IMG/VR virus record: IMGVR_UViG_3300042384_000211
Location: 64,001-128,000 of that record
Length of the DNA stretch: 64,000 bases
Reading direction: 5' to 3' (one strand)
Origin: a virus
The first letter of the stretch is position 1. Each line of letters starts with the position of its first letter. The position numbers were made by a program, and so were the translations under genes. Under the pieces are notes generated by a model, which made no database searches, was not told the origin of the DNA, and saw only the letters and a program-made list of their open reading frames with translations. Below are positions 1 through 64,000 of this stretch, one piece after another.

Positions 1-2
1 AT

Positions 3-347
3 AGACATAACGGTGGTAACAAATTTCGTTCCCCAATATCTCACACTGATAAAACTAAACAATTAATTTCTAAAAAAACTAAAGGAAGAAAATTCAGTGA
101 TGACCATCGCAAAAAAATTAGCGAGGCATCGTTAACAGACAGAAAACATCGTAAACAAGCAGGATGGAAAATGCCACTAACTGCTGTAGACAACATGTTG
201 CTGACTCGTCAACGGAAAATAGATTCTGGTGAAATCAATCCATATTCCACAGAAAGAAATGCTAAAATGGCCCTTTCAAAAACAGGAAAAAAACGTAAAT
301 ATTTGCCCGATGGAACATTTATTATGATAGATCCTAATAACTTATGA
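3..347 (+). CDS. Homing endonuclease, C-terminal part with NUMOD3-like repeats (5' truncated by window)
   Basis: Own translation, frame 3: RHNGGNKFRSPISHTDKTKQLISKKTKGRKFSDDHRKKISEAS...IDPNNL*, TGA at 345-347. Not in the ORF track. Confidence 0.75.
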   Translation, partial: RHNGGNKFRSPISHTDKTKQLISKKTKGRKFSDDHRKKISEASLTDRKHRKQAGWKMPLTAVDNMLLTRQRKIDSGEINPYSTERNAKMALSKTGKKRKYLPDGTFIMIDPNNL

Positions 348-626
348 TGACCAATAAGTTTCTGATGCTACTGAACAGTAGTAAGGAGTGTTAACACTTT
401 GACGAACAGGTTTACCCGACATCAAATTAGTAACATTTTCATACTTTTCAATATTGGCACGGAAGTCACTAATTTCTGCTACAGCAAAATCTTCTTTACG
501 ATAGCCCATTTTGGCCATACGTGTTAAGAACGCTTTAGCGGCGGCTTCTGTAGCATAGTATTCTTTACCGTATGCTTTAGCTCGTATTGTTTTAGTTGTT
601 TCTTTGTTGTAGACTACGTATGCCAT
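342..626 (-). CDS. Hypothetical early phage protein
   Basis: 94-aa ORF with AAGGAAG SD, directly downstream of a consensus sigma70 promoter. Confidence 0.7.
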   Translation of the reverse strand: MAYVVYNKETTKTIRAKAYGKEYYATEAAAKAFLTRMAKMGYRKEDFAVAEISDFRANIEKYENVTNLMSGKPVRQSVNTPYYCSVASETYWSS

Positions 627-658
627 TTGTTCTTCCTTATTAACAGTTTATGTATAGC

Positions 659-687
659 ATTATACAGTCATTTTACCAAAATGTCAA
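659..687 (-). promoter_or_regulatory. Sigma70-type early promoter TTGACA-N17-TATAAT (repeat copy 1)
   Basis: Minus strand reads TTGACAttttggtaaaatgactgTATAAT. Confidence 0.9.
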
Positions 688-917
688 CCAAAATATTTCC
701 AAAGTAGGCCAGCAAGTGCTGTGGCCATCATAATACCATTAACCACAATCAAGCTAGCTTTGCCCCAACGTATGCTGACTATTAACCAGCATAGACCACC
801 AAAACATAGTAGGATCGGACCTTGTGGGTAGTAGCCTAGGCTATTGACGGCAGTGCCTAGAATTAGAATAGCAGTACCAATCCATTCTAGCCACTTATTA
901 ATGCTGTCATTTTCCAT
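684..917 (-). CDS. Small multi-TM membrane protein
   Basis: Three hydrophobic segments in 77 aa. Confidence 0.65.
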   Translation of the reverse strand: MENDSINKWLEWIGTAILILGTAVNSLGYYPQGPILLCFGGLCWLIVSIRWGKASLIVVNGIMMATALAGLLWKYFG

Positions 918-1135
918 TAGGCCAATGCCCCGTCTTCAACAAATTCCAATTCCATTAATGCTTCCTCTACTGAGTCAAACCCACAGACATCATAGCACGT
1001 GCGATAGTGTTTAACATAGTAGGGGCCTGCACCCGGACTTGCATTTGTATCGATACCAACTTCACCAATACCTTTAATTTGTTTAATCATTTTATCCATG
1101 CTATTCTCCTTACCAAGAACTATTATAAAATACAC
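917..1135 (-). CDS. Hypothetical protein (true start probably MDKMIKQ, near 1099)
   Basis: ORF track; AAGGAG SD before the internal Met. Confidence 0.55.
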   Translation of the reverse strand: MYFIIVLGKENSMDKMIKQIKGIGEVGIDTNASPGAGPYYVKHYRTCYDVCGFDSVEEALMELEFVEDGALA

Positions 1136-1538
1136 GTAAGCCTAAGAACAACTGACTACGTGCTTCTCGAATAAACTTCAAGTCATCTTCACGATAGTAA
1201 TCATCTGCAGGATCACCAAAGAAGAACCCACTGGTACCTGGTAGAGCACCATGCTCAATGTCCTCTTCTAACATGTCAATATCTTCCCAGGTCAGTTCAA
1301 GCTCGATACCATTGAACGTTTCGTCGTCGTTGTTATCGCGCGGGCACCCCTTGCTCTGCCAAAGTTCTTCCATCCAACCATGCAAGTTGGGGTGTTTGCG
1401 CCAATAGGCAATTTCAATTGGTTTGGTTACTTTGGCGTTAACGTAGTCACCAGTTTCTGGATCAAAGTCGCCGTCGGCCCAAAACTCTTTTTGTTGCCCT
1501 TCTCTGGCGGCAACGTAAGCATACATGTCTAAGCCCAT
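1110..1538 (-). CDS. Conserved hypothetical phage protein (MGLDMY...YWRKHPNLHGWM family)
   Basis: Motifs typical of a widespread phage family; stop/start coupled to the upstream gene. Confidence 0.7.
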   Translation of the reverse strand: MGLDMYAYVAAREGQQKEFWADGDFDPETGDYVNAKVTKPIEIAYWRKHPNLHGWMEELWQSKGCPRDNNDDETFNGIELELTWEDIDMLEEDIEHGALPGTSGFFFGDPADDYYREDDLKFIREARSQLFLGLRVFYNSSW

Positions 1539-1819
1539 TAAGCGGCCTTCCTTTCGTCTTTCATCATGTTAAACATAATGTACTTGGCAACGTTCATATA
1601 TTGACGAGCACGGTTAGCAGTTTCTGGACTTACCCATCCATCTTTATTAAACTCTGGGTCCATGATCTGTTGTGCATCACTTAACATACCAGCAGCAAAC
1701 ATCAACTCTGTACCTGGAAAAGCCTGTGTAGCCACAAGGTGTTTAACAGAACCTTCCGTCATACCGTATGCTTGTATTTCCCAATCTAAATCAGCTTGTG
1801 TTTTAATTGTAGTTGTCAT
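1538..1819 (-). CDS. Hypothetical early protein
   Basis: ORF with GGAG SD behind promoter copy 2. Confidence 0.7.
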   Translation of the reverse strand: MTTTIKTQADLDWEIQAYGMTEGSVKHLVATQAFPGTELMFAAGMLSDAQQIMDPEFNKDGWVSPETANRARQYMNVAKYIMFNMMKDERKAA

Positions 1820-1842
1820 ATTTTGCTCCGTGTTGTTAGTTT

Positions 1843-2988
1843 ATGTGTAACATTATACAGTCATTTAACCAAAATGTCAACCAAAATTTTTTAATAAATA
1901 CTGTTATGAATAATTCAATACACGTATATGCTGATACTGATGTTGCCGAGTGGCACGTTAATACACTTAATCATAGTCAGATTATAGTTTATAGAGATCT
2001 GGAAGAATTTAAACTAGTATCTGTTGCTGAAAAGAAACATGCAGTATTTCATGCATGTTTTCCTTACTATTCTGACGCTGAAAATGCTATAGATAGAGTA
2101 ATATTAGAATTATTAGATCACTGTATAACGATAACAGTCTTAGTGTTAGAAGTACATACTCCTATTGTTGATTTTATGAATAGATTTCAGCAACCACAGA
2201 TGCGATATATTGTTTGCGGATCAGTTGAAGGAATAGTGACATATCCGTGGATGGGCTGGTTTGCTACTACTAGCACGTTTTATAAGACCAGTAATGTTCT
2301 AGATCGATTGACCCCATATGAACCAAAACCTAAATATTTTGATATACTATTAGGTCAGCCAAAACCACATAGAGATAGAGTATATCATTATATAAAAAAT
2401 AATAATTTAGATAGTCAAGTAACAATGACCTATTTATTAGACCATTGGACTAAATCGATTAAGGCACACGGAGATGATGGGTTCATACTTGACGAGCCCG
2501 GATTAGTTGCGCCCAACGAAGAGTTTAATTGGACTGTTACTACAGTGAACTATTATGGTCAGCCTATGAGCCTAAGTCAGGTTGTACCTATTCAAATTTA
2601 TAATGAAACTGCTTATACTGTAATTGCTGAAACTAATTTAGAAAATCATTATACATTTTTTACTGAAAAAACATGTAAGCCTATACTAGCAGAACGTTTG
2701 TTTATTATGCTAGGTGGGCAATATTATCTACGTAACTTGCGCAGTCTAGGATTTCAAACGTTTGATGGGATCATCGACGAAAGTTATGATCTGGAACCAG
2801 ACGGCAATCAACGTTGGGCTATGGCCATAGAACAAATGAAGTATCTATTCAAACAACCGCAGGCTGATATATTGGCCAAAGTTAAACCTATTACAGAACA
2901 TAACAGACGAGTGATATTAGAAACCGATTGGATGGGCATGTTAGGAGACTCTCTTAGAAATTTTATCACCAGCAACAACCGGCCTTAA
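1843..2988 (+). CDS. Glycosyltransferase-like protein (GT10/exostosin-like C-terminal domain); start probably 1906
   Basis: ET..N...FFTEKTCKPI...LRSLGFQTFDGIIDESYD motif, shared with 9062 and 60320; TAAATA just before ATG 1906. Confidence 0.55.
   Translation: MCNIIQSFNQNVNQNFLINTVMNNSIHVYADTDVAEWHVNTLNHSQIIVYRDLEEFKLVSVAEKKHAVFHACFPYYSDAENAIDRVILELLDHCITITVLVLEVHTPIVDFMNRFQQPQMRYIVCGSVEGIVTYPWMGWFATTSTFYKTSNVLDRLTPYEPKPKYFDILLGQPKPHRDRVYHYIKNNNLDSQVTMTYLLDHWTKSIKAHGDDGFILDEPGLVAPNEEFNWTVTTVNYYGQPMSLSQVVPIQIYNETAYTVIAETNLENHYTFFTEKTCKPILAERLFIMLGGQYYLRNLRSLGFQTFDGIIDESYDLEPDGNQRWAMAIEQMKYLFKQPQADILAKVKPITEHNRRVILETDWMGMLGDSLRNFITSNNRP
1852..1880 (-). promoter_or_regulatory. Sigma70-type early promoter (repeat copy 2)
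   Basis: TTGACAttttggttaaatgactgTATAAT. Confidence 0.9.
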
Positions 2989-3011
2989 ATACAGTACAAG
3001 GAGATTTATCA

Positions 3012-3251
3012 ATGATTAAATTTATCAAAAACTTATTTGGCTTTGGATCTGCAGATGCCTACACGCCAAAAGAAACAGTTAGGGAAGCTACGTCACCTAA
3101 GCCGGCTAATAAAAAACGTCGCCCATATCGTGGCAACAAAGTTAAACCAGCATTAGTCACCGAAGGTAAAACTAAAGGTAGTAACAATACAGTTAAACCA
3201 GCACAGGTTGCCAAAGTAAAATCACAAACGCCAGCACCTAAAAAGAAATAG
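3012..3251 (+). CDS. Small basic Lys/Pro-rich protein
   Basis: AAGGAG SD, TAAATA upstream, terminator downstream. Confidence 0.65.
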   Translation: MIKFIKNLFGFGSADAYTPKETVREATSPKPANKKRRPYRGNKVKPALVTEGKTKGSNNTVKPAQVAKVKSQTPAPKKK

Positions 3252-3263
3252 TATTAGCTCAAC

Positions 3264-3289
3264 AAAAAGCACCTTGCGGTGCTTTTTTT
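3264..3289. terminator. Bidirectional intrinsic terminator
   Basis: AAAAAGCACC-TTGC-GGTGCTTTTT between convergent genes. Confidence 0.85.
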
Positions 3290-3518
3290 ACGATGTTAAT
3301 TTGTACCAAATGAACTCTTCATCAGTCATATATTGATTTAATACCACTGGATCTTCTCCAGCTGGTCCGTGGATAAATCTAACGCCGTGATAATATTTCT
3401 TCCACCAAACGCTTACACCACTATCCATCTTAGCAGGCAACCAAGCAAACTTTGTTACCCATTGCCAATTGCTGTCCCACATACTTCCCCAATAATCAGT
3501 GTACCCTGTACCCATCAT
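3288..3518 (-). CDS. Hypothetical Trp-rich protein
   Basis: ATGA overlap with the uvsE stop. Confidence 0.6.
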   Translation of the reverse strand: MMGTGYTDYWGSMWDSNWQWVTKFAWLPAKMDSGVSVWWKKYYHGVRFIHGPAGEDPVVLNQYMTDEEFIWYKLTS

Positions 3519-4552
3519 AATATTCCTAAATCAATTGCACGTTGATGTAAACTAAAACTTGCTAGATTTTTACCCTTGCTCTCGCACATGATATCTGCCC
3601 ATGCTAGATGTTCCAATGCCCAGTCGTTAACTGCAGTGTTCCAATAGAAGTCACTGTGTGCTCGCAGTTTGCTTTTCTTGTAGCCCTGTTCTAATAATAA
3701 ATTATAATCAGGTTTTACCTCAACATCATGATCAACGAGATAATCTTCACGACTAATGCTATAATGTACAACAGGACGGACGCCACGCCAAGCATCCAGA
3801 ATGCGTTGGATACGCGAGTCCGTAGCGTTGATATATTCCCCCTCACGAACAAAATGGTGATGGACATCGAGCACAATAGGAATACCATGATCGCTAAGAA
3901 CAAGACAGTCGTCCAGGCCATGCTTCATTTCCTCATTTTCGATAGTTAAGGTATTTCGTGCTTCGACACTTAGTCGGGGGTATACATCGCGTATGCCCTG
4001 TGCGCCACGTCGACCTGCGATGTGTACGTTGCATTTAAAGTCTTGGAATCGTTGACCATAGCCCATCCAACGGATCATGTCCGCATGGTACTCAAATTCT
4101 TCTATACTTCTGTGAACAATGTCGTCATTATCACTTGCAAGTACTGTGAATTGACCAGGGTGAAAAGATAAGCGCACATCAAGCCTACGAGCAAGCTCAC
4201 CCACCTTACCCAGGGCCTGCTCGCAATAACTAATGACATCAGGCTTGCGCCAAAAATAACTCCAATCAGACTGAGTGTATACTGGTAATATATCAGAGCT
4301 GATACGAACCATCCTAAGGTTGCCATTTAATGTTCCAATTCGTTCTATTAACTTACGTGTTGATTCTATGTTACCTACCATTAGGTCCCATAGTTTTTCT
4401 TCGGCAACTTCCTTAGTTTGGCGGTTAAGCCATGCTACTGTTGTACTGCCAGTGTTATACTGTTTAGCATCATCTGTGGGTTTAATACCAAGAACCTGAT
4501 CTGGGCTATCGATCCACTTGCAGGCAAAGCCAATGCGTTTTGTAGTATTCAT
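3515..4552 (-). CDS. uvsE: UV-damage endonuclease
   Basis: RIGFACK, RISSDILP, RLSFHPGQF, IENEE, LDVHHH, RAHSD, MCESKGK motifs. Confidence 0.92.
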   Translation of the reverse strand: MNTTKRIGFACKWIDSPDQVLGIKPTDDAKQYNTGSTTVAWLNRQTKEVAEEKLWDLMVGNIESTRKLIERIGTLNGNLRMVRISSDILPVYTQSDWSYFWRKPDVISYCEQALGKVGELARRLDVRLSFHPGQFTVLASDNDDIVHRSIEEFEYHADMIRWMGYGQRFQDFKCNVHIAGRRGAQGIRDVYPRLSVEARNTLTIENEEMKHGLDDCLVLSDHGIPIVLDVHHHFVREGEYINATDSRIQRILDAWRGVRPVVHYSISREDYLVDHDVEVKPDYNLLLEQGYKKSKLRAHSDFYWNTAVNDWALEHLAWADIMCESKGKNLASFSLHQRAIDLGIL

Positions 4553-4558
4553 AAAGCT

Positions 4559-4587
4559 ATTATACTACCAAACTATTATTTTGTCAA
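4559..4587 (-). promoter_or_regulatory. Sigma70 promoter for uvsE, probably giving a leaderless mRNA
   Basis: TTGACAaaataatagtttggtagTATAAT, 6 nt before the ATG. Confidence 0.8.
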
Positions 4588-4591
4588 GTGA

Positions 4592-5641
4592 TTATTCTAT
4601 AATACCAAACTTGGCCCAGCGATGTCCGCCTAGGCAAACCCATCCTATAGGTGATCCAACGTCGGGAAACTCATTCCATGCTATTTGACCACGGACTCCT
4701 TCGATATTAGGAACTTTCTTAACTGAACTCATCAACGTTTCGCCAACGGTTATACTATTAACTCTAACACCACCGTCGACATCACACACAATATTATCTT
4801 TGCTGTTTACTCCAATTACCAGTTCTTGCCTACGAGGTAATCCTATATATCCACGATCCCGTCCTCTCTTGTTAGCAACAATTTCAACTTCTTCATCCCA
4901 AACTGCCAGCGCAGCACTAGGGTCTAAAGTGTTAACTCCCACACGTCCTTTGGTTACATACAATGTTTCACTGAGTAGATTTTCGCCGGAGGATTGAAAA
5001 TCACGAACAACGCCTAATTTTTGAATATTAGTATCAACGATATGATAGCCAAGTTGATTGCCCTTGACTACTTCTTTGCCGCCTTGCGTAATTTTATCTA
5101 GATCAAGTCCTTCTGTTTGTATGCGGCTGAAGACAGTATCTGTAAATCCTTGGAAGAATTCTGTATTAAGATTATCGCGTACAGTTTTTTCTGTAGTTAT
5201 AACTAATTTTTTAAAAGCAGGTGAATCAGAGGGAATATCACCGTTGATTATTAAATCCCCTTCAACAACTAATTTTCCTTTGATAGTGGCTTCAGGTGCC
5301 CAAAGTGCCCCTTCAAATGCAGTAGCATGATCCATAATGGTCATTTGGACACTTGTGGCAAGATCTTCTATGCCGGTGCTGCCAAACTTTTCAATTATGC
5401 CGCCACTAACTTGATCTCCAGTAAGTTTTAGCCCGCTAAAATTTATGCTAGAATGCAGAATGCTGCGTTCTGGAAATGACTGCAGTTGGATTAGGCTATT
5501 TACCTTAGATTCAACTATCTTATCAATAAGAGGTTTAATTTCAAGTTGACTTAATTGGCGCTGTAAACTTTGTTCTAAATCTGCTTTGAGCGATTCCAAT
5601 AATGCAGCCACGATTGGCTGCAGTTGTTGATTGATATCCAT
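4592..5641 (-). CDS. Hypothetical, probably virion-associated protein (coiled-coil N-term, tail-fibre-like C-term)
   Basis: GRVGVNT and GQIAWN..P..GSPIGWVC.G...W.KFG motifs seen in fibre proteins. Confidence 0.5.
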   Translation of the reverse strand: MDINQQLQPIVAALLESLKADLEQSLQRQLSQLEIKPLIDKIVESKVNSLIQLQSFPERSILHSSINFSGLKLTGDQVSGGIIEKFGSTGIEDLATSVQMTIMDHATAFEGALWAPEATIKGKLVVEGDLIINGDIPSDSPAFKKLVITTEKTVRDNLNTEFFQGFTDTVFSRIQTEGLDLDKITQGGKEVVKGNQLGYHIVDTNIQKLGVVRDFQSSGENLLSETLYVTKGRVGVNTLDPSAALAVWDEEVEIVANKRGRDRGYIGLPRRQELVIGVNSKDNIVCDVDGGVRVNSITVGETLMSSVKKVPNIEGVRGQIAWNEFPDVGSPIGWVCLGGHRWAKFGIIE

Positions 5642-5659
5642 ATTATTCTCGAGTGTAAA

Positions 5660-6391
5660 TTAAAAACTAATTGATATTACATGCTCATAATTTTTTCTAA
5701 TGAGACTTTTATACATTAAATTCTTGTGTACTAAAAAATTCTTAGCACCTGCGTCTATGCTAAATTTAGCCATTTGTTTAAAAAACATAGCGCGACGATT
5801 AAACGGGCCGTACATTTTACTAACATTTCCCTGCAGTTCGTAGACTATGGTAGTCCATGCATTTCTGTCATTATAATCATAGTTATGATATTCTAAGAAT
5901 ATCTTATGTTCATTGTGATTGTGTACTACCAACGGTTGACTGAATTCTCGATCTTTGAAATCTTGATTCTTATAATCGCGTAAGGTTGTAACAATAAGAT
6001 CTTTAGCTAAACTTGCTAATAATTCTATAGATTGACGCTGTTCATCTTCAGTTTTAGCAAAGGTAAAATATTCATCACCAGCAACTACCCAACTAAATTG
6101 TTTTTTGTATTGTGCCAAGTCTGCAAAATTTATCAAAGTATATTTGATACCTTGTTTATTAAGATATTCTTTAGTTTCTTCGTTCACTTCTGTAACAAAT
6201 ATTTGTTTGTTCGTAACGCCTAGGATTAATCCACTAAAGCCCACAAATAGAATACTGTTGGAATCGATGTTATAGTGTTGAGATATAGAGCTAATAATTT
6301 CTTGCTTTTTCGCTATAATATCTTGTCGCTTTGGATTGAAATCTAACGCATTAACTGATATATTTGTATAAGTTTCATAACTGTAAGGCAT
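5660..6391 (-). CDS. SAM-methyltransferase-fold-like protein (possibly degenerate)
   Basis: SILFVGFSG in place of motif I; fold pattern only. Confidence 0.4.
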   Translation of the reverse strand: MPYSYETYTNISVNALDFNPKRQDIIAKKQEIISSISQHYNIDSNSILFVGFSGLILGVTNKQIFVTEVNEETKEYLNKQGIKYTLINFADLAQYKKQFSWVVAGDEYFTFAKTEDEQRQSIELLASLAKDLIVTTLRDYKNQDFKDREFSQPLVVHNHNEHKIFLEYHNYDYNDRNAWTTIVYELQGNVSKMYGPFNRRAMFFKQMAKFSIDAGAKNFLVHKNLMYKSLIRKNYEHVISISF

Positions 6392-6422
6392 ATTATTTCC
6401 ATGTGTTACAGATATTTAGCTG

Positions 6423-7337
6423 TTATTCTCTAATTAAGTCTAAGGTAACACAGTGGAATCCACCGCCAAGTGTTCTAGCATGGCGCATCTGTAAGGGTAT
6501 GGTAGTAAATCCTGCACGCTCTAAATCTTCAATGAGTTTATACTGTTGTCGATCAACAATAACTGTATTAGGATCTACACTTAACATATTCATTCCAATC
6601 CATTTGCTAGCGTAAGGATATTGATAAAAGTCTTGAGCTTCTACATCAGCAACCCATAGCTTAGTCCAACCATCAAATGCACGTGGGCAATTTTGAGGTG
6701 TTACTCTGCTGGCATTTAATGCCACAAAGCCTTCTCGTAAAGGAGTAATAGTGCTGTCAATGTGTACTCCGCTGTAGAAATTGCAGGTCTCAATAGTAAT
6801 GTCTGGTAGTTGCTGTTGTAGCCAATCGGCCGCTGGTTGATTACCACTGTCGCTTAACAAGTACAGCCAAGTGCGGCCTAATCGTGACACATTAGCCGCA
6901 TCCATAACCATGCCCTGCCCGCGTGGCATATGATGTACACTGCCAGCATAGTCTAAGACAAAATCTAATGCTTCAATTTCTTGATCTCTACAAGGATACA
7001 TCATTGCAGGATCAATGACACGGTCACCTGCTATTAGTAATCTATCACGAGGGCAATAGTTATACATACCTTTGCGAGCTACAAAATCTAAGTCATGCGG
7101 GCGATATACAGTTATACCTAGTTTAGTTAATACATCAGCTAGATCCTGTAGATCCTCGTTGGCTTCATCTATGATATGTTGGGGGACTGCACCACTAGGT
7201 ACAGGAGTTTCCTTCCATAGAGTTTTTTCTCCCTCTTTGGCAAACACTGGATCATTTGAGGGCCAGTTAGCATTAGTAGCTGAACCAACTACTACGCTTT
7301 TTAATTTGCCCCATTCGTTATTACTGTTTATTTTCAT
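6423..7337 (-). CDS. Amidinotransferase (glycine/inosamine-phosphate type)
   Basis: NEWGKLKSVVVG, CPRD, MDAAN, HIDST, GGGFHCVTLD (Asp-His-Cys triad). Confidence 0.9.
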   Translation of the reverse strand: MKINSNNEWGKLKSVVVGSATNANWPSNDPVFAKEGEKTLWKETPVPSGAVPQHIIDEANEDLQDLADVLTKLGITVYRPHDLDFVARKGMYNYCPRDRLLIAGDRVIDPAMMYPCRDQEIEALDFVLDYAGSVHHMPRGQGMVMDAANVSRLGRTWLYLLSDSGNQPAADWLQQQLPDITIETCNFYSGVHIDSTITPLREGFVALNASRVTPQNCPRAFDGWTKLWVADVEAQDFYQYPYASKWIGMNMLSVDPNTVIVDRQQYKLIEDLERAGFTTIPLQMRHARTLGGGFHCVTLDLIRE

Positions 7338-7876
7338 ACGTGTCCTGTAACTTGTAGTGTATATCTTGGCGTTAATCCTAAATTGGCTGCCATGTGTGGT
7401 GTATCATAAGGCCAGATAACACAAAATCCTCGAGGCCACTCTACTACAGGGTTACCATCTAATTCTAAGTAGTGTCCACTAGCCCAGGGTTCTAAAAATA
7501 CAACGGCTCTACGAATTGCATGCTCTTGCTCCTGCAGATTGTATACTTCAACATATCTTTTGTAGGTGTCTTGATGAGTGGGCAATACAGTGCCAGTGTC
7601 CATACGATAGTAGCTGGTGCCGATGTCTTTCCATCCTAACGTGATAAAATGTTCTACAAACTTGTGATTCCAACTGGGTTGCTGTTTACGCATATCGCAC
7701 ATAGCACCAGTAAACTTAGGACTGTATCCCTGGGCTAGCCACTGTCGAGTATCGTCAGTATTGTTAAATGGTTCTTGAACGTAGTCTAGCTGTTTATATT
7801 CATCGTCCCAAAACGGATTAATTATCATGTAATCGGGTGTTTCCGTAATGTATAACTTTATAGTTAGAGTTTTCAA
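7334..7876 (-). CDS. Cupin/2OG-Fe(II) oxygenase-like protein (start probably 7828)
   Basis: PTHQD...PHMAAN...RYTLQVTG: HxD..H triad plus R. Confidence 0.7.
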   Translation of the reverse strand: MKTLTIKLYITETPDYMIINPFWDDEYKQLDYVQEPFNNTDDTRQWLAQGYSPKFTGAMCDMRKQQPSWNHKFVEHFITLGWKDIGTSYYRMDTGTVLPTHQDTYKRYVEVYNLQEQEHAIRRAVVFLEPWASGHYLELDGNPVVEWPRGFCVIWPYDTPHMAANLGLTPRYTLQVTGHV

Positions 7877-9059
7877 ATTTACGCCAAGGATCTAAGATCA
7901 CACTCTGCGGGCCCGGCACAAAATATAATTGTTGCACTGTCTGCTCACCTGTGTATCCATAAGTAATTTGTCTGTTATGTGCTAGCAATACTACTGCATC
8001 AGTACCATCATAAATTAAATCTCCTGTTAACGGATCGCTGTAGCTGAACTCTGCACCTAATTCTTTAAGGTAATGTCCGATTAGCAAACTGTAACTACCA
8101 TCTAGATAATCCACGTCGGGCTTGTAGGCTTTTCCGTGTATAACAATCGGCAGACTATGTTCATTACTCAGATTTTTAAGGTACACAGCAAGATTCTCTG
8201 CTTGCTTTTCACGAGCGTGCATGACTGTGTCAAATATGTCGTAGCCCAAATCTAAATTCTCAGCTAGCCAACGCAGGGCAATGTTGTCACGTGGATGGCA
8301 AGGTCCTGCATCACCCATGCCTGCTGTTAGGTACTTTTTACTGACAATACGCATAGTTGCATTTGATAGTGCATCTGTAACAACATCAACATTAATGTTA
8401 CCACTTTTTACTGCAACATCTTGTATCATGTTTACCAGTCCGACTTTGGTACTGATAAATGTATTGTAGAAAATTTTGATAGCTTCTGCTTCGTCCCAAG
8501 TGCCAATAGCGTAGCGCGGATCGTTTTCCATAAGGGGTGCGTAGAAGTCACGCAATAACTGTGCATCACCAGTTAGACTACCATCTTCAGTGCCGACAAT
8601 AATCATTTCTGGGTTGACCATATCCCATTCAACACTGCCCATGGCGATAAGATATGGATTGTAGATAAAACGTGCATTGGTAATATGTTGGCGTAGGTCA
8701 CGACGTGTTGTGCCAGGAAGCACTGTACTAATTAACACCACAAGCTGATCCGGTGTAGCATATTGGTTGATATCTGCCAGCACTTGACGTACGATAGTGT
8801 AATCGAAATCTTTATTAGGCAAATGTGTAATTGGTTGTGACCCATCATAAATTGGGTCGTGCGGTGTTTGTACTGCTACAAACACAATATCTTTGTTTCG
8901 AACTGCTGATTCTAGCGTATCAGATATTGTGATCTTATCACTGACTCGTGGGTAAATATCATAGCCAGTAACGTCATAGTGAGTAGACATTACTTCTGCG
9001 CAGGCTAGCCCGAGTTTACCGATTCCGATGAATCCTACTTTTTTTAATTGAGACGACAT
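7818..9059 (-). CDS. ugd: UDP-glucose/GDP-mannose dehydrogenase family
   Basis: GIGKLG, AVQTP, ISTVLPGT, EAIKIFYNTF, GPCHPRD, GKAYKPDV. Confidence 0.88.
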   Translation of the reverse strand: MSSQLKKVGFIGIGKLGLACAEVMSTHYDVTGYDIYPRVSDKITISDTLESAVRNKDIVFVAVQTPHDPIYDGSQPITHLPNKDFDYTIVRQVLADINQYATPDQLVVLISTVLPGTTRRDLRQHITNARFIYNPYLIAMGSVEWDMVNPEMIIVGTEDGSLTGDAQLLRDFYAPLMENDPRYAIGTWDEAEAIKIFYNTFISTKVGLVNMIQDVAVKSGNINVDVVTDALSNATMRIVSKKYLTAGMGDAGPCHPRDNIALRWLAENLDLGYDIFDTVMHAREKQAENLAVYLKNLSNEHSLPIVIHGKAYKPDVDYLDGSYSLLIGHYLKELGAEFSYSDPLTGDLIYDGTDAVVLLAHNRQITYGYTGEQTVQQLYFVPGPQSVILDPWRKFENSNYKVIHYGNTRLHDN

Positions 9060-9061
9060 TA

Positions 9062-10189
9062 ATGCTCCAAATTAATCATGCTTACGAATTTTTAAATAGA
9101 ACTATTTTTAAAAAATTAGCTCTTTATACCTTACCAAACGGTGTGTATCCATCCGGTGATGTAAAGGATTACAATGAATTTGATATACATGTATTTAACT
9201 ACTCTGTTGACTTCAAAAAAATATTTTTGTATGATCAAGAACCTGTGATAGAACCGTTTGCGACTGCCTTGCTTAACATTGCAAACCCCAGGGGACTGGA
9301 TATTCTAGCAACAAGTGAAAAATCCTCGTTAGTTGATAACTTATGTATTAGCCGTTCGTTACCAAAATTGTATTACTTTTGGCACGGTTTCGCAGCATTA
9401 GATTGGTATCGTGGGTTCTATGCTCTAAACTATAACAAGCAGATCGTTAAAAAATATACATATGATTATATAACATTTAATCGATTGGTATCAAATGATC
9501 GTAGCTATCGTTGCTACTTTGTTAGCCAATTAGCCGCAGAAATGCTATTAGAACACGGCCAAGTCAGCTTTGGCCTAACTACAGAACAGGCCAGTTGGCA
9601 AGAAGAAATTACTAATCCTTACACTAAACTATCAGCTAAGGCTGTCGAACACATTAAACTACACCTGCCTAGCACACCTTTTATCATTGATAAAGAAAAT
9701 GTATTAGGGGGAGCCAGTGCAGATATTCCTCGCTGTGCTGACAACAGTTTTTGGCATATAGTTACAGAAACTGTGTTTTACTATGACAAACTACACCTAA
9801 CAGAAAAGATATTCAAACCTATTGCAATGAAACAGCCGTTCATGTTACTGGCCGCACCGGGCAATTTAGCCTACTTGAAAAGCTACGGATTCAAGACCTT
9901 TGACAGTATCATTGACGAAAGTTATGATCTTATACAAGATCCAGACCAACGTACAGAAGCAGTAGTCAAACAGTTAGCCTGGTATTGTGCATTAACAGCA
10001 GAAGAAAAACAACAGGTTATAGAGGCTATAGCGCCAATCGTAGAGTACAATTTTCATCATTTCTACGGTGAATTTAAGCATATTATAACTAGAGAATTGT
10101 TAGATAATTGTAAGGCTTTGTTCAAAGAAATAGACTACGATGACAGCACTGTAGCCTACGAAGATATTCATCACGTGTTGACTAACTAA
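9062..10189 (+). CDS. Glycosyltransferase-like protein (paralog of 1843 and 60320)
   Basis: IVTETVF..HLTEKIFKPI...LKSYGFKTFDSIIDESYD. Confidence 0.55.
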   Translation: MLQINHAYEFLNRTIFKKLALYTLPNGVYPSGDVKDYNEFDIHVFNYSVDFKKIFLYDQEPVIEPFATALLNIANPRGLDILATSEKSSLVDNLCISRSLPKLYYFWHGFAALDWYRGFYALNYNKQIVKKYTYDYITFNRLVSNDRSYRCYFVSQLAAEMLLEHGQVSFGLTTEQASWQEEITNPYTKLSAKAVEHIKLHLPSTPFIIDKENVLGGASADIPRCADNSFWHIVTETVFYYDKLHLTEKIFKPIAMKQPFMLLAAPGNLAYLKSYGFKTFDSIIDESYDLIQDPDQRTEAVVKQLAWYCALTAEEKQQVIEAIAPIVEYNFHHFYGEFKHIITRELLDNCKALFKEIDYDDSTVAYEDIHHVLTN

Positions 10190-10203
10190 TTTATTTAAAC
10201 TCC

Positions 10204-10211
10204 TATAAATA
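10204..10211 (+). promoter_or_regulatory. T4-type late promoter TATAAATA
   Basis: Exact T4 late consensus upstream of the 10239 operon; TAAATA recurs before many genes. Confidence 0.65.
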
Positions 10212-10238
10212 CTTGTATAATAATTCAAGGAGTAGACT

Positions 10239-10520
10239 GTGGGCGACATATTCAAAATCATCGGAGACCTAGGGTTTCCTATCGCAGTAGCATTAGCAGG
10301 CGGCTATTTTGTTTACCTAACAATCAAATTACTACTACAAGGTGTACTAGGTAGTATCAAAGGCATGGCCGGTATCATCACAGCATTAGACAATCGCGTT
10401 AAAACAATGAATCATGAAATTATCAGAATAGACACACAAGTTAGTTCAGCACTAGGACTACGCCCCGACCTTGAAAGAATAGCCAGAGCCGACGGAAAAA
10501 CAGATGCTCGGAGAGATTAA
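10239..10520 (+). CDS. Small single-TM membrane protein (GFPI motif), paralog of 11993
   Basis: GTG start with AGGAG SD; TM helix then coiled coil. Confidence 0.7.
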   Translation: MGDIFKIIGDLGFPIAVALAGGYFVYLTIKLLLQGVLGSIKGMAGIITALDNRVKTMNHEIIRIDTQVSSALGLRPDLERIARADGKTDARRD

Positions 10521-10681
10521 TGTTTAAACTACCTCATCAGGAATGGTTGGAGCAACAACCAAAGCACACACAAGAATGGCTTAAGAAACAATCTATCTGG
10601 AATGACACTGATATAATTAAAGCATTTGCTTTTGGAGTATTTGTTGGATTAATAATAGGAGTAGTATTATGTCTGCAATAA
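10520..10681 (+). CDS. Small protein with C-terminal TM (53 aa, not in ORF track)
   Basis: MFKLPHQEWLEQQPKHTQEWLKKQSIWNDTDIIKAFAFGVFVGLIIGVVLCLQ*, TAATG-coupled to the previous gene. Confidence 0.65.
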   Translation: MFKLPHQEWLEQQPKHTQEWLKKQSIWNDTDIIKAFAFGVFVGLIIGVVLCLQ

Positions 10682-11445
10682 ACATGCGCCCGTTTACTGA
10701 GCAGGCTTGGTTGTTTGCTAAGATTAGTGAACTTGCTTACTTAGATGAAAAGGAAGGTCGAGCGGCATTTAAAGAACTTGGGTTTAAATCAACCCTAATA
10801 GATGTTAAAGGTAGTCAAGCATATTGGTTAGAAAACAAAACTGACTTAGTTATTGCCTGCCGTGGCACACAGCCTACAGAGTTTGCTGATATTGCCAGTG
10901 ACTTAAAAGCCCGTCCAGTAAAAAGCAACTCAGGTGTAAAATGGATCCATCGTGGATTTAAAGAAAGTGTAGATAACATTTGGCCCGAACTAAAAGATCT
11001 TGCCGATGATCACGGTAAGACACGTACAGTATGGTGTACAGGGCACAGTCTAGGAGCCGCAATGGCCACATTAGTTGCTTATCGTCTACAGTATTCAGAA
11101 GATTGCCCTAGTCCACAGGCTTTGTTTACCTTTGGTAGTCCAAAAGTTGGCACTAAAAATTATATTAACAAAATTGAAGCAACAGGTGTACTACATTTCC
11201 GCTTTGTTAACAATGCCGATATCGTAGCACGTGTTCCACCTTGGCCATACAAACACTTTGGTGGTATGTATTATATGAATCACTATGGTCACTTACGTGC
11301 TCCAACAGCGTGGCAGGTAACTAAAGACGTGTGGCGTGGATTCTTAGTAGGACTTAAACGTCGAGAAATCAACTTCTTTACCAATCACAGCATTACACGC
11401 TATGCCGAAATCTTAGAGCGTTGGAAAAATGGGGACAATGGATAA
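10669..11445 (+). CDS. Lipase class 3 (alpha/beta hydrolase)
   Basis: CRGT, HRGF, GHSLGAA, TFGSP, DIVARVP, terminal NHS. Confidence 0.9.
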   Translation: MSAINMRPFTEQAWLFAKISELAYLDEKEGRAAFKELGFKSTLIDVKGSQAYWLENKTDLVIACRGTQPTEFADIASDLKARPVKSNSGVKWIHRGFKESVDNIWPELKDLADDHGKTRTVWCTGHSLGAAMATLVAYRLQYSEDCPSPQALFTFGSPKVGTKNYINKIEATGVLHFRFVNNADIVARVPPWPYKHFGGMYYMNHYGHLRAPTAWQVTKDVWRGFLVGLKRREINFFTNHSITRYAEILERWKNGDNG

Positions 11446-12002
11446 TGGCTTTACATGATACAGTAATTAAAATGGTAACACGTCAGAAGAAAGACGTAGT
11501 TGAAGAGGACGTTTCAGCTACAGAAAAACTTATTAAAAGTAAAGCTGGTCTAGTAATTAATATCTTTGCGGCATTGTTAGCATTCAACATGTGGCTACAA
11601 GGCAGTCTTAATAGCAAGGTAATGAACAACACTATACAGGCCAACGACATCTGGGCTTTTTATCAAGCTAAAAGTATTAAGCAAACACAGTATGAGCTAG
11701 CCGCACAACAAATTACAGATCCTGCTAAAGCTAAAAAGTTTACTGATAAAGCTGCAAGTTATGAACTAGGTGAAGAAGGCAAACCAGCACTATTCAAACA
11801 GGCCAAGGCATTAGAAGCAGATCGTGATCATTATAAACAACAATTACCTTGGGTAGGTTATGCTTCAACAGCATATCAACTAAGCATTGTATTATTGTCA
11901 GCAAGTATCTTAAGTGTTAGTATGGCTTTGTTCTGGGGTAGCTTTTTTATGGCAGGTGCAGGCATATTCTTAATGTTACAAGGGATTTTATTATGGATGT
12001 AG
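11421..12002 (+). CDS. Membrane protein, DUF4337-like (start probably 11445)
   Basis: ANDIWAFYQAKSIKQ motif, three TM segments. Confidence 0.7.
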   Translation: MEKWGQWIMALHDTVIKMVTRQKKDVVEEDVSATEKLIKSKAGLVINIFAALLAFNMWLQGSLNSKVMNNTIQANDIWAFYQAKSIKQTQYELAAQQITDPAKAKKFTDKAASYELGEEGKPALFKQAKALEADRDHYKQQLPWVGYASTAYQLSIVLLSASILSVSMALFWGSFFMAGAGIFLMLQGILLWM

Positions 12003-12316
12003 TAGATTTAGTAAACAAATATGGCTTTCCCATTGTTATGGCAGTGGGCATGGGATTCATCATCAAATTCGTATTCGAATGGGCCACAAAAGAGGTAAAA
12101 CCAGTCATTTCAGACGCAAATACTGTGCTTATTGCCTTGATTGATCGCATACGTATGTTAGACAACGATTTAATACGTTTGAATCAAAAAGTAAACACTG
12201 TGTTACATCTACGTGGTAAGACAATTGAATTTGAACGTGTAGAAGCCGAGAAAGAAATTAATAAAGCACATTTAAAGAATGAAGACGATAAAACTGCAAG
12301 TGGTGGCAGTGACTAA
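11993..12316 (+). CDS. Small single-TM membrane protein (GFPI motif), paralog of 10239
   Basis: YGFPIVMAVGMGF...LIALIDRIRMLDNDLIRL. Confidence 0.7.
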   Translation: MDVVDLVNKYGFPIVMAVGMGFIIKFVFEWATKEVKPVISDANTVLIALIDRIRMLDNDLIRLNQKVNTVLHLRGKTIEFERVEAEKEINKAHLKNEDDKTASGGSD

Positions 12317-13104
12317 TCAACATTAATATCGCTGTTGCTAACTGTTACAGCGATTTTTTGTGCTTCTGGAAAACGTGTACGAGTATTTTTACTACCAAGC
12401 AACACAATCACACGTTGTCCTAACTCAGTATCAAGTAGCATAACCACACAACCGCCACTTTCATTTATATAACCTGTTTTACTTACTCTTACATCATTAC
12501 TATTTCTAACCATTGGATTGGTGTTGCCAAATTGCCACCAACGACGTTTAACTTTGATACTTACATTAGGTTTACCACTAGCTTCGGTAATCTCTGTATA
12601 TTCGTTTGCGGCTAGGACTAATTTACCTAAATCACGGGCATTACTCACATTGCCTGCGTCTAATCCTGTAGGGTCGGCAAATGTGGTACTTGTCATGCCT
12701 AATACAAACGCAATATGATTCATTTCAGCTATACAACGAGCTAGACCACCCGGATAATTTGCGCCTAATGTATATGCGGCAAAGTTATCACTCTTGACAA
12801 TAGCAAGATCAATTAATTCACCACGAGTCAGCTGTTTAACGCTGCGCGGTAACCGAGTGTGATACTTATTAACCATTCTACGATCAAGTGTGATCATTTC
12901 ATCTAAGTTTTGGTTGGCATCTAACACCACCATCACTGTCATTAGTTTAGTAATGCTGGCAATAGGCTGTACACGATCAGCATTCTTTTCTAGTATAACT
13001 TCGCCTGTGTTATCTGCTACTAAAAAACTTTTAGCAGTAATAGGCTTTGCTACTACTGCGGTGCAGAATAGTAGCAGTATGATGAAACTACTTGCTCGTA
13101 GCAT
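12313..13104 (-). CDS. D-Ala-D-Ala carboxy/endopeptidase (peptidase S11, PBP7-like)
   Basis: ASITK (SxxK), SDN, KTG motifs; signal peptide from MLRASSF. Confidence 0.9.
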   Translation of the reverse strand: MLRASSFIILLLFCTAVVAKPITAKSFLVADNTGEVILEKNADRVQPIASITKLMTVMVVLDANQNLDEMITLDRRMVNKYHTRLPRSVKQLTRGELIDLAIVKSDNFAAYTLGANYPGGLARCIAEMNHIAFVLGMTSTTFADPTGLDAGNVSNARDLGKLVLAANEYTEITEASGKPNVSIKVKRRWWQFGNTNPMVRNSNDVRVSKTGYINESGGCVVMLLDTELGQRVIVLLGSKNTRTRFPEAQKIAVTVSNSDINVD

Positions 13105-15100
13105 GATATGTTCCATCAAAATTTGCAGGAACACCCTGTTCCATACGCTCAATCATTAGTTCATAATAATGTTTAATATCAACATCATCGTTGTTGACTA
13201 ATTTTTTAGCCCATACAATAGCCTTGCCCCACGAACCTCGAGTATATTCTTTGCGATACTCTTCGTGCATATACAGATTAGTACGACCAACTGTATAAAT
13301 GTCAAGACCAATTGTTTTACCTTTAACAGCAATGTTATCTAGCCATACTACAGGAAATGCATCTTTACAATACTCAGCAGTTTTAGGACCAATGATTAGT
13401 AGGACACCATATGATTTAGTCTGTCCTTCTAGTCGAGCCGCTGTACTTACACTGTCACCTAATACGTCATAGCCAAACTTGCTCTTAGCACCAATGTTAC
13501 CAATTAAGGTTTCACCAGTGTTGACACCCGCACCCATACCAACTGGCGGACGACCACTGGCTACAAGTTCTACGTTAAAGTCCTCAATGGCTTTGATCAT
13601 TTCAAGTGCTGTCTGTACAGCAGTCTTGGCGTGATTAGCATCATCTAATGGAGCACCGTGTACGTGTAGTGACGCATCACCAATGAACTTAATCAGAGTA
13701 CCGTCGTTCTTAAGTACAGGAATACTCAGTGCTGTCATGTAGTCGTTCATGATCTGTGTGAGACCTTCTACATCATCTCCAAAACTTTCACCGAGTGTAG
13801 TAAAGCCACGTAGGTCAGTCATAACAATTGATAACTCTCGACGTTCACCACCTAACTTAATTAAGTCTGGATTCTTTTGCAAGCGTTCAACAATAGTAGG
13901 GTTAACATAACTACCAAATTGTTTCTTGATCTGTTGTTTCTGTAGGAACTCTGATACAAACTTAACGCCGTAAGCATGTAGCATAACTAGAACTATGCCT
14001 GCCGTTGGTACAATAGCATCAATTAAAAATTTGTAGTGCGAGAACAGGTACATACTAGCAGGAATTAAACTAGCAGTTAATACAATACCTACACCAAGTC
14101 CTACATAGACCCAACGGCTTAAGAACAAGATGATCAAACTGATAGCGATAAGTGCCAACAGTTCAGCACCAGGTGCCCAATCGGGACGTTCAATGTTTAC
14201 ATTGTTGGCTAATGTGCCAATTACAGCGGCCTGCATATCTTGAGGCCACACGTTACCTTTACTTGTTGCTACAGGATTATTAGTACCTGCGGCTGTAGTG
14301 CCCACAATAACAATATTGCCACCAAAATCGTCGGGCAAATCAACTGCCGATACTTGACGATTAGTCTGACTCCAGTCTACCCAGATACGTCCTTGACTGT
14401 CTGTACTGATAGGATTAAAGCCAGGAATACGCATCTTCTCTACACCTTGCGCATTTAACTTAACTTGGAAAGTATTAGTGTTGACTAAGACTCGCAGAAC
14501 TTCTAATGGTATACTAGGATATACATTATTGTCGTAGCCCACAAACAATGGCAGTCTACGGTTAACCCCGTCTATTTCTGGAAATGTGTTAGCAATACCA
14601 ACACCAACAGCATTCTGCTCTAAACTAGGAATGTTAGCAATGATGCCTGGATATTGTACAATAGTGTCAATGTACTCTGAGCCAATAACAGCACTACCTG
14701 GCTTACGTGGAATATTCTTAGTTGCTTGGCCGGGCATGTTGGTTAAGATAACAGGAAAGTCTGTTAATGCTTCAGCAAGGTAAGCATCACCACCTTGTCG
14801 ATCAGTCTCTGGCATCATAACAGTCCAAACAACCAGACCAGCATTATGACTATACAGGTCGCTGATCAGGTCTGCGTAAACATCACGTTTGAATGGCCAC
14901 TGTCCAAACTTGTCTAGAGTGGCTTCATCTATGTTTACAGTGTAGATATTATTTTCTACCGGGGGTTGACTGGTAATAAGCTGATCAAAATATCGTAATT
15001 TAACGCTTTCTACAAACGTAGGACCAGTAATAGTAATACCGACAATCAGTGCTAGGGTTAGGACCGCAGTCCAAGGTGAGAGTAAGATTTTTTTAAGCAT
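13088..15100 (-). CDS. CHASE2-domain class III adenylate cyclase
   Basis: VNIDEATLDKFGQWPF, DGVNRRLP (CHASE2); 3 TM; MTDLRGFT, KFIGDA, YDVLGDSVSTAARLE. Confidence 0.92.
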   Translation of the reverse strand: MLKKILLSPWTAVLTLALIVGITITGPTFVESVKLRYFDQLITSQPPVENNIYTVNIDEATLDKFGQWPFKRDVYADLISDLYSHNAGLVVWTVMMPETDRQGGDAYLAEALTDFPVILTNMPGQATKNIPRKPGSAVIGSEYIDTIVQYPGIIANIPSLEQNAVGVGIANTFPEIDGVNRRLPLFVGYDNNVYPSIPLEVLRVLVNTNTFQVKLNAQGVEKMRIPGFNPISTDSQGRIWVDWSQTNRQVSAVDLPDDFGGNIVIVGTTAAGTNNPVATSKGNVWPQDMQAAVIGTLANNVNIERPDWAPGAELLALIAISLIILFLSRWVYVGLGVGIVLTASLIPASMYLFSHYKFLIDAIVPTAGIVLVMLHAYGVKFVSEFLQKQQIKKQFGSYVNPTIVERLQKNPDLIKLGGERRELSIVMTDLRGFTTLGESFGDDVEGLTQIMNDYMTALSIPVLKNDGTLIKFIGDASLHVHGAPLDDANHAKTAVQTALEMIKAIEDFNVELVASGRPPVGMGAGVNTGETLIGNIGAKSKFGYDVLGDSVSTAARLEGQTKSYGVLLIIGPKTAEYCKDAFPVVWLDNIAVKGKTIGLDIYTVGRTNLYMHEEYRKEYTRGSWGKAIVWAKKLVNNDDVDIKHYYELMIERMEQGVPANFDGTYHATSK

Positions 15101-15111
15101 AAGATTATTTA

Positions 15112-15363
15112 TTATCTGCTTTGACGTAATCGATCTAAATATTCTCGGCCAATCTTACCCTCTTCAAGTTCTTGCAGTGCAGCACTAACAGTACGATTAC
15201 GGTATTTTAGGTTTGAATCAGCATTCTGTGCAATACGTCTAGTAGACTCAATCTCACGTGCTCGTGTAGCGGCAATTAAAATCATTTCAAATCTATTACC
15301 CCCTACATTAACCAATGCCCGATCTACGTCAATTTCTGTGCCTAATTTATCGATGTAACTCAT
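15112..15363 (-). CDS. rpoZ: RNA polymerase omega subunit-like protein
   Basis: GNRFEMILIAATRAREI...ALQELEEGKI. Confidence 0.8.
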   Translation of the reverse strand: MSYIDKLGTEIDVDRALVNVGGNRFEMILIAATRAREIESTRRIAQNADSNLKYRNRTVSAALQELEEGKIGREYLDRLRQSR

Positions 15364-15395
15364 TGCTGTTCCTTATATTGTTTAATAGTACAACT

Positions 15396-15424
15396 ATTAT
15401 ACAGTCGTTAGAAATAAAAGTCAA
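15396..15424 (-). promoter_or_regulatory. Sigma70 promoter for rpoZ-like gene
   Basis: TTGACTtttatttctaacgactgTATAAT. Confidence 0.8.
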
Positions 15425-15451
15425 GAGAAAGCCCACTTAGTTGGCTTTTTA

Positions 15452-15488
15452 ATTGTATTTTTAAATGGCGACAATAAGAAAAATTTAT
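15452..15488. promoter_or_regulatory. OxyR-like operator, copy A
   Basis: ATTG-N7-AAAT-N7-ATAA-N7-TTAT versus consensus ATAG-N7-CTAT-N7-ATAG-N7-CTAT. Confidence 0.5.
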
Positions 15489-15588
15489 AAGCAGTAGGCA
15501 TGACTGTTTCATGAAGTCAAGAGAAATTTAATCAAATATATTTTAAGTGTTAAATACTATGCAAGTCCAACTTTTATGAAAGGTTTAT

Positions 15589-15885
15589 ATGAAATTAATC
15601 TTAACAGTATTATTATTAGGTAGTTGTATTACAGCAAATGCTAATCAAGCACTAGCACAAAAAAGTGGTTGTCTGGCATGTCACGCAGTTGATCGTAAAA
15701 TCATAGGACCATCATATCAAGATGTTGCTAAGAAATACAAAGGTCAAGACGTCGAAGCAAAATTAGTAGACAAGGTTAAGAAGGGTGGTAGCGGAGTATG
15801 GGGTCCCATGCCTATGCCAGCACACAGTCCACAGGTTAAAGACGAAGATATTAAAACACTTGTTAAATGGGTGTTAGCGCAGTAA
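15589..15885 (+). CDS. Periplasmic cytochrome c551/c552 (class I)
   Basis: Signal peptide, CLACH, GPSYQDVA, GVWGPMPMP. Confidence 0.92.
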   Translation: MKLILTVLLLGSCITANANQALAQKSGCLACHAVDRKIIGPSYQDVAKKYKGQDVEAKLVDKVKKGGSGVWGPMPMPAHSPQVKDEDIKTLVKWVLAQ

Positions 15886-15886
15886 T

Positions 15887-15912
15887 AAAAAGCCCCTTAA
15901 TTGGGGCTTTTT
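15887..15912. terminator. Bidirectional terminator
   Basis: AAAAAGCCCC-TTAATT-GGGGCTTTTT between convergent genes. Confidence 0.85.
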
Positions 15913-15916
15913 GTTT

Positions 15917-16483
15917 TTATAGTTTACCAACTAGGTCCAAACTTGGTGCTAGTGTAGCACTACCTTCTTGCCATTTAGCCGGGCATACTTCACCCGGATG
16001 TTCACGTGTGTATTTTGCCGCTTTAACTTTACGTAATAGTTCTTTTGCATCACGACCAACACCACCTGGATTAATCTCAATAATCTGTACTACGCCATCT
16101 GGGTCAATAACAAATGTACCACGGTCAGCCAGGCCTTCTAAAGGAATAAGCACACCAAACTGTTCACTTAGCTGATGATTAGGATCACCAATCATTGTAT
16201 ATGTGATGTTACGGATTGTGTCTGTAGCATCTGCCCATGCTTTGTGTACAAAGTGTGTGTCTGTGCTTACGCTGTATACTTCTACACCTAATGCTTTAAA
16301 GTCACTAGCGTATACGTCTTGCAAGTCTGCTAGCTCTGTTGGGCAGACAAATGTAAAGTCTGCTGGATAGAAAAACACCACTGACCAATGGCCTTTTAAA
16401 TCTTGCTCTGTTACTTCTACAAACTGACCTTGACGATATGCTTGTGCTTTGAACGCTTGTACTTCTTTACCGATTAAACTCAT
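15917..16483 (-). CDS. ahpC: Alkyl hydroperoxide reductase C (2-Cys peroxiredoxin)
   Basis: [31 protein letters not shown]. Confidence 0.96.
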
Positions 16484-16568
16484 TTACTTCTCCTTATTAA
16501 ATTGTTAATGTACATATATTATATATTAAAATTTTTAATAAAAAAAGCCCGATTAATAGGTTTTTTTA

Positions 16569-16605
16569 ATTGTATTTTTTAATGACCGCAATAAGTTTTG
16601 TTTAT
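16569..16605. promoter_or_regulatory. OxyR-like operator, copy B, upstream of ahpC
   Basis: ATTG-N7-TAAT-N7-ATAA-N7-TTAT. Confidence 0.6.
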
Positions 16606-16636
16606 AGGTTATGAAGTAACAATGATAAATAACTGT

Positions 16637-17104
16637 ATGAAACATATACATCACATCTTACCTCAATACCTAGGCGGCACTGACGATCCTAGTAACCTAA
16701 TAGAACTTACTGTAGAAGCTCACGCAGAAGCGCATCGCTTATTATACGAGCAACACGGCAATTGGCAAGACTATTGTGCGTGGCAAGCATTGTCCGGACG
16801 TATTGGGCAAGAAGAAATATTAAGGATGAAACAAGGTATGGCTAATAAAGGTAGAAAGCGTACACCAGAACAGATTGAAAATATTAAAGCAGCCGCAAGG
16901 AAACGAGTCGAAAGACATCGCGCTGATGGTACATTAGAACGTGCAGCTATTAAGCAAAGTGCATCAATGAAGGGAAAAGTAAAATCTGAAGAACATATAG
17001 CTAATTGGGCGGCTAGTCGAAAAGGGCATGCGGTATCTGAAGAAACACGAGAAAAAATAAGAAAGACATTAGCAGAAACTAGAGCCAATAAAAAAGCTCT
17101 ATAA
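16637..17104 (+). CDS. HNH homing endonuclease with NUMOD3 repeats
   Basis: HHILPQYLGGTDDPSNLIELTVEAHAEAH; KGHAVSEETREKI; TAAATA at 16626. Confidence 0.85.
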   Translation: MKHIHHILPQYLGGTDDPSNLIELTVEAHAEAHRLLYEQHGNWQDYCAWQALSGRIGQEEILRMKQGMANKGRKRTPEQIENIKAAARKRVERHRADGTLERAAIKQSASMKGKVKSEEHIANWAASRKGHAVSEETREKIRKTLAETRANKKAL

Positions 17105-17114
17105 AAGAGCTTTT
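17092..17114. terminator. Bidirectional terminator
   Basis: AAAAGCTCT-ATAAA-AGAGCTTTT between HNH gene and pqqA. Confidence 0.7.
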
Positions 17115-17132
17115 ATTATCATGTGTTAAATC

Positions 17133-17204
17133 TTAACGATTCATTACATAAAGAGTCACTTCAAAACCGAAACGCATTTCTGTTGCTGCTGGTGTAGTCC
17201 ACAT
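17133..17204 (-). CDS. pqqA: Pyrroloquinoline quinone precursor peptide
   Basis: Own translation MWTTPAATEMRFGFEVTLYVMNR* (23 aa, ExxxY core), AGGAG SD; below the ORF-track cutoff. Confidence 0.93.
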   Translation of the reverse strand: MWTTPAATEMRFGFEVTLYVMNR

Positions 17205-17351
17205 AATAATTCTCCTAGATAAAAGTCTAAAACAACGTTGTGTTGTTACTAGTACTTATACATATAATAACACCAATATGGCCTAAATAACATACGTAAA
17301 ATCATTAAAGACCGATAATTTTCTTGCGATTAGTTTAGATTGCTATATCTG

Positions 17352-17558
17352 TTATTTTTTCAAACACTGTGCGTGTACTTTAAATGTATCAAATTTTAAC
17401 CAATAGGTCAATGATTGTTTAGCATCTTCACATTGCGTTTCATTGGCAAATTCAAGTGTAACCTTGCCCGGTATATCTTTTGGGTCAGTTATGTTTACCA
17501 CTAGTATCAATAGTATCCAACTCATTGGATTATGTGATTCCAGTAGACTATAGCCCAA
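17352..17558 (-). CDS. Small secreted-type hypothetical protein (start probably 17525, MSWILL)
   Basis: Hydrophobic N-term, two Cys. Confidence 0.55.
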   Translation of the reverse strand: MGYSLLESHNPMSWILLILVVNITDPKDIPGKVTLEFANETQCEDAKQSLTYWLKFDTFKVHAQCLKK

Positions 17559-18289
17559 CGCCCATCGTCGTGTTCAACAAGCGCACTACAACTTTCTACC
17601 CAGTCACCATCGTTCATATAGATCATACCGTTGGGCATGTGTTTGATTTCCGGAGTATGTATATGTCCGCAGATTACACCATCGTATCCACGTTTGGCCG
17701 CATAGTCAGTTAGATTAGTTTCAAATTTAAATACAAAGTCTATTGCTTTCTTAACTTTATGTTTGAGATACTTACTAAGACTCCAATAGCCAAATCCCAA
17801 CTTACTTCTGCAGTAGTTAAAATAGTTGTTAAACCATAAAGCTACATCGTAGGCCTTATCACCTAAAAATCCAATCCATGGTGCTAACCTAGTAATACCA
17901 TCAAACATATCGCCGTGTGTAATTAGAAACAATTCTCCATCTACACTGCGATACTCTGCTTGATTAACAATACGTATACGGCCTAGACTAAAATGATGTT
18001 GTACCAGAGGACGGAGGAATTCGTCATGGTTACCGGTCACATAGGTTACATTACATCCTCGTTTACTGTAGCCTAGTATTCGTCGAATAACATTAGTGTG
18101 CGATTGTTTCCATGCCCACTTGTTCTGTTGTATCTTCCACCCATCAATGATGTCACCTATTAGGAATAGATTATCACAGGTGTGATGTTTGAGAAAGTTA
18201 TTCAGCAATTCAGCTTTAGCATCTTTAGTGCCAAGGTGAAAGTCAGATATACAAATTGTTTTGTATCTAATTAAGGGAACAGTGACCAT
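17522..18289 (-). CDS. Metallophosphoesterase, PlcP/LpxH-like
   Basis: ISDFHLG, GDIIDGW, GNHDEFLR, HGD, CGHIH, YMNDGDWVES. Confidence 0.85.
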   Translation of the reverse strand: MVTVPLIRYKTICISDFHLGTKDAKAELLNNFLKHHTCDNLFLIGDIIDGWKIQQNKWAWKQSHTNVIRRILGYSKRGCNVTYVTGNHDEFLRPLVQHHFSLGRIRIVNQAEYRSVDGELFLITHGDMFDGITRLAPWIGFLGDKAYDVALWFNNYFNYCRSKLGFGYWSLSKYLKHKVKKAIDFVFKFETNLTDYAAKRGYDGVICGHIHTPEIKHMPNGMIYMNDGDWVESCSALVEHDDGRWAIVYWNHIIQ

Positions 18290-18360
18290 ATGCCAATGGC
18301 CGCCATGATCGCTAATATACCACTAATTTCTTTTACAGCTTCTATAAAAATCTCAAACAT
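18271..18360 (-). CDS. Putative 29-aa membrane peptide
   Basis: MFEIFIEAVKEISGILAIMAAIGIWSLFP*, AGGA SD, fills the gap between porin and phosphoesterase. Confidence 0.45.
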   Translation of the reverse strand: MFEIFIEAVKEISGILAIMAAIGIWSLFP

Positions 18361-18371
18361 AGTTTTTCCTA

Positions 18372-19799
18372 TTAGAAGTTGTACTGCAATTGCACACGTA
18401 GGGCATCTGCTTTAAAGTTAGCATAGTCTTGTTTTGCTATTGTAGTAGCAGTTGCTCCTGTTACTAAATTGCTACGGTTCATCATATGATAGTAAGCCAC
18501 AAGTTCAACTTCTGGAGCAATTTGCCATTCAGCTCCTATCTCCCAATCGTTAACCTTGTTCATCGGTGAGTTAGTTTCTGCTTTTGACGCACCATCAAAG
18601 TATTGCCATCTAACAAATGGAATTAAAGTACCATTAGTATCTAACACTTTGAAGTTGTCAATCTTATACATAGTTTGAATGTAGCCACCGTTTAAGTTAG
18701 TTTCTTTGATAATACCATCAGTGCTAGCAGTAGTATCTAAGCCAGGAGTTTTACCCCAGTTCCACTCACCTTGTAGACCTAATGGCTGTGGGTACATCAT
18801 AAAACTTACACCCACACGTTGATCTTTAAAACCAGTTGTGTTGCCTGCTTCTAATGTTGGTGTTTTAGTTGCGTAAACATTGTTGCCCATATTTTTTCTA
18901 TATGCACTACCTGTTCTTACATACTTGCCCGAGTAACCTTGTACACCAGCTTCGTAGATTTGACCGCTTTCGGTTTTCCATGGGTAAGTAGCACGTGCCA
19001 CAACGTGGTAGTTGTCATTACGATCTTGTTGGTTAGCACCTTGACCATTATAAACACCCAAGGCAACCATACCGTAGTTACCCGAATGTTTTAAACCGCC
19101 GTCTTGAATTTCTTTAAAGAGCTTTTGAACGTTGTCCGGTGTGTAGTAATAAAACGCACCCAAATCACGCTCGTCACGTACTGCACTATTAAATGCGTCA
19201 GCGCGATCAAGTGCTAGACGATTTTGTGAAGATTGTAAGTTTTCAAAGCCATATGGTACTTTACTTTGTCCAACACGAACGCGGTGTACTTTGTCTTTGG
19301 TCAAGTTAACATCACCATAAGCATCACGCAGTTGCGCTACGTTACCTGTGGTACCTGCTGTACTAGCAAAGTCAGGTTGAATATAATAATCCAAACGCTC
19401 ACCAGCTGAACCAGAAATGATCACACGTGCTCGACGGATAAGAAAGTTTTTGTCTTGATCAGCAAGAGAGTTTTTATTACCTACAGATCGATCTGACCAA
19501 AGGTTGACTCCTTCGTCACCACTAAGCATAGTAGTATTGCGCACTTGTAAATAGCCACGAATGTTCATTTTACTAGCCGCATGTACAGTGGTATCTTTTT
19601 CTTTTTTAACTGCGCCTATTTCACCAGTATGGCCTTTGTTTAGCAGTGCGCCTTCTTCTTCTGTAAGTACACCTTTCATAACCAGTGCATTAACAATGTC
19701 TGTGGTACTGTCTGCGTGAGCTTGTTTTAATCCTGCCATTGATAGTGCAAATGCTATTACTACATAATACATTATTGATTTAACTTGTTGTATGGTCAT
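18372..19799 (-). CDS. Phosphate-selective porin OprO/OprP family
   Basis: FLIRRARV, LRDAY, GQSKVPYGFENLQSSQNRLALDR, RDLG, C-terminal QYNF. Confidence 0.85.
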   Translation of the reverse strand: MTIQQVKSIMYYVVIAFALSMAGLKQAHADSTTDIVNALVMKGVLTEEEGALLNKGHTGEIGAVKKEKDTTVHAASKMNIRGYLQVRNTTMLSGDEGVNLWSDRSVGNKNSLADQDKNFLIRRARVIISGSAGERLDYYIQPDFASTAGTTGNVAQLRDAYGDVNLTKDKVHRVRVGQSKVPYGFENLQSSQNRLALDRADAFNSAVRDERDLGAFYYYTPDNVQKLFKEIQDGGLKHSGNYGMVALGVYNGQGANQQDRNDNYHVVARATYPWKTESGQIYEAGVQGYSGKYVRTGSAYRKNMGNNVYATKTPTLEAGNTTGFKDQRVGVSFMMYPQPLGLQGEWNWGKTPGLDTTASTDGIIKETNLNGGYIQTMYKIDNFKVLDTNGTLIPFVRWQYFDGASKAETNSPMNKVNDWEIGAEWQIAPEVELVAYYHMMNRSNLVTGATATTIAKQDYANFKADALRVQLQYNF

Positions 19800-19836
19800 T
19801 AATATTCCCCTTATATATATTATTTAAACACACAAA

Positions 19837-19865
19837 GATTACAGTAATGTTACAAATAGATTAAA
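19837..19865 (-). promoter_or_regulatory. Pho-box-like triple direct repeat
   Basis: TTTAATC-tatt-TGTAACA-ttac-TGTAATC at exact 11-bp spacing upstream of the OprP-like porin. Confidence 0.55.
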
Positions 19866-19888
19866 TTTTTAATACACATAGCCAAAAT

Positions 19889-19910
19889 AAAACCCGCCTC
19901 AGCGGGTTTA
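19889..19910. terminator. Intrinsic terminator
   Basis: AAACCCGC-CTCA-GCGGGTTT. Confidence 0.75.
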
Positions 19911-19924
19911 TTGTTTTGAAGTAG

Positions 19925-20086
19925 TTAGATCCTAACCACTGACCACTTACCATTGAACGGCTTACCTTCGGCCTTGTGTTTCAGTATCTTCGTAAACTCT
20001 TTTTTCTTAAGTTTAACAATGGTTTCTGTATCATGGTCGAGACAAGCACGATATAACTTAGTGAGTAATTTACTCTGTTTCATCAT
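19925..20086 (-). CDS. Small basic hypothetical protein (53 aa, not in ORF track)
   Basis: MMKQSKLLTKLYRACLDHDTETIVKLKKKEFTKILKHKAEGKPFNGKWSVVRI*, AAGGAGG SD, own terminator. Confidence 0.75.
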   Translation of the reverse strand: MMKQSKLLTKLYRACLDHDTETIVKLKKKEFTKILKHKAEGKPFNGKWSVVRI

Positions 20087-20130
20087 GATGTCCTCCTTGT
20101 GTACTATTTACACTAATTGTTAAAATAAAA

Positions 20131-20160
20131 GATTACAATTTAGATTACATATAGATTAAA
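20131..20160 (-). promoter_or_regulatory. Second Pho-box-like repeat
   Basis: TTTAATC-tata-TGTAATC-taaat-TGTAATC (11 and 12 bp spacing). Confidence 0.45.
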
Positions 20161-20183
20161 AAAGCCCCAGTTAAGGGGCTTTT
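20158..20183. terminator. Intrinsic terminator after porin
   Basis: AAAAGCCCC-AGTTAA-GGGGCTTTT. Confidence 0.8.
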
Positions 20184-20208
20184 TAATTATTAGACTAAGA
20201 AGTAAATC

Positions 20209-21420
20209 TTAGAAGAATAAGATAGCACCTGCTGATACTGAACGTGATTTACCTTCTGCACCGTTTTGTGCTTCTGATTTAACGTCTGAGTATTCAGCAA
20301 CTAAGTTCACGTGTTTTGTGAGTGGGTGATAAGCACCAACAGTCCACATTTCGTTTTTCGAAACTAAAGCTGTAGCTGTTTCGCCACTGTTACGATCTAA
20401 TTTACTTTGACCATAACTTAGACCAAGTTTGGTAGCAGTAGGCAATGTGTATGTACCTTGCACGTAGCCGCCATTTGAATCACGACGTTTACCTGTAGCA
20501 TCAAAGCCGTCTAGTAATTGTAGTGAACGGCCAATACCTTTACCATCAAAGTAGTAAGCAGTTAACCCGTATGGACCAGCAGACAAGTTTGTACCAACGT
20601 CCCATGCATAAGCACGGCTGTCGGCGTTAGCACCAGATAGGCCTTCAACTTTTTGTGAAATAGCACTTGACCAAACTTTAGCAGCAATAGGGCCTGCTAG
20701 TGAGTAAGATACTTTACCTTCGAATGCTGGTTGAGCGCCGCCACGTCCTGTTGAAGTAGCTGAAGCAGCTTGTACACCTGCTGTTACTGCATTTAAGTCA
20801 GCTGTTTGAGCATTCCATGCTTGTGTTACACCAGCAGTGAATTGGAAGCCGTCGAAGTTTGGTGATGTGTAGGCAACTTGTGATTTCCAGTCAGCGTACA
20901 TATAACCAGTCCCAATACGACCTAACGTTGTTGTGTTACCAGCTAGTGCACCAGCGCCTGCACCAACACCCAGCAATGTCATGTCGTTAAGGATTGCATC
21001 AGAAGCGTAGATACCTAAATCTTTACCTAGTTTTACACTACCCCATGATTTATCACCGATGGTTAAGAATGCTTGACGATTTTCTTGGTTAGCTGTTTGA
21101 ATACCGGCTTGTGTTGTAGAAGCACCCGGATTGATAGCAATTGTAAAACCGATGTCTAGATCATTTTGACGTGACTTACCAGAAACTGATAATACGTTTG
21201 GTAATAAACCAGTTGTGATATTTGATTCGTTACGTTGACCTGTAGCATTAGGTCCACCTAGACCACCAACTACTGCACTGCCTGTGCCGCGTGTGTTTGT
21301 GTAGTAAGCGTTTACAACGCCACCGATGTCTAGTGTCCAATCACCAGCTGGAATTTGAATGCCAGCGTGAGCAGTTGAATACATACTTGCTAATAATGTT
21401 GCTAATAATAATTTCTTCAT
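20209..21420 (-). CDS. Gram-negative outer membrane porin
   Basis: MKKLLLA signal peptide with AGGAG SD, YTSPNFDGFQF, C-terminal Phe. Confidence 0.88.
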   Translation of the reverse strand: MKKLLLATLLASMYSTAHAGIQIPAGDWTLDIGGVVNAYYTNTRGTGSAVVGGLGGPNATGQRNESNITTGLLPNVLSVSGKSRQNDLDIGFTIAINPGASTTQAGIQTANQENRQAFLTIGDKSWGSVKLGKDLGIYASDAILNDMTLLGVGAGAGALAGNTTTLGRIGTGYMYADWKSQVAYTSPNFDGFQFTAGVTQAWNAQTADLNAVTAGVQAASATSTGRGGAQPAFEGKVSYSLAGPIAAKVWSSAISQKVEGLSGANADSRAYAWDVGTNLSAGPYGLTAYYFDGKGIGRSLQLLDGFDATGKRRDSNGGYVQGTYTLPTATKLGLSYGQSKLDRNSGETATALVSKNEMWTVGAYHPLTKHVNLVAEYSDVKSEAQNGAEGKSRSVSAGAILFF

Positions 21421-21571
21421 TACGATACTTCTCCTTTTATTGGATAACACTAATATGTTATACTATCAGTGTATAGTATTTATAATGATGTGTCAACCTT
21501 TTGTTGTTTTTTGATAACATTGTTGTAAAAATACAACAGTTATTAATACCGTTACAGTATCGATTCTGCTG

Positions 21572-22927
21572 TTATTGCCCTTGTATTACAGTTATTGCCT
21601 GACAGGCACTAGCGCAACTACTATTAATACTGTAAAACTGTTGCACTGTACCTTGCTGATTTAAGTTTAAACTTCTAGCACCTGCTCCACTTAGAGTAAT
21701 GTCAGCCATGTGTGCAGCACTGCCCTGTTGAGTTATGTCTACTGTCTTATTACCGCCACTTACTGTCAAATCTAAGTGGTGATTGCCTGCGTCTTTCTGC
21801 AAGACCGAGACTGTATTAGCATTATTGTTAACTGTCGCGTATACACCCTTGGCGCCGCCTGTACTCTGCTGGATAACATCAACGTTATTATTGTTACCGA
21901 GAATATTTAAATCGGTATAGTTTGCAACAGTTGACGCTGTACCAGATTGGGTTATATCAACTGTATTTGAACTACCATTTCCGTAGTAGTCAACATAGTT
22001 ATTTCTTGTGCCGGTTTGATTTACCACAATGGTATTGTTGTTGCCTATCTGTTCAATGTACACCTGACTGTCCTGTGTTGTCCTATTGATAAAGGCCTGC
22101 ATAGAAGCTGATTTTTCAACGTCTATAGAAAAGGCGGCTGAACTACCGCCACAACATAAACTAGGAGCAACTGGTTCTGCAGGTGGAGCAGTAGACCCGG
22201 CATTAGGAGCCACAGCACCAAATGTCTGCCCATTCAATGCAGTAGTGCCCTGAATTTCATCTATAAACAACATCGGGCTTAGTGCTGTATCACCAAGATT
22301 AAATGAGGCAAATCCTAATATGTACGTACCAGTTTCTGGCACTGTAAAGCGAGCCTGTTGCCACCCAGTTGAACCATAAGAACCTGTAGCATAGTTACCT
22401 GTACCAGGATTAGTAAATCCCAGTAGAGCATAGCGTTGTTGACTGTTGTTTAAGTTAGGAGTAATACCACCATTGGTAGCATGTGTCAGAGTCATCATAC
22501 TGCCGTCATTAAAGGGTGTATAGTCCGTACTTAAATAATTCCAACCAAATGTATATGTGGTTCCTGCTTGTAGAGATATTTCTCGTTTGATCCAAGAAGC
22601 ATTAGTAGGAGTAGCATTACCACCACCTCCATTTTGACTTTGAAATGTTAAGTAGTTTCTTATGGCTGTATTTTCTACTGAAGTTAATCCTAACTGAGTA
22701 GTGGCCGTATTGAACTGCACACTGCCTGTGGGTTGAAGACGACCCATCTTTGTACCATAAGGATTCACTGTCCAATTCTTTCCGCCACCGGGACTGACAC
22801 TGGTAGTGCCCAATACTGTAACATCACCGCCGCTTGCGGTCCAGCCAGTTAAATTGCCAGACTCAAACCCCAACTGGGCCAGAGCATTATTACATATGAA
22901 TAACATAACAAGTGCAATTAATCTCAT
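21572..22927 (-). CDS. Secreted protein: N-terminal beta-sandwich-like domain plus C-terminal curlin-type repeats
   Basis: Signal peptide; GFESGNLTGW domain; VYIEQIGNNNTIVVNQTG, NTVDITQSG, NNVDVIQQ, KTVDITQQG. Confidence 0.7.
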   Translation of the reverse strand: MRLIALVMLFICNNALAQLGFESGNLTGWTASGGDVTVLGTTSVSPGGGKNWTVNPYGTKMGRLQPTGSVQFNTATTQLGLTSVENTAIRNYLTFQSQNGGGGNATPTNASWIKREISLQAGTTYTFGWNYLSTDYTPFNDGSMMTLTHATNGGITPNLNNSQQRYALLGFTNPGTGNYATGSYGSTGWQQARFTVPETGTYILGFASFNLGDTALSPMLFIDEIQGTTALNGQTFGAVAPNAGSTAPPAEPVAPSLCCGGSSAAFSIDVEKSASMQAFINRTTQDSQVYIEQIGNNNTIVVNQTGTRNNYVDYYGNGSSNTVDITQSGTASTVANYTDLNILGNNNNVDVIQQSTGGAKGVYATVNNNANTVSVLQKDAGNHHLDLTVSGGNKTVDITQQGSAAHMADITLSGAGARSLNLNQQGTVQQFYSINSSCASACQAITVIQGQ

Positions 22928-24012
22928 CTGCGTAACACTCCAGAATTCTGTTTAATACGCACTACATTACCACCCGGATCACCCGAACCAATTATAGCCG
23001 AAGCTATGTTGTCATCATGTGTAATTTCAATCGAAGTATTACTTTCGTAGCCCTGTGTTTTAACTTCAGCATAGTGATCTTCGCTTTGGCGGAACGCAAC
23101 GCCTCGACCACGTGCTTGAATAGTATCACCGTCGGGTCGTTCCCATCTCACACAGATATTAGTTGTTGGATTACAACCGGTTTTGCCGCTATCGAAACTG
23201 TAAGGTAGTACCACAGCCTTAGCGTCGGGTTCGTTGTCCATACGCTGTGACATTTGACTGACCTGTATAGCTTCCAATTCTTCTTGTTCTAGTTCGCGTT
23301 TACTTTTTGCCGCGTCTTTACTAGCTCGAATAATTTCTGGCGGGCGAGCAATAATAAGACTGTTGCCAATCTTACCTTCAACTGTATTAATAATAACCGG
23401 AGGACTAGGCATCATGTTAGCACTGGTTACATAGGTACCTTCAAATGCTTTGTCTAGGGTAACTATGCCAGCAAGTGTACTGACTTCAATCTTGCCTACT
23501 TTACATAAGTTTTCTTCTAGCTCGTATTCTTTGATCTTTTCGCCTTCTTTACAGCTAGGTACAAGAATTACTAGACTCTGCCCTGCTTCGTCTACAGTCA
23601 TGTTAAAGTCTGTACCTCGAACAGCAATTGATGCTGTGGGGGTTTTAATGTCTACTCGTTGTGGATTATTTTTAGCAATTTGTCCACTGGCATAACGTAC
23701 TGTGCCCATACCTACTTTAAGAGCTAGCTTGCCTGCATCGGATTTTTTAGGATCAAAAACAAAGTCGTCTATCATTAGTCGACTGTTTTCTGTTATTTTT
23801 ACTTTGGTGTCATCTTTAAATGTAATGTTGCTAACACAGCCGCCTGTAACATAGGTATCCATACTTTCTATGGCGGCACCTTTATTACCAGGCAGGGTCT
23901 GTTTAGCACGCTCTATTGAGCAAGCGGTACCTTTAGTATCGCTTACTGTCCCAATGCCCGCCCATGCGTTAGTAACTGCTACTAAGCATGCTATTGCAAG
24001 CAATAGTTTCAT
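22924..24012 (-). CDS. FecR-domain secreted/periplasmic protein
   Basis: ITFKDDTKVKITENSRLMID, GTVRYASG, IKTPTASIAVRGTDF. Confidence 0.85.
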   Translation of the reverse strand: MKLLLAIACLVAVTNAWAGIGTVSDTKGTACSIERAKQTLPGNKGAAIESMDTYVTGGCVSNITFKDDTKVKITENSRLMIDDFVFDPKKSDAGKLALKVGMGTVRYASGQIAKNNPQRVDIKTPTASIAVRGTDFNMTVDEAGQSLVILVPSCKEGEKIKEYELEENLCKVGKIEVSTLAGIVTLDKAFEGTYVTSANMMPSPPVIINTVEGKIGNSLIIARPPEIIRASKDAAKSKRELEQEELEAIQVSQMSQRMDNEPDAKAVVLPYSFDSGKTGCNPTTNICVRWERPDGDTIQARGRGVAFRQSEDHYAEVKTQGYESNTSIEITHDDNIASAIIGSGDPGGNVVRIKQNSGVLRR

Positions 24013-24015
24013 TGA

Positions 24016-24801
24016 CTATCTCACTATTGCTGATACTGGACTTACTATAGCGCCGCTACTCGAACGAACAGTAATTGTATTATTATTACCGGTTGTGCTG
24101 ATATTAAATGTAGTATCATTTGTACCTTGTTGCTGTGTAGTAATACTGTTAAAATCACCTGTAGTTGAGGTAACTAAACTATGACCAGCACTACCTGCAG
24201 CATCAATTTGTTGTATATTGAATATGTTGTTACTACCACTAATAGTGTTGGTAATATCAGCGTTGCTAGTAGTTACAGTAGTGGTCAATTGGTTACTACC
24301 ACCGTTAATAGTAGTTGATAATGCATTATCACTACCAACAATATTAGTAATCAACATATTAGTACTACCAGTAACAGTTTCAGTAACAGTATTACGCATA
24401 CCATTAGTGTTAGTATCACCGATTGTAAGTTTGCTTTGATTACCGTCACCAGTTAGAGTACTTGTAAAGCTATTATTTCCACCTTTGATGTTGTACTGTG
24501 ATTGGTTATCATCGCCGGTTTGTGTAATAGTAACACCGTTATTGCTACCGTTAATTGTAGCATAATTACTTGTACTAGGTGCTGTTACTGTTAATGTACT
24601 TAGACCTGTTGCGTCAACTGCTACACTACCAGCAATACCACCAACATCGTTTGTGCCGCCGACTTGTTCAATTGTAACAATATTGGTGCTACCTAATTGT
24701 TCAATGTAAACACGGTTAGGTCCTGTTGGACCTGCGGCCATCAATGATGTTGATAACGCTAAAAACATCATACTTACTGTTGCTTTTAAATTATATTTCA
24801 T
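24016..24801 (-). CDS. Curlin-repeat protein (CsgA/CsgB-like)
   Basis: Signal peptide; NRVYIEQLGSTNIVTIEQVG, NNGVTITQTGDDN, NSITTQQQGTN. Confidence 0.75.
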   Translation of the reverse strand: MKYNLKATVSMMFLALSTSLMAAGPTGPNRVYIEQLGSTNIVTIEQVGGTNDVGGIAGSVAVDATGLSTLTVTAPSTSNYATINGSNNGVTITQTGDDNQSQYNIKGGNNSFTSTLTGDGNQSKLTIGDTNTNGMRNTVTETVTGSTNMLITNIVGSDNALSTTINGGSNQLTTTVTTSNADITNTISGSNNIFNIQQIDAAGSAGHSLVTSTTGDFNSITTQQQGTNDTTFNISTTGNNNTITVRSSSGAIVSPVSAIVR

Positions 24802-24834
24802 CGTCGTGCTCCTTGGATTTTTAAAATCCTATTA

Positions 24835-25701
24835 TTATTTTATTGTTTCTAACAGCGGGTATGTTATACCATCTGTTTGTACTACAGGCTTAGGTTCTTC
24901 TTTGTAAGACCAATGCCCTTTACGAACCCCTTCTCGAATAGTAGCAATCACGGCCGCTTTTACTGCTAGGCTTGTTGCTTTATTGATACTTTCATTGATA
25001 CTCATACCAGTTTCAGCTTCGACGGCTTTTGTGCCTTCTTCAACAAACTTTAATACACCAAGTTTGTCCATGTAGCTTAATACTGTTTTAGTAACTGTTA
25101 CAGTTGTTAATACTTCACCTGTATTAACACTTACTGTTCTTAATGTAACCGTTACTGTATCACTTTGGTATTGCGTTTGTGCGCCAATACCTAGTATACG
25201 AACACCACTACCACCCGTAAGCAGGTTACTATCGTAGCCTGTTATACTTCCTTCAACAATAACACCAGCAAACATCATTGGTGGTAATGCCTTAGCTTCA
25301 CGACCTTGATATTGTTCACGCATCTGACGAATCATCTGACGTTCTTTAATCAAATTGTCTAACCCTACACGTTCTAACACAGTAAACCAACGTTGGTCGC
25401 CTACATCTTGTAGGGCGCCAATTAGGTATGCTTCTGCACCTTGCGATACTGCTGTACTAAAACTAGCCACGTTGGGTACATTTTTACGCTGTCCGGTTTT
25501 ATCTAAGAAACTATATACTGCTACCGGAACGGGGCCGCCGCTCGGAGGTAATACCTTATTCTCTGGTTTAGTAAAGTATGTTTCACGTACTATCTCAGGT
25601 TTATCAAATTGCTCACTTGTTATTTGTTCACGGATAGCACTACTTGTTGCACATCCTGTTAACAGTGCGGTTATTAATAAGGATATAAGTGTTTTATTCA
25701 T
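24835..25701 (-). CDS. csgG: Curli secretion channel lipoprotein CsgG
   Basis: LTGC lipobox, VAVYSFLDKTGQRK, FSTAVSQG, VLERVGLDNLIKERQMIR. Confidence 0.93.
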   Translation of the reverse strand: MNKTLISLLITALLTGCATSSAIREQITSEQFDKPEIVRETYFTKPENKVLPPSGGPVPVAVYSFLDKTGQRKNVPNVASFSTAVSQGAEAYLIGALQDVGDQRWFTVLERVGLDNLIKERQMIRQMREQYQGREAKALPPMMFAGVIVEGSITGYDSNLLTGGSGVRILGIGAQTQYQSDTVTVTLRTVSVNTGEVLTTVTVTKTVLSYMDKLGVLKFVEEGTKAVEAETGMSINESINKATSLAVKAAVIATIREGVRKGHWSYKEEPKPVVQTDGITYPLLETIK

Positions 25702-25710
25702 GTATATTCC

Positions 25711-26208
25711 TTAAAAATAAAATGAGCCTGCAGGCACTTTCATTGTTGTAATATTATTAACGTTAGCTAGGTCCTGTATAGTGATGATAATTAACCCATT
25801 ATCATTACCTGCACCCAAACTCCATTGAATACTATTTCCGCCTAAGTTTGGAATATTACCGCATACTACACCCGCTGTAGTACAAGTAGCACCTTCTCCA
25901 AACATACTGTCAGTTAGTTGTTTAGCCAACTGACTATAAATTCTTGATTCCAGATTAGCAATAAAGCGTGCCTGCGGAGTATTAAGTGCAGCAGATTCTG
26001 CTTTATCTCGAATAGCTTCTGCGGCAGATTCGCGCTTGTCTTTTGCTTGATCCTCTAATTGTTTAATCGTAAGGGCATGTATACCAAATCCTTGTCCGTG
26101 AAATGCCGGACTATTAAAGGTGTGTACCATTTCTGCGGCCTGCGCAATATTAGCGCCAGCAGTTAGCACGACGACCATTAAAAGATTGTAGAACATAGAT
26201 TTAATCAT
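25711..26208 (-). CDS. csgF: Curli assembly protein CsgF
   Basis: Mature N-term AEMVHTFNSPAFHG, FIANLESRIYSQLAKQL, adjacent to csgG. Confidence 0.82.
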   Translation of the reverse strand: MIKSMFYNLLMVVVLTAGANIAQAAEMVHTFNSPAFHGQGFGIHALTIKQLEDQAKDKRESAAEAIRDKAESAALNTPQARFIANLESRIYSQLAKQLTDSMFGEGATCTTAGVVCGNIPNLGGNSIQWSLGAGNDNGLIIITIQDLANVNNITTMKVPAGSFYF

Positions 26209-26279
26209 GTGAAAGCCCCTGTTAGTATTATTTAACGGGGGCTCATTGATAAATTATAGTGTATTATTACTTAACCGTT

Positions 26280-26606
26280 TTAGTCGGATACTACTGCTTC
26301 TGCTTCGTTAATACGTCTGATAATTTCTTCGTAAAATGTATCTACCTCACCACCAAATTTACCTATTAGATAATTAGCAGCATCTCGACAGTAACTATAC
26401 TGTTTAGACTGGTATCCGTTAATAAACTCATGATGTAATTTAACCCACGATTCTAATTGTGGCATGTCAGTTAGCGTTATTTTATCTGCAGGTATAACAC
26501 AAAATACTGCCAATGGTTGGCCTTCGACATCTATTGTTTCTAGATCTAGTACTGTGTATTTTTCTCGGAGTTTTCCTGCATTTTCTTTACCGAATATAAT
26601 TTCCAT
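26280..26606 (-). CDS. Hypothetical protein resembling the C-terminal region of the class III cyclase
   Basis: By-eye similarity to the last ~100 aa of 13088..15100. Confidence 0.55.
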   Translation of the reverse strand: MEIIFGKENAGKLREKYTVLDLETIDVEGQPLAVFCVIPADKITLTDMPQLESWVKLHHEFINGYQSKQYSYCRDAANYLIGKFGGEVDTFYEEIIRRINEAEAVVSD

Positions 26607-27143
26607 TTATCTTTTCTCCGTAATGCCTGCTTGTTTGTACACATATTGTACTGCCTGTGCTTGACTTACTGCGTCTTCTAATGCATTGTGTAGGCCTGCT
26701 TTGTTCTTTTCACGTGGGTCACCTAGACTACTTAATAAGGTGCGACTGTCTCGAATCTGCCAAAACTGCCACGGACATGGTAAGCCCATCTGACGATATA
26801 GGTTCTCTAAAATAACAATGTCAAACACAGGACCCTGTGCCCAGATATTATCTGCCCCTACTATAAATCTATTTAATTCTTTTGAAAACTGTTCTAACGA
26901 GATACGATTACCTTCACCAAGTGCTTCTTCACGGACATCTTCTGCTTGATTACCCCACCAAGCAATAGTATTATCATCAACGTGACGCCCTAAGGTGATT
27001 TGCTCATCGATGTCAATACGGAAGTAGATACCGTCTACAATGTCATTTTGATTGTAAGGACTAAACTTGCAAGCACCAAATGTACAGATAGTAGCATCTG
27101 GGCGGGTTGACAAAGTTTCCAAATCGATCATTATATCGGACAT
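26607..27143 (-). CDS. DEDDh 3'-5' exonuclease (RNase AS/ExoVIII-like)
   Basis: MIDLETL, FDIVIL, RDSRT, HNALEDA. Confidence 0.88.
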   Translation of the reverse strand: MSDIMIDLETLSTRPDATICTFGACKFSPYNQNDIVDGIYFRIDIDEQITLGRHVDDNTIAWWGNQAEDVREEALGEGNRISLEQFSKELNRFIVGADNIWAQGPVFDIVILENLYRQMGLPCPWQFWQIRDSRTLLSSLGDPREKNKAGLHNALEDAVSQAQAVQYVYKQAGITEKR

Positions 27144-27622
27144 TATTTGTCACCTTTCAATAATTTTACAGTTTCAGCATGTGCTACACGTTTACGCAAA
27201 CTTGAACTAGAGAAACTGTGATCGCGACCATTAAACACTAGTTCAATGCCACGCACAAAACATTCTGCTTTTCCGGTAAACTCACTGTGCTCATATTCTA
27301 CACCTAGGATACGTACATCTAACGGCAATATTAATAACAGGTCAATTAGGTCTTGTTCTGTTTGATAGATTGCAACTTCATCTACATAACGACACGCGGC
27401 TAATTGGATCTGACGTTCAACAATACTTTGAATAGGTTTATTCTTAGTATCAGGACGGTCGATAGTTGGATCTGTTTGTAGGCCACAAATTAGGTAATCG
27501 CAGTGATTTTTAGCTTCACTTAGCATGGCTATATGCCCGGCGTGCAACATGTCAAAGGTACTAAAGGTTATGCCAATTTTTTTACCATCGGCTTTGAGTT
27601 CTTTGATTTTGTTAAAGATCAT
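27143..27622 (-). CDS. Glycerol-3-phosphate cytidylyltransferase-like
   Basis: TFDMLHAGH, CRYVDEV, HSFSSSSLR. Confidence 0.88.
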   Translation of the reverse strand: MIFNKIKELKADGKKIGITFSTFDMLHAGHIAMLSEAKNHCDYLICGLQTDPTIDRPDTKNKPIQSIVERQIQLAACRYVDEVAIYQTEQDLIDLLLILPLDVRILGVEYEHSEFTGKAECFVRGIELVFNGRDHSFSSSSLRKRVAHAETVKLLKGDK

Positions 27623-27924
27623 GCATCTGGCTCTAGTTTAATCACCAAAGGAAATCCATTAGTGCGAGCTAACTGTGTAACTTCTACACCTTTTTGTTCT
27701 GCCATTTCGTAGGGCAAAACTGCTACTGCGGCTGACCCTTCATCATGAATCTTTTTAGTTATTTCTGAAGCTGTGTCGGCAGAATGATTGAACACTACCA
27801 TAAGGCTTTCAATAACAAATTCCATAGTAGTTACATTATCGTTGAGATACAGCACTTTGAACATAGGAGGTTCTTTCACACCCATATTTACCTGTGGCTT
27901 TACTCTGGTTACGGCTTTGCCCAT
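27619..27924 (-). CDS. clpS: Clp protease adaptor ClpS
   Basis: PPMFKVLYLNDNVTTMEFVI, IHDEGSA, AEQK, GFPL. Confidence 0.92.
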   Translation of the reverse strand: MGKAVTRVKPQVNMGVKEPPMFKVLYLNDNVTTMEFVIESLMVVFNHSADTASEITKKIHDEGSAAVAVLPYEMAEQKGVEVTQLARTNGFPLVIKLEPDA

Positions 27925-27953
27925 ATATGCTTCTCTCTATTTGTGTTGATAAT

Positions 27954-27972
27954 AGGTGGAGTTTCCTCCACC
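27954..27972. terminator. Hairpin/terminator after hsp20
   Basis: GGTGGAG-TTTC-CTCCACC; weak U tract. Confidence 0.5.
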
Positions 27973-27987
27973 CTTATAGTTATTATA

Positions 27988-28452
27988 CTATTTTTCGAAT
28001 GAAATTGCAACCTTTTGTCTAACTGGCTCAGGTATAAATTGAACCAATTTAACTGTTAGGATGCCATTTTTAACGTGCGCTGAGTTGACTTCTACTCCTT
28101 CAGCAAGTTTGATACGTTTGACAAAATCACGAGCAGCGATACCACGATGAATGTACTCTACTGGATTTTCGCGTAATTCTTCAAATGCCTCTTCTAAGCT
28201 AACTTCACGGTTAGTGCCACGGATAACTAATTCACCGTTTTCGATTTCTACATCTAATTCGTCTTCAGCAAAACCAGCTACTGCTAGTTCAATAGCGTAG
28301 TTATTTTCGTTTAGTTTAATTAGATTAAACGGTGGGTAGCCACTGTCCTTACCACGTTGCTCTAAGTGTTGCAGTTGTGCAAACAAATCATCAAAGCCAA
28401 TAGCAAATTTATAGATGCTAGGGATATCAAGGGTTGTGTAAACTTGTTTCAT
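27988..28452 (-). CDS. Small heat-shock protein Hsp20 (IbpA-like)
   Basis: IGFD, YPPFNL, IELAVAGF, YIHRGIAARDF, NGILTV. Confidence 0.93.
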   Translation of the reverse strand: MKQVYTTLDIPSIYKFAIGFDDLFAQLQHLEQRGKDSGYPPFNLIKLNENNYAIELAVAGFAEDELDVEIENGELVIRGTNREVSLEEAFEELRENPVEYIHRGIAARDFVKRIKLAEGVEVNSAHVKNGILTVKLVQFIPEPVRQKVAISFEK

Positions 28453-30371
28453 TATTTACTCTCCTTGTTAACTTCTGTGAATTCAGCATCCACAACACCA
28501 TCTTGCGCATCCGTTGGTGTCTGCTGACCCGGCTCAACTGTTGCTGACTCTTGTGCTTGTTTAGCTTGGTAGATTGGTGCTACTGGTTCTGCTAATTTTA
28601 CCATTGCTGATTTAATTGCTTCTGCATCATCACCTTTAATGGCTTCTTCTACAGCGGCAATAGCATCATTGATTGCAGTATGTTGTTCAGCAGTTACCGA
28701 GTCACCAGCTTCTTCTACAGTTTTCTTAACATCGTGAACCTGTGCTTCAGCTTGGTTACGTGCATCAACTAATTCACGCAATTTTTTATCTGCATCGGCA
28801 TTAACTTCTGCATCCTGTACCATTGCATCAATTTCTTCTTCAGTTAAACCTGAGTTAGCTTTGATAGTAATCTTGTTTTCTTTGCCAGTTGCTTTATCTT
28901 TAGCACTTACTTTTAAGATACCATTAGCATCAATGTCAAGAGTAATTTCAATTTGTGGTTGACCACGACGTTGCGGTTCGATACCTTCTAAGTTGAACTG
29001 GCCAAGTACTTTATTGTCTTTGACAAACTCACGCTCACCTTGTGCTACCATAACAGTAACAGCTGGTTGATTGTCCTCTGCTGTAGAGAATGTTTGGCTT
29101 GCTTTGGTAGGAATGGTTGTATTTTTCTTAATCAGCTTGGTCATAATACCACCCATTGTTTCAATACCCAATGATAGTGGAGTTACGTCTAGTAACAATA
29201 CATCAGTTTTATCGCCGCCTAGTACAGCACCTTGAATAGCCGCACCGACTGCTACAGCTTCATCTGGGTTAACGTCTTTACGTGGAGCCTTACCAAAGAA
29301 TGCTTCAACAGCTTCTTGTACTTTAGGCATACGTGTTTGACCACCGACTAAGATAACATCGTCAATGTCACTAATGCTAATACCAGAGTCTTTAACAGCA
29401 ATCTTACATGGATCAATTGAACGTTTGATTAAATCTTCAACTAGACCTTCAAACTTGCTACGTGTTAGTTTAACTGATAAGTGTTTAGGACCAGTAGCAT
29501 CAGCAGTAATGTATGGTAAGTTTACATCTGTCTGTGTTGAACTTGACAATTCAATCTTAGCCTTCTCAGCTGATTCTTTAAGACGTTGTAAGGCCAGCAT
29601 GTCTTGTTTTAAGTCAATGCCAGATTCTTTCTTAAACTCGTCTACCAAGTATTCCATAATACGTTGGTCAAAGTCTTCACCGCCTAAGAATGTATCACCA
29701 TTAGTTGACAATACTTCAAATTGTTTTTCACCGTCGATGTCACTGATTTCAATAATACTAATATCAAATGTACCACCACCTAGGTCATACACAGCAATCT
29801 TACGGTCTTTTTTATCACCTTTATCGCAACCAAATGCTAGTGCAGCCGCAGTTGGTTCGTTGATAATACGCAATACTTCTAAGCCTGCAATACGACCTGC
29901 ATCTTTAGTTGCTTGACGTTGGCTGTCATTGAAGTAAGCAGGTACTGTAATAACTGCCTGCGTTACACTGTAACCCAAATAGTCTTCTGCTGTTAATTTC
30001 ATTTTGCGCAGAACTTCTGCTGAAATTTGTGGAGGTGCTAGTTTGTCACCGTTGACTTCGACCCATGCATCACCATTTTCGTTTTTAACGATTTTGTATG
30101 GCATTAGGTCAATGTCTTTTTGTACTGCTGGCTCGTCAAACTTACGACCAATTAGTCGTTTGCTGGCGTAGATTGTGTTTTTTGGATTAGTAACTGCTTG
30201 GCGTTTAGCACTAGCCCCCACAATGATTTCATCGCCGTAGGCAACGATACTTGGTGTAGTACGAGCACCTTCGTTATTTTCAATTACACGTGATTTATTG
30301 TTTTCAAGAATTGCGACGCAACTATTTGTAGTTCCAAGGTCTATGCCCAGAACAGGTGATTTTCTTGTCAT
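28452..30371 (-). CDS. dnaK: Chaperone DnaK (Hsp70)
   Basis: [46 protein letters not shown]; start reassigned to MTRKSP behind AAGGAG. Confidence 0.97.
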
Positions 30372-30436
30372 ATATTTCTCCTTTAAGTTAAGCAAGAATA
30401 AATTAATTACGAACCCTATTATAGGCATTCGTATTA
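30372..30436 (-). promoter_or_regulatory. ROSE-like RNA thermometer leader
   Basis: 5' hairpin UACGAAUGCCUAUAAUAGGGUUCGUA, then UUCUUGCUU-aacuua-AAGGAGAA pairing the SD with a bulged G. Confidence 0.65.
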
Positions 30437-30464
30437 CTATTTATCATTAAAGTATAACACTTCT

Positions 30465-31214
30465 TTATTTTTTTGTCAACAATTTTTGCCACTTTTCTCT
30501 ATTATAATTAGTTTTACCGTGGCAGGCTTTACATAACGGAATAAGATTTTCTAATAGATTATTTGTTTTATTGTAATCTATATGATGTATATCTAATTCT
30601 TCTGTTACAGTATTACATAGTTGACAAGTCAGATTATGTGCTTCTTTAATTTTATATTTTAATTCTTTATTAAATTCTAAACCGTATTCGCCATTGGATA
30701 TTCCGCCCAGCCAATTTGGATGATTTTCTTTCTTGGGTGTATTTTGTGTTTGCTTTTCTTTTTGCTCAGGTGTATATGCCCATTTGCCTTGTTTGGTTTC
30801 TCTGAGATGTTGTTTGGTTTCTTCGGAATGAGTGTGTCCGAAAAATCCATTATTTTCGCCAAGCCTGGCTTGGGGATTTTCTGCCAGATATTGCGTTAAA
30901 CTTTTACTAATTTTTTCAGCAACACCCGGAAAAGTCGAAGGATTATTAGTAGATGATAACTCACTCATCTTTTTCCTAAATTCAGCAGCAAATTCTTCAC
31001 CTACTCGTTGTTCCCACGAGATTGATTTTTGCCAATATTTGTGACATTCACGAGAACAGGCGAGTTTTCGCCTGTCTGTTGTCACAGGAAGATTGTAATC
31101 TTCACTGTTTTTATCGCCTATCATTCTTATTGGGAAGTGATTATTACATTGGGGATTAATACATTTTTTATTTTGAATGTATGTATATTTTCTATCGAAG
31201 TTAAACTTAGCCAT
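30465..31214 (-). CDS. HNH homing endonuclease (Zn finger + NUMOD3 + HNH)
   Basis: GHTHSEETKQHL, HPNWLGG, CQLC...IHHIDYNKTNN..NLIPLCKACH. Confidence 0.88.
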   Translation of the reverse strand: MAKFNFDRKYTYIQNKKCINPQCNNHFPIRMIGDKNSEDYNLPVTTDRRKLACSRECHKYWQKSISWEQRVGEEFAAEFRKKMSELSSTNNPSTFPGVAEKISKSLTQYLAENPQARLGENNGFFGHTHSEETKQHLRETKQGKWAYTPEQKEKQTQNTPKKENHPNWLGGISNGEYGLEFNKELKYKIKEAHNLTCQLCNTVTEELDIHHIDYNKTNNLLENLIPLCKACHGKTNYNREKWQKLLTKK

Positions 31215-31269
31215 ATATTTTTCCTGGTGCTAAGTTTATTTATCAGTTCTAAGTCAATACCTATTATTC

Positions 31270-31506
31270 TTAATAAAGTTTTGCTGGTAAGTGTTGGCTA
31301 GATAGTTTCTTTTTCCAACGTTGTTTTGCAGCTGCTTTTTTGCGTTTTTTAGCCACAGTTGGTTTTTCATAAGATTCGCGATCACGCAATTCTTGTAACA
31401 ATCCAGAATCTTGAACTTTCTTTTTTAATTTACGAATAGCTTGCTCTACGTTGTCGTTTTTAACGTAAACAGTGCATCCATAGACTTGTGTATTATCGAG
31501 TGACAA
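31270..31506 (-). CDS. rpsU: Ribosomal protein bS21
   Basis: NVEQAIRKLKKKV..SGLLQELRDRESYEKPT...KKAAA. Confidence 0.88.
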   Translation of the reverse strand: MSLDNTQVYGCTVYVKNDNVEQAIRKLKKKVQDSGLLQELRDRESYEKPTVAKKRKKAAAKQRWKKKLSSQHLPAKLY

Positions 31507-31530
31507 ATTAAATTTCCTTAGGTAAAATAT

Positions 31531-31836
31531 TTATACTTCTTGTGGAGTTGCATCAAAATTTTGAAAATAATCTAATAAATTATTTACTTGTAGATTATTA
31601 GTGTCCTTAACCAATGTGCAGTCTAAATTATCATTAATATCATTTAACCAACTTGAATCATCTATATCTTGTTTGTACAAGTAAACATCATAATTTTTAG
31701 CACTAACTTTACAAAACATGCCTATGTTAATAACATCGTCAGTGTCTGCATCAATTATTAGGACTGTGTGACTATTTGGTGACTTTGGTTCAATGCTAGG
31801 GTGAGTTATAAATCTACTGTTTGTTTGGTGAGTCAT
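31531..31836 (-). CDS. Hypothetical protein
   Basis: ORF track, in operon orientation. Confidence 0.6.
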   Translation of the reverse strand: MTHQTNSRFITHPSIEPKSPNSHTVLIIDADTDDVINIGMFCKVSAKNYDVYLYKQDIDDSSWLNDINDNLDCTLVKDTNNLQVNNLLDYFQNFDATPQEV

Positions 31837-33394
31837 TTAGATACCTTTGAATTTGCTCTTGTTCTGTATCGGTAAGTAATTCGATATCATACTCACCAAG
31901 GTCAATCTTTTCAATAAGATGTTTGATATATAGCTGATCATAGGCAAATTGATCAGTTTTTTCTTTGTCTACTTCTATCCACTTTTTATCGTTCCATTTA
32001 TACAGACGACTGGGCAAATAGTCCACACGCAGAAATATATCTCCGCGCTGGGGTGCATCCGGAAACGCTGTACCAAACCCTGCTTGTGCGGCCATGGGTT
32101 CTTGATCTGTAATACCAAAGTCCGGAATAGTTACTGCGTTAGTATTATATCCCGATACTATTGGCTCTGGATCATCTGCAGGAGGAGGCACAGGGCGAAT
32201 TGGTTGCGGGTCGTATTGGCTGTTATCGATAGCAGTTTGTGCCCACATTTCCTCACCTTCAAGTACAGGAATATCTAAAGGATCTTCAACAGAAGATTCT
32301 TCTTCAACTTCTTGTTTAGGTACAAAGCCGTCAGTTCCAGCAAACTTAAACCACGATACTGGACTTTTTAGGTATGCTTGTGTGCTAGCATAGTTGTCTG
32401 GTAAGAGATCTTCTTTAGCATCTAATTCTTTGGCTACTTCTTTACCGTGAGCAAAAAACTCTTCCGGTGTGTCAAACAAATGTTCGGACATTTCCATATT
32501 CTGGTCTACTCCCGATTGTTTTCTAATTTCTTCTATATCAGGAAAGTCTGGTTCATATGGTGGCCATGCTTCACTGGTAGGTTGCCAAACTTGTTGCCAC
32601 CCCTCACGTTGCTCTTTTTCTTTAGGTTTATTTTTATCTTCACGAGACCATTGAATAGTCTGCTCTGCGGCTAAGATTAAGATAAGTGCCAATGGATCAA
32701 ATACAAACACTAATAAGATAATTACCCAACGGACAGCACGTTCTAGTAAGTTCGCATCTGGGTTATCACCGTAGATAAGTGCGGCTATGTAACGGATAGG
32801 TCCGACTTCTGCTTCAATCTTACGATTTTGTGCGGCCAGAGGAGCACGTTCTGCTTGTAATGCTGATATATTCTTTTGTGCAGCTGTGATGTCTGCTTGT
32901 AGGCTTTTACGTTCTTTGGCTTGATTCTTGCGAATCTGCACAGCACGATTAGCACCTCGGTCGTCTGTGGTACGACCCAACATTTGGTCCACTTGTGCGG
33001 CCATTTGTTGTAGGGCTCGTTTGTTTACGCTGATATTATCCTGTTCTGTTTTAATCTTTTCATCTAAGATCTGCACCTGAGCGGCACTATCGCCTACCGT
33101 AATGTTTTGATCCATGTGGGCTTTGCTCAAAAATCCGAAGATCCCCATTGAGGTAATCAGCATCAGCACTAAAATGGCAGGAACAAGATAAAGTTTAAAT
33201 TGTATGTTAGCACGATGCCAAAATTTGTGTAACCATACAGTAGCGGCAATTTTACCTACTTCTAGTACAGCACCCATAATGATAATAGGCACTACTGCCG
33301 CGGCAAAAATAGCTGTTAATCCAGCTATGGAATAGTATGCGGCCACGGCTGAAATGCTTAAAGCCACTGCTAAGATGAATAATCCAAATAACAT
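31814..33394 (-). CDS. Membrane protein with coiled coil and acidic tail (conserved phage family)
   Basis: ISAVAAYYSIAGL, TSMGIFGFLSKAH, EVGPIRYIA, FVFDPLA. Confidence 0.7.
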   Translation of the reverse strand: MLFGLFILAVALSISAVAAYYSIAGLTAIFAAAVVPIIIMGAVLEVGKIAATVWLHKFWHRANIQFKLYLVPAILVLMLITSMGIFGFLSKAHMDQNITVGDSAAQVQILDEKIKTEQDNISVNKRALQQMAAQVDQMLGRTTDDRGANRAVQIRKNQAKERKSLQADITAAQKNISALQAERAPLAAQNRKIEAEVGPIRYIAALIYGDNPDANLLERAVRWVIILLVFVFDPLALILILAAEQTIQWSREDKNKPKEKEQREGWQQVWQPTSEAWPPYEPDFPDIEEIRKQSGVDQNMEMSEHLFDTPEEFFAHGKEVAKELDAKEDLLPDNYASTQAYLKSPVSWFKFAGTDGFVPKQEVEEESSVEDPLDIPVLEGEEMWAQTAIDNSQYDPQPIRPVPPPADDPEPIVSGYNTNAVTIPDFGITDQEPMAAQAGFGTAFPDAPQRGDIFLRVDYLPSRLYKWNDKKWIEVDKEKTDQFAYDQLYIKHLIEKIDLGEYDIELLTDTEQEQIQRYLNDSPNKQ

Positions 33395-33461
33395 AGTTAA
33401 TTATTTATTGAGTTGTATCTGATAGTTTAACATGGTAGTTTATATTAGTCAAGAGTTTTGG

Positions 33462-36400
33462 TTAAACTCTAGTAACCATGACAATAGTTGATGGACTAGC
33501 AGGTACAGGTGGTACAGTGCCGGATCCAGTTTTGGCTGCAATACCCTGTAGTGATATATGGCTATCAAGACCGACCCACATCAATTGATAGTAGTCACCT
33601 GAGGTAATAGTGCCATCAATAAATGGACCCACCGCACAGATATAGCCGTTGACCGAGCCCTGTGCCGGTAGAGAAAAGTAACTGGCGCTTTGAGCAATAT
33701 CACTACCATTCTTACGCAACCATACTGCCACTTTGTTTGTTTTATTATCAGTGTTTTGAAATTGTAGGCTGTAGTCAAGTTTATAGCTACCGTTAGCTGA
33801 GAATGTGATACGGTTACCACTGGCAATAGTCACACCAAGGTTGCCATAGGTGTTGGCAATAGGCACAGTGTTAATGATGGCCAAGTTAGCATTTTGTGTG
33901 ACTGTGGTATTATCCCAGAAACTGCCAAAGTATCTAATATTACCCGTGCTACTGGCCTGTAGGTTAGCAATGTTGGCAGTGATAGCATTGATTTGATTTG
34001 ATTGTATGGTGTTAGCCGATGTCCAGTTATTAGTAACTGTAGATATTTGACTGTCAACATAGCCTTTCATCGCCACGTTGGCATTGGCAACATTACTGCT
34101 CCACGCATAGATAGCAAGGTTGGCAGGTGTAAATGTAAATGCTCCATTAGACAATGTTAAACTTTCAGTGCCCGGGCTAGCAGTTGTGACACTTAGGTAA
34201 CTATTGACATTGGCATTACTGTAAGCATAACTAGGAAGTTCTGTCAGGTATCTACCACTGGCTACAATATAGTTAGTGTAGACGTTGGCATTGAATATAC
34301 CGTGGCTAGTTGTACGAACATAGTTGGCTGTGACATTACCTGTGACATTTAAGTTTACTAAATTACCCACTGTGGTTAAACTACTGCCTATGACTGTGGA
34401 ATTCAAGTAAGTGCCTGTTAGTAGACTAGCGTTGGCACCGATCTCAATGTTAGTGACACCATCAAATAAGGTGCCATTAATAGTAGCACCTGGATTTAGA
34501 CGATCAGCATAGCTAGCACGATTGGCGTACAGGTTATTAACTTTGGTAGTGCTGGCAATAACTAAAGGTGCTGTACCAGTAGCAACAGTTGATATAATTT
34601 GAACGGATGTGGTTAAACTAGTATTACTAAATGTAGCTATAACATCATTGGCTGCTCCGCCACCGGCAATAAACTTAACAGTGCGCCCCGGAGTGTTGGT
34701 ACCAATGGTTAGGTTACCACCAGGTGCACTGGTGTTGCTGAGATTTCCTTGTATGTACAGGTAAGCATCATTCTTGTTAGTGCTGGTGCCTAGACTGTTA
34801 ATGGGATTAGTATTGTCAAAGTTACTGCCATTGATGCCCATGTCCACATAGAATTCTGTGTCGCTTCCATTGTTGCTAGTGGCGATGAAATCAGTGCTGG
34901 CAACAGTTCCAGGGCTTAGGTTTTGGTGGACAATCTGTGCGTAGCTGTTAATACTGTCAAATGCTTGTATACTAGCGTCAGGGAAATTGTAGCCTGTATA
35001 GAATCCGCCAAATCGTCCTGTGCCAGCAATATCAATATTACCAGTTATCCAGGCATCTGTGGTCATTATGTGTTCAGTTTGAAATCCAGTGGTTGCGTCT
35101 GTGTACCAGTAGTCGCCATGAACACCAGTAGTACTATAGAGTAAGCTGCGACGATAGCTTTCTAAGACATTGCCAAGAACAATGCCGCCGCCGTTGATTT
35201 CTGTGCTTGATGTTGAGTTGTTGGCTAGGTATAAAATCTTACCAAATACTGTAGCACTAGTATTATAAGTTAAATTACCCAAAACATTCATATTGTTTAC
35301 AGTAACGTTACTGAATGTTGGACTTGAGTTGGCAGCAATTTCTTGTGCTAGTTGTAAGCGTAGATTATTGCTGCCAGTGTCTGTAATGGTTAGGCTGTAG
35401 CTGTCACTGGCCAGAGTGTGTACATCCGAGGTATCTAAACTAACATTACCATAGTAACTACCCGGATTTTGGAATCCTACACCAGTGGTGATTTTATTTA
35501 CATTGTCACTGGGAACCCATGCTGTATCCTGGAATGAATCATCGGCAAATGTAATACCACCCAATCCAGTTCCACCTTGTGCGACACTAGGTATAACTAG
35601 ACCACCATGACTTAGCATTAATCCTTTATATTCTACTCCAGTCCCGCCTATTTTTTGACTGAATATTTCAATATGCCCTGCTTGAGAAGTAGCGTTGAAT
35701 GTTTCATCTGCAACGAACAACATTCTAGCACTTGATGTAGTAGGTAATCCTGTTGGGGTAGTAGCATTCGCATAGCCAGCAGCAGTTATAGTTAATATAT
35801 TATCACCTGCTTGCAAGACTGCTGGTGCGGCAATAGTGCCACGGAATCTACGACCAATAAGACTGACTGGTAAAGGAGCATAATCTCCAAAACTATCAAA
35901 TGTAAGCAATGGTGGAATATTATGTTTATTAGTGACGTGTACTAAACTACCACCTGCTATTTGTGGCACAGCGTAGGTCTCACTGTTGGTATCAGCAGTA
36001 ATACTCAATGCCGTTTTACCAATTGCGAGATCAGGTATACTAATAGTGGTCATACCATCACGGTTAACCCCAAATGATGGATTACCTGTCTCACCACTTA
36101 TTACTTGAATAGGTCTATTGAATACTATATTGCCTGTAGCAGTTGGTATACCAATGACAATATCTCTGGTAGGATCAGTAATTTTAATGGTATTATCGTG
36201 TAAAGTGAATTGACCAACAACTAATCCTGCTCCGCCAGCAATAACAAAGTCGCCATCAATTGCTGTCAATCGTAAATCAATGCCCAATGTTTCATCTTGT
36301 ACAAATATAGAGCCCGCACCCATCCATAGTCGTTTAAAACGTTTAGTTGGTGTGCCTAAGTCATATATGTCATTTTCTATCGGAGAAATTGTACCGTGAG

Positions 36401-37238
36401 TAATAACCCTGGCGTTTGCTCCAACCGATAATGAAATATCAGTACTAACTGCTGTGGCTATTGTCATACTAGCATTAACTATCGGACGGACTGTGTATAT
36501 GGTTTCACCGGGAGTTGGTAGAATCATCGGCACTGAAAAAGGAATGGTCTTATCGGTAATAATAATATTAGCATACATACCTACGCCAACATATAATATA
36601 TTGCTGTAGGCAGGTACATTAACTCCAGATATAACATCTTCAGATTCGAGCTGAGGAAGGGGATTGGTTGAAAATTGATACACGCACCATCCTGTGCCTG
36701 TTCCCGAAATACCATTTGGCAGACCATAATCACCCGCTGCTAAATTATCACTTTCGCTAGTGCTATAATCAACCACATAATCTAATATTAAGTTATCTAC
36801 GATAACTTCAATACTAGCAGATTGTTGAACTAAACTACCAACGGGCAATTTAAGATTTGGAACTGATACAAATCCACTACCTGCTGGTAGTAAAGTTATA
36901 TCACGATCCGCTATCTTGCCGCCAATGGTTTCATCTGTGATGTACAAATTGCCTAGGTTTAAATTACCAGTGATTGACGTTGTGTTTAGATAGTTAGCAA
37001 CATTAACATTACTATAAGGACCAATGTTATTAACTGTTAGGTAAGAAGCTACATTAGAGTTGCTGTAATTACCGCTGACTCCTTCACCGGCAATAATAAT
37101 ACCACCAGGCGTTGTGCCATCGCTGATTCTAATTGTTTGTGTAGTACTATCGTACCAAAGACGATCGGTTTCTCCGATACGAGTGGTACCATCATCTTGG
37201 TTGCGTCTACTTGTGAATAAATCTTGCGTGAAAGCCAC
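33462..37238 (-). CDS. Tail fibre / virion structural protein
   Basis: 1258 aa; IRISDGTTPGG, YSNSNVASYL repeats, YDLGTPTKRF, C1q/BclA-like C-terminus. Confidence 0.75.
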   Translation of the reverse strand: MAFTQDLFTSRRNQDDGTTRIGETDRLWYDSTTQTIRISDGTTPGGIIIAGEGVSGNYSNSNVASYLTVNNIGPYSNVNVANYLNTTSITGNLNLGNLYITDETIGGKIADRDITLLPAGSGFVSVPNLKLPVGSLVQQSASIEVIVDNLILDYVVDYSTSESDNLAAGDYGLPNGISGTGTGWCVYQFSTNPLPQLESEDVISGVNVPAYSNILYVGVGMYANIIITDKTIPFSVPMILPTPGETIYTVRPIVNASMTIATAVSTDISLSVGANARVITHGTISPIENDIYDLGTPTKRFKRLWMGAGSIFVQDETLGIDLRLTAIDGDFVIAGGAGLVVGQFTLHDNTIKITDPTRDIVIGIPTATGNIVFNRPIQVISGETGNPSFGVNRDGMTTISIPDLAIGKTALSITADTNSETYAVPQIAGGSLVHVTNKHNIPPLLTFDSFGDYAPLPVSLIGRRFRGTIAAPAVLQAGDNILTITAAGYANATTPTGLPTTSSARMLFVADETFNATSQAGHIEIFSQKIGGTGVEYKGLMLSHGGLVIPSVAQGGTGLGGITFADDSFQDTAWVPSDNVNKITTGVGFQNPGSYYGNVSLDTSDVHTLASDSYSLTITDTGSNNLRLQLAQEIAANSSPTFSNVTVNNMNVLGNLTYNTSATVFGKILYLANNSTSSTEINGGGIVLGNVLESYRRSLLYSTTGVHGDYWYTDATTGFQTEHIMTTDAWITGNIDIAGTGRFGGFYTGYNFPDASIQAFDSINSYAQIVHQNLSPGTVASTDFIATSNNGSDTEFYVDMGINGSNFDNTNPINSLGTSTNKNDAYLYIQGNLSNTSAPGGNLTIGTNTPGRTVKFIAGGGAANDVIATFSNTSLTTSVQIISTVATGTAPLVIASTTKVNNLYANRASYADRLNPGATINGTLFDGVTNIEIGANASLLTGTYLNSTVIGSSLTTVGNLVNLNVTGNVTANYVRTTSHGIFNANVYTNYIVASGRYLTELPSYAYSNANVNSYLSVTTASPGTESLTLSNGAFTFTPANLAIYAWSSNVANANVAMKGYVDSQISTVTNNWTSANTIQSNQINAITANIANLQASSTGNIRYFGSFWDNTTVTQNANLAIINTVPIANTYGNLGVTIASGNRITFSANGSYKLDYSLQFQNTDNKTNKVAVWLRKNGSDIAQSASYFSLPAQGSVNGYICAVGPFIDGTITSGDYYQLMWVGLDSHISLQGIAAKTGSGTVPPVPASPSTIVMVTRV

Positions 37239-37249
37239 GGAATTTCTCC

Positions 37250-37576
37250 TTAGCCTTCTAGTGGCTCATCTTCGTCTGCTGCAATCGCAGTCGACAACCC
37301 TGCGTTTTGTTTGATTATATCAAGTTCATCTGGTTCCTCATCGTCGACAGGAGCATAAACTGAATCTACTCCGTGTGCTTTTTTAGCCAACTCAATTTTT
37401 TGTTGTAGTGGCGGAACCATAACTCCCAATTCATTATCAGCCACAGGAGTTTCTGTAGATTGGTCTTGTGCAGTATCACCATTATTGATGTTTACTACCA
37501 CTGGTTGCTGTTGAGCTTCATGCTCTTCTGCATCTAATAAATTAAGTATATTGCGTAATATTTCTGCTGTTTTCAT
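37250..37576 (-). CDS. Acidic hypothetical late protein
   Basis: MVPPLQQKIEL.KK motif; TAAATA upstream. Confidence 0.65.
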   Translation of the reverse strand: MKTAEILRNILNLLDAEEHEAQQQPVVVNINNGDTAQDQSTETPVADNELGVMVPPLQQKIELAKKAHGVDSVYAPVDDEEPDELDIIKQNAGLSTAIAADEDEPLEG

Positions 37577-37589
37577 AATATGTATTTAT

Positions 37590-37850
37590 CTATTCCCATG
37601 GTCGGCCTGTGATCAATACATTGCCATCAACGATGTTATCAACAACAACATTACCTACATATTTTGTTGGCAAAATGCTGATATTGGCTGTGTTTAATGT
37701 ACGATAAAATGGCTGACTAGTATTGGCCGACCCACTAATTGTGCCATCAATGGCTACTATTTTGCCTTGACGTTTGGCTTCTGCAATGTCGAGCTTGCTT
37801 TCTTGTTTAAGCTGTTTAGTTAATAATGTAGATATTCCGTTTGCTGACAT
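37590..37850 (-). CDS. Hypothetical late protein
   Basis: MSANGISTL...GRPW; TAAATA upstream. Confidence 0.65.
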   Translation of the reverse strand: MSANGISTLLTKQLKQESKLDIAEAKRQGKIVAIDGTISGSANTSQPFYRTLNTANISILPTKYVGNVVVDNIVDGNVLITGRPWE

Positions 37851-37880
37851 AACTATTCTCTTTAGTGTATTTAGCTACCT

Positions 37881-38159
37881 TTACAGGCTGCAACTACTTC
37901 TTGCACCACCATTGTGTTCTACAACTGTGACTGCACCAGGTTCGTTGACTGCTAATACAGCTATACAACTGCATCTGACTGGCAATCGTAGCTCTAAAGT
38001 TTCACCTGCACGTAGGACTGCACAGTTCTTGTTATTGGCCACGGGATTTTCACCTACGACCCAGTAGATACTGACACTGGCGTAGACTCGCACTGTGCCC
38101 TTTTTAAGTTTAGGACTCTGCTGACTAACTGAAGTTGCTGACAATGAATATGCTGCCAT
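37881..38159 (-). CDS. Hypothetical beta-rich virion protein
   Basis: ORF track; TATAAATA upstream. Confidence 0.6.
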   Translation of the reverse strand: MAAYSLSATSVSQQSPKLKKGTVRVYASVSIYWVVGENPVANNKNCAVLRAGETLELRLPVRCSCIAVLAVNEPGAVTVVEHNGGARSSCSL

Positions 38160-38194
38160 AATATATCTCGTAAACTAATATTTATAGTCAAAAT

Positions 38195-38215
38195 AAAAGG
38201 CTCCGAAGAGCCTTT
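38195..38215 (-). terminator. Intrinsic terminator with UUCG loop
   Basis: Minus strand AAAGGCTC-TTCG-GAGCCTTTT. Confidence 0.8.
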
Positions 38216-38243
38216 GGTTAGGTTAATAATAGGGTTTCTCGAG

Positions 38244-38483
38244 TTATATATTACGCACTGCGTATTCTGAAATCTTACGTTCAATCATACCAGGGATACT
38301 CAGCGCAGGCCATTCAAGTTCAAACGGGCAAGGTGTATCTCCCCACGAACCAGTTGTGATAAACTGTTTGTAAACTGCCAAGTCTGCTTTCTTAGTTGGG
38401 TCAAACTTGCGTTTTACAAAAGCATTTTGCATCGAATAAAGTGTATTAACCATTGCTTGTTCCATTGTGTTAGTGTTTAACAT
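38244..38483 (-). CDS. Hypothetical early protein
   Basis: W..CPFELEWP motif; TTGACT-N17-TATACT immediately upstream. Confidence 0.65.
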   Translation of the reverse strand: MLNTNTMEQAMVNTLYSMQNAFVKRKFDPTKKADLAVYKQFITTGSWGDTPCPFELEWPALSIPGMIERKISEYAVRNI

Positions 38484-38508
38484 AGTATACAGTCCTTTTT
38501 AATAAAAG

Positions 38509-38682
38509 TCAATATGTTTCTTTGGTAATGTAAAATTCAGTAGTAGGATACTTTTCTTTAAATTCGTCAGTAGCAACGTATTGATTTAACCCAGTCATAT
38601 TAAAGAATTGTTTATGGAATGCTGTCTTGTGTGTTTCTTTAACTGATACTGTTAGGTATACCGAAGTTGCTTTGCCTGCCAT
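38509..38682 (-). CDS. Hypothetical protein (57 aa, not in ORF track)
   Basis: MAGKATSVYLTVSVKETHKTAFHKQFFNMTGLNQYVATDEFKKKYPTTEFYITKETY*, AAGGAG SD. Confidence 0.7.
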   Translation of the reverse strand: MAGKATSVYLTVSVKETHKTAFHKQFFNMTGLNQYVATDEFKEKYPTTEFYITKETY

Positions 38683-38683
38683 A

Positions 38684-38887
38684 TTAGTTCTCCTTATTGT
38701 TATCGCGTTCGCGTAAAATTACTAAAATAGCCTGTGACATCATTTCTAATTCAACATTATTAAACTCGAACTCTTCCAACCAATTGATGCAGTTGGTAAT
38801 AGCAGAGTCCTCACCTTGAATTGCAATGTCAGCATCAAAGATTGCCTGACTGATATTATTAGTAATAATCATATCATCAATATTCAT
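38684..38887 (-). CDS. Hypothetical protein
   Basis: TAATG-coupled ORF. Confidence 0.55.
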   Translation of the reverse strand: MNIDDMIITNNISQAIFDADIAIQGEDSAITNCINWLEEFEFNNVELEMMSQAILVILRERDNNKEN

Positions 38888-39159
38888 TATACTGCCTCCA
38901 ACATACTAGCTGGTACACGATACGCACCTAGTGGAGTATCTACAACAATATTTTTAATAGCAAGTTTGCGCACTGTGCCTGTGATTGTTTGGCCGCTACG
39001 TGAGCTAGCAAAACGAACTTTGTCACCAACAGACAAGCTACGTTTAGTTGCTTTGCCTAAGTTTAAACGAGCATACTTAACAGCATCAATAATGCTGGCT
39101 AATTCTTCGCTGGTAAAAGTACCTTGAATTAAAGCAGTAGTAATTTGTTTAGCGTTCAT
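38887..39159 (-). CDS. Hypothetical SH3-like early protein
   Basis: LSVGDKVRF...GTVRK..YRVPASML; AGGAG SD. Confidence 0.65.
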   Translation of the reverse strand: MNAKQITTALIQGTFTSEELASIIDAVKYARLNLGKATKRSLSVGDKVRFASSRSGQTITGTVRKLAIKNIVVDTPLGAYRVPASMLEAV

Positions 39160-39192
39160 TTATTGCTCCTGTGTTGTTAGTGTATGTATAGC

Positions 39193-39221
39193 ATTATACA
39201 GTCATTTTACCAAAATGTCAA
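39193..39221 (-). promoter_or_regulatory. Sigma70 early promoter (repeat copy 3)
   Basis: Identical to copy 1 over more than 40 bp. Confidence 0.9.
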
Positions 39222-39625
39222 CCAAAAAGTGCTAATTCCTGCAATACTTCATCAAATTCTTTAGCATAACTGTATGGTAGACCTAACTTGTAGCAGATGT
39301 AATCACCACCGTACATTTTATCTGAGTCTGTAAGAGCCAAACCTTCAACAATCCATCTAATAGATTGTTTACGTGAGTTACTAATTGACTCTAAAGAAGT
39401 AACATGTTTTTCAAAACTAGCGATTGCCTGTTGTTCACGGGTTTGTTCTTCTTTGACTGCAACATCAAGTTCACCCAATAAACGTTCCCAAATCAACTGT
39501 TTGCCTGCGGCATCAATGTTGGTCCATTCTTCCCAAAAGTATTCATCTGGGCGTGAACCACGTGCATCTTTGTGCAGGTCGCTAACTAGGTTTTCATCAA
39601 ATGTATATGTCATAGTGTGCTCCAT
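39218..39625 (-). CDS. Conserved hypothetical early protein
   Basis: YTFDENLVSDLHKDARGSRP; likely start MTYTF at 39613. Confidence 0.7.
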   Translation of the reverse strand: MEHTMTYTFDENLVSDLHKDARGSRPDEYFWEEWTNIDAAGKQLIWERLLGELDVAVKEEQTREQQAIASFEKHVTSLESISNSRKQSIRWIVEGLALTDSDKMYGGDYICYKLGLPYSYAKEFDEVLQELALFG

Positions 39626-39645
39626 TGCTTTAGTGTATAAGTGCT

Positions 39646-39674
39646 ATTATACAGTCATTAGACCAAAAAGTCAA
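39646..39674 (-). promoter_or_regulatory. Sigma70 early promoter (repeat copy 4)
   Basis: TTGACTttttggtctaatgactgTATAAT. Confidence 0.85.
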
Positions 39675-39687
39675 CCAAAATATTCTA

Positions 39688-39716
39688 TTGACTTTAGAGT
39701 AATATGAGTATATAAT
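39688..39716 (+). promoter_or_regulatory. Divergent sigma70 promoter, probably leaderless
   Basis: TTGACTttagagtaatatgagtaTATAAT, 6 nt before ATG 39723. Confidence 0.8.
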
Positions 39717-39722
39717 ACAAGT

Positions 39723-39950
39723 ATGAAAATCCTATTAGAACACGAAGGCAAGCACTTAGTAATGAGTGTTGTGCATAATGACAGTCACGCCGACGATATG
39801 CGTTGGGATATCTTTGTCAACGACATGGCAGAAGAACTAGCCCATAGAAAGGGTGTTAAGCGTATGAGCTATAGCACTTGGCACTGGGATGAACGTAAAC
39901 ACGTTGAAGCAGAAGAATATATCACATACTTTTATTTGAAGCACGAATGA
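39723..39950 (+). CDS. Small hypothetical protein (FxL[KR] C-terminal family)
   Basis: ORF track; ends YITYFYLKHE. Confidence 0.65.
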   Translation: MKILLEHEGKHLVMSVVHNDSHADDMRWDIFVNDMAEELAHRKGVKRMSYSTWHWDERKHVEAEEYITYFYLKHE

Positions 39951-40150
39951 AGATTAGCATTAAACAATTAACCTATCCTGAGATCGATCAGCGTATGCAG
40001 TGGCTTGAGAATAACGTTGGCCCACGTAGGTATGTGCTACATAATCAAACAGGCGGACATGGATGGTGGTATTACAGTCCTGATAGAGTTATAGAAATAG
40101 AAAATGAGCAGTGGGCCACGATGTTTTTGTTAAAGTTTAGTAGTAGATGA
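39947..40150 (+). CDS. Small hypothetical protein (FxL[KR] family)
   Basis: ATGA overlap; WLENNVGP...WATMFLLKF. Confidence 0.65.
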   Translation: MKISIKQLTYPEIDQRMQWLENNVGPRRYVLHNQTGGHGWWYYSPDRVIEIENEQWATMFLLKFSSR

Positions 40151-40374
40151 AAATAACCATGCAGGAGTTTGAGAAATTTGAACAAGAGTTCATATTTGAC
40201 TTAATTAAAAATCCACACTATCGTCTCGGGCAGGCAGTTATTAACACCTATCCCAAGATCAGTCGTAGTATGGAAGATGATGGTGACCTTGGTTATATGC
40301 AATGGCAAGAATTGTGGGAGTGTAAAGATCGTAAACGTGTATTAGAGATAATTGATTGGTATATTATTAAATGA
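40147..40374 (+). CDS. Small hypothetical protein
   Basis: ATGA overlap; YRLGQA..N motif. Confidence 0.65.
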   Translation: MKITMQEFEKFEQEFIFDLIKNPHYRLGQAVINTYPKISRSMEDDGDLGYMQWQELWECKDRKRVLEIIDWYIIK

Positions 40375-40607
40375 GTTTACTAGACGGTGCTAACGGACGT
40401 AGGTTTATCGCCTCGGGTCCATTTGATGACGAAATGCCTTGGCACTATCTTGTTATTGCTGATATTAGTTATTGGCTAAAACATGAACCAGAGATCTATG
40501 CGTGGATGGATGATAATTTACCTAGAGGCAGGTTACACCAACAGGGTATGACTTTGGAATTTGAAACTGATGAACAAGTAACTTTGTTTGTCTTGAGGTG
40601 GGCATGA
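40371..40607 (+). CDS. Small hypothetical protein (FxL[KR] family)
   Basis: ATGA overlap; FETDEQVTLFVLRW. Confidence 0.65.
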   Translation: MSLLDGANGRRFIASGPFDDEMPWHYLVIADISYWLKHEPEIYAWMDDNLPRGRLHQQGMTLEFETDEQVTLFVLRWA

Positions 40608-41722
40608 TAACAGATTTACATCGTACTTGGGGAGTAGTGCAGTACGCAACTCAACCGCAGTTTACCTGCTACGAATCAGTGCAGGATCGATTAGACACCT
40701 ATACAAAAGAACAGTATCTTAAAGATCCAGAAGCAACGGTACAGCAGGTGTTTGACATCTATCGTAGCATTAACATTACGCCGATTGTTTATTACACAGA
40801 AGAAGGATTAATAGCTGCTATTAAAGATTTGTCTGAGACTGTTACAAATAGTGTTAAGAATAATGTTATCAACTTAGGCAACAATCAAGGACAGGGTATT
40901 AATAGATTCTTGTTCCCAAATATGATGACTGCCGAACCCAAAGGTCGTGGCAGTAATAGTCTTAAAGATCGCTTCTTAAATGATGCAAAATTACGTCGTG
41001 CTATCAATTTATGCTTTGAATACAGAGAAGGTAACAATCTAGTTAGCCCAACTGCACTGCGTCGTGCTTTGGAGTTAGTCACAGGTGAGAATGTACAGAA
41101 CTTTAAGAGTTTAAATGCACGTGCTATCGTAGAACACTTATGCCCTGTGCTATGGGGCAATGTCTATGACTACAGTGCGGGCTATGGCGGACGCATGCTG
41201 GGTATAACAACCAGTAACATGCGTTATAACTACCAATGTATCGATCCTAACACAGAAACAGTCAAGCACTTAACATACTTGAGCGAGTTAATAGAACAAG
41301 CAGTGGGTAATCGTGGATTAATTACACAGGCAGTTAGTGAAGAATACGAACCTGTTGATGTCGACCTTGCGTTTAGTAGCCCGCCATACTTTAACCTAGA
41401 AAAGTACAGTGATGAACCAACACAGTGCATGGTTCGTTATACTACATTAGATGAATGGTTTGAGGGCTATGTTGTGCCCACTATGCGGAACATCTACAAA
41501 GGCTTAAACCCAGACGGTGTGTTTGCTACTAACATTGCAGACTACAAGTCATATGGTAATAAAGAATACTTTGTATGCGAACGTTGGATCGCTACTGCCG
41601 AGAAGTTAGGCTTTAAACATTCGGGCACGATTAAGATGATGCTTAACACTCGCCCAGGTGTAGGCAACGATAAGACTGCTGGGCGTGAAAAATGGGAGGG
41701 AGTATATGTCTTTACAAAATAA
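40598..41722 (+). CDS. DNA amino-methyltransferase (N4-C/N6-A)
   Basis: YDYSAGYGGRMLG, IDPN, FSSPPYFNLEKY. Confidence 0.85.
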   Translation: MGMITDLHRTWGVVQYATQPQFTCYESVQDRLDTYTKEQYLKDPEATVQQVFDIYRSINITPIVYYTEEGLIAAIKDLSETVTNSVKNNVINLGNNQGQGINRFLFPNMMTAEPKGRGSNSLKDRFLNDAKLRRAINLCFEYREGNNLVSPTALRRALELVTGENVQNFKSLNARAIVEHLCPVLWGNVYDYSAGYGGRMLGITTSNMRYNYQCIDPNTETVKHLTYLSELIEQAVGNRGLITQAVSEEYEPVDVDLAFSSPPYFNLEKYSDEPTQCMVRYTTLDEWFEGYVVPTMRNIYKGLNPDGVFATNIADYKSYGNKEYFVCERWIATAEKLGFKHSGTIKMMLNTRPGVGNDKTAGREKWEGVYVFTK

Positions 41723-42200
41723 TACAATATTTTTAGATATGGACGGAGTGGTAGCAGACTTTGATGCTTATGCTAAAAAGGTAGTAGGCTACAGTACATC
41801 AGGTGGCAAAAGGTATCCATTAGAAGATTGGTCTAAGATAGCCGCTAATCCAAGATTTTACTATGAATTAGATATATGCCCTTGGGCCAATCCGTTAGTT
41901 GATGCGTGTGTAGAGTTAGCTGCTGATGTTAAATTTTTAACTGCTATACCCAGAGCTAATGATGTGCCTTGGTGCTTTTCAGATAAAGTATTATGGGCAC
42001 AAGAACGTTGGCCTAATATTCCTGTATGGTTTGGACCATATAGTCAAGACAAACATCATCACTGCAGGACTGGTGACATTCTTATTGACGATCGAGATGA
42101 CAATATTAACGATTGGTGCCGGGCAGGCGGGCAGGGTATACTGTTTCAAGGTGATGTAACCGACACTATCAACAAATTGAAAGAAATAATACGTGGCTAA
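41685..42200 (+). CDS. HAD-family 5'(3')-deoxyribonucleotidase (start probably 41706)
   Basis: FLDMDGVVADF, LTA, ILIDDR..N..W...GG.GI. Confidence 0.85.
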   Translation: MKNGREYMSLQNNTIFLDMDGVVADFDAYAKKVVGYSTSGGKRYPLEDWSKIAANPRFYYELDICPWANPLVDACVELAADVKFLTAIPRANDVPWCFSDKVLWAQERWPNIPVWFGPYSQDKHHHCRTGDILIDDRDDNINDWCRAGGQGILFQGDVTDTINKLKEIIRG

Positions 42201-42459
42201 AACAATCACACTAAGTTTAGACAATTGGCATAAACTTCAAGAGAAGATCGTAGAGGATCATGGTCGTACTACATTACTAATCAGCTGGAGACTACGTGAT
42301 ACTTTGGGATTTACTGCACGCGAGCATATAGATTATGCACATGATGATTGGAAAAAGACTCATACTATTCGGTTGGATTTTTGGGATGATGCTATGCAGA
42401 CTTTGTTTCTATTGAAGTACAGTGATTATCTAAAGACTCAAGATAAGCAAGACGTTTAG
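42193..42459 (+). CDS. Small hypothetical protein (FxL[KR] family)
   Basis: LDFWDDAMQTLFLLKY. Confidence 0.65.
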   Translation: MAKTITLSLDNWHKLQEKIVEDHGRTTLLISWRLRDTLGFTAREHIDYAHDDWKKTHTIRLDFWDDAMQTLFLLKYSDYLKTQDKQDV

Positions 42460-43042
42460 TAATCTTTTTAAGCAGACGTCGCACTATCCAATGGTCCGCG
42501 CCAAATGTTCTACGGTAATTGTCTAAATCTAAACTGGTATGCTGTTTGGTAAGATAAAATCTAACTGCTATGTTTACTGAGAAAGCATCTATTTCATCCA
42601 TCTGACCTAAATATTCTTGATCATCATGTAGTTCGAGGTCTTGCTCAAGACTTCGATATGGTGCAGCTAATCCATAGTTTCTTGCGCGATATTGATAAGC
42701 ATGTTGATATTCGTGGGTCTCTGCTTCGATAATTTCTAATGCCAATTTATCAGCTATTGCAGCTGTTATCAGCCATTTACTGTCTAAAGAATGATTAATA
42801 AACAAAGAAAACCTAATAGGCTTCTCACCTTGCTCATCACGCCATACATCATATAATGCCGCTATGGTAAAGTCGCCGGCGGCTAACACAGTGCTGTAGG
42901 CAACGTCAAGTTTAATTTTATGTCGTTTATTGAGAAACTTGCCCAGACGTCGAGTAAATTTTTTAGGAGTTGTAGTTAATCCAGCATGCTGTCCTAACCA
43001 ATGAGTAATTATATTATACTCAATGATTGGGTCTATTAGCAT
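42392..43042 (-). CDS. HExxH zincin-like protein
   Basis: THEYQHAYQ...YL...DEIDAF. Confidence 0.55.
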   Translation of the reverse strand: MLIDPIIEYNIITHWLGQHAGLTTTPKKFTRRLGKFLNKRHKIKLDVAYSTVLAAGDFTIAALYDVWRDEQGEKPIRFSLFINHSLDSKWLITAAIADKLALEIIEAETHEYQHAYQYRARNYGLAAPYRSLEQDLELHDDQEYLGQMDEIDAFSVNIAVRFYLTKQHTSLDLDNYRRTFGADHWIVRRLLKKITKRLAYLESLDNHCTSIETKSA

Positions 43043-44586
43043 TAACTTCCGCCGAGTAAAGCACTGGCACTGCCTAAACTGTTGATAGATCCAGCACTTG
43101 GTAAGTTTTTAAAAGGAGTTTCACCAAAATTCGGAGGCTTAATACCATTGGCCATCATTAAAGATTTGTTTTTACCTTCTGCTAGACTTGCTACAATAGC
43201 ATCGCCATAATGACTGTCTGTATTGGCCATAGTTTTTAGTATATCAGCAACACCACCAGATCCGGCAGATCCGATAGAGGCCGCGCCATACTTGTGTAGG
43301 CCAGTAGCAAATGTTAGACTTGTACTTAAGTTGGTTCCTGGTAAACTAGATAAGTCTATCCCAACGTTGCCCAACAATACCTGTGTCTTAGTTAACGAAT
43401 TCTCTAAAGCAGTAATCTGTGCTGGTGTTATATTATTTCCAGATGCAGCTAAAGCTGCCAATTCTGGGCCGCCACTAACTGCATGAGTAAAATCGGTGAT
43501 ACTAGGCAACCCATCAGCACCATTTAAAGACGATACCCCAAATCCACTGCCTGTTAGATTTTTTATGTCGGGTGCTAGCCCAGCTGTAAATGAGGATAGA
43601 TCAGATGCAGCAGAATTCAATTTAGGTATACTGGGTATTTCAATATTGTTTAACATTCCTGCTGCAGCTGAAGGACTAGGAAAGCTAGCACCAAGATCGC
43701 TAAATTTAGTTGCTATACCCGACAGTCCGCCAGTTAGTCCTGCTACTGAACTAGGGCCAGCAAGTTTAGTAATGTCAGTTAGATCATTTAAATTTTGAAT
43801 ACCACCTGGAGGATTAATTCCCAATTGACCTGTAACATCTTTAAGAATTTTTGGATCACTGATAGAACTTAATGTTTTAGTAATAGTTGCACTGTATACC
43901 GGATCGTCCATGCTGTCTAAATCTACACCATTTGCTGCCAATGCTTGATTTAACCCTGAAAAATTACCAAGTTTAGAACTTTTTAATTTGTCAACTAATC
44001 CAGCAGCTGATCCTATGCTGCTAGGATTAGCCATATCAAAACAAGGGCCTGCCGCAGTCATAGCACTTGCAGCCGCTGATAAACTTCCAAACTGAGAATC
44101 AAGTCCACGAGTAGCCATAGAACTCATGTTAGTAACACCAGACCCAAAATCAGAGAATTTGGAACCTGCTAAAAACTTTTCTACAGATTTGATTTCTGTA
44201 GCATCCTGTATGTGTCCTTGTGCCTGACTAATAATAGCACCAAAGTTACCTAAATTGCTACTTCCGGGAGATCCTGTAACACCCATACTGGACTGTAGAC
44301 TAGTTAAGTTAGTTAATGCGGCGTTGGCACTACCAGCCGATCCACTAATTCCTTCTATCCAGCCTGCTTGAGTACTGTTTGCTAGATTGCTATGGAACCT
44401 TAAATTATCCATTGCACCTGTGACTGTGGGAGCTAACGTTAGAGCTTCACCTTTGTCGATGCCAACCATTGCTGTGAGTGTTGCAGGAGTTATACTACTA
44501 GCAGGAGTAGCTAAACTTAACTTTAAATTTTCAGCAACAACACTGCCAGCTTTTGCTGTTACTAAACTATAGTCTTTTTCGGACAT
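43042..44586 (-). CDS. Gly/Ser/Ala-rich probable virion (baseplate/tail) protein
   Basis: Composition and context only. Confidence 0.45.
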   Translation of the reverse strand: MSEKDYSLVTAKAGSVVAENLKLSLATPASSITPATLTAMVGIDKGEALTLAPTVTGAMDNLRFHSNLANSTQAGWIEGISGSAGSANAALTNLTSLQSSMGVTGSPGSSNLGNFGAIISQAQGHIQDATEIKSVEKFLAGSKFSDFGSGVTNMSSMATRGLDSQFGSLSAAASAMTAAGPCFDMANPSSIGSAAGLVDKLKSSKLGNFSGLNQALAANGVDLDSMDDPVYSATITKTLSSISDPKILKDVTGQLGINPPGGIQNLNDLTDITKLAGPSSVAGLTGGLSGIATKFSDLGASFPSPSAAAGMLNNIEIPSIPKLNSAASDLSSFTAGLAPDIKNLTGSGFGVSSLNGADGLPSITDFTHAVSGGPELAALAASGNNITPAQITALENSLTKTQVLLGNVGIDLSSLPGTNLSTSLTFATGLHKYGAASIGSAGSGGVADILKTMANTDSHYGDAIVASLAEGKNKSLMMANGIKPPNFGETPFKNLPSAGSINSLGSASALLGGS

Positions 44587-44598
44587 ATCTGCTTAATC

Positions 44599-44910
44599 CT
44601 AAATTATAATTCCGCCTGCACTAACTGGTTCAATTCCAGTAGTTGTTTGAATGTAATGATTTTTGATAGCATCAATAGTCACGCTGTGTATCATTACATG
44701 GCCTTTGTCGAGAGTTATACTCTTATTTAAGTCACTGGTAAACAGACTTTGCATTAGGCCTATTCCTTGTTGACTTGGCATTACTGTACATGGTTTACTT
44801 ACTATGAAACTACCTGCATTTTCTTCAATAATTTTAGCAACAATTTCGTCACCGTTAACTAATTTAAAACTTACTACTGTATCTTTTGCGTAACCTTGTT
44901 TCTCAAGCAT
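44599..44910 (-). CDS. Sm-like fold hypothetical protein
   Basis: VSFKLVNGDEIVAK...YIQTTTGI. Confidence 0.6.
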   Translation of the reverse strand: MLEKQGYAKDTVVSFKLVNGDEIVAKIIEENAGSFIVSKPCTVMPSQQGIGLMQSLFTSDLNKSITLDKGHVMIHSVTIDAIKNHYIQTTTGIEPVSAGGIII

Positions 44911-45160
44911 TTGTTGCTCCTATGCGTTCTTGAATTTGTTCAGCGTTTAATTTAGCTAAACCTTGATATCCACCTTCTACTAACAAACGACCATTGTTGT
45001 AGATCTGTGGGGCTGTGCGGTGACCCTCATTGATCAACCATTCACGTGCTTCTGGGTCTTCATCGATTTTAATTTCTTCGTAGGCAAACCCATTAGTCTT
45101 TAAGTAGTGTTTTGCTTGATCGCAAAACGGACAATTGTTTTTACTATATACTGTTAACAT
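44903..45160 (-). CDS. Glutaredoxin
   Basis: MLTVYSKNNCPFC, HRTAPQIY, GGYQGL; start reassigned. Confidence 0.92.
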   Translation of the reverse strand: MLTVYSKNNCPFCDQAKHYLKTNGFAYEEIKIDEDPEAREWLINEGHRTAPQIYNNGRLLVEGGYQGLAKLNAEQIQERIGATNA

Positions 45161-45170
45161 TTCTTCTCTC

Positions 45171-46271
45171 TTATAATTCTGGTAGTTCATCGTAGTTGAG
45201 AACTTCGGACATTGCTCCCAATACATAGTTAGTGCTTTCGCTTTCTTGTAGAGCTGTTTGTTTCTTACTTGTGTCGCTGTGCTTGTTAAACCAAGGAATA
45301 GGTGTTGTTTTAGGCGCAGGTTGGTTGTAACGTATGCCAATTTGTTTTAGTGCATCAACGGCTGTATAATCAACAAAATCCTTCAAAATATTAGCGTTTA
45401 GACCAATAACTGGGCCCATTTTGAATAGATAATCGGCCCAATCTTTCTCTTCTTTGATAACTGACATATACATAGCGTATACTTCATCTTCACATTCTGC
45501 TTTAATATCAGCAAAGCGTGGGTCTTCTTTGACCACTTGGTTGATCAAGAACGCTGTCCATTCTTTGTGTAGTAACTCATCTTGTAGGATCAAGCTGATA
45601 ATGTTACCGTTGCCGATAAAGATCTTGTTCTCAACCATGGCCAAACTAGTAGCAAACGATACCATAAAGCGGAATGCTTCTAGACCGTAGCTGGCATGTA
45701 GAGCTAACCAGATAGCTTTGATATGTTCTTTTTCACTAACTTGCTCACCTAACTCTTTACGGCAGTTGATTTGATGTAGAGCATCGTAGTAATTGCCAAT
45801 GTTACTGGCCATGCCAACAATTTCTTGTGTATCATGGATAGTGTTGAATACATCTTTAGGCACATTGTAGATGTTACGGATAATATGACTGTAGCTTTTA
45901 CTGTGAATGTTAGTTTCAAAGAAACTCCAGTTACTAATTAAAGCCTCTAATTCTGGTAAACTTACCACCGGTCCAAACACCTGATTAGGCGCACGCCCTT
46001 GCAGACTGTCAAGAGCTGTTTGACGTAGTAGGTTACTGGTAAAGATATGCTTAACTGCATCTGACGCATCTTTGAAGTCGTTTGAATCTTTACTTAGACT
46101 AACTTCTTCTGGTTGCCAAAAGAATCCCCTGGCAGTAGCTTCAAAGTTGGCGATTTTATTATACTTAACTTCCTCAAATCTCTGAATGACCACCGGGCCT
46201 GCTGGATCTAAGAACATCTTACGCTGTAAGTAATTTGACGGGGTACTCAAATCATATTGCTGTCTACTCAT
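45171..46271 (-). CDS. nrdB: Ribonucleotide reductase class Ia beta subunit
   Basis: FFWQPEEV, QTALDSLQGR, ETNIHSKSY, LEAFRFMVSF, DELLH, ALQESE. Confidence 0.96.
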   Translation of the reverse strand: MSRQQYDLSTPSNYLQRKMFLDPAGPVVIQRFEEVKYNKIANFEATARGFFWQPEEVSLSKDSNDFKDASDAVKHIFTSNLLRQTALDSLQGRAPNQVFGPVVSLPELEALISNWSFFETNIHSKSYSHIIRNIYNVPKDVFNTIHDTQEIVGMASNIGNYYDALHQINCRKELGEQVSEKEHIKAIWLALHASYGLEAFRFMVSFATSLAMVENKIFIGNGNIISLILQDELLHKEWTAFLINQVVKEDPRFADIKAECEDEVYAMYMSVIKEEKDWADYLFKMGPVIGLNANILKDFVDYTAVDALKQIGIRYNQPAPKTTPIPWFNKHSDTSKKQTALQESESTNYVLGAMSEVLNYDELPEL

Positions 46272-46281
46272 ATTTTCCTCA

Positions 46282-46974
46282 TTAATGTTTGTGAAATCTT
46301 GATAATCCCATTGGGTTAGTTTCTTTCTGGCATATAATACAGCATACTTTAGTTTTAGCAGGATTATTATTTATTAAATAATAATCGCCTTGTTCTATTT
46401 GCTGTTGTATCCATTTAGAATGCTCAATACCTCGTTGTTTTTTCCATTCAGGGTCAACAAAATGGTGCGTTCCTGCAGCTACCCTATCCGACGCAACACT
46501 TGTTCCATCTGGGCGTTTTAATAAATTGTGTTTACCTTCTTTTACTAATTTTTTTGTTACAACACCATTTAAGTTTGCTCTTGGTGGATTAGTTACAAAA
46601 TTATGTGTTCCTTCGGCTAATCTTTTATTAGCACCCTCAGTCCCAGCGTGTTTTAATTTTTTAATTGCTTCATCACTATGGCGATATCCCGACTCGTTGC
46701 CTCTACCGCCATCGGTGCGATTTTGTAGTATGCCTGTACCTAAATCCTTGCGTCCGTATTGTTTAATTAGATCTGATTCGTAATCATATGCTTCTTTTTC
46801 TAATAACGATTCCTTAAGTATAACAATTCTATTAGGATCTTTGGGTAGTAAATTAGTTCCGTTAGATCTAGTATGGGATTTCCGGGCCCTGTCTTTACTT
46901 CCTTTGCCAATATAATATGGAGTTAAATCTTCTCTAAGATATGCGTATACATAAAATATATTTTGTTTTAACAT
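46282..46974 (-). CDS. GIY-YIG homing endonuclease
   Basis: [41 protein letters not shown]. Confidence 0.88.
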
Positions 46975-47053
46975 TGTTTACCTTTAATGGGATTGCAATA
47001 TTATTTATCATTTTACGCTACATATCGTTAAATAGTTACTCATAGTTTACATG

Positions 47054-49378
47054 CTACAATTTGCACCCCTCACAGTCCGATTCGTCATCAAAGTCAATTA
47101 CTTCTAATGGCATATCTGGTATTTCTTCTGCCGCTGCCTTAGCACCTTTTTTATTAATCAATGAGTAGTAAAAAGTTTTTCCACCCCAATACAAAAAGTT
47201 CATTAGGTTTTTAGCAATCAATGTAGTTGGTACTTTACGATCTGCCCAATGCGCCGGGTTGTAGAAAGTATTGGTACTGATACTTTGATCCACATAGGCC
47301 TGTATAACAGCCGCAGTTTTCAAGTAGGCCGCACAGTCAGTTTGTTCCCACATGAGTTGATATTTATTTTTTAACTTGTGATATTCGGGTACAACCTGTA
47401 TAAAACTGCCCGCTTTGGATTCTTTAACCGAAATTAGACTCATTGGCATTTCAATACCGTTAGTTGAGTTAATAACAACTGAACTACTTTCAACTGGTGC
47501 TACTGCCATTAAGGTAGCATTACGTACACCATATTCTTTCATATCTGTACGTAGAGTTTCCCAATCTAATTCTGGAGTAAAGTCTGCTAAATCATTTACG
47601 CCCTTGGCACGTAATTCCCAAGGAAATATGCCTTGGCCATAGCGTGTGTGTTCACTGTGTAGGCAAGCACCACGTTCTTTGGCTAACTCAACTGTGGCTT
47701 CGGTTAGATAGAATGCTTGATGTTCCATCCACGATTTAACTTCTTGTAAGGCATCTGCTTCGCCGTAGCGTAGACTACGTTTTGCATGCCAATAGGCCAA
47801 GTTAGTAATGCCAATGCCCAATGGTTGTAGTTCATCGTTGCTAAGTTTACTTTGTATGCTTAAGAAATCTTGATAGTCTAAGATGTTACATAAGCTACGT
47901 TGTAGGATGCGACAAGCACGTCGCATGTCCTCTGGATTGCGGAAAGCACCCCAATTTATACTACCGAGTGTACACAGGGCAATGCGACCATTGTCGTCAT
48001 CTAAGCGTTTGAATGGCTTAGTGGGTAGTAAAATCTCGCAACACAAATTACTTTGATAGATTGTATGATACTCAGGATCAAAAGGACCTTGATTTTGCAC
48101 GTTGTCAATAAACACTAAGTAGATACGACCGGTGTCTGTACGTTCTTTTAAGATGCCGCCTCTAAATACTTCTTCGGCACTCATAGTTTTCTTACGTAGA
48201 TCCTTGCGCTTTTCGTACTTGACATAGAGCTCTTCGAATCGCTCTGTGTTTTTGTAGAACGCTTCATACAAGTCAGGTACTTCGTTAGGATCAAAGAATG
48301 TGATCATTTCTTTGTTCTTAAAACGTCTCCAGAAGAATGCACTCAGCACCACTCCGTAGTCCATATGGCGTACACGAGTTTCGTCTGTGCCTTGATTATT
48401 TTTAAGTACAATAAGATCATCAAACTGATGATGCCATATAGGATAAAATACTGTTGCACTTGCGTTACGTATACCGCCTTGACTGCAACTACGCAGGTCT
48501 CCGAACCATTTCTTTAAGAACGGAATCATACCTGTGTGCATGATTTCGCCACCGCGGATAGGACTGCCCAATGGTCGTAAGCGTCCAATCTCTAAGCCAA
48601 TGCCAGCACGTTTGCTAGCATACTTGGCCATCATTTCTCCTGAAGCAAATATGCTATCAAGATCATCATCACTACGAATGAGTACACAACTACTAAACTG
48701 TTTAGTGGGTGTGCCCAAGCCAGCAAGCACAGGTGTAGCAAGAGTGAAAAGACCATCGCTAGCAGCATTGTAATATTCCTTAATAAATTTCATACGAGCA
48801 CTATTGGGCTCTTCTCGGTGCATAACTGTTGCTGCGGCAATCATGTAACGCACCTGCGGTGTTTCATATATTTGTTTAGTACTGCGGTTACGCACAAGGT
48901 ATTTCTCGATTAACTGTTCAATCGCAGCATAGCTATATGACTCATCTTTTTCATGGTCGATGAAGTCATTCATTTTATTCCACTCATCTTCACTGTACCA
49001 TTCAAGTAGTTCGCTGGTATACAATCCTGTAGCTGAGTTAGTTTTAACAATTTCGTAAAGACTTGGAGGATCGTAGCTACCGTAGACATCTTTACGCAAC
49101 ATACTCAGTCGCTGTTTACCTGCTACGTATTGATAGTTTACATGGCCCACATCTGGATTTGACTCTACATCAATCAAGTCAACAATGGCTCGCAGTGTAA
49201 TTTCGTCAATCTCTCTGGTACTGATGCCGTCGTAAAAATGTGGTTGTGCTTTGATTTCAATCATTGATTGACTGACATCAGCAATACCAGCACAGACTTT
49301 AGTAACTTGAGCTTGCCATTTGTCAACTGCCAAAGGCACTCGTGCTCCACTGCGTTTTGTAACTTGAATAGTACTCAA
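47054..49378 (-). CDS. nrdA: Ribonucleotide reductase class Ia alpha subunit
   Basis: ATP cone VTKRSG, QFSSCVLI, SQGGIR, QSNLCCEI, C-terminal CEGCKL. Confidence 0.97.
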   Translation of the reverse strand: MSTIQVTKRSGARVPLAVDKWQAQVTKVCAGIADVSQSMIEIKAQPHFYDGISTREIDEITLRAIVDLIDVESNPDVGHVNYQYVAGKQRLSMLRKDVYGSYDPPSLYEIVKTNSATGLYTSELLEWYSEDEWNKMNDFIDHEKDESYSYAAIEQLIEKYLVRNRSTKQIYETPQVRYMIAAATVMHREEPNSARMKFIKEYYNAASDGLFTLATPVLAGLGTPTKQFSSCVLIRSDDDLDSIFASGEMMAKYASKRAGIGLEIGRLRPLGSPIRGGEIMHTGMIPFLKKWFGDLRSCSQGGIRNASATVFYPIWHHQFDDLIVLKNNQGTDETRVRHMDYGVVLSAFFWRRFKNKEMITFFDPNEVPDLYEAFYKNTERFEELYVKYEKRKDLRKKTMSAEEVFRGGILKERTDTGRIYLVFIDNVQNQGPFDPEYHTIYQSNLCCEILLPTKPFKRLDDDNGRIALCTLGSINWGAFRNPEDMRRACRILQRSLCNILDYQDFLSIQSKLSNDELQPLGIGITNLAYWHAKRSLRYGEADALQEVKSWMEHQAFYLTEATVELAKERGACLHSEHTRYGQGIFPWELRAKGVNDLADFTPELDWETLRTDMKEYGVRNATLMAVAPVESSSVVINSTNGIEMPMSLISVKESKAGSFIQVVPEYHKLKNKYQLMWEQTDCAAYLKTAAVIQAYVDQSISTNTFYNPAHWADRKVPTTLIAKNLMNFLYWGGKTFYYSLINKKGAKAAAEEIPDMPLEVIDFDDESDCEGCKL

Positions 49379-49396
49379 CTTGATAACCTCTTTATT

Positions 49397-49858
49397 TTAG
49401 TATTTTTCTAATTGTAGATCTTTTGTAGTATAACTGTACAGTAATTGCAACTGCTTTTCTTCTATTAGTTCTGTATTTACTATCTTGTAGGGCCAGTAAT
49501 TAAGAATATATTTTCCATGATCAACACTCACTACGTTGGAGCGAGTTTTTGTCTGATAATCATAGTAGATGTGCAACTCTATGTTGATATCTTTATGACT
49601 ACTGAAGTATATAGTGTACATGATCCCAAGAGCTTTTGCAACATCACAATAGTAGTTTTCGGCTAACAATTCCCAGGGATCTGGCCAAACTTCTGTGCTG
49701 TCGTGCGGTAGATAAAAGGTAACAAATGGAGCTGTACTCCACATTGCATTGACTTCAGCTACAGCCTTGGCCAATGGTAGGTCACTGATCTTATGTCGAA
49801 GGTCTTTCCATTGGGTCAGCCTATCGCTGATCCTAAGCATCCAAAAATTTGCCCACAT
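49397..49858 (-). CDS. Conserved hypothetical protein
   Basis: WPDPWELL..N.YC..AKALG motif. Confidence 0.65.
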   Translation of the reverse strand: MWANFWMLRISDRLTQWKDLRHKISDLPLAKAVAEVNAMWSTAPFVTFYLPHDSTEVWPDPWELLAENYYCDVAKALGIMYTIYFSSHKDINIELHIYYDYQTKTRSNVVSVDHGKYILNYWPYKIVNTELIEEKQLQLLYSYTTKDLQLEKY

Positions 49859-49859
49859 A

Positions 49860-51428
49860 TTATATAAACGATCTGATATTGTATTTGATAGTAGCGTTAC
49901 TCAAAGGAGCCGAACTAGGCGTAATGTAGGTTAATGCAGCATTTGTGCCAAATGTAGCAAATCCTAAAATTACGCCTACATCTGTATTTTCGCTGTAGTC
50001 ATCTTCAAATATAACATTGCCGCTGGTCTGTACTATTCGCATACTGCCTACGCGATAATTACCACCTTTAGTAATAGTATAATCTAAAATACTAGTTGTA
50101 TTACTAGTAAAGGTAATCCCTGTGTTAGCAGCCACTGCTACGTTACCTGTTAAGGTAAGTGCATATCCTGGAGAAGATTGTAGTGCTCCACTGGTACTTG
50201 CTGATGTTTGACTTACTGTAGTTGTACTTAATAATTCAACTAACGGTCTAACAGCAATATTACCAGCATCCCTATCAAATAAATCTCCAACACTGTAATT
50301 GTTTGATGTATTCCAGGTAAGTACTGAAGTATTTGCAACATTTCCTACTAGGTCTGTACTGTTGCCCATACCCACTGAACGATAGTGATTAAACACACTA
50401 AATGTAGAGCTAGCATTTGCTGAAAAGATAGCTTGTTTTGCTATGCGATCAAACATACTATTTGTCACACGTATGCTTTGCGGACTTGATGTAGTTGCAG
50501 ATACGTTAAGTCCTTGATGCAGGTTGTCAAAATAGCAATTATTAAAAGCTACACCACGAACATCACCATTTATACTGCCTGCATAAGTGATGTTTGCAAA
50601 ACTACTTTCATTGAAATAAATATTTTGAGTAGTGCTAACTGTGCCTTGCAATCTAACAGCTGCTTTTAAGTTGCCCGATGTTAGTATTGACGAATTTCCT
50701 TCAAAATCAACTCGATTAAAAGAAACAGTGGTTGCACTATCAATGACTACAATATGATCATCTGTCTGATTTTCCAACGACATATCAGTGATATCAATTT
50801 GGTTAGGTAATATAGCACTACTAAATCCTAAACTACCATCACTTTGTCTTAGACTATCGCGTAATTTAATTACTACATTGCTACCAGTAGTATGTTTAAT
50901 AACTGTTGATTGTGCACCGTCACCAAAAATACTAGCGTGACTGGGCAATACTAAACAATTACCTGCTAGGTTGTATATCCCTGCAGGGAAATGTATTCTA
51001 CGTCTAACACCTATTGAATCGTATACTGCACCTAACGGATTGTATATTTGATCAATTGCACGTTGTAATGCAATAGAGTCATCTGTAGACCCGTCGCCTA
51101 CTGCACCAAAATCACGAACACTAATCTGTTCATCTAATTTATGCCCAAAGGTACGCTCAATGAATCCTGTAGCAGTAAGACCTGTTTGACTACCAAAACC
51201 AGATTCGTCACCTTTGAACTGATAAGCTTCAAGAGCTGAAAGAATATCGCTGTTTGCTGTTAGAATTTCAGTATTGCCAATTAACGGTGCGCCTTCTGCT
51301 AAGGTGCCATTACCAATCCAAAGCCTGCGCTCGTCATTACTCCAGCCCATTTCGCCTGAAGCTAATTGCGGTAAGTTTTCCTGTAGGCCTCTGCGTACTT
51401 GTATCTTAGAAATTTGAATTACAGCCAT
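49860..51428 (-). CDS. Virion protein with pectate-lyase-like beta-helix
   Basis: ISKIQVRRG..LPQLASGEMGW, SVRDFGAVGDGSTDD, FPAGIY. Confidence 0.8.
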   Translation of the reverse strand: MAVIQISKIQVRRGLQENLPQLASGEMGWSNDERRLWIGNGTLAEGAPLIGNTEILTANSDILSALEAYQFKGDESGFGSQTGLTATGFIERTFGHKLDEQISVRDFGAVGDGSTDDSIALQRAIDQIYNPLGAVYDSIGVRRRIHFPAGIYNLAGNCLVLPSHASIFGDGAQSTVIKHTTGSNVVIKLRDSLRQSDGSLGFSSAILPNQIDITDMSLENQTDDHIVVIDSATTVSFNRVDFEGNSSILTSGNLKAAVRLQGTVSTTQNIYFNESSFANITYAGSINGDVRGVAFNNCYFDNLHQGLNVSATTSSPQSIRVTNSMFDRIAKQAIFSANASSTFSVFNHYRSVGMGNSTDLVGNVANTSVLTWNTSNNYSVGDLFDRDAGNIAVRPLVELLSTTTVSQTSASTSGALQSSPGYALTLTGNVAVAANTGITFTSNTTSILDYTITKGGNYRVGSMRIVQTSGNVIFEDDYSENTDVGVILGFATFGTNAALTYITPSSAPLSNATIKYNIRSFI

Positions 51429-51456
51429 GTTCTCAACCTTAATCTATATCTTATAT

Positions 51457-52155
51457 TTAGCTAAGACGATAATACTGCTCGACTCTTTCTAGCCACTTGG
51501 CTGTCCACTTTTCCCATTCTGCGCCTTCAACTGTCCAGGTTTGAAATTGTACTGGTTCGTCGGGCTTAGGCGCCACTGCCATTAGAATAACACCTTGTTG
51601 AATGTCCGTTCCGTGAGTTTCGTTGTGTGCTAATCCATATGCGCATAACTGGAGAAAATAGTCTTCAATCCATTCAGTTTTCTTAGGTTTATTAGTCTGT
51701 TTGTAGTCAATAATAGCTGGTTTTGACTTGTAAACACCGCAGGCATCAGTAGTACCAGCATACAAGCCTTCGACGTATAACGGTACTTCTATGCCCCACA
51801 TTTCGTCAACGTGTACAAGGCCGTTTTCTACAATACTCTGCGCCATTCTGTGACTTTGTTGGCTAAAAGGATTAGTGCCTGGTTCACCAATAACACGATC
51901 ATTCTTTACATAGTCTTCTAACCACTTGTGCATACGTGTGCCACGGTTAGCGGCTTCTGTGGTAATTTCCTGTGCTCGAGCTTCACCCACTGACCTACGC
52001 CAGTTTTGTAGGGCTTCGACTTTTTCTCGAGGTTTGGTTTTGTCTAAGATTGTAGTAACACTAGGAACTTTGTTACCGCCGGGGGTAGCGTATAAACGCC
52101 GTCCTTCTACGCTTTCACGTAGGATAGGTGTGTAGTTGTATTTTTGTATAAGCAT
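51457..52155 (-). CDS. PD-(D/E)xK (Cas4-like) exonuclease
   Basis: PSVTTIL, RGTRMH, EVPL, YAGTTD, IIDYK, QLCAY. Confidence 0.88.
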   Translation of the reverse strand: MLIQKYNYTPILRESVEGRRLYATPGGNKVPSVTTILDKTKPREKVEALQNWRRSVGEARAQEITTEAANRGTRMHKWLEDYVKNDRVIGEPGTNPFSQQSHRMAQSIVENGLVHVDEMWGIEVPLYVEGLYAGTTDACGVYKSKPAIIDYKQTNKPKKTEWIEDYFLQLCAYGLAHNETHGTDIQQGVILMAVAPKPDEPVQFQTWTVEGAEWEKWTAKWLERVEQYYRLS

Positions 52156-52191
52156 ATTATTAGTATATAGCAGCCATATACTAAAGTCAAC

Positions 52192-52587
52192 TTATTCCGA
52201 AATATGATCTTTTTTAATTTCTCTTACTGGGTCGTTAAACTGTTCAGCAAGGGCATTTTTAATATCAACTCGCACATATCCAACATCGCGTATGTGTAAT
52301 GCTCTACGCCCAATTTCTTCTAATGGAAGATTGTCTATTTTGGCTTTTTTAAAATCATCTTCTAACGACCAAACATATTCGTGATGTTGGATTAGTTGCT
52401 GTATAAGTGTATGCAGTTTAGATATACCCGTTTCGTCCATTTGCTCACTGTAGAATTTAACTTCTTCGGCATTAGCATCGTTGGTTTTACTGCTTTTAAC
52501 TATAGCAATACAATATCGATCAACTATTTCAATGACTGGGAATTTCATATAGATATTTATACAGTAAAGGACTCTCCACATCCACAC
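52192..52587 (-). CDS. Hypothetical helical protein (start probably MKFPV, 52548)
   Basis: ORF track. Confidence 0.55.
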   Translation of the reverse strand: MWMWRVLYCINIYMKFPVIEIVDRYCIAIVKSSKTNDANAEEVKFYSEQMDETGISKLHTLIQQLIQHHEYVWSLEDDFKKAKIDNLPLEEIGRRALHIRDVGYVRVDIKNALAEQFNDPVREIKKDHISE

Positions 52588-52877
52588 CGGGCTGATTCAT
52601 TGGGATTGATGAACTCAAACCCTTCGTTGAGTCCTTTACGTTGATAATCAACTTGCATACCTTCTAGATATACTAGGTCTTTGGTAGAAACAATTACTGT
52701 TACTCCTTGCTGATTAATTTCAATGTCGCCTTCAGTAAGAATATCAGCAAACTCTAAAGTATATGCCATACCGCTACAACCCGTAGTACGAACACCTACC
52801 CGCATGCCGATACCTTTTCTACGATTGTCTAAGGCGGATTGCATTTTTTCTGCAGCTATTTTAGTTAGTGTGATCAT
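52557..52877 (-). CDS. iscA: Fe-S cluster carrier IscA
   Basis: TTGCSGMAY, EGFEFINPN...CGCGESF. Confidence 0.95.
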   Translation of the reverse strand: MITLTKIAAEKMQSALDNRRKGIGMRVGVRTTGCSGMAYTLEFADILTEGDIEINQQGVTVIVSTKDLVYLEGMQVDYQRKGLNEGFEFINPNESARCGCGESFTV

Positions 52878-52884
52878 TAATTTT

Positions 52885-53535
52885 TTATTTCCCAGGGTTT
52901 AACTGCCTATAAATATTTAAAACGTGCTGTAATTTACCTGTATCATAGTTCGTAATAGACATAAAATTTGCTATTTTATCAATTAATGTTTGACTATCAT
53001 TTATACTACTAAATTTAATTTCAAGTGTACTATCTTTATGCTTTGGGAGAGAATATACCCAATATGAATATTGATGATTATTAGCTAACCAATTTTGTTC
53101 TCCTGTTGGTATAACAGTGCCAGAGCAAAATTCTTCGTAAGTTGGCCAAGATGATCCTGCCAGTTGAGTATATGTATTTTTATCAGTGAGGTCAATTTTT
53201 GTTTTTTTATTTGCCCGGTAAACCATTTCGTTAATATCGTCCGGTGTAAATGTTATATAAATTACTTTTTTGCCTGTTTCAACTAATAACTCTACATTAG
53301 TAAAATGTCCTATTATAACATCTTTATTTGGTAATTTTTTAATAATTATATCTTGGGGCAAACTCGAATTAACATGTATAAAACCGTGAGCTACCGAAGA
53401 GTGCATTGAGCCGTTTTCGTCGGGATAACTTTCACTATTTCCTAGTAAAATACTGCATAGTGCTCCTATTAAATGCCCTCCGCTTCCCGCAGGAAAGCAC
53501 ACAACAATATTTTGGTTTTTCTTATAAGTATTCAT
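52885..53535 (-). CDS. Sulfotransferase-like/P-loop hypothetical protein
   Basis: CFPAGSGGHLI; Y..LAGSSWPTYEEF motif. Confidence 0.45.
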   Translation of the reverse strand: MNTYKKNQNIVVCFPAGSGGHLIGALCSILLGNSESYPDENGSMHSSVAHGFIHVNSSLPQDIIIKKLPNKDVIIGHFTNVELLVETGKKVIYITFTPDDINEMVYRANKKTKIDLTDKNTYTQLAGSSWPTYEEFCSGTVIPTGEQNWLANNHQYSYWVYSLPKHKDSTLEIKFSSINDSQTLIDKIANFMSITNYDTGKLQHVLNIYRQLNPGK

Positions 53536-53552
53536 TTTACTACATTTTATTT

Positions 53553-53938
53553 TTAATTATTTTTCTTACGATAATCCTCTATAGCACTTTTAATAGCGTC
53601 TTCTGCTAGAACACTACAGTGAATCTTAACTGGTGGAAGCGCAAGTTCCTCAGCAATCTCAGAGTTTTTAATCATTTGGGCTTGGTCCAATGTGCGACCT
53701 TTTAGCCATTCAGTGACAAGACTGCTGCTGGCAATTGCACTTCCGCAACCATAAGTTTTGAATTTGGCATCTGTGATGATATTGTTTTCTACTTTTATTT
53801 GAAGTTTCATAACATCACCTGTCATCCGCAAGCTGGGGCACCGACGATTCCGGTCCCAACTTGCGCATTCTCCTTATCTAAAGATCCTACATTTCTTGGA
53901 TTTTCATAATGGTCAAGTACCATTTTTGAATAGCTCAT
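53553..53938 (-). CDS. iscU: Fe-S scaffold IscU, interrupted by an 8-nt insertion (53938..53822 plus 53825/53819..53553)
   Basis: MSYSKMVLDHYENPRNVGSLDKENAQVGTGIVGAPACG* then, in another frame, GDVMKLQIKV..KFKTYGCGSAIASSS..LPPVKIHCSVLAEDAI. Confidence 0.9.
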
Positions 53939-54566
53939 ACAACATTTCCTTTGTAATTAAACATTTTGTTCCTTTACTAGAATTTTCTTTAACAGGAATA
54001 AAGTGTAAATTATATATATGTCCCATAACTTTAGGTGGCACATTATTGTCAAATCCCACTCTTACACTATATTTGTGATCTAAGCTATATCCTATTTTGC
54101 TTCTTTTTTCATAATTCTCTAATACTGATAAATCATTCTTCTCTGACCAATAATGAACTTTACGTCTGTATTTTTTAAATTCTGCATAGGCCAGACTGTC
54201 TGGTGGATAAATTTGTCCTTTTGCAATCCTGGTTGCTCTTGCTTTTCTTTTGCTTTCTTCGGATACAATCCTGCCTGTATTACCTTTGGATATTTTTTGC
54301 TTATGAGATTCAGACATTGTCTTTCCTTCCCAATACCCTCTGGCTAAATTGGCTAAACTATTTGGATGGTTTAAGGACACTCCAAACATAGGATTATTTT
54401 CACCTTGTTTAGCTTCACTTGCTTTTTTACGCCATGCATCTGATCTATTATTAGCTGCCCATCTGCGGGAACAAATAGGCCCGCAAAATCTGCGCCTTAA
54501 TTCTTTTTTTCCTGCTTTGGGTAAAATAAATTTATTACTACAACATTCGCAAATTTTTTCTAGCAT
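53913..54566 (-). CDS. Homing endonuclease (Zn finger + NUMOD3 + HNH-like), overlapping the iscU 5' end
   Basis: CECC..FCGPIC, GENNPMFG, MSESHKQKIS, LDHKYS...NL....EN.SK; start reassigned to MLEKIC. Confidence 0.8.
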   Translation of the reverse strand: MLEKICECCSNKFILPKAGKKELRRRFCGPICSRRWAANNRSDAWRKKASEAKQGENNPMFGVSLNHPNSLANLARGYWEGKTMSESHKQKISKGNTGRIVSEESKRKARATRIAKGQIYPPDSLAYAEFKKYRRKVHYWSEKNDLSVLENYEKRSKIGYSLDHKYSVRVGFDNNVPPKVMGHIYNLHFIPVKENSSKGTKCLITKEMLYELFKNGT

Positions 54567-54660
54567 ATAGGATTCTCGTATTGTTCTATTATTTAGTCCG
54601 TTACGAAATTCCATAAGTGTATTACATAGTAACACTATTTATATGGTAGTGTAAATGATT

Positions 54661-55047
54661 TTAAAATAAAGGAGCGCCACGTGTTTTTGCTGCACGTTTA
54701 GCCATATCGTCGACTGTGTCAACTGGGGTATTTAACGTTTCATCATCTACGTTAGTAGTAGTGTCGACTTCATCTGGTTCTTCGTCGCCCCATGGTTGAA
54801 GTTCTACATATTTACGATTGAAGCTTTTGATTAGATTTTTTACTGCTGAGTTTTCTTTGTTAGCTGCTACCAGTGCTTCGTAGTCGAATGTACGATCTGT
54901 ATTTAACACCATATTGATTAAACTTTGCGTACCGATCTTTGCCGCAGTCGGTACATCTTTATAGCGATTACGAATAACTGTCAGAGCCGTTAGTAAATTC
55001 GACTCTGGAGTATTAGTAGGACCGTGTGCAAATTCGCTTAAGCGCAT
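54661..55047 (-). CDS. Hypothetical (putative head-associated) protein
   Basis: MRLSEF N-terminus. Confidence 0.6.
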   Translation of the reverse strand: MRLSEFAHGPTNTPESNLLTALTVIRNRYKDVPTAAKIGTQSLINMVLNTDRTFDYEALVAANKENSAVKNLIKSFNRKYVELQPWGDEEPDEVDTTTNVDDETLNTPVDTVDDMAKRAAKTRGAPLF

Positions 55048-55730
55048 TAACGTGTTTCACGGCCTAGTTCTTCTGAACCGCCCACTGCGGCATCAGTAGC
55101 CGCAAAGCCGTCAGTATCTTCCGCGTCCAAATCACTCATTGGTGGCATTTCTGCGCCTAGGCCTGCAGTCATGTCAGGTTCGCCACCAAGGTCCATAGGA
55201 CTGTCAACTTGCTCACCGCTTAAGATACGCACACCTGTGTCAACCCCTTCACGTGCTTGTTGTAGGTTTGTCATTAGAGTTGCTAATGTTTCGCCTACTG
55301 CGTTTTTGAATCCGTCAGCTTGTTCACTGCCGATTTGATCACGGATGCTGTCTAACAGTTGTGGTAATTGTTCATTTTGCATTTTACCAACTTTCTCAAT
55401 GGCATCTTGTACGCTATCAACCATATCTTTAGCAGCCAACAATACTTCTGCATTGCTAACTTCACCTTCTATTAGTCGGCGGCGGTTTTCTTGTAGCCAG
55501 GTACTTAAACCTTCTTGAACTGTTAGTAGTTCCATATAACGTGGATTACGTTCTGCTGTGTGGAAATTATTAGTACGACGAATCTTATTAAGATTAGCAG
55601 TAATAGTTTCGCTTAGACGTTTTGCTTTTGCCATTGATAGATTGTTAAAATCAATAGAAAATCCAAATCGACTTTCCATAAATTTGTTAATTCTTTTAGT
55701 AGATGTCAACGACATTTCTGAGAGTTTCAT
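55047..55730 (-). CDS. Hypothetical acidic protein (scaffold/core-like)
   Basis: MKLSEM, LIEGEV..AEVLLAAKDMVD, acidic tail. Confidence 0.6.
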   Translation of the reverse strand: MKLSEMSLTSTKRINKFMESRFGFSIDFNNLSMAKAKRLSETITANLNKIRRTNNFHTAERNPRYMELLTVQEGLSTWLQENRRRLIEGEVSNAEVLLAAKDMVDSVQDAIEKVGKMQNEQLPQLLDSIRDQIGSEQADGFKNAVGETLATLMTNLQQAREGVDTGVRILSGEQVDSPMDLGGEPDMTAGLGAEMPPMSDLDAEDTDGFAATDAAVGGSEELGRETR

Positions 55731-55741
55731 AGTTTTAATTC

Positions 55742-56233
55742 CTAAACTTTAATATATTTAGCCAAGTTTTGACTTTTCTTTAATTGTTGCTTAGTCTGCT
55801 CGATGCGAGACATTGTTTCAGTATATTTACTGCTGTATAACCGTAAATCCCAATCATCGTTGGCTTCTTTAGCTTTTTTAAAACGATGTCTGTAAAGTAT
55901 AGCTTCAAAATCCAATCGACTTAATAGGTCATCACCTTCTTTAATTTCTTTAGCTAATACATAATCTTTTTTGTGCATAGCAATACAATAAAATATTGCA
56001 TCTTTTCGTGTAAAAAAATCAAATATCTGTTGATCATTTTCAGTAACCTGCCAACATTTGTCATTGAATTTTTGTATCTTGTATTTATTTCCTACAATTA
56101 ATAAATTCGAACCAATTTGATAACAAAACGGTAAAGGTTGGTTGACTAAGCGAGATAATTCATTTTCTGTAAATCTACGAATTTTCTCAACATCTATTTC
56201 AACCAATGGTTTTTTTGTAGTAGATTTTGCCAT
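55742..56233 (-). CDS. Hypothetical protein
   Basis: ORF track. Confidence 0.6.
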   Translation of the reverse strand: MAKSTTKKPLVEIDVEKIRRFTENELSRLVNQPLPFCYQIGSNLLIVGNKYKIQKFNDKCWQVTENDQQIFDFFTRKDAIFYCIAMHKKDYVLAKEIKEGDDLLSRLDFEAILYRHRFKKAKEANDDWDLRLYSSKYTETMSRIEQTKQQLKKSQNLAKYIKV

Positions 56234-56408
56234 CTTGATTAGTACGTAAGAGTACGTCCTTGACTGTTAATTGATTAGCCAATAGTTGTTGTCTCTCATC
56301 AAGTTGGCTTTTTGCAACGGGGCTATCACCTTCAAAATGAGCTAATAGCTCGTGTTCTTCGTTGGTGATAGGTAATAATATGTTATTTGTTAGTTCTACG
56401 ATTTTCAT
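56199..56408 (-). CDS. Small winged-helix-like hypothetical protein
   Basis: LDERQQLLANQLTVKDVL pattern. Confidence 0.55.
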   Translation of the reverse strand: MKIVELTNNILLPITNEEHELLAHFEGDSPVAKSQLDERQQLLANQLTVKDVLLRTNQDGKIYYKKTIG

Positions 56409-56437
56409 ACTGTTAACCTAAGTGTAACAGTATTTAG

Positions 56438-56701
56438 TTAATTGAAAAGACCTTTAGTGATAAATCCAATTAGGCCTGCGGCTAGTACACCAATGACTGT
56501 GGTGAATATACTGATAGTCTGTTTGTTTTGTCCTTCGACTTTAGATGCAAGACTGTTCTTGATGTCTACCATATGTAGCTCAAGTTTGTCTAAACGGTGC
56601 TCTAAATTATCTATTTTAGTTTCCAAGTTATTGTACCTTATGGCACATAATTCAACGTGGGCTTCTAAACTTTCTTTCTCAATATCTGTAGGTGTAGACA
56701 T
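56438..56701 (-). CDS. Coiled-coil plus C-terminal TM protein (holin/XhlA-like)
   Basis: LEAHVELCAIRY..LETKIDNLE, hydrophobic C-terminus. Confidence 0.55.
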   Translation of the reverse strand: MSTPTDIEKESLEAHVELCAIRYNNLETKIDNLEHRLDKLELHMVDIKNSLASKVEGQNKQTISIFTTVIGVLAAGLIGFITKGLFN

Positions 56702-56790
56702 AATCGCTTTTCCTGTTAGCGATGCTGTTTTATGAGCCTTGATAGTTTGCCTGTTGTGTGCCTTAATATGTGATGATTAGCATCAAATAA
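56702..56790 (-). promoter_or_regulatory. Structured 5' leader with alternative stems and three AGGC repeats
   Basis: GAUGCU...AGCAUC versus AUCGCU-aacAGGAaa-AGCGAU directly before the AUG. Confidence 0.45.
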
Positions 56791-56797
56791 TATTTAT

Positions 56798-57253
56798 TCA
56801 ATTCGATAGAGTTTTAAAGTATATGTTATTATCTGGTCCACTGGAATAAAATATAGGTTGCAGAAAGTCAGTTGTTTCTGTCAGTCCTGCTATAATAGGA
56901 GTCAATTTAAAATCACTACGCAGTAGGCCAAAAATGTCCGGACCTTTAGTATAAATGTCCTTGTAATCAACTCCCACTACAAAGGTCCATATTTTATGCA
57001 CTCCGGTATAGCTAATTCCAAATTGATAATTTTTAATATCGTCAACAATTATGTCTGTTTTAACTATATTAGGTTGTGTGCGCAGACTAAGAATCTGTAA
57101 GGTTGTTTCCCAGTTGCGTTGTTGATTTCGTTCAATTTCTTTTTTAACAGAATGTACAGTTTGCCCTGTCGGAGTTATGTCTACTAGAGTATAACCTTGA
57201 TATAAATGTAATTGATTAGTCACATTCATATTTATAGACAATAAAAAAGGCAC
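56798..57253 (-). CDS. Conserved hypothetical protein (start probably 57229)
   Basis: YTLVDITPTG...RNQQRNWET.LQ.LSLR.QP. Confidence 0.65.
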   Translation of the reverse strand: MPFLLSINMNVTNQLHLYQGYTLVDITPTGQTVHSVKKEIERNQQRNWETTLQILSLRTQPNIVKTDIIVDDIKNYQFGISYTGVHKIWTFVVGVDYKDIYTKGPDIFGLLRSDFKLTPIIAGLTETTDFLQPIFYSSGPDNNIYFKTLSN

Positions 57254-57270
57254 TGTTAAAAGTGCCTTTT
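57244..57270. terminator. Intrinsic terminator
   Basis: AAAAGGCACT-GTTAAA-AGTGCCTTTT. Confidence 0.8.
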
Positions 57271-57292
57271 AGTTTTAACTAACTAATTTAAC

Positions 57293-57628
57293 TTAGTATG
57301 TAAATGCAACTACAGTTGTACCGCTTACGCCTGAACCGTTAACTGCTGTGTTGCAGTAGCCTTGTAGGCTGTTTGCACCAGCTGAAGCAGCAGGAGCTGC
57401 ACCAGTGATAGCTACACGGAAAGCACCTGCTGCCGGTGTACCTAATAGTTCAATTGAACCAACTTGGCTAATTGCACGTACTAATTTTTCAAAGTCACTG
57501 TCTACAGCTGCATAACCAGTATGAACATCAGATAATGAAACTGTGTAGTGTGTTAAAGTACGACCTGTAATGCTTACGTTACCGCTGTCTGTTGGACGAG
57601 CCCAACCATTTGTTCTTGTTATTGCCAT
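57293..57628 (-). CDS. Probable abundant virion protein (head decoration-like)
   Basis: TAAATA, GAAA-loop hairpin, AGGAG SD, own terminator; Ala/Gly/Thr-rich. Confidence 0.55.
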   Translation of the reverse strand: MAITRTNGWARPTDSGNVSITGRTLTHYTVSLSDVHTGYAAVDSDFEKLVRAISQVGSIELLGTPAAGAFRVAITGAAPAASAGANSLQGYCNTAVNGSGVSGTTVVAFTY

Positions 57629-57674
57629 TTTATTTCTCCTAATATGTTTACGCTTTCGCGCATACTTTTATTTA

Positions 57675-58916
57675 TCATCTTGACGAGAAATTAATCCTAG
57701 AGAACTCCAAACGATCAACTAATTTAACCGCGCCGCCAGCGTGCCCAATGGCCACAAAACCTTCTGGTGCTGTTACTTTATAACCGTCATTGGTTTTTTG
57801 AAATGTACCGATACCTTCAACTTTGGTCAATTTAGCTAATAGTATACGTTTAAGTTCTATAATACGTTTATACACTGCTAATATACCCAACAATGCATTG
57901 CTGTTGTCTGCTATCCATTGTTCTTTCTCTTTGATCTTAGCTATGCGCCCTTGTGCGGCACGTCCTTCAATGCCACCCGACAGTGTTTCGATGTCTTTCA
58001 TTAACTCAGTTGTGTAATGTGTTACAAACTGTTTTAGGAATTGTGTTGGATCTGTGACCTGTGAACCTTGACGTACCATTTGATTTATGTACGGTTTAAT
58101 ATTACGAGCAAATTCTTTATTAGTTAAAATTATATCAAATCGCTGTTGTCCTACTTTATTCATAGTGTCAGCAGTTGTTTGTAGATATTGTTGTATATTG
58201 GTGTTTTCACTAGGAGTTAGACTAGCAACACCAGTATAATCTTTGTAAGTAGCATCATCAAACCATACGTTAGTGTTTGGTGCAAATGATCCAACGTTTA
58301 CACCAAATGATGCCTGCATAGTAGCTATACTATCTCCGTCGTAGCTAGTATGAAATACAATACCAATTTTAGCACGTGATATACGTTGACCTAGATTGCT
58401 GTTTACTGGTACAGCATAGGTAATAGTGTTGGGCGTAAATACATAACAAAGTTCGTTATCGATTTCAACCGTGGTAACATCACCTTCTGTAAACATTAGG
58501 TCACCTTGTACTACTCCGCCAATGCCCAATTTAGACAAGTATTTCAATGCCTGTGATAACTTGTTAGCCAGCTCTGGTTTGTCACCATAAAAGTCTAAAA
58601 TATCTTCTTGGTCTTTGCATATTTTAGGTTGAGCTTTAGCAAAAACGCTTTTGGTGCCTACGAAAAATTTACTATCTGCAGGATCGATGCCGCAGATGAT
58701 TGCAGGACTACCGTCCCACTTGACTGTTAATTGAGTTGTTGTTCCTACACCGTCAGCTAGCATTTGACGTAGACTTTCTACATAATCTAACGCAGCTTGG
58801 GCTCCTGCATACCCACTGTTAAAGATTAAATCTTCGAGATGTTCCAGGTGTGTATTTTTGGCTGATTCAGTCAGCATCCACGGAGCAGGTTGATTTTTTA
58901 CTTCAAATAGTTTCAT
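57675..58916 (-). CDS. Conserved T4-like phage protein (DUF6267-like)
   Basis: KNTHLEHLED, TVKWDGSPAI, QGDLMF, FTPNTITY, PEGFV, KLVDRLEFSR.NF. Confidence 0.75.
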   Translation of the reverse strand: MKLFEVKNQPAPWMLTESAKNTHLEHLEDLIFNSGYAGAQAALDYVESLRQMLADGVGTTTQLTVKWDGSPAIICGIDPADSKFFVGTKSVFAKAQPKICKDQEDILDFYGDKPELANKLSQALKYLSKLGIGGVVQGDLMFTEGDVTTVEIDNELCYVFTPNTITYAVPVNSNLGQRISRAKIGIVFHTSYDGDSIATMQASFGVNVGSFAPNTNVWFDDATYKDYTGVASLTPSENTNIQQYLQTTADTMNKVGQQRFDIILTNKEFARNIKPYINQMVRQGSQVTDPTQFLKQFVTHYTTELMKDIETLSGGIEGRAAQGRIAKIKEKEQWIADNSNALLGILAVYKRIIELKRILLAKLTKVEGIGTFQKTNDGYKVTAPEGFVAIGHAGGAVKLVDRLEFSRINFSSR

Positions 58917-60058
58917 TAGACAGCTACCGATGGGTTAGTTATTGTGTTAGCAGCCATTTGCGCATTTTGTCGGTTTATGGTATATTTGCGTTCAAGCCAA
59001 GCCAGAGCTTTTGGATCTTTAACCACACTATTGCCATCTGCTCCGTACCAATTTCCGTCTTGTTCGTTTTTAGTGACAATATCGCCTGAGTTTAATTTAA
59101 TCTGATTAGGTTGTAGTCCTTGTGGTTTAGGACGCCCGTCTGGGTAAGCCACCCTGCCTGTAAGTTTGTCATATTGCACCTGAAGTTCCTTAGCACGTTC
59201 TGGTTTAATCTTTTCACCTGTGTGGTCATCTCTCCAACTACCGTCTTGGAATCTGCGATAGGTGTACGTGCCAGATGCTCCGATTGCAGTAAGTTTACTA
59301 CTACTAGAATCCCACGACCATTGATCAGGTTGTACTTGTAATTGATATCCATCTACTGGAATGTTTAACTCTGCTATTTTTTTAGCAATTTCTTTTATCT
59401 TGGCATCACGTTTAGTTTTGTCAGCATATAAGCCAGTTTGCGGAATAGCTTTGGCAATTTCAGCCATAGAACTTTTTCTATTTTGTTTAGCACGTTGTAT
59501 TAGTACATCAACAATACGATTATCTTTAGATACTGTATTAGCCATTGTTCCAGCAGGTGCTTGATATCCAGCTACACGCACACCAGACTGGGCTAGTCTT
59601 GAAGCAACATACTCAGCACCCTCTGCAGGTGCTCTATTTTTAACTAATAATTTTTGAATTTCAGCTAATGAAATTGCCGGTACGGCTTCTTCTGCTTCTG
59701 CTACTTGACTCTTAGACCAATTACTGAATGACGACTTAGCCGCAGGCGCAGTTTGCGCTGTTGCCTGACGCTGTTTAATTAAATTTAATGCATCTGCTAG
59801 AGTTTTATCTAAGGCAGCTTTAATTTTAGGATCGTTAGTTAGTGCTTGTTCACCTTGTGCATTACTATATGCGGCTGTTTTACGAATATCATTATAACCA
59901 GCTTGTTGTTTTGCTTTGTTTAGCACACCTTTCATTTGATTAGCTGCGCCGGGCGCAACTACATCACCTAGACCTTTAGCAACCCCACCAGCTACTGCGC
60001 CAGCCATACTACCCAAAGTGCCTAATACACCTTCGTTTAATACTTCTTTAATCTTCAT
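58916..60058 (-). CDS. Hypothetical (putative internal head) protein
   Basis: MKIKEVLNEG N-terminus, Ala/Gln-rich. Confidence 0.6.
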   Translation of the reverse strand: MKIKEVLNEGVLGTLGSMAGAVAGGVAKGLGDVVAPGAANQMKGVLNKAKQQAGYNDIRKTAAYSNAQGEQALTNDPKIKAALDKTLADALNLIKQRQATAQTAPAAKSSFSNWSKSQVAEAEEAVPAISLAEIQKLLVKNRAPAEGAEYVASRLAQSGVRVAGYQAPAGTMANTVSKDNRIVDVLIQRAKQNRKSSMAEIAKAIPQTGLYADKTKRDAKIKEIAKKIAELNIPVDGYQLQVQPDQWSWDSSSSKLTAIGASGTYTYRRFQDGSWRDDHTGEKIKPERAKELQVQYDKLTGRVAYPDGRPKPQGLQPNQIKLNSGDIVTKNEQDGNWYGADGNSVVKDPKALAWLERKYTINRQNAQMAANTITNPSVAV

Positions 60059-60296
60059 CTTTCATTTTCCTAATGCCGCGGCTAAATTTCAGTGGGTCCT
60101 GCCCTTTAATTGCGTTCAATAGTCGACGTTCTAATTCGCCTGCTTGCTCGGCATCGTAGTTTTCACGAATGTGATTGATAAGGTTAATAGCACCGTTGAT
60201 AATGTTATTGGCGCGAGATTCTATGAGATTGGCCTTATCCTTATGTACCAGTAGCTCGTCAAGCTCTGTTAGAATACTGCGGGTGCGTTTTTGCAA
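60048..60296 (-). CDS. Conserved hypothetical protein
   Basis: TRSILTEL...IESRA.NII...ELERRLLNAIK..DP.KF.RG. Confidence 0.65.
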   Translation of the reverse strand: MQKRTRSILTELDELLVHKDKANLIESRANNIINGAINLINHIRENYDAEQAGELERRLLNAIKGQDPLKFSRGIRKMKDED

Positions 60297-60319
60297 GGTC
60301 TTACTCCAATTTAGTATAT

Positions 60320-61345
60320 TTATCGCAAGATAGATTTTATTTTATCATATAATTTATGATCATTGAGATAAGTTTTATTCATGTATTCTAATTTAGAAAT
60401 ATTTCTAATTAATGTAAGATTTTGATTTAATCGATCATAGAATTGTTCCTTAAGTACTATTTGGCGGTCTAAATCATTAATTAAATCTAAATTTCTTAAT
60501 ACTGCTTCTACACATCGTTTTCCTGGATGTTCAATATATTGATAACTATGATCAATGATATCGTCAAATATATCTAATCCAAGTTTAGCGGCTGTTTCAG
60601 CTGACTTCCATCCTCCTACCCAAATTAAAAAATGTCCTGAATATATAGACATAATAGTTTTTTCACTAAGATGATTGCCATTTTCAAAAAATGTGGGTTC
60701 TGTTATTAACGATAGTGTCGCATCTTTAAATAACTGATTATACAAACATTGATCAAAATAAGCAGTATTATCTAACATACTATCATGAAACCCGCTGGTC
60801 CTACGGTCACCCTGGCCTATCCAACGTTTAGCCAGCGTATTTGATGTATCGATAGCATAATCAGTTCCATGTAAAAATTCATCTAAGGCTATTTTATCAC
60901 ATTCGTCAGTTGAATATAATATATCTTGTGGAGACATCAAATTGGCTAATGTAGTTGACAAAATTTGTCTATTAGGTCTGATTTTGTTCATCATGGCGGT
61001 TAACTTTTTTGTAGGCCTAACAGTTGGTACACTTGTCCAATCCGGAAACTTCGTTAAGAACTCTTTAGATTCTGTAATTAAAAAATTATTTGTGTATACC
61101 GCGTGTTCTTTAGAAAAGTCATCAAAACACATATAACTATCAAACACAAAAATTTTTTTAGTATGATCAATATTAGCTGATTGAAATAAATCAAAAATGG
61201 AATTTTTAAAATAAGCTTCTTTACCCTTTATACTTGTTCGTGCATCACTAACTATAGGCATATGATCCTCAACAAATATTATATCACTGTGAACGAACTC
61301 ACTATCTAAAGATGTAGTGTGGGGGAATATTGTAGGATAATTCAT
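60320..61345 (-). CDS. Glycosyltransferase-like protein (paralog of 1843 and 9062)
   Basis: SLITEP...LSEKT...LGLDIFDDIIDHSYQ. Confidence 0.55.
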   Translation of the reverse strand: MNYPTIFPHTTSLDSEFVHSDIIFVEDHMPIVSDARTSIKGKEAYFKNSIFDLFQSANIDHTKKIFVFDSYMCFDDFSKEHAVYTNNFLITESKEFLTKFPDWTSVPTVRPTKKLTAMMNKIRPNRQILSTTLANLMSPQDILYSTDECDKIALDEFLHGTDYAIDTSNTLAKRWIGQGDRRTSGFHDSMLDNTAYFDQCLYNQLFKDATLSLITEPTFFENGNHLSEKTIMSIYSGHFLIWVGGWKSAETAAKLGLDIFDDIIDHSYQYIEHPGKRCVEAVLRNLDLINDLDRQIVLKEQFYDRLNQNLTLIRNISKLEYMNKTYLNDHKLYDKIKSILR

Positions 61346-61404
61346 ATTGTCTTGTTACCTTAGCTTGAATAGTTATTATTCTAAAAAGCAATGTATTTAT
61401 TAAA

Positions 61405-62793
61405 TCATTCTACTTTTTTAAGTCCAGCCAACATACTTTTAAGTTTACTGCTGTTTACTTCTGCATTGATTTTAGGACTGTCGTCTTTGACTGTAGACCC
61501 AGTTTTGATGTTGTTTAATACATTATTGACATTACGTGTTGCACCAAGATTGTCGCCCGACATATCTTCGCCTTCGTCGGTGATACGCATAGTTTCGATG
61601 TTGTAGGTCAAGTCAATTTTATGTCCTACACCTGTTGAACTACGTGACTTCATACACTGTAGTTGATACTTACCGCGTTCTTTCATAGCACGACTTGTAA
61701 AGATACCAAACACGTTATCAGCTGTGTTGATCTTACTAATACCACCAGCAATATGACTATGGTCAAATTCAATTTCTTCAACGGCACTACGATTCAACTG
61801 TGACGCAGTTACTAGCAAGACATTAAGTTCTTTAGCCAAGTTACGTAGTTCTTCTGCTACATATTTGTCTTTGATAAACTGATCGTTGGGATTAACTTTA
61901 ACACTCACCGGCATGACCAAATCTAAATAGTCTACCATAACAAAGTCCACACGAATACCAGTTTGAATCTGTACTTCTTTTAAGTAACTGCGAATGTCGT
62001 TGACTGTGCTCTGTGCCGGAAATCCTTTAACTTGATATTGTCCAGACTTCTTACCTACCATCTTAACTTTAAGTTCAGTTGTGTCAATGTCTTTGCGAAT
62101 GTCTTTAGTACTCATACCTGTTAACATAGCATCAGTTCTAAGACTACATAGTTCTTCACTTAACTCTAAAGTCACATACACACCACTGAGTCCGGCCTGT
62201 AGCCAACTAAGTGCAATGTTCATCATAACCAAACTCTTACCTGAACCAGAACCTCCAGCAAAAATGTTTAGCTCGCCACGACTAAAGCCACCGTAAAGTA
62301 TCTTATCCATCTGAGGCCAGCCTGTTGACACTTGACCACCACTGTTAAAGTACTTGTCAATACGTGCTCTAGGATCATTAAAATAGTTTGTGCCCATGTC
62401 TTTGGTTAGACTAATCTGCACTGCATCTTTGATCAATTTCTCAACTGGATCATAGTCACCTTTTTCTAATAGATCAGCTGCGGCCAAAATAGCACGACTG
62501 ATTTCTTGTTGTTTAGTAAAGCCTTCAAACTCAGTCATAAACCAATTATAATGATCTTCAGTTAGATCCGGTACGTGTTTAAGTGTGACTGTGGTCACTG
62601 CTTGTACTTGATCAATAGTAGGCAGTGTTCTATATTCGTCACTGTGCTGTTTGATAAATTTAGCTGCTTCACGTAGACTTCTATCGAAGTTTTCGGGATT
62701 ATAGATGTTTTGTACCCGCACGTAACTCTGCGGGTCTTGTAACATCATTTCTAAAAATAATTTTTGTAAATCGCTTGTATATTCTTTAGCCAT
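61405..62793 (-). CDS. Replicative DNA helicase (DnaB/gp41-like)
   Basis: GGSGSGKS, TLELSE, VDYLDL, TASQLNR, KSRSS. Confidence 0.93.
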   Translation of the reverse strand: MAKEYTSDLQKLFLEMMLQDPQSYVRVQNIYNPENFDRSLREAAKFIKQHSDEYRTLPTIDQVQAVTTVTLKHVPDLTEDHYNWFMTEFEGFTKQQEISRAILAAADLLEKGDYDPVEKLIKDAVQISLTKDMGTNYFNDPRARIDKYFNSGGQVSTGWPQMDKILYGGFSRGELNIFAGGSGSGKSLVMMNIALSWLQAGLSGVYVTLELSEELCSLRTDAMLTGMSTKDIRKDIDTTELKVKMVGKKSGQYQVKGFPAQSTVNDIRSYLKEVQIQTGIRVDFVMVDYLDLVMPVSVKVNPNDQFIKDKYVAEELRNLAKELNVLLVTASQLNRSAVEEIEFDHSHIAGGISKINTADNVFGIFTSRAMKERGKYQLQCMKSRSSTGVGHKIDLTYNIETMRITDEGEDMSGDNLGATRNVNNVLNNIKTGSTVKDDSPKINAEVNSSKLKSMLAGLKKVE

Positions 62794-62799
62794 AATTAA

Positions 62800-63519
62800 T
62801 TATATAATCTTTTCTTTGTGTTTGCAATTATTTCCGTGCCATCTGTTAAAATTTGTATTACTAACTTCTTTTTGACAATGTGGACATTTATTTTTTATTA
62901 GTGCTCGTTCTTTTGCTTTCTGCGATTGCAGTGCTTTTGTTTTAATAGATACCAGTTTACCTCGATGAATATCACCTATTTTTTTACATGTATCTAAAGA
63001 CCGTTTTTTTCCTGTATTTTTGGCAACTCTCTTAGCAATAGTCTCCGGTGATTGTGTTGTTCCTGTCCTTGCTTTACGAATTTTGTCCTTTGTACTGGCA
63101 GACAATGCTCTGCCTGATTGGGCCAACGACATTTTTTTTAATGTGTCTTTTGTAAATTTTTTTCGTTTCTTACCTGTGTGTGCATCTGATATCTTTTGTT
63201 TTGTTTCGTCCGAATGAACTCTTCCAATTGTACTCTTAAATCTTTTCTGTCTATAATGGCAATTTTTATTTAATAAAAGAGGATTATTCCATTGCTCATA
63301 AATTAATTTTTGTTCATAATCATATGCATCATTACCATTATCAAATTCTGCAACTACTATCCATTCAAATTCGTCAAATATAGGATTAACTTTTTTTGAT
63401 GATGTTCTATACTTCACTAAGTCATCTATTCCAGAATCTGTATTTTTCTCTCGATAGCCAATGTAAATTTCCCTTGATACTTTATGTTCACCTTTGTATA
63501 CGTAAGGTTTTGCCTTCAT
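62800..63519 (-). CDS. GIY-YIG (Seg-like) homing endonuclease with NUMOD3 repeats
   Basis: YVY...IYIGYR, HSDETKQKIS, QSPETIAKR, CPHC..RWHGNNCK. Confidence 0.85.
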   Translation of the reverse strand: MKAKPYVYKGEHKVSREIYIGYREKNTDSGIDDLVKYRTSSKKVNPIFDEFEWIVVAEFDNGNDAYDYEQKLIYEQWNNPLLLNKNCHYRQKRFKSTIGRVHSDETKQKISDAHTGKKRKKFTKDTLKKMSLAQSGRALSASTKDKIRKARTGTTQSPETIAKRVAKNTGKKRSLDTCKKIGDIHRGKLVSIKTKALQSQKAKERALIKNKCPHCQKEVSNTNFNRWHGNNCKHKEKII

Positions 63520-63539
63520 AATGTCATCCTCTTATAACA

Positions 63540-64000
63540 TTATTTATCAAACATTCTCTTTGAAAGCAATTTAATTTTTAATGCTGACGATTCTCGAGCT
63601 TGTAAAATTGAGGCTAACACGAACAGCTTACCATATTTAACCACAGCATCACTAATGTCCTTGCAGTCTGTGTCTTCTTGCCAAACAGGAAATGCTACAC
63701 TCCATCCATACTTGATGGCTGCATCTACTAACTTACTGCCACTCTTATCAGCATCAGCTACTACAATAACTTCACGGCCAAGTGCGTCAATTATGTCAGC
63801 TTGAACATCACTGACTTCATTGCCCAGCACTGCTACCCCATCTATGCTCATTGCATCAAATGGTCCTTCACAAACAACGACAAACTTCCAATCATGCAGT
63901 TGATTGTTGGTATTGAACACCATATTAGGTTCATAATGGCTGTAATACTTAGGCTTAACTCCATCAGTAAAAGCACGACTGGTATAACCTATAGTCCGTC
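63540..64000 (-). CDS. DNA primase, C-terminal TOPRIM part (5' truncated by window)
   Basis: Frame open to the window edge (IGYTSR..PKY); VCEGPFDA, DADKSG, KDISDA. Confidence 0.9.
   Translation of the reverse strand, partial: RTIGYTSRAFTDGVKPKYYSHYEPNMVFNTNNQLHDWKFVVVCEGPFDAMSIDGVAVLGNEVSDVQADIIDALGREVIVVADADKSGSKLVDAAIKYGWSVAFPVWQEDTDCKDISDAVVKYGKLFVLASILQARESSALKIKLLSKRMFDK

Follow-up and report, generated by a model that had tools for sequence, protein, structure and literature searches.

The window analysed here is a 64,000-nucleotide stretch (positions 64,001 to 128,000) of the 140.8 kb IMG/VR virus record IMGVR_UViG_3300042384_000211. The record is approximately 40% complete, and its near-complete relatives are 329–353 kb in size. 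A run of curli-related genes lies between positions 10,239 and 26,606 of the window. The original prediction had placed csgF, csgG, two curlin genes, a FecR gene and a CHASE2 adenylate cyclase gene in this region, and ORF and Pfam checks bore out each reading frame and family. The features are as follows.

10239..10520, plus strand: GFPI1, a 93-aa single-pass membrane protein (phrog_18771, E 2.9e-29)
11993..12316, plus strand: GFPI2, a 107-aa protein paralogous to GFPI1 and sharing its layout of GFPI, TM segment and conserved helix (phrog_18771, E 5.8e-29)
12313..13152, minus strand: S11 DD-carboxypeptidase, accessory and outside the block core (PF00768, 138.6 bits)
13088..15100, minus strand: receptor-type class III adenylate cyclase, with TM segment, periplasmic CHASE2 domain, TM bundle, cyclase domain and conserved C-terminal tail (PF05226, 130 bits; PF00211, 64 bits)
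15112..21450, no strand assigned: variable island outside the block (Pfam and NCBIfam)
21572..22927, minus strand: curlin 2, with signal peptide, variable N-terminal beta-sandwich head and C-terminal curlin repeats (Curlin_rpt)
22924..24012, minus strand: exported FecR-fold protein (PF04773, 42 bits)
24016..24801, minus strand: curlin 1, a 261-aa secreted beta-solenoid and candidate major fibre subunit (AF2 model, CsgA match)
24835..25701, minus strand: CsgG outer-membrane lipoprotein channel (PF03783, 166 bits; cut-off 20.8)
25711..26208, minus strand: CsgF (PF10614, 39.8 bits; cut-off 25.8)
26280..26606, minus strand: orf108, a lineage-specific 108-aa protein with no signal peptide evident by eye (hhalign to the cyclase tail)

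Alignment of CsgG showed an invariant loop region DKTGQRK / S-T-A-V and a lipobox Cys17 kept in 35 of 36 sequences. The N-terminal CsgF motif F31-x-x-P34-x-F36-x-G38 was invariant across 60 homologues and is presumably the counterpart of the E. coli N-terminal channel-binding motif. CsgF, curlin 1, FecR and curlin 2 all had hydrophobic, signal-peptide-like N-termini as judged by eye.

Both repeat proteins had been predicted to carry curlin repeats. For curlin 2 this held narrowly, with 21.0 bits against Curlin_rpt (cut-off 20.7). Curlin 1 itself fell under the cut-off with 15.1 bits and was assigned through its homologues, 22 of 23 of which matched Curlin_rpt, and through its CsgA-like model. 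The AF2 model of curlin 1 was a beta-solenoid (pLDDT 80.6). Its top structural match was CsgA 8c50_A (Z 19.0, 189 residues, 21% identity, rmsd 8.4), with other, unrelated solenoids at Z 16–17. Curlin 2 contained an NF038132 domain, had a weak match to CsgA and aligned to curlin 1 by BLASTP (E 8e-5). Homologues of curlin 2 ranged in length from 140 to 759 aa.

The block resembles enterobacterial curli (csgBAC-csgDEFG) in its CsgG lipoprotein channel, in the F-x-x-P-x-F-x-G motif of CsgF and in its putative exported Gln/Asn/Gly-rich repeat subunits, which are predicted beta-solenoids. It differs in the greater length of the subunits (261 and 451 aa), one of which has a beta-sandwich head, and in the FecR-fold gene between the subunit genes. 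It also differs in CsgE, for which PF10627 found no match in the approximately 40% complete record, as originally predicted. The absence of CsgE was also reported for the viral block (PMC9599517).

The FecR protein opens with a signal-peptide-like segment of approximately 18 residues, and the FecR fold begins at approximately residue 20. Residues 49–220 of the model matched the PupR periplasmic domain (6ovk_R: Z 14.3, rmsd 3.0, 136 residues) and 4m0n (Z 12.7). The fold is that of the periplasmic domain of FecR/PupR anti-sigma regulators of cell-surface signalling, but the N-terminal cytoplasmic anti-sigma domain and the TM helix of those proteins were not found in the sequence. ECF sigma (Sigma70_r2) and TonB receptor (TonB_dep_Rec) profiles drew a blank on the record, and likewise on two relatives at least 98% complete, in agreement with the prediction. 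It was suggested in PMC9599517 that such a block serves nutrient or iron uptake, an ungated CsgG importing cofactors or siderophores and FecR acting as an iron-citrate-type regulator. The missing CsgE gate, the FecR name and the porins in the adjoining cargo fit this suggestion. It is very improbable for the window, as the protein has neither the anti-sigma domain nor the membrane segment of such a regulator, its sigma factor and transducer partners are missing from the record and both near-complete relatives, and the bacterial proteins related to it are partnered by CHASE2 sensors instead of Fec systems.

Bacterial relatives aligned to residues ~20–230 of the phage FecR protein only. The C-terminal domain is phage-specific and ends in a conserved I-x-I-x-Q-N strand. 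This strand had been described as curlin-like. The motif is present, with I353 and Q355 kept in at least 90% of sequences, but profile comparison gave no homology between it and the curlins.

The hydrophobic segments of the cyclase were read off the sequence. Five of the six canonical catalytic residues (D429, K471, D475, D545 and R556) were present and conserved. The position of the transition-state Asn was occupied by Ser552, and among 35 homologues 23 had Ser and 12 had Asn. The enzyme, predicted to be intact, thus appears from its residues to be a largely intact ATP-type cyclase, but its activity is not assured because of the Ser in this lineage. It was 37–42% identical to the cyclases of HTVC008M and Melnitz. 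The cyclase gene is preceded by its own sigma-70-like promoter site, which it shares with an omega-like gene, and it therefore need not be co-expressed with csgFG. No gene for a cAMP receptor or cNMP-binding protein was found in the record, nor in any of five relatives. The small protein orf108 was homologous to the C-terminal tail of the cyclase, residues 567–654 (hhalign probability 95.5%, E 1.5e-8). It lies directly upstream of csgF in the closest relatives only (loci L004–L007, L010, L044 and L063–L065).

The two small membrane proteins, which had been predicted to be paralogues on the same strand as the cyclase, are true paralogues but are encoded on the plus strand, convergent with the cyclase. 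The S11 DD-carboxypeptidase gene separates the pair from the cyclase, and Lipase_3 and DUF4337 genes stand between GFPI1 and GFPI2. The GFPI family (alignment of 75 homologues) is virus-only, its nearest Atlas clusters all being viral. GFPI1 accompanies the block in every locus that is long enough, and GFPI2 is always paired with GFPI1. Membership of a holin or YvrJ family was considered and rejected, as the similarity covered approximately 13–20 residues in 3 of 32 members and no family-level match was obtained. The YvrJ match was 17 bits (cut-off 29.5), and the N-terminus of GFPI2 weakly matched holin phrog_4898 (E 9e-4, 19 residues only).

The small size, single membrane pass and viral restriction of the GFPI proteins, together with the weak phrog_4898 match, speak for another reading. 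CsgG/CsgF would be a repurposed gated pore that times lysis in a pinholin- or secretin-like manner, with the small membrane proteins holin-like and the cyclase a timer. Against it, an outer-membrane pore alone does not depolarise the inner membrane, and the holin/YvrJ similarity is as short and scattered as given above. A lysis pore was put forward for Melnitz (PMC9004378) on the assumption that no fibre subunits were present; two putative exported curlin-repeat proteins are kept in nearly all loci. This reading is considered quite improbable.

Gene content was compared across 59 non-redundant IMG/VR loci. The genes for csgF, csgG, curlin 1, FecR, curlin 2, the CHASE2 cyclase and both GFPI proteins occurred together essentially always (csgF 58/58, curlin 1 51/54, FecR 44/44 and curlin 2 37/39). 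Five records seemingly without the cyclase and GFPI genes carried them further along. Such an association greatly exceeds what chance would give. In Melnitz, HTVC008M and pelagiphage-type contigs the set forms one contiguous operon on the same strand, with the two small genes followed by a contiguous six-gene run in Melnitz and HTVC008M. The original prediction that csgFG, the curlins and FecR form one set with the cyclase and the GFPI pair was upheld by this contiguity and by co-occurrence of approximately 100%. The block is best explained as eight genes that are conserved and move horizontally as one unit, joined in this lineage by a ninth.

The gap between curlin 2 and the cyclase, predicted as 6.5 kb, measured 6.47 kb. 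The island in it encodes an omega-like protein, cytochrome c, AhpC, HNH, a pqqA-like peptide, an LpxH/PlcP-like metallophosphoesterase, an OprO/P porin and Porin_4. FecR and the cyclase are set apart by these 6.5 kb in the window; in many relatives only curlin 2 stands between them, with the cyclase 0–60 bp after it, and in other loci the gap exceeds 12 kb with different contents. In one locus without curlin 2 (L066) FecR and the cyclase are directly adjacent, 15 bp apart. The contiguous same-strand operon of the relatives supports the earlier proposals that the 6.5 kb stretch is an insertion and that the block includes the cyclase and GFPI genes.

The viral curli (T8SS) region was first noted in PMC7029224. 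The block with FecR and adenylate cyclase, and its expression in metatranscriptomes, was described in 2022 (PMC9599517). The full pathway had been predicted to be uncharacterised, which holds for experiments but not for the gene block, as this has already been published for pelagiphages (PMC9599517, PMC7029224, PMC9004378) and is not new here. The genes of the window appear to be a jumbo-phage copy of it, complete in genes but split. The copy shares with the pelagiphage block (HTVC008M gp014-019, Melnitz gp99-104) the csgF-csgG-curlin-FecR-curlin-cyclase set and order, the island aside, and the two phrog_18771 genes, at protein identities of 34–47%. The pelagiphage block is found in ~140 kb myophages, or podophages, whereas the lineage of the window consists of ~330–350 kb phages. 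The window's copy is further distinguished by the island, by a GFPI pair that has changed orientation and been relocated to the downstream side of the cyclase, by the extra orf108 and by Ser for Asn at position 552. CHASE2 is not mentioned in PMC9599517, where the genes upstream of csgF carry the label 'histidine kinase'; the present analysis found no kinase domain. New in this analysis are the FecR and CHASE2 genes as a widespread bacterial sensor pair without curli, the C-terminal domain of FecR, orf108, the Asn to Ser replacement and the finding of no phage cAMP receptor.

The prediction that FecR and CHASE2 genes co-occur in bacteria was confirmed: of 65 loci that are genuinely bacterial, at least 30 had both genes, and none of the 65 contained csgG, csgF, curlin or GFPI genes. 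Pelagibacter HIMB1495 encodes a CHASE2-PP2C protein and two FecR proteins and no curli gene. In S. meliloti the FecR-domain gene SMc02177 lies next to cyaD1. SMc02177 is among the targets of Clr, the cAMP regulator that acts downstream of the CHASE2 cyclases CyaD1/D2/K (PMC5498481). Burkholderia BiofilmReg combines a LysM-FecR protein with a CHASE2 kinase (PMC5192318), and a Campylobacterota cluster contains a CHASE2 cyclase, PDE, FecR and TPR (PMC9239204). In these clusters, as in the phage block, the gene for a CHASE2 membrane receptor neighbours one for an exported FecR-domain protein; the phage FecR protein differs in its private C-terminal domain and lack of LysM, and PDE and TPR partners are missing from the phage block. 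The output domain is not constant, and this suggests an extracytoplasmic sensor pair.

The occurrence of this pair in bacteria without T8SS genes would also suit two functionally uncoupled units around a variable island, namely a set for secreting a fibre or adhesin (csgF, csgG, curlins) and a borrowed FecR/CHASE2 sensor manipulating host cAMP. The cyclase lies 0 to >12 kb away and once on the opposite strand (L023), and in the window it has its own promoter-like site and omega-like gene. Against this, FecR lies between the two curlin genes in 44/44 loci, its stop overlapping the start of curlin 2, and its C-terminal domain is missing from bacterial CHASE2 partners. The entire set is also shared by myo-, podo- and jumbo-type contigs, both in the IMG/VR loci and in PMC9599517. 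Uncoupled units are rated as rather unlikely.

The block is probably one unit of pelagiphage type, combining curli-type secretion with a FecR/CHASE2 cAMP module and later split by the island. CsgG and CsgF would form an outer-membrane channel in the infected cell, through which curlin 1 would be exported as the fibre body and curlin 2 as a subunit of the fibre carrying a variable, lectin-like head. The FecR-fold protein, soluble in the periplasm, may be the extracytoplasmic partner of CHASE2, as FecR-domain proteins appear to be in bacteria. The cyclase would then alter cAMP and, as the phage has no gene for a cNMP-binding protein, host proteins would have to read it. The two GFPI proteins may be obligatory inner-membrane accessory subunits, and the porin, phosphoesterase and redox genes would be variable cargo inserted at a hot spot within the block. 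We infer both fibre export and the relay of a signal to cAMP. The absent CsgE, Ser552, the absent phage cAMP receptor and the separate cyclase promoter-like site were counted against this explanation, and the lack of clumping in Melnitz cultures (Buchholz et al., PMC9004378) counts against fibres.

A stronger form of the single-unit reading would be a virus-only weld of the secretion pore to the sensor. The C-terminal domain of FecR would report curlin export or fibre contact to the CHASE2 cyclase, with the GFPI pair and orf108 tuning the enzyme. If true, the infected cell would gain from the phage a trans-envelope means of sensing crowding, attachment or superinfection via host cAMP. Such a weld is judged unlikely.

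In 8 further loci, of which 7 are distinct (L008, L009, L011/L012, L031, L032, L058 and L060), the S11 DD-carboxypeptidase gene likewise comes next after the cyclase.

The viral curli gene set in the window comprised genes for CsgF, CsgG, two curlin-repeat proteins, a FecR-domain protein, a CHASE2 cyclase and two small membrane proteins, GFPI1 and GFPI2. Every open reading frame named in the original prediction was recovered at the same position.

10239-10520, plus strand, GFPI1
11993-12316, plus strand, GFPI2
13088-15100, minus strand, CHASE2 and Guanylate_cyc protein, the cyclase (130 and 64 bits)
21572-22927, minus strand, curlin 2, with a C-terminal Curlin_rpt (21.0 bits against a cut-off of 20.7)
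22924-24012, minus strand, FecR-domain protein (PF04773, 42 bits)
24016-24801, minus strand, curlin 1, 261 aa (Curlin_rpt, 15.1 bits at a looser threshold)
24835-25701, minus strand, CsgG (PF03783, 166 bits)
25711-26208, minus strand, CsgF (PF10614, 39.8 bits)

The sole factual error of the prediction was to place the GFPI genes on the strand of the cyclase; they are on the plus strand and convergent with it. An S11 DD-carboxypeptidase gene separates the GFPI pair from the cyclase, and Lipase_3 and DUF4337 genes separate GFPI1 from GFPI2. The N-termini of CsgF, curlin 1, the FecR protein and curlin 2 were hydrophobic and signal-peptide-like by eye. A G+C-rich hairpin followed by T residues was present on the minus strand at about 26214-26243, between the small gene orf108 (26280-26606) and the csgF start codon. 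It has arms of about 7 bases and a loop of about 14, ends 6 nt ahead of the csgF ATG, and could be a terminator or a mask over the ribosome-binding site.

The CsgG and cyclase proteins matched the same records when searched against deposited phages by tblastn, namely Methylophilales phage Melnitz and Pelagibacter phage HTVC008M. In both, csgF-csgG-curlin-FecR-curlin-cyclase is one unbroken same-strand run, with homologues of both GFPI proteins immediately 5' of csgF. Scanning IMG/VR with CsgG gave 80 loci, which reduced to 59 non-redundant ones. Where a locus was long enough to be scored, csgF was found in 58/58 cases, FecR in 44/44, curlin 1 in 51/54 and curlin 2 in 37/39. Wherever the flank extended far enough, the cyclase and both GFPI genes were found, and five records seemingly without them had a CHASE2 cyclase and two GFPI genes located further along. 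Two layouts were seen. In the pelagiphage type all eight genes are on the same strand, the GFPI genes are approximately 0-4 bp apart and the cyclase follows after a gap of 0-60 bp, while in the jumbo type the GFPI pair is downstream of the cyclase on the opposite strand. This gene-neighbourhood check on phage CsgG homologues had been proposed with the prediction that the cyclase and GFPI genes belong with csgFG, curlin and FecR, and the co-occurrence of FecR, CHASE2 cyclase and GFPI pair with csgFG across the 59 non-redundant loci bore that prediction out. Judged by gene neighbourhood, the parts of the block belong together as a real unit.

The block itself was already known. The presence of csgF and csgG in pelagimyophages was reported in 2020 (PMC7029224), and the two genes were discussed in the 2022 Melnitz paper (PMC9004378). 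A 2022 description of the full region listed curlin repeats, FecR, an adenylate cyclase and, upstream of csgF, a 'histidine kinase'; the region occurs in podo- and myo-type pelagiphages, is expressed in metatranscriptomes and was detected at all 65 GOV2.0 stations (PMC9599517). The interpretation of these genes as one trans-envelope system is partly supported: the unit is real and co-occurs across viral loci, the mechanism is a prediction, and the block had been described before (PMC9599517). The 'histidine kinase' of that paper holds the position of the GFPI pair. No kinase domain was found at the GFPI pair, and HATPase_c was absent from the whole record (approximately 40% complete). The present copy does not represent a novel type of system but adds breadth and some detail: its host genome is that of a jumbo phage, its layout is split and rearranged, it includes orf108 and a Ser552 variant of the cyclase, and the bacterial precedent for FecR with CHASE2 is now clearer.

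The CsgF motif F-x-x-P-x-F-x-G was invariant in 60/60 homologues. CsgG has an L-T-G-C lipobox at its N-terminus, the Cys of which is kept among homologues, and the loop region around D-K-T-G-Q-R-K and S-T-A-V is conserved. Curlin 1 had no Pfam match at 0.01; at the looser threshold 22/23 curlin 1 homologues contained Curlin_rpt matches (best E 8.8e-6), and its first repeat block is common to curlin 2 (BLASTP E 8e-5). The curlin 1 model was a confident all-beta solenoid (pLDDT 80.6, pTM 0.76). Foldseek with this model returned nothing at E <= 0.001. VIA-align ranked Pontibacter CsgA (8c50_A) first (Z 19.0, 189 residues, 21% identity, rmsd 8.4), followed by generic solenoids such as SufD (Z 16-17, 7% identity). 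The model fits a curlin-type subunit, short of proof. The N-terminal part of curlin 2 is a beta-sandwich that weakly matches a PEP-CTERM-associated family, and curlin 2 homologues range from 140 to 759 aa, as expected of an exposed, diversifying head. CsgG and CsgF would most likely form an outer-membrane channel with the two curlin-repeat proteins as its cargo. A lysis-timing pore built on csgF and csgG (PMC9004378) is quite unlikely, being weakened by the presence of candidate fibre subunits, which that paper deemed missing.

The FecR gene sits between the two curlin genes and overlaps curlin 2. A PDB sequence search with the FecR protein gave no match. Residues 49-220 of its model (pLDDT 68) matched the PupR periplasmic domain (6ovk_R, Z 14.3, rmsd 3.0), and the model also matched a Parabacteroides anti-sigma factor (Z 12.7). 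The phage protein has neither a cytoplasmic anti-sigma domain nor a TM helix. Neither an ECF sigma factor nor a TonB-dependent receptor was found in the record (approximately 40% complete) or in two near-complete relatives, in agreement with the prediction, which had found neither. For these reasons the phage FecR protein is not a Fec-type regulator. PMC9599517 reads FecR as an iron regulator and leaves CHASE2 unmentioned; the non-Fec nature of the protein counts against the nutrient or iron uptake pore put forward there, which is very improbable. Bacterial relatives align over approximately residues 20-230 only, so the last 100 or so residues are virus-only. They end in a conserved I-x-I-x-Q-N strand, in which I353 and Q355 are each kept in 90% or more of the sequences. 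The prediction had called this strand curlin-like; the strand is present and conserved, and the likeness, noted by eye, gained no support at profile level. FecR-curlin 1 homology was not supported, the profile comparison having aligned signal peptides only (probability 7%).

In the cyclase the metal Asp residues D429 and D475, the ATP-type pair K471/D545 and R556 are all conserved. The transition-state Asn position is occupied by Ser552, with Ser in 23/35 homologues and Asn in 12/35. As this Ser is lineage-wide and conserved, the change from Asn is not decay. The protein is a putative ATP-type cyclase. In PADLOC it resembled PycC only at the general level of class III cyclases, and the remaining block proteins had no match. 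No cNMP-binding domain was found in the record (approximately 40% complete) or in five relatives, of which two reach at least 98% completeness. GFPI1 and GFPI2 are paralogues of the virus-only family phrog_18771 (both approximately 1e-29), and the Atlas clusters nearest to them were all viral. After a short N-terminus, both have a G-F-P-I motif at the start of a single TM helix, and they share a strongly conserved helix A-L-(I)-D-(N)-R-x-(K/R)-x-(M/L)-(N/D)-x-D-x-I-R. Assignment of the pair as YvrJ or holin was rejected as similarity was marginal and below cut-offs. The gene orf108, directly upstream of csgF, is homologous to the cyclase tail (residues 567-654; hhalign probability 95.5%, E 1.5e-8) and is confined to the closest relatives.

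Curlin 2 and the cyclase are separated by an island of variable genes.

15112-15363, minus strand, RNA polymerase omega-like protein (PF01192, 39 bits; TIGR00690, 26.5 bits)
16598-17104, plus strand, HNH endonuclease
17133-17219, minus strand, PqqA-like 23-residue peptide (E-V-T-L-Y near the C-terminus, by eye)
17522-18289, minus strand, metallophosphoesterase, weakly LpxH-like
within 17522-21450, minus strand, Porin_4 porin
within 17522-21450, minus strand, OprO/P-type porin
within 15112-21450, AhpC
within 15112-21450, class I cytochrome c

No pqqB-E genes were seen near the PqqA-like ORF. The metallophosphoesterase was rejected as a cAMP phosphodiesterase, its top NCBIfam matches being LpxH-type and weak (48 bits). 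The two porins and this LpxH/PlcP-like protein make up cargo aimed at the envelope or phosphate supply, and relatives have other subsets of this cargo at the same site. Across loci, curlin 2 and the cyclase were separated by anything from 16 bp to over 12 kb, and the genes in the gap varied even between relatives with CsgG 91-92% identical. This variation supports the earlier view that the intervening genes are later insertions, and by locus comparison the junction is an insertion hot spot. The omega-like gene ends 12 nt ahead of the cyclase start, and a strong sigma-70-like promoter match (TTGACT-17-TATAAT, 15424-15396, minus strand) is upstream of both. Given this promoter-like site, co-expression of the cyclase with csgFG cannot be assumed. 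Such an arrangement is compatible with two uncoupled units sharing one island, which we consider unlikely; genes from both sides of the junction co-occur across the viral loci.

The FecR alignment was scanned against approximately 185,000 species genomes and two groups of loci were obtained, 15 viral-type and 65 genuine bacterial. The 15 best loci (L084-L097 and L100) were MAG contigs with the viral-type block, whole on longer contigs and partial on short ones. Their labels included Actinobacteria, Bacteroidota, Verrucomicrobiota, Planctomycetota and Synechococcus. Most of the longer contigs (e.g. L086, L090-L092, L094-L097) share further genes of this phage; the short ones had no extra phage genes. 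On the basis of the shared genes and the bins of unrelated phyla, these contigs most probably represent phage sequence wrongly assigned to cellular bins. In the genuine bacterial group a CHASE2 protein was within 10 kb of the FecR homologue in at least 30 of 65 loci, and csgG, csgF, curlin and GFPI genes were found in 0/65. TPR, FecR and CHASE2 cyclase genes were consecutive in a Deltaproteobacteria MAG. The cultured Pelagibacter sp. HIMB1495 (L098, 3250-12502) encodes, in one native operon, a CHASE2-PP2C phosphatase, a 540-aa protein, a FecR-domain protein, a 473-aa protein and a second FecR-domain protein. A FecR/CHASE2 system of the cell's own is thus present in at least one strain of SAR11, the clade that hosts the related pelagiphages and is not known to carry curli genes.

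Similar pairings have been published. In Burkholderia, a biofilm-regulating operon encodes a LysM-FecR protein next to a CHASE2 histidine kinase (PMC5192318), and in Campylobacterota a phosphodiesterase, a FecR-domain protein and a TPR protein are encoded in clusters with CHASE2 cyclases (PMC9239204). The cAMP regulator Clr of S. meliloti, which acts downstream of the CHASE2 cyclases CyaD1, CyaD2 and CyaK, has the FecR-domain protein SMc02177 as a target (PMC5498481). The pairing is independent of output domain. Read most simply, the FecR-domain protein would act with the CHASE2 domain outside the cytoplasm. A complex prediction of the CHASE2 periplasmic domain (28-312) with FecR (19-362), using 19-row alignments for each, scored 0.00, which counts neither for nor against. 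In the viral block this FecR-CHASE2 pair is combined with a T8SS and two virus-only proteins, an arrangement found only in viral DNA. The exported FecR-fold protein would modulate the cyclase, and the resulting cAMP would act on host proteins. As a general bacterial sensor pair, FecR and CHASE2 would offer a route to the signal of CHASE2 domains. If fibres are exported and the cyclase informed, the surface and second-messenger state of the infected cell would be under phage control, with a bearing on aggregation, superinfection and carbon flow in plankton.

The window covers bases 64001-128000 of an IMG/VR virus record of 140,799 bases, which was approximately 40% complete by CheckV. The window encodes RNR large and small subunits, a DnaB-like helicase, exonucleases, Hsp20 and a full DnaK. 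Of the relatives found through CsgG, one has 329,321 bases and direct terminal repeats (100% complete) and another has 353,123 bases (98% complete), placing the lineage among jumbo phages of roughly 330-350 kb. The block is among the most widespread multi-gene cargo units of aquatic phages and is here also found in phages of this size. The block region had no megablast match in deposited phage records. The T4-type late promoter TATAAATA was not enriched (8 sites observed vs 9.1 expected). HNH/homing endonuclease genes are dispersed in the window, one within the island (16598-17104, plus strand) and others at 30465-31214 and 62800-63519 (both minus strand). The full-length DnaK gene (27988-30428, minus strand) adjoins Hsp20 and has 67-71% identity to DnaK-encoding stretches of records labelled Pseudomonas, Acinetobacter, Salmonella and Escherichia.

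Follow-up and report, generated by a model that had tools for sequence, protein, structure and literature searches.

The window analysed here, the 64,000 nucleotides at bases 64001-128000 of a linear 140,799-bp IMG/VR record (G000; CheckV completeness 40%), contains a 23-codon pqqA that is intact and a real member of the PqqA family. It is probably a functional, stand-alone auxiliary metabolic gene belonging to a ~350-kb phage of freshwater Methylophilaceae. The gene, the elements of its cassette and the surrounding genes are arranged as follows:

12313-15100 and 18372-30428: host-like envelope and signalling genes
15112-15363, minus strand: RpoZ-like gene, 83 aa (RNA polymerase omega TIGR00690, 26.5 bits against a cut-off of 23.6)
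15589-15885, plus strand: small c-type cytochrome, 98 aa, with a signal peptide
15917-16483, minus strand: AhpC peroxiredoxin (TIGR03137, 314 bits)
16598-17104, plus strand: free-standing HNH/NUMOD3-like ORF, 168 aa, convergent with pqqA
17087..17120, unstranded: hairpin, with a 9-bp core stem (17092-17100 / 17106-17114) between an A-run and a T-run
17133..17204, minus strand: pqqA, 23 codons and a TAA stop
17212..17216, minus strand: Shine-Dalgarno sequence AGGAG, 7 nt 5' of the pqqA ATG
17205..17521, minus strand: upstream spacer between the LpxH-like gene and pqqA, containing a 68-aa ORF (17352-17558)
17253..17260, minus strand: TATAAGTA box, one mismatch from TATAAATA, a putative phage promoter
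17522-18289: LpxH-like metallophosphoesterase, neighbour of pqqA
18372-19799: phosphate-type porin, neighbour of pqqA

The product of the gene (window 17204..17133, minus strand) is MWTTPAATEMRFGFEVTLYVMNR, with exactly the position and translation given by the original prediction, which had been made from the sequence without database searches. Its proposed identity as PqqA was upheld when the peptide was compared with profile models of the family, as the thresholds of both curated models were exceeded: 37.9 bits against a cut-off of 21.1 for Pfam PF08042 (E 1.7e-9), and 37.1 bits against a cut-off of 20 for the NCBIfam equivalog TIGR02107. In a six-frame search of the 140.8-kb record, it was the single PqqA match (35.7 bits), and the E value of 2.4e-9 means this match is far beyond chance. 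At 23 aa, the peptide is within the range of about 20-40 aa that characterises these ribosomal peptides with a Glu-x-x-x-Tyr motif. The core E-x-x-x-Y is present as Glu15 and Tyr19 (E15-V-T-L-Y19), and the leader pattern W-x-x-P ... E-x-R-x-G is intact (W2, P5, E9, R11 and G13); at the level of sequence, the phage peptide keeps the leader positions by which PqqD would recognise it.

The strong Shine-Dalgarno sequence and the terminator that had been described for this gene were both recovered. The former is kept as TAGGAGA in four related phage loci, the flanks of which diverge; when these four loci are aligned, the Shine-Dalgarno sequence and the ORF alone align, while the hairpin differs in each but occupies the same place. 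Such a ribosome-binding site precedes 99 of the 104 dereplicated viral copies among the matches listed. The terminator corresponds to the 9-bp stem and T-run at 17087-17120, common to pqqA and the convergent HNH gene, with the stop codon of the latter falling in the loop. The structure folds at -12 kcal/mol (z -2.8), and is a terminator-like element that would be usable on both strands between the two genes. Non-homologous hairpins with T-runs are found at the same place in relatives of the locus. More generally, among the matches listed, a hairpin and T-run follow 69 of 104 viral copies, against 17 in shuffles, and 102 of 109 bacterial copies, against 23 in shuffles.

The region 5' of the gene is less simply delimited. 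The original prediction gave pqqA about 150 bp of its own upstream region, which agrees with the 147 nt that separate it from the 68-aa TTG-started ORF at 17352-17558. However, this ORF is unsupported as a gene, as no Pfam or NCBIfam family was found for it, and nor was any similarity to the equally long ORF 5' of pqqA in the related contig L064; otherwise, the spacer runs for 317 nt, up to the stop codon of the LpxH-like gene. A scan for sigma-70 promoters upstream of pqqA found five sites against 8.5 expected from shuffles, and hence a dedicated promoter of this type was not shown, while an Rfam search of window positions 16400-17700 returned nothing credible. Boxes similar to TATAAGTA lie at an equal distance from pqqA in L084, L112 and L064. 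The related motif TATAAATA is enriched between the genes of the record, with seven of its 18 sites being intergenic against 1.4 expected, and nine sites across the whole record lying 10-120 nt 5' of a same-strand ORF. This enrichment suggests promoters resembling the T4 late type, of which the TATAAGTA box is a possible example. As a general feature of viral pqqA, a TATAARTA box was ruled out, being present in six of 104 copies against four in shuffles among the matches listed.

RNA data came from assembled contigs of two freshwater metatranscriptome runs on one sample. Such contigs cannot prove transcription, transcript ends, strand or level, and the depth at pqqA sums many organisms and so cannot rank expression. 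One complete RNA contig of 153 nt corresponds to 17090-17242, covering the pqqA cassette and lineage-specific flanks with 10 mismatches in 153 positions (93% identity); the TATAAGTA box is 11 nt before its start, and its other end is at the hairpin. RNA cover is essentially lacking over the HNH and LpxH-like genes on either side, although uncovered parts prove nothing in contig data. This contig and the TATAAATA enrichment together hint, weakly, at a short pqqA unit that may be transcribed separately. Another RNA contig aligns to the cytochrome c gene with zero mismatches, and RNA contigs from the lake sample join 15902 to 16559, which represents a co-occurring variant without AhpC.

The claim that the gene has a phage setting held, as phage genes flank the pqqA block on both sides. 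The record is 92% coding, with nearly all genes on one strand and a uniform GC content of ~39%. Tail fibres, a virion structural protein (phrog_5838, 746 bits) and a DNA ligase lie on one side of the block, as does GroEL; an RNR, a DnaB-like helicase, an Mtd_N tail-fibre protein and many family-less ORFs lie on the other. The structural protein is 47% identical to that of G001, a 356-kb genome estimated to be 96% complete, the size of which fits a source genome of ~350 kb; the record would then be a fragment of a jumbo phage. The immediate neighbours of pqqA look cellular, and host-like genes continue in the runs at 12313-15100 and 18372-30428, which encode a D-Ala-D-Ala endopeptidase-like protein, a CHASE2 adenylate cyclase, two porins, FecR-domain and curlin-repeat proteins, and DnaK. 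The cytochrome c has homologues of 62-71% identity in each of the five Methylophilaceae genomes examined, and may belong to a periplasmic electron chain taking electrons from methanol dehydrogenase. The RpoZ-like gene, an unusual one for a phage, is also next to a CHASE2 cyclase in L044 and L084, and GroEL and a Lon-like protease are encoded elsewhere in the record.

The same arrangement can be followed in related phages. G002, an independent 72-kb record, is collinear with the window over nearly its full length, and its pqqA occupies the equivalent syntenic position; with this collinearity, and phage genes on both sides, the gene is embedded in a bona fide phage genome, as is expected of an auxiliary metabolic gene. 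Genes from both flanks of the window's pqqA are also found on one contig in L112, and the 4-kb stretch around the gene recurs in at least 14 lake-water metagenomes. Read in the direction of pqqA, the order of pqqA, a variable island, the RpoZ-like gene and CHASE2 is common to the window, L084 and L044/G002. The island 3' of pqqA consists of the inverted HNH gene, AhpC and cytochrome c in the window, a forward HNH gene and three small ORFs in L084, and a SoxYZ fusion in G002. The HNH gene is on the same strand as pqqA in L084 and L112, and convergent with it in the window, as expected of a mobile homing-endonuclease gene. Upstream of the G002 pqqA, at a distance of 6 kb, is a gene for a 624-aa PQQ-dependent dehydrogenase of the methanol/ethanol family (608 bits against 480), adjoined by one for a 946-aa molybdopterin protein whose domains are ordered as in a formate dehydrogenase alpha subunit. 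The G002 island (L311:13989-18783, L312:2070-2789) also holds an outer-membrane beta-barrel protein beside the SoxY-SoxZ fusion. A PqqA was found in one of the 19 larger relatives identified through the structural protein, most of which are fragments, and hence pqqA is accessory in this lineage. The nearest relative, G006, in which the structural protein is 97% identical, is represented by a contig that ends at approximately window position 13988, before the pqqA site.

The gene has no partners from its pathway in the phage. The earlier statement that no other pqq genes lie in the window could be extended to the whole 140.8-kb record, in which profile searches found neither PqqB, C, D or E nor a PQQ-dependent dehydrogenase. 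PqqB, PqqC and PqqE were likewise not found in G000, G001, G002, G005 and G007, where the sole match was to a generic radical-SAM protein scoring 22 bits against a cut-off of 381; as a positive control, the PqqC model found a single copy per genome in five Methylophilaceae genomes. Therefore the phage gene does not have the linkage to pqqBCDE by which members of the PqqA family can be recognised. However, the same is true of much of the host complement. In these five genomes, there are 3-7 PqqA copies per genome to one PqqC, and Methylophilaceae have been reported to carry 3-12 pqqA copies with a single pqqBCDE set (Beck et al. 2014, PMC4109929). Of the 129 bacterial copies listed, 25 precede PqqB (TIGR02108, 402 bits), and at least 76 of the 129 Methylophilaceae copies among the matches listed are orphans. 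Hence the missing linkage is not disqualifying, given how many host copies are themselves unlinked and how far PqqA outnumbers PqqC.

The sequence of the peptide also points to its host. A scan of 185,579 species genomes for the core motif returned at least 120 loci, and nearly all of those listed are in Methylophilaceae or in MAGs of the same order. The commonest bacterial PqqA (48 of the 129 copies listed) differs from the phage peptide by M18L and K23R alone; none of the 129 bacterial copies among the matches listed is identical to the phage peptide, whereas most viral PqqA peptides among those matches are identical to host ones. In GenBank, ten phage records match the peptide, nine from cultured phages and one uncultured, and all nine cultured phages (P19250A, at 91% identity, MEP301, Venkman, MEP401/402 and four Melnitz isolates) infect Methylophilales or Methylophilaceae. 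The bacterial and GenBank phage searches thus agree with the original assignment of the peptide to a Methylophilaceae type, two substitutions from the commonest host form, and support Methylophilaceae as the probable host family. The match lies outside any annotated feature in six of these ten phage records, so the expectation that gene callers would miss so short a gene was also borne out. One of the two substitutions, Leu18, is inside the E-x-x-x-Y core, and occurs in eight of 106 distinct viral sequences (L006, L039, L056, L064, L084, L101, L112 and the window) against none of 129 bacterial copies, among the matches listed.

Viral pqqA extends well beyond this lineage. A looser, degenerate DNA motif scan of IMG/VR found at least 120 contigs, and every one of those listed encodes a PqqA of 23-25 aa. 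The genes around these copies include exonuclease, Sak and Erf annealing proteins, endolysins, DNA polymerase, primase/helicase, major head protein, terminase, and the T4 proteins RegA and gp32. The contexts are diverse, with 788 protein clusters among 1,717 ORFs for the matches listed, and viral pqqA occurs across several unrelated phage lineages. The 106 distinct viral nucleotide versions among the matches listed encode 47 peptides. Over all codons of these copies, pS is 0.57 and pN is 0.10, although the resulting pN/pS of 0.18 is biased by the scan pattern; recomputed for the matches listed on the 14 codons that the pattern left free, pN/pS is 0.25, and it is 0.15 in the C-terminal core, while that of the bacterial copies listed is 0.14. 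R11, G13, E15, T17 and Y19 are invariant in the viral copies listed, but of these R11 alone was free under the scan pattern, by which E15 and Y19 were fixed; the positions that the pattern did not fix, R11, F14 and N22, are 97-100% conserved in the same copies. These ratios show viral pqqA to be under purifying selection as strong as that on host copies. A homologue in the predicted host, together with purifying selection on the viral copies, is characteristic of an auxiliary metabolic gene.

The biochemistry of the pathway suggests how such a gene could be useful by itself. By the established chemistry (references cited in PMC7678222 and PMC9851590), the peptide is presented by PqqD, its Glu and Tyr are cross-linked by PqqE, and the remaining steps to the cofactor fall to PqqB and PqqC, with one PqqA consumed per PQQ. 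Firstly, the small pqqA cassette would be transcribed by the phage during infection. Secondly, the phage peptide would be bound by host PqqD, enabling host PqqE to cross-link Glu15 to Tyr19. Thirdly, host PqqB and PqqC would trim and mature the cross-linked peptide. As one peptide is destroyed for each PQQ made, supply of the precursor by the phage would sustain PQQ: the phage would provide the consumable component to a set of host enzymes that persists beyond the transcription of host genes, so that PQQ, the XoxF/MxaF methanol dehydrogenase and energy production would be maintained once expression in the host declines. This would mirror the strategy of the host itself, which combines many orphan pqqA copies with one enzyme set.

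On the evidence of sequence comparisons, this role in precursor supply is the likeliest, as it would fit the purifying selection, the multi-copy orphan pqqA genes of the host, and the methanol dehydrogenase of a relative. Several points nevertheless count against it. PQQ is a stable cofactor, and it is an assumption that more of it must be made during a single infection cycle. The processing of the phage peptide to PQQ, a phage yield limited by PQQ, and the compatibility of Leu18 with host PqqD and PqqE are presumed rather than observed. Lastly, no PQQ-dependent enzyme was found in the 140.8-kb record, and the gene is accessory in its lineage.

It is unlikely, if conceivable, that a self-contained mini-cassette of phage promoter, Shine-Dalgarno sequence, 23 codons and terminator is exchanged among unrelated Methylophilaceae phages, sometimes with a free-standing HNH homing endonuclease landing on the ultra-conserved pqqA. 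In another improbable account, pqqA would persist or move through the adjacent HNH gene, either as its cargo or, being highly conserved in sequence, as its homing target, without metabolic benefit. The HNH/NUMOD3-like ORF (168 aa) does abut pqqA in the window, and homologues 63-66% identical to it abut pqqA in L084 and L112, where they lie on the pqqA strand and are thus oriented the other way; HNH-type domains are present in ~6 of 150 immediate neighbours of viral pqqA among the matches listed. However, most viral copies among those matches have no nuclease neighbour, and in this lineage the HNH gene is present in some members and absent from others, with pqqA staying at one syntenic site. 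Nor does mobility alone explain purifying selection on amino acids alongside near-saturated synonymous sites.

It is similarly improbable that pqqA is a neutral passenger or recombination anchor, recently captured from the host, that has no role in infection beyond, perhaps, its homology to the many host pqqA copies. Such an origin would be consistent with its accessory status, and with a location among host-derived genes, such as those for AhpC, cytochrome c and porins, in a hypervariable island. Yet a recent passenger would not be expected to exist as 106 nucleotide versions encoding 47 peptides with a pN/pS of 0.15-0.25 on free codons (among the matches listed), nor to be found in unrelated phage lineages and in all the cultured methylophages returned. 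As an anchor, its best identity to the sampled bacterial copies, 86% over 72 nt, is too low and too short for efficient recombination.

There is still less to recommend the proposal that the phage PqqA is a decoy, occupying host PqqD or PqqE without yielding PQQ, or that it serves another pathway. The restriction of Leu18 within the core to viral copies, among the matches listed, is the observation in its favour. Against this, Glu15, Tyr19 and all conserved leader positions are kept, most viral peptides among the matches listed are identical to host ones, and relatives pair pqqA with a PQQ-dependent dehydrogenase, such that blocking PQQ would be self-defeating. Finally, the cellular-looking neighbours (porins, AhpC, cytochrome c, LpxH-like, RpoZ-like and DnaK), and the breaking of short metagenome contigs at pqqA because many genomes share it, might suggest contamination by host DNA, or a chimera joined where a repeat is conserved, but the uniform GC and phage genes on both sides, the collinearity of the independent G002, in which pqqA is likewise placed, across the entire region, the joining of both flanks in L112, and the recurrence of the stretch in many samples make such an artefact extremely improbable.

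The supply of a precursor therefore being the preferred reading, the phage gene can be compared with known systems. The classical auxiliary metabolic gene psbA of cyanophages re-supplies a rapidly consumed host component, such that energy metabolism continues during infection. The same logic of re-supply could apply here, although the product would be a sacrificial peptide substrate of a cofactor pathway, a role that is inferred, rather than an enzyme or structural subunit. Closer precedents exist, and hence the novelty implied by the original prediction was overrated: viral PqqA and methanol dehydrogenase were described in 2020 in Lake Baikal viruses assigned to Methylophilaceae, for which the same role, a boost of PQQ for methanol dehydrogenase, was proposed (Coutinho et al. 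2020, Microbiome 8:163, PMC7678222). A search of one literature collection found no further paper joining pqqA, viruses and Methylophilaceae. The Baikal VP_266 phages (PMC7678222) are likewise from freshwater, assigned to Methylophilaceae and encode PqqA, and as in G002 they also encode a methanol dehydrogenase, whereas the 140.8 kb of the record do not. They also differ in being T4-like scaffolds of 35% GC, rather than a fragment of a ~350-kb phage of 39% GC.

The orphan pqqA genes of Methylophilaceae (PMC4109929) resemble the window copy in being of the same 23-aa type, standing alone with a Shine-Dalgarno sequence, a hairpin and a T-run, and not lying beside pqqB. Unlike them, the window copy is phage-borne, has a phage-like upstream region, and combines Leu18 with Arg23, a pairing found in none of the 129 bacterial copies among the matches listed. 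The cultured methylophages (P19250A, Venkman, MEP301, MEP401/402 and Melnitz) similarly carry a full-length PqqA, at 73-91% identity, mostly without an annotated feature, and their hosts are experimentally known Methylophilales. These phages, however, are of 35-142 kb and belong to other lineages, whereas here the gene is in a host-derived envelope and redox island of a jumbo phage. What sets this instance apart is that the gene is in a jumbo phage, that position 18 is Leu, that an HNH gene lies next to pqqA, and that the surrounding island of redox and envelope genes is host-derived.

This work therefore adds a jumbo-phage example to a published class of phage-borne PqqA, and nothing new in principle. 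Precursor-only supply is nevertheless an unusual strategy for a helper gene, as it encodes a sacrificial substrate rather than an enzyme, and a phage pqqA would provide a clean test of whether cofactor supply limits phage production. At 72 nt, below the thresholds of gene callers, pqqA is also a good host marker for phages of Methylophilaceae; were the cassette exchanged between phages, pqqA would mark methylotroph phages almost universally, and would be a hotspot of gene flow from phage to phage. Together with the methanol and formate dehydrogenase genes of G002, it shows that parts of the machinery of C1 oxidation are carried by phages whose hosts are abundant freshwater methylotrophs.

Follow-up and report, generated by a model that had tools for sequence, protein, structure and literature searches.

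The iscU locus

The window analysed here is a 64,000-nt stretch of a 140.8-kb IMG/VR viral contig that is about 40% complete by CheckV. Related contigs reach 330–520 kb and the phages are therefore jumbo phages. The minus strand of the window carries an iscU gene in two parts. The N-part (53822..53938) begins with ATG at 53938, 9 nt downstream of an AAGGA Shine-Dalgarno (SD) sequence, and runs through 38 codons to GAPAC(37)G(38), where it meets a TGA stop. It matches positions 2–35 of the Pfam profile NifU_N (E 8e-11). The C-part (53553..53819) encodes GDVMKL...YGCGS...LPPVKIHCS...KKNN, ends in TAA at 53553 and matches profile positions 33–124 (E 2e-36). It is listed as a separate ORF in another frame, beginning MTGDVMKL and extending to 53553. 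Since the two profile matches flank the gap, the interruption is a non-coding gap within an otherwise continuous conserved ORF.

At the junction the minus strand reads GCT TGC GGA TGA CA GGT GAT GTT ATG. The Cys37 codon (53830..53828) is followed by GGA for Gly38 (53825..53827), referred to below as the take-off codon, by a TGA stop directly 3' of it (53822..53824), by the 2-nt spacer CA (53820..53821) and by a second glycine codon, GGT (53817..53819), referred to as the landing codon. GAT GTT ATG (Asp39-Val-Met) comes next, with the Met41 codon at 53810..53808. The initial annotation had proposed that removal of exactly 8 nt restores a conserved IscU with otherwise intact halves. Both points were confirmed in the window sequence. 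Deletion of the 8 nt in silico regains APACGDVMK, and the IscU hallmarks Cys37, Asp39, Cys63, His105-Cys106 and LPPVK are all kept across the two halves. The C-part shares 95% protein identity and 73% nucleotide identity with that of L003, a locus with intact iscU.

An intact Fe-S partner gene, an iscA/HesB-type A-type carrier (52557..52877, minus strand; Pfam Fe-S_biosyn, E 1e-18), lies downstream of iscU. Upstream is a free-standing, homing-endonuclease-like gene of 240 aa on the same strand (53913..54635; NUMOD3, E 9e-8 in Pfam; phrog_5104), whose ORF overlaps the iscU start by 26 nt, as had been noted initially. The incomplete 140.8-kb contig contains no second iscU copy. A search for tRNA genes, tRNA-Gly in particular, came up empty for both the window and the 140.8-kb contig, which represents about 40% of the genome. 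The contig was also scanned for GGN-stop-GGN preceded by a strong hairpin and flanked by open frames on both sides, and the iscU site alone was returned.

Interrupted iscU alleles in other viral contigs

To place the junction among its relatives, viral contigs were searched with three pattern scans whose bias fell stepwise. The first scan fixed both sides of the junction. The second fixed the upstream side and T-R-R and required nothing 3' of the stop. The third was junction-blind and looked for N-parts encoding A-[QH]-VGTG-x-VGAPAC. Counted over all three scans, there are 77 distinct alleles with an interruption and 69 that are intact; the interrupted junctions fall into about 30 types. Of the 80 viral loci closest to the window in C-part protein, 74 are uninterrupted (GCN TGY GGN GAY GTN), and in five an insert of 7 or 8 nt occupies this position. 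Among published phages, the only iscU genes to turn up were intact and distantly related, those of Acinetobacter phage MD-2021a and phage C48C1. The exact 8-nt junction of the window, GGATGACA, is present in nine distinct alleles from different metagenomes, in agreement with the earlier judgement that the insert is unlikely to be a sequencing error.

The junction of interrupted alleles follows one form: GGN, a stop (TGA, TAG or TAA), a spacer, then GGN GAY GTN. The spacer ranges from −1 to 4 nt, giving inserts of 5–10 nt in all three frames; the shortest spacer, −1 nt, occurs in L240 (GGT TA|GGA). In the scan left unconstrained 3' of the stop, GGN GAY GTN followed the spacer in all true iscU matches. 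Among 55 distinct contexts recovered by the junction-blind scan, 52 were interrupted, two were intact and one was aberrant. The stop directly follows the take-off glycine codon in 52/52 of these interrupted alleles (TGA 24, TAG 15, TAA 13). The aberrant allele, L238 (GGT TGT TGA C GAT), is an exception to the junction rule. Different insert lengths are mixed within clades.

The codons used for take-off and for landing are always glycine GGN, so that their shared bases are guaranteed at GG only. By hand count of the junction lists, about 19 of 30 junction types have third bases in the two codons that suit a single tRNA, where about 53% is expected by chance; the wobble match is thus not enriched. 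In the window pair, GGA and GGT, the wobble base is mismatched.

A conserved RNA hairpin and an AGGAG motif precede the junction

Sixty distinct junction regions were aligned and folded with RNAalifold. A conserved 15-bp RNA hairpin, composed of an 11-bp stem and a 4-bp apical stem, was predicted to end in the take-off codon (53827..53865 in the window, minus strand). Its 3' arm consists of the Pro-Ala-Cys codons and the first G of the take-off codon. Across the alignment 97.3% of the hairpin cells are paired, compared with 33–44% when the partner is slid by 1–3 columns, and 0/500 shuffles matched the observed pairing or covariation. Pair 18:48 occurs as AU33/CG24/UA2/GC1 and pair 21:45 as UA40/CG8/UG8/GC3. 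Both of these pairs link third codon positions separated by nine to ten codons, and their partners change together. Because of invariant U.G pairs the hairpin is specific to the sense strand and therefore acts as RNA.

In each of the 77 interrupted alleles 14 or 15 of the 15 pairs are formed (mean 14.6/15, −24.9 kcal/mol), compared with a mean of 9.1/15 pairs and −12.8 kcal/mol in intact alleles. The window segment folds with a z of −3.4. No Rfam family matches the hairpin region. RNAalifold detected no conserved structure 3' of the take-off codon, where the gap is just 5–10 nt. A 6-bp hairpin in the window, AUGACA/UGUUAU, is not conserved in other junction classes. The weak stem GCUUG/CAGGU, which the initial annotation had drawn around the stop, was rejected. 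It competes with the conserved hairpin, is missing from other junction classes, and its GCUUGC is the 3' arm of the much stronger conserved hairpin, in which it pairs with an upstream GCAAGU.

Four nucleotides 5' of the hairpin, inside the N-part coding sequence, lies an SD-like AGGAG (53870..53874, minus strand). Of the interrupted alleles, 75/77 have AGGAG no more than 18 nt from the stem; of the intact alleles, 0/69 do. The distance from its end to the stem is 3, 4 or 7 nt; compensation between this distance and insert length was sought and none was found. The motif is written in two codon phases (AAG GAG and AAA GGA GAT) and is therefore selected as nucleotides and not as protein.

Three insert-less alleles with a cassette-like N-part have eroded elements: L236 retains 12/15 hairpin pairs, L235 retains 13/15, and L004 has AAGGAA. 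Conversely, 21 interrupted alleles without the endonuclease gene retain both hairpin and AGGAG. Kept without the endonuclease and eroded without the insert, the signals thus follow the insert and not the enzyme.

The endonuclease gene and movement of the cassette

The endonuclease of the window has an N-terminal CxxC...CxxxC zinc finger, NUMOD3 and a C-terminal D-H...N...N motif. C29, C32, C51, C55, D186, H187, N209, N218 and K221 are invariant in 39 homologues. Pfam reports NUMOD3 alone. A Foldseek search of the PDB found no similar fold at E <= 0.001. Comparison of the fold by VIA-align gave weak HNH matches, the best being 4h9d_A (Gme HNH nicking endonuclease, Z 4.5); Cas9 HNH rows were not significant. 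The protein is therefore described as HNH-like, an assignment based mainly on the motif.

Where enough flanking sequence is present, an endonuclease homologue is encoded directly upstream of iscU in 49/70 of the interrupted and 2/67 of the intact alleles (Fisher p 7e-18, for rows that are not independent). The commonest cassette endonuclease is a 205-aa protein, to which the 240-aa enzyme of the window is about 25% identical. The subtype found in the window is full-length in L035 and L236, upstream of uninterrupted iscU (74% and 70% identical, respectively), and persists as a remnant in L088. The proposed tie between insert and endonuclease stands at the level of the family, where both the counts and the position of the tract edge described below speak for it. 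Since the window's own subtype also sits beside uninterrupted iscU in these two loci, protection against this particular enzyme by the insert is a possibility.

Alignment with close relatives indicates how the cassette moves. The window is identical to L088 and L168 at 222/224 positions from −209 to +15 relative to the Cys codon, a tract that comprises the 3' end of the endonuclease gene together with the N-part and the insert. Immediately past the landing codon only about 72% of positions are identical, and third-position mismatches lie beyond. Such a drop means that a conversion tract ends exactly at the insert. With L179 the window shares the N-part module alone (−103 to +15), and the endonucleases differ. 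Overall the N-part plus insert of the window is about 99% identical to those of L088, L168 and L179, while the C-parts are diverged and synonymously saturated; pS is 0.08 in the N-part and 0.84 in the C-part. Interrupted alleles are scattered on the iscU tree, with at least 10 state changes, three of which are forced by well-supported branches. The N-part, hairpin and insert move as one module, which spreads in company with a homing endonuclease gene, and the window cassette is a recent arrival. The insert most likely breaks the endonuclease target in the conserved CGDVM-coding DNA, and it would do so with the protein unchanged.

Both halves are under purifying selection

Over all pairs, pN/pS is 0.25 for the N-part and 0.19 for the C-part of interrupted alleles, which resembles the 0.19 and 0.15 of intact alleles. 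Because the cassette moves, the selection test was limited to pairs of the same junction type with moderate C-part divergence. In these pairs the pooled pN/pS is 0.13 for the C-part (pS 0.30) and 0.21 for the N-part. L107 is informative with respect to age. Between it and its clade, pS is 0.31–0.46 in the N-part and 0.25–0.38 in the C-part, and C-part pN is 0.02–0.03. The two parts have diverged alike, and the insert is therefore older than the separation of these alleles. When inserts were removed in silico, a further defect appeared in one of the 44 interrupted alleles checked, L114, which has an additional stop-containing insertion. Both iscU halves are under purifying selection, the opposite of the relaxed selection that had been put forward as the sign of a pseudogene.

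A Gly-to-Gly hop is the favored reading of the junction

Ribosomal bypassing had been raised as a candidate from the window alone. It is now favored by the Gly-stop-Gly layout in all frames, by the lack of a usable second start in many relatives and by the hairpin with its AGGAG. We put at roughly 0.7 the probability that GGA-TGA-CA is a short coding gap which ribosomes skip from one glycine codon to the other, producing one canonical IscU chain. Peptidyl-tRNA-Gly would occupy GGA in the P site with UGA in the A site. The tRNA would then let go of GGA, the mRNA would slide by 8 nt, and the tRNA would re-pair with GGU. Decoding would restart at GAU to give a single ...APACGDVMK... chain. With inserts of 5–10 nt in all frames and with all three stops, a hop would be the only single mechanism that yields canonical IscU everywhere. 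It would also make single-base changes in the spacer neutral, which fits the mixture of insert lengths within clades.

The 15-bp hairpin 5' of the take-off codon probably powers the slide. On the 5' side of the P-site codon a ribosome covers about a dozen nucleotides. When GGN occupies the P site, the whole 3' arm therefore lies inside the ribosome and the 5' arm outside. Refolding at the mRNA exit would draw the mRNA forward over a distance close to that of the gap, and the first G would be stripped from the take-off codon. Each nucleotide slid would allow one further stem pair at the exit, and the last pair would take the take-off G; the 11-bp stem length fits the range of hop lengths. Pairing of mRNA at the ribosome exit has been proposed as a driver of forward bypassing (10.1101/2024.12.09.627546). 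The upstream AGGAG is a third conserved element and a putative signal.

Several observations count against a hop. Take-off and landing codons match at GG only, with a wobble fit close to chance, and the gap contains neither a stem-loop nor an internal SD. L238 departs from the junction rule, and AGGAG distance shows no compensation for insert length. The cassette of the window is recent, and the C-part there may look intact simply because decay has not yet had time to set in. Finally, the ATG at the window's ATGA overlap is in frame, and a restart is possible there.

This last point underlies the split-gene reading in the initial annotation, which we regard as unlikely. Translation would stop at TGA and restart at the overlapping ATG, and chains of 38 aa and 90 aa (MTGDVMK...) would assemble non-covalently. 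The ATG is in frame with the C-part in the window and in other GGA-TGA-CN alleles, and judging from the coordinates AGGAG would be effectively 5 nt from it once the hairpin is folded. Hairpin-bridged SD sequences are known from T4 genes. Two-chain proteins split by endonucleases also have precedents in T4 topoisomerase and Aeh1 nrdA (10.1101/2022.08.31.505936). The scheme is possible for the window's junction class but does not extend to the family, in which many relatives lack a usable start. No in-frame junction ATG exists in the 6-, 7-, 9- and 10-nt classes or in 4/8 of the 8-nt junction types, and L191, L186 and L189 have no in-frame start before Cys63. These start-less alleles still have the same hairpin, AGGAG and Gly-stop-Gly. 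The cut would, moreover, fall in the cluster-ligand loop, between Cys37 and Asp39. Restart at Met41 was considered as a general mechanism and rejected, since GDVL alleles lack Met41 and the GDV codons are conserved in a codon-like manner. Less probable again is a non-functional gene, in which a selfish cassette has recently broken an auxiliary gene that the phage can do without, and the halves look intact because decay has barely had time to begin. The near identity of the window cassette to three others does indicate recent acquisition, a phage iscU is presumably dispensable, and L114 carries its further stop-containing insertion. On the other side, C-part pN/pS is about 0.07–0.13 at a pS of about 0.3 in co-diverged clades of the same junction, and 43/44 alleles have no other frameshift or stop once the insert is removed. 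Compensatory changes keep the hairpin and AGGAG even after endonuclease loss, and the stop and GDV codons are invariant in kind over the approximately 30 junction types.

Conventional recoding without a hop, which would leave 2–3 extra residues between Gly38 and Asp39, is very improbable in our estimation. The frames permit it: +1 frameshifting could serve the 7- and 10-nt inserts, −1/+2 frameshifting the 5- and 8-nt inserts, and readthrough the 6- and 9-nt inserts, and the 8-nt GGA-TGA-CN insert would always add Thr-Gly (ACN varies at its third base only). Against it, three unrelated mechanisms would have to operate at one site, and single-base spacer changes would have to switch between them. 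There is no slippery sequence, and GGA is unable to re-pair at −1 or +1. The added residue, which could be D, N, R, E, T, I, L, P or K, would vary without constraint within the ligand loop. As for an assembly or sequencing artefact, the window is a metagenome-assembled contig. The recurrence of its junction in independent contigs from different samples, within a set of 77 interrupted alleles, effectively refutes this explanation.

Comparison with known bypassing and split-gene systems

To our knowledge, programmed bypassing in bacteria and phages is essentially one system, that of T4 gene 60 and its homologues. The iscU junction resembles it in several respects. In both, a non-coding insert sits in a highly conserved stretch of a phage gene that encodes an invariant protein motif, a Gly take-off codon is followed at once by a stop and then by a Gly landing codon, and mRNA structure upstream of take-off can refold where the message leaves the ribosome. 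In T4 the gene 60 bypass rides on a MobA HNH homing-endonuclease element (10.1101/2022.08.31.505936; PMC5009743). As there, the iscU insert travels with an adjoining endonuclease gene, and in some lineages the endonuclease has been lost or swapped for another type with the insert retained. The iscU endonuclease is likened to MobA by its linkage to the insert and not by homology.

The differences are also considerable. The host gene is iscU here and topoisomerase in T4. The iscU gap is 5–10 nt and free in length, whereas that of gene 60 is about 50 nt and contains a take-off stem-loop and an internal SD, neither of which is found in iscU. The 5' hairpin is strongly conserved and covarying in iscU, whereas gene 60 homologues do not conserve the 5' stem-loop of T4, and AGGAG 5' of the hairpin is a feature of the iscU family that differs from T4 gene 60. 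The codons for take-off and landing always match in gene 60 homologues, whereas the wobble match is not kept in iscU.

Short counterparts of gene 60 have long been presumed, and no natural stop-hops were known in 2016 (PMC5009743). Synthetic stop-hops were obtained in E. coli (Weiss et al. 1987, as cited in PMC5009743). There, as proposed for iscU, peptidyl-tRNA moves over a stop to a nearby codon a few nucleotides away. The E. coli hops were engineered, inefficient and built on matched codons; the iscU junctions are natural, selected and mobile and would have dedicated RNA signals. The mitochondrial 'byp' elements of Magnusiomyces capitatus (as cited in PMC5009743) are a further comparison. 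Like the iscU inserts they are numerous, short and mobile; they are skipped by the ribosome and tolerate imperfect matches of take-off and landing codons, as is proposed for iscU. They differ in being longer, at 27–55 nt, in residing in yeast mitochondrial genes, and in having no known endonuclease partner.

In T4 gp39/gp60 and in Aeh1 nrdA with MobE, a homing endonuclease has likewise disrupted a conserved gene whose function is kept. Those genes have a true second ORF with its own start and added tails at both termini, whereas most iscU alleles have no second start. A search of the full-text literature found no paper on iscU bypassing or on iscU together with homing endonucleases. Judged from the surveyed alleles, and with slightly less confidence than the hop itself, we think it probable that these iscU genes represent the first natural family of programmed stop-hops of 5–10 nt. 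They would have signals of their own, an exit-side hairpin that ends in the take-off codon and the AGGAG upstream, and would constitute a portable device that lets an endonuclease disrupt its target within an active-site loop and leave the protein unchanged.

If this reading is true, the iscU family is a natural and diverse series of minimal hops, governed by a set of signals that is simpler than those of T4 gene 60 and different from them. Its approximately 30 junction types, with three stops and both matched and mismatched landings, would form a ready-made mutational series. The series would test how mRNA refolding at the exit pushes the message forward, and how weak the codon-anticodon pairing may be for landing to succeed. 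Because gene callers split or discard such genes, similar cassettes may hide elsewhere.

Results and Discussion

One of the iscU loci compared with the window departs from the arrangement in which a stop codon lies between two glycine codons. The junction of L238 reads GGT TGT TGA C GAT GTA ATG; the second glycine codon is absent, and GAT comes directly after the triplet GAC, two bases of which belong to the stop. The hairpin that ends in the take-off codon is complete at this locus (15/15), AGGAG is present, and the endonuclease is of the 205-aa type. L238 is a misfit to the Gly-stop-Gly rule.

On the minus strand of the window (53808-53825) the stop and spacer, AUGAC(A), are able to pair with the Asp-Val-Met codons, (U)GUCAU or UGUUAU. 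The pairing is possible in the window and its junction class, where it would place the landing GGU in the loop, and it is not conserved in the other junction classes.

A 216-aa ORF lies between iscU and iscA on the minus strand of the window (52885-53535). Because iscA directly follows iscU in most relatives, this ORF looks like an inserted gene; it had no matches in Pfam or PHROG. Outside the window, a permuted tmRNA-like gene with the tag AEKANTNGVAKVSMGRGFRFGSRTDAAVLA was called by ARAGORN on the complement of phage contig C1 (60537-60993), and no tRNA genes were found across the 140.8 kb of this contig.

Endonucleases of the window subtype, 70–74% identical, also occur directly upstream of uninterrupted iscU in L035 (2214-2912) and L236. 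The N-part of L236 retains AGGAG with a hairpin decayed to 12/15, as though an insert had once been present and was then lost.

The C-part of L114 iscU (3226-3600) carries, besides its 7-nt Gly-stop-Gly insert, a second, in-frame insertion of 6 nt that bears a stop. This insertion lies within the LPPVK motif (CCT CCG TAA CTA GTT AAG versus CCG CCG GTA AAG); the sequence TAACTAGTTA is palindromic, and the site lacks a matching take-off/landing pair. In the C-part of L146 and L167, approximately 1 kb beginning CLTSNAPVNTPT... is inserted after YGC, starting right at the Cys63 codon. It resembles an intein whose central portion is endonuclease-like, and both alleles also have the 8-nt insert GGATGACT. 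Selfish elements have a hot spot in the iscU gene of these phages.
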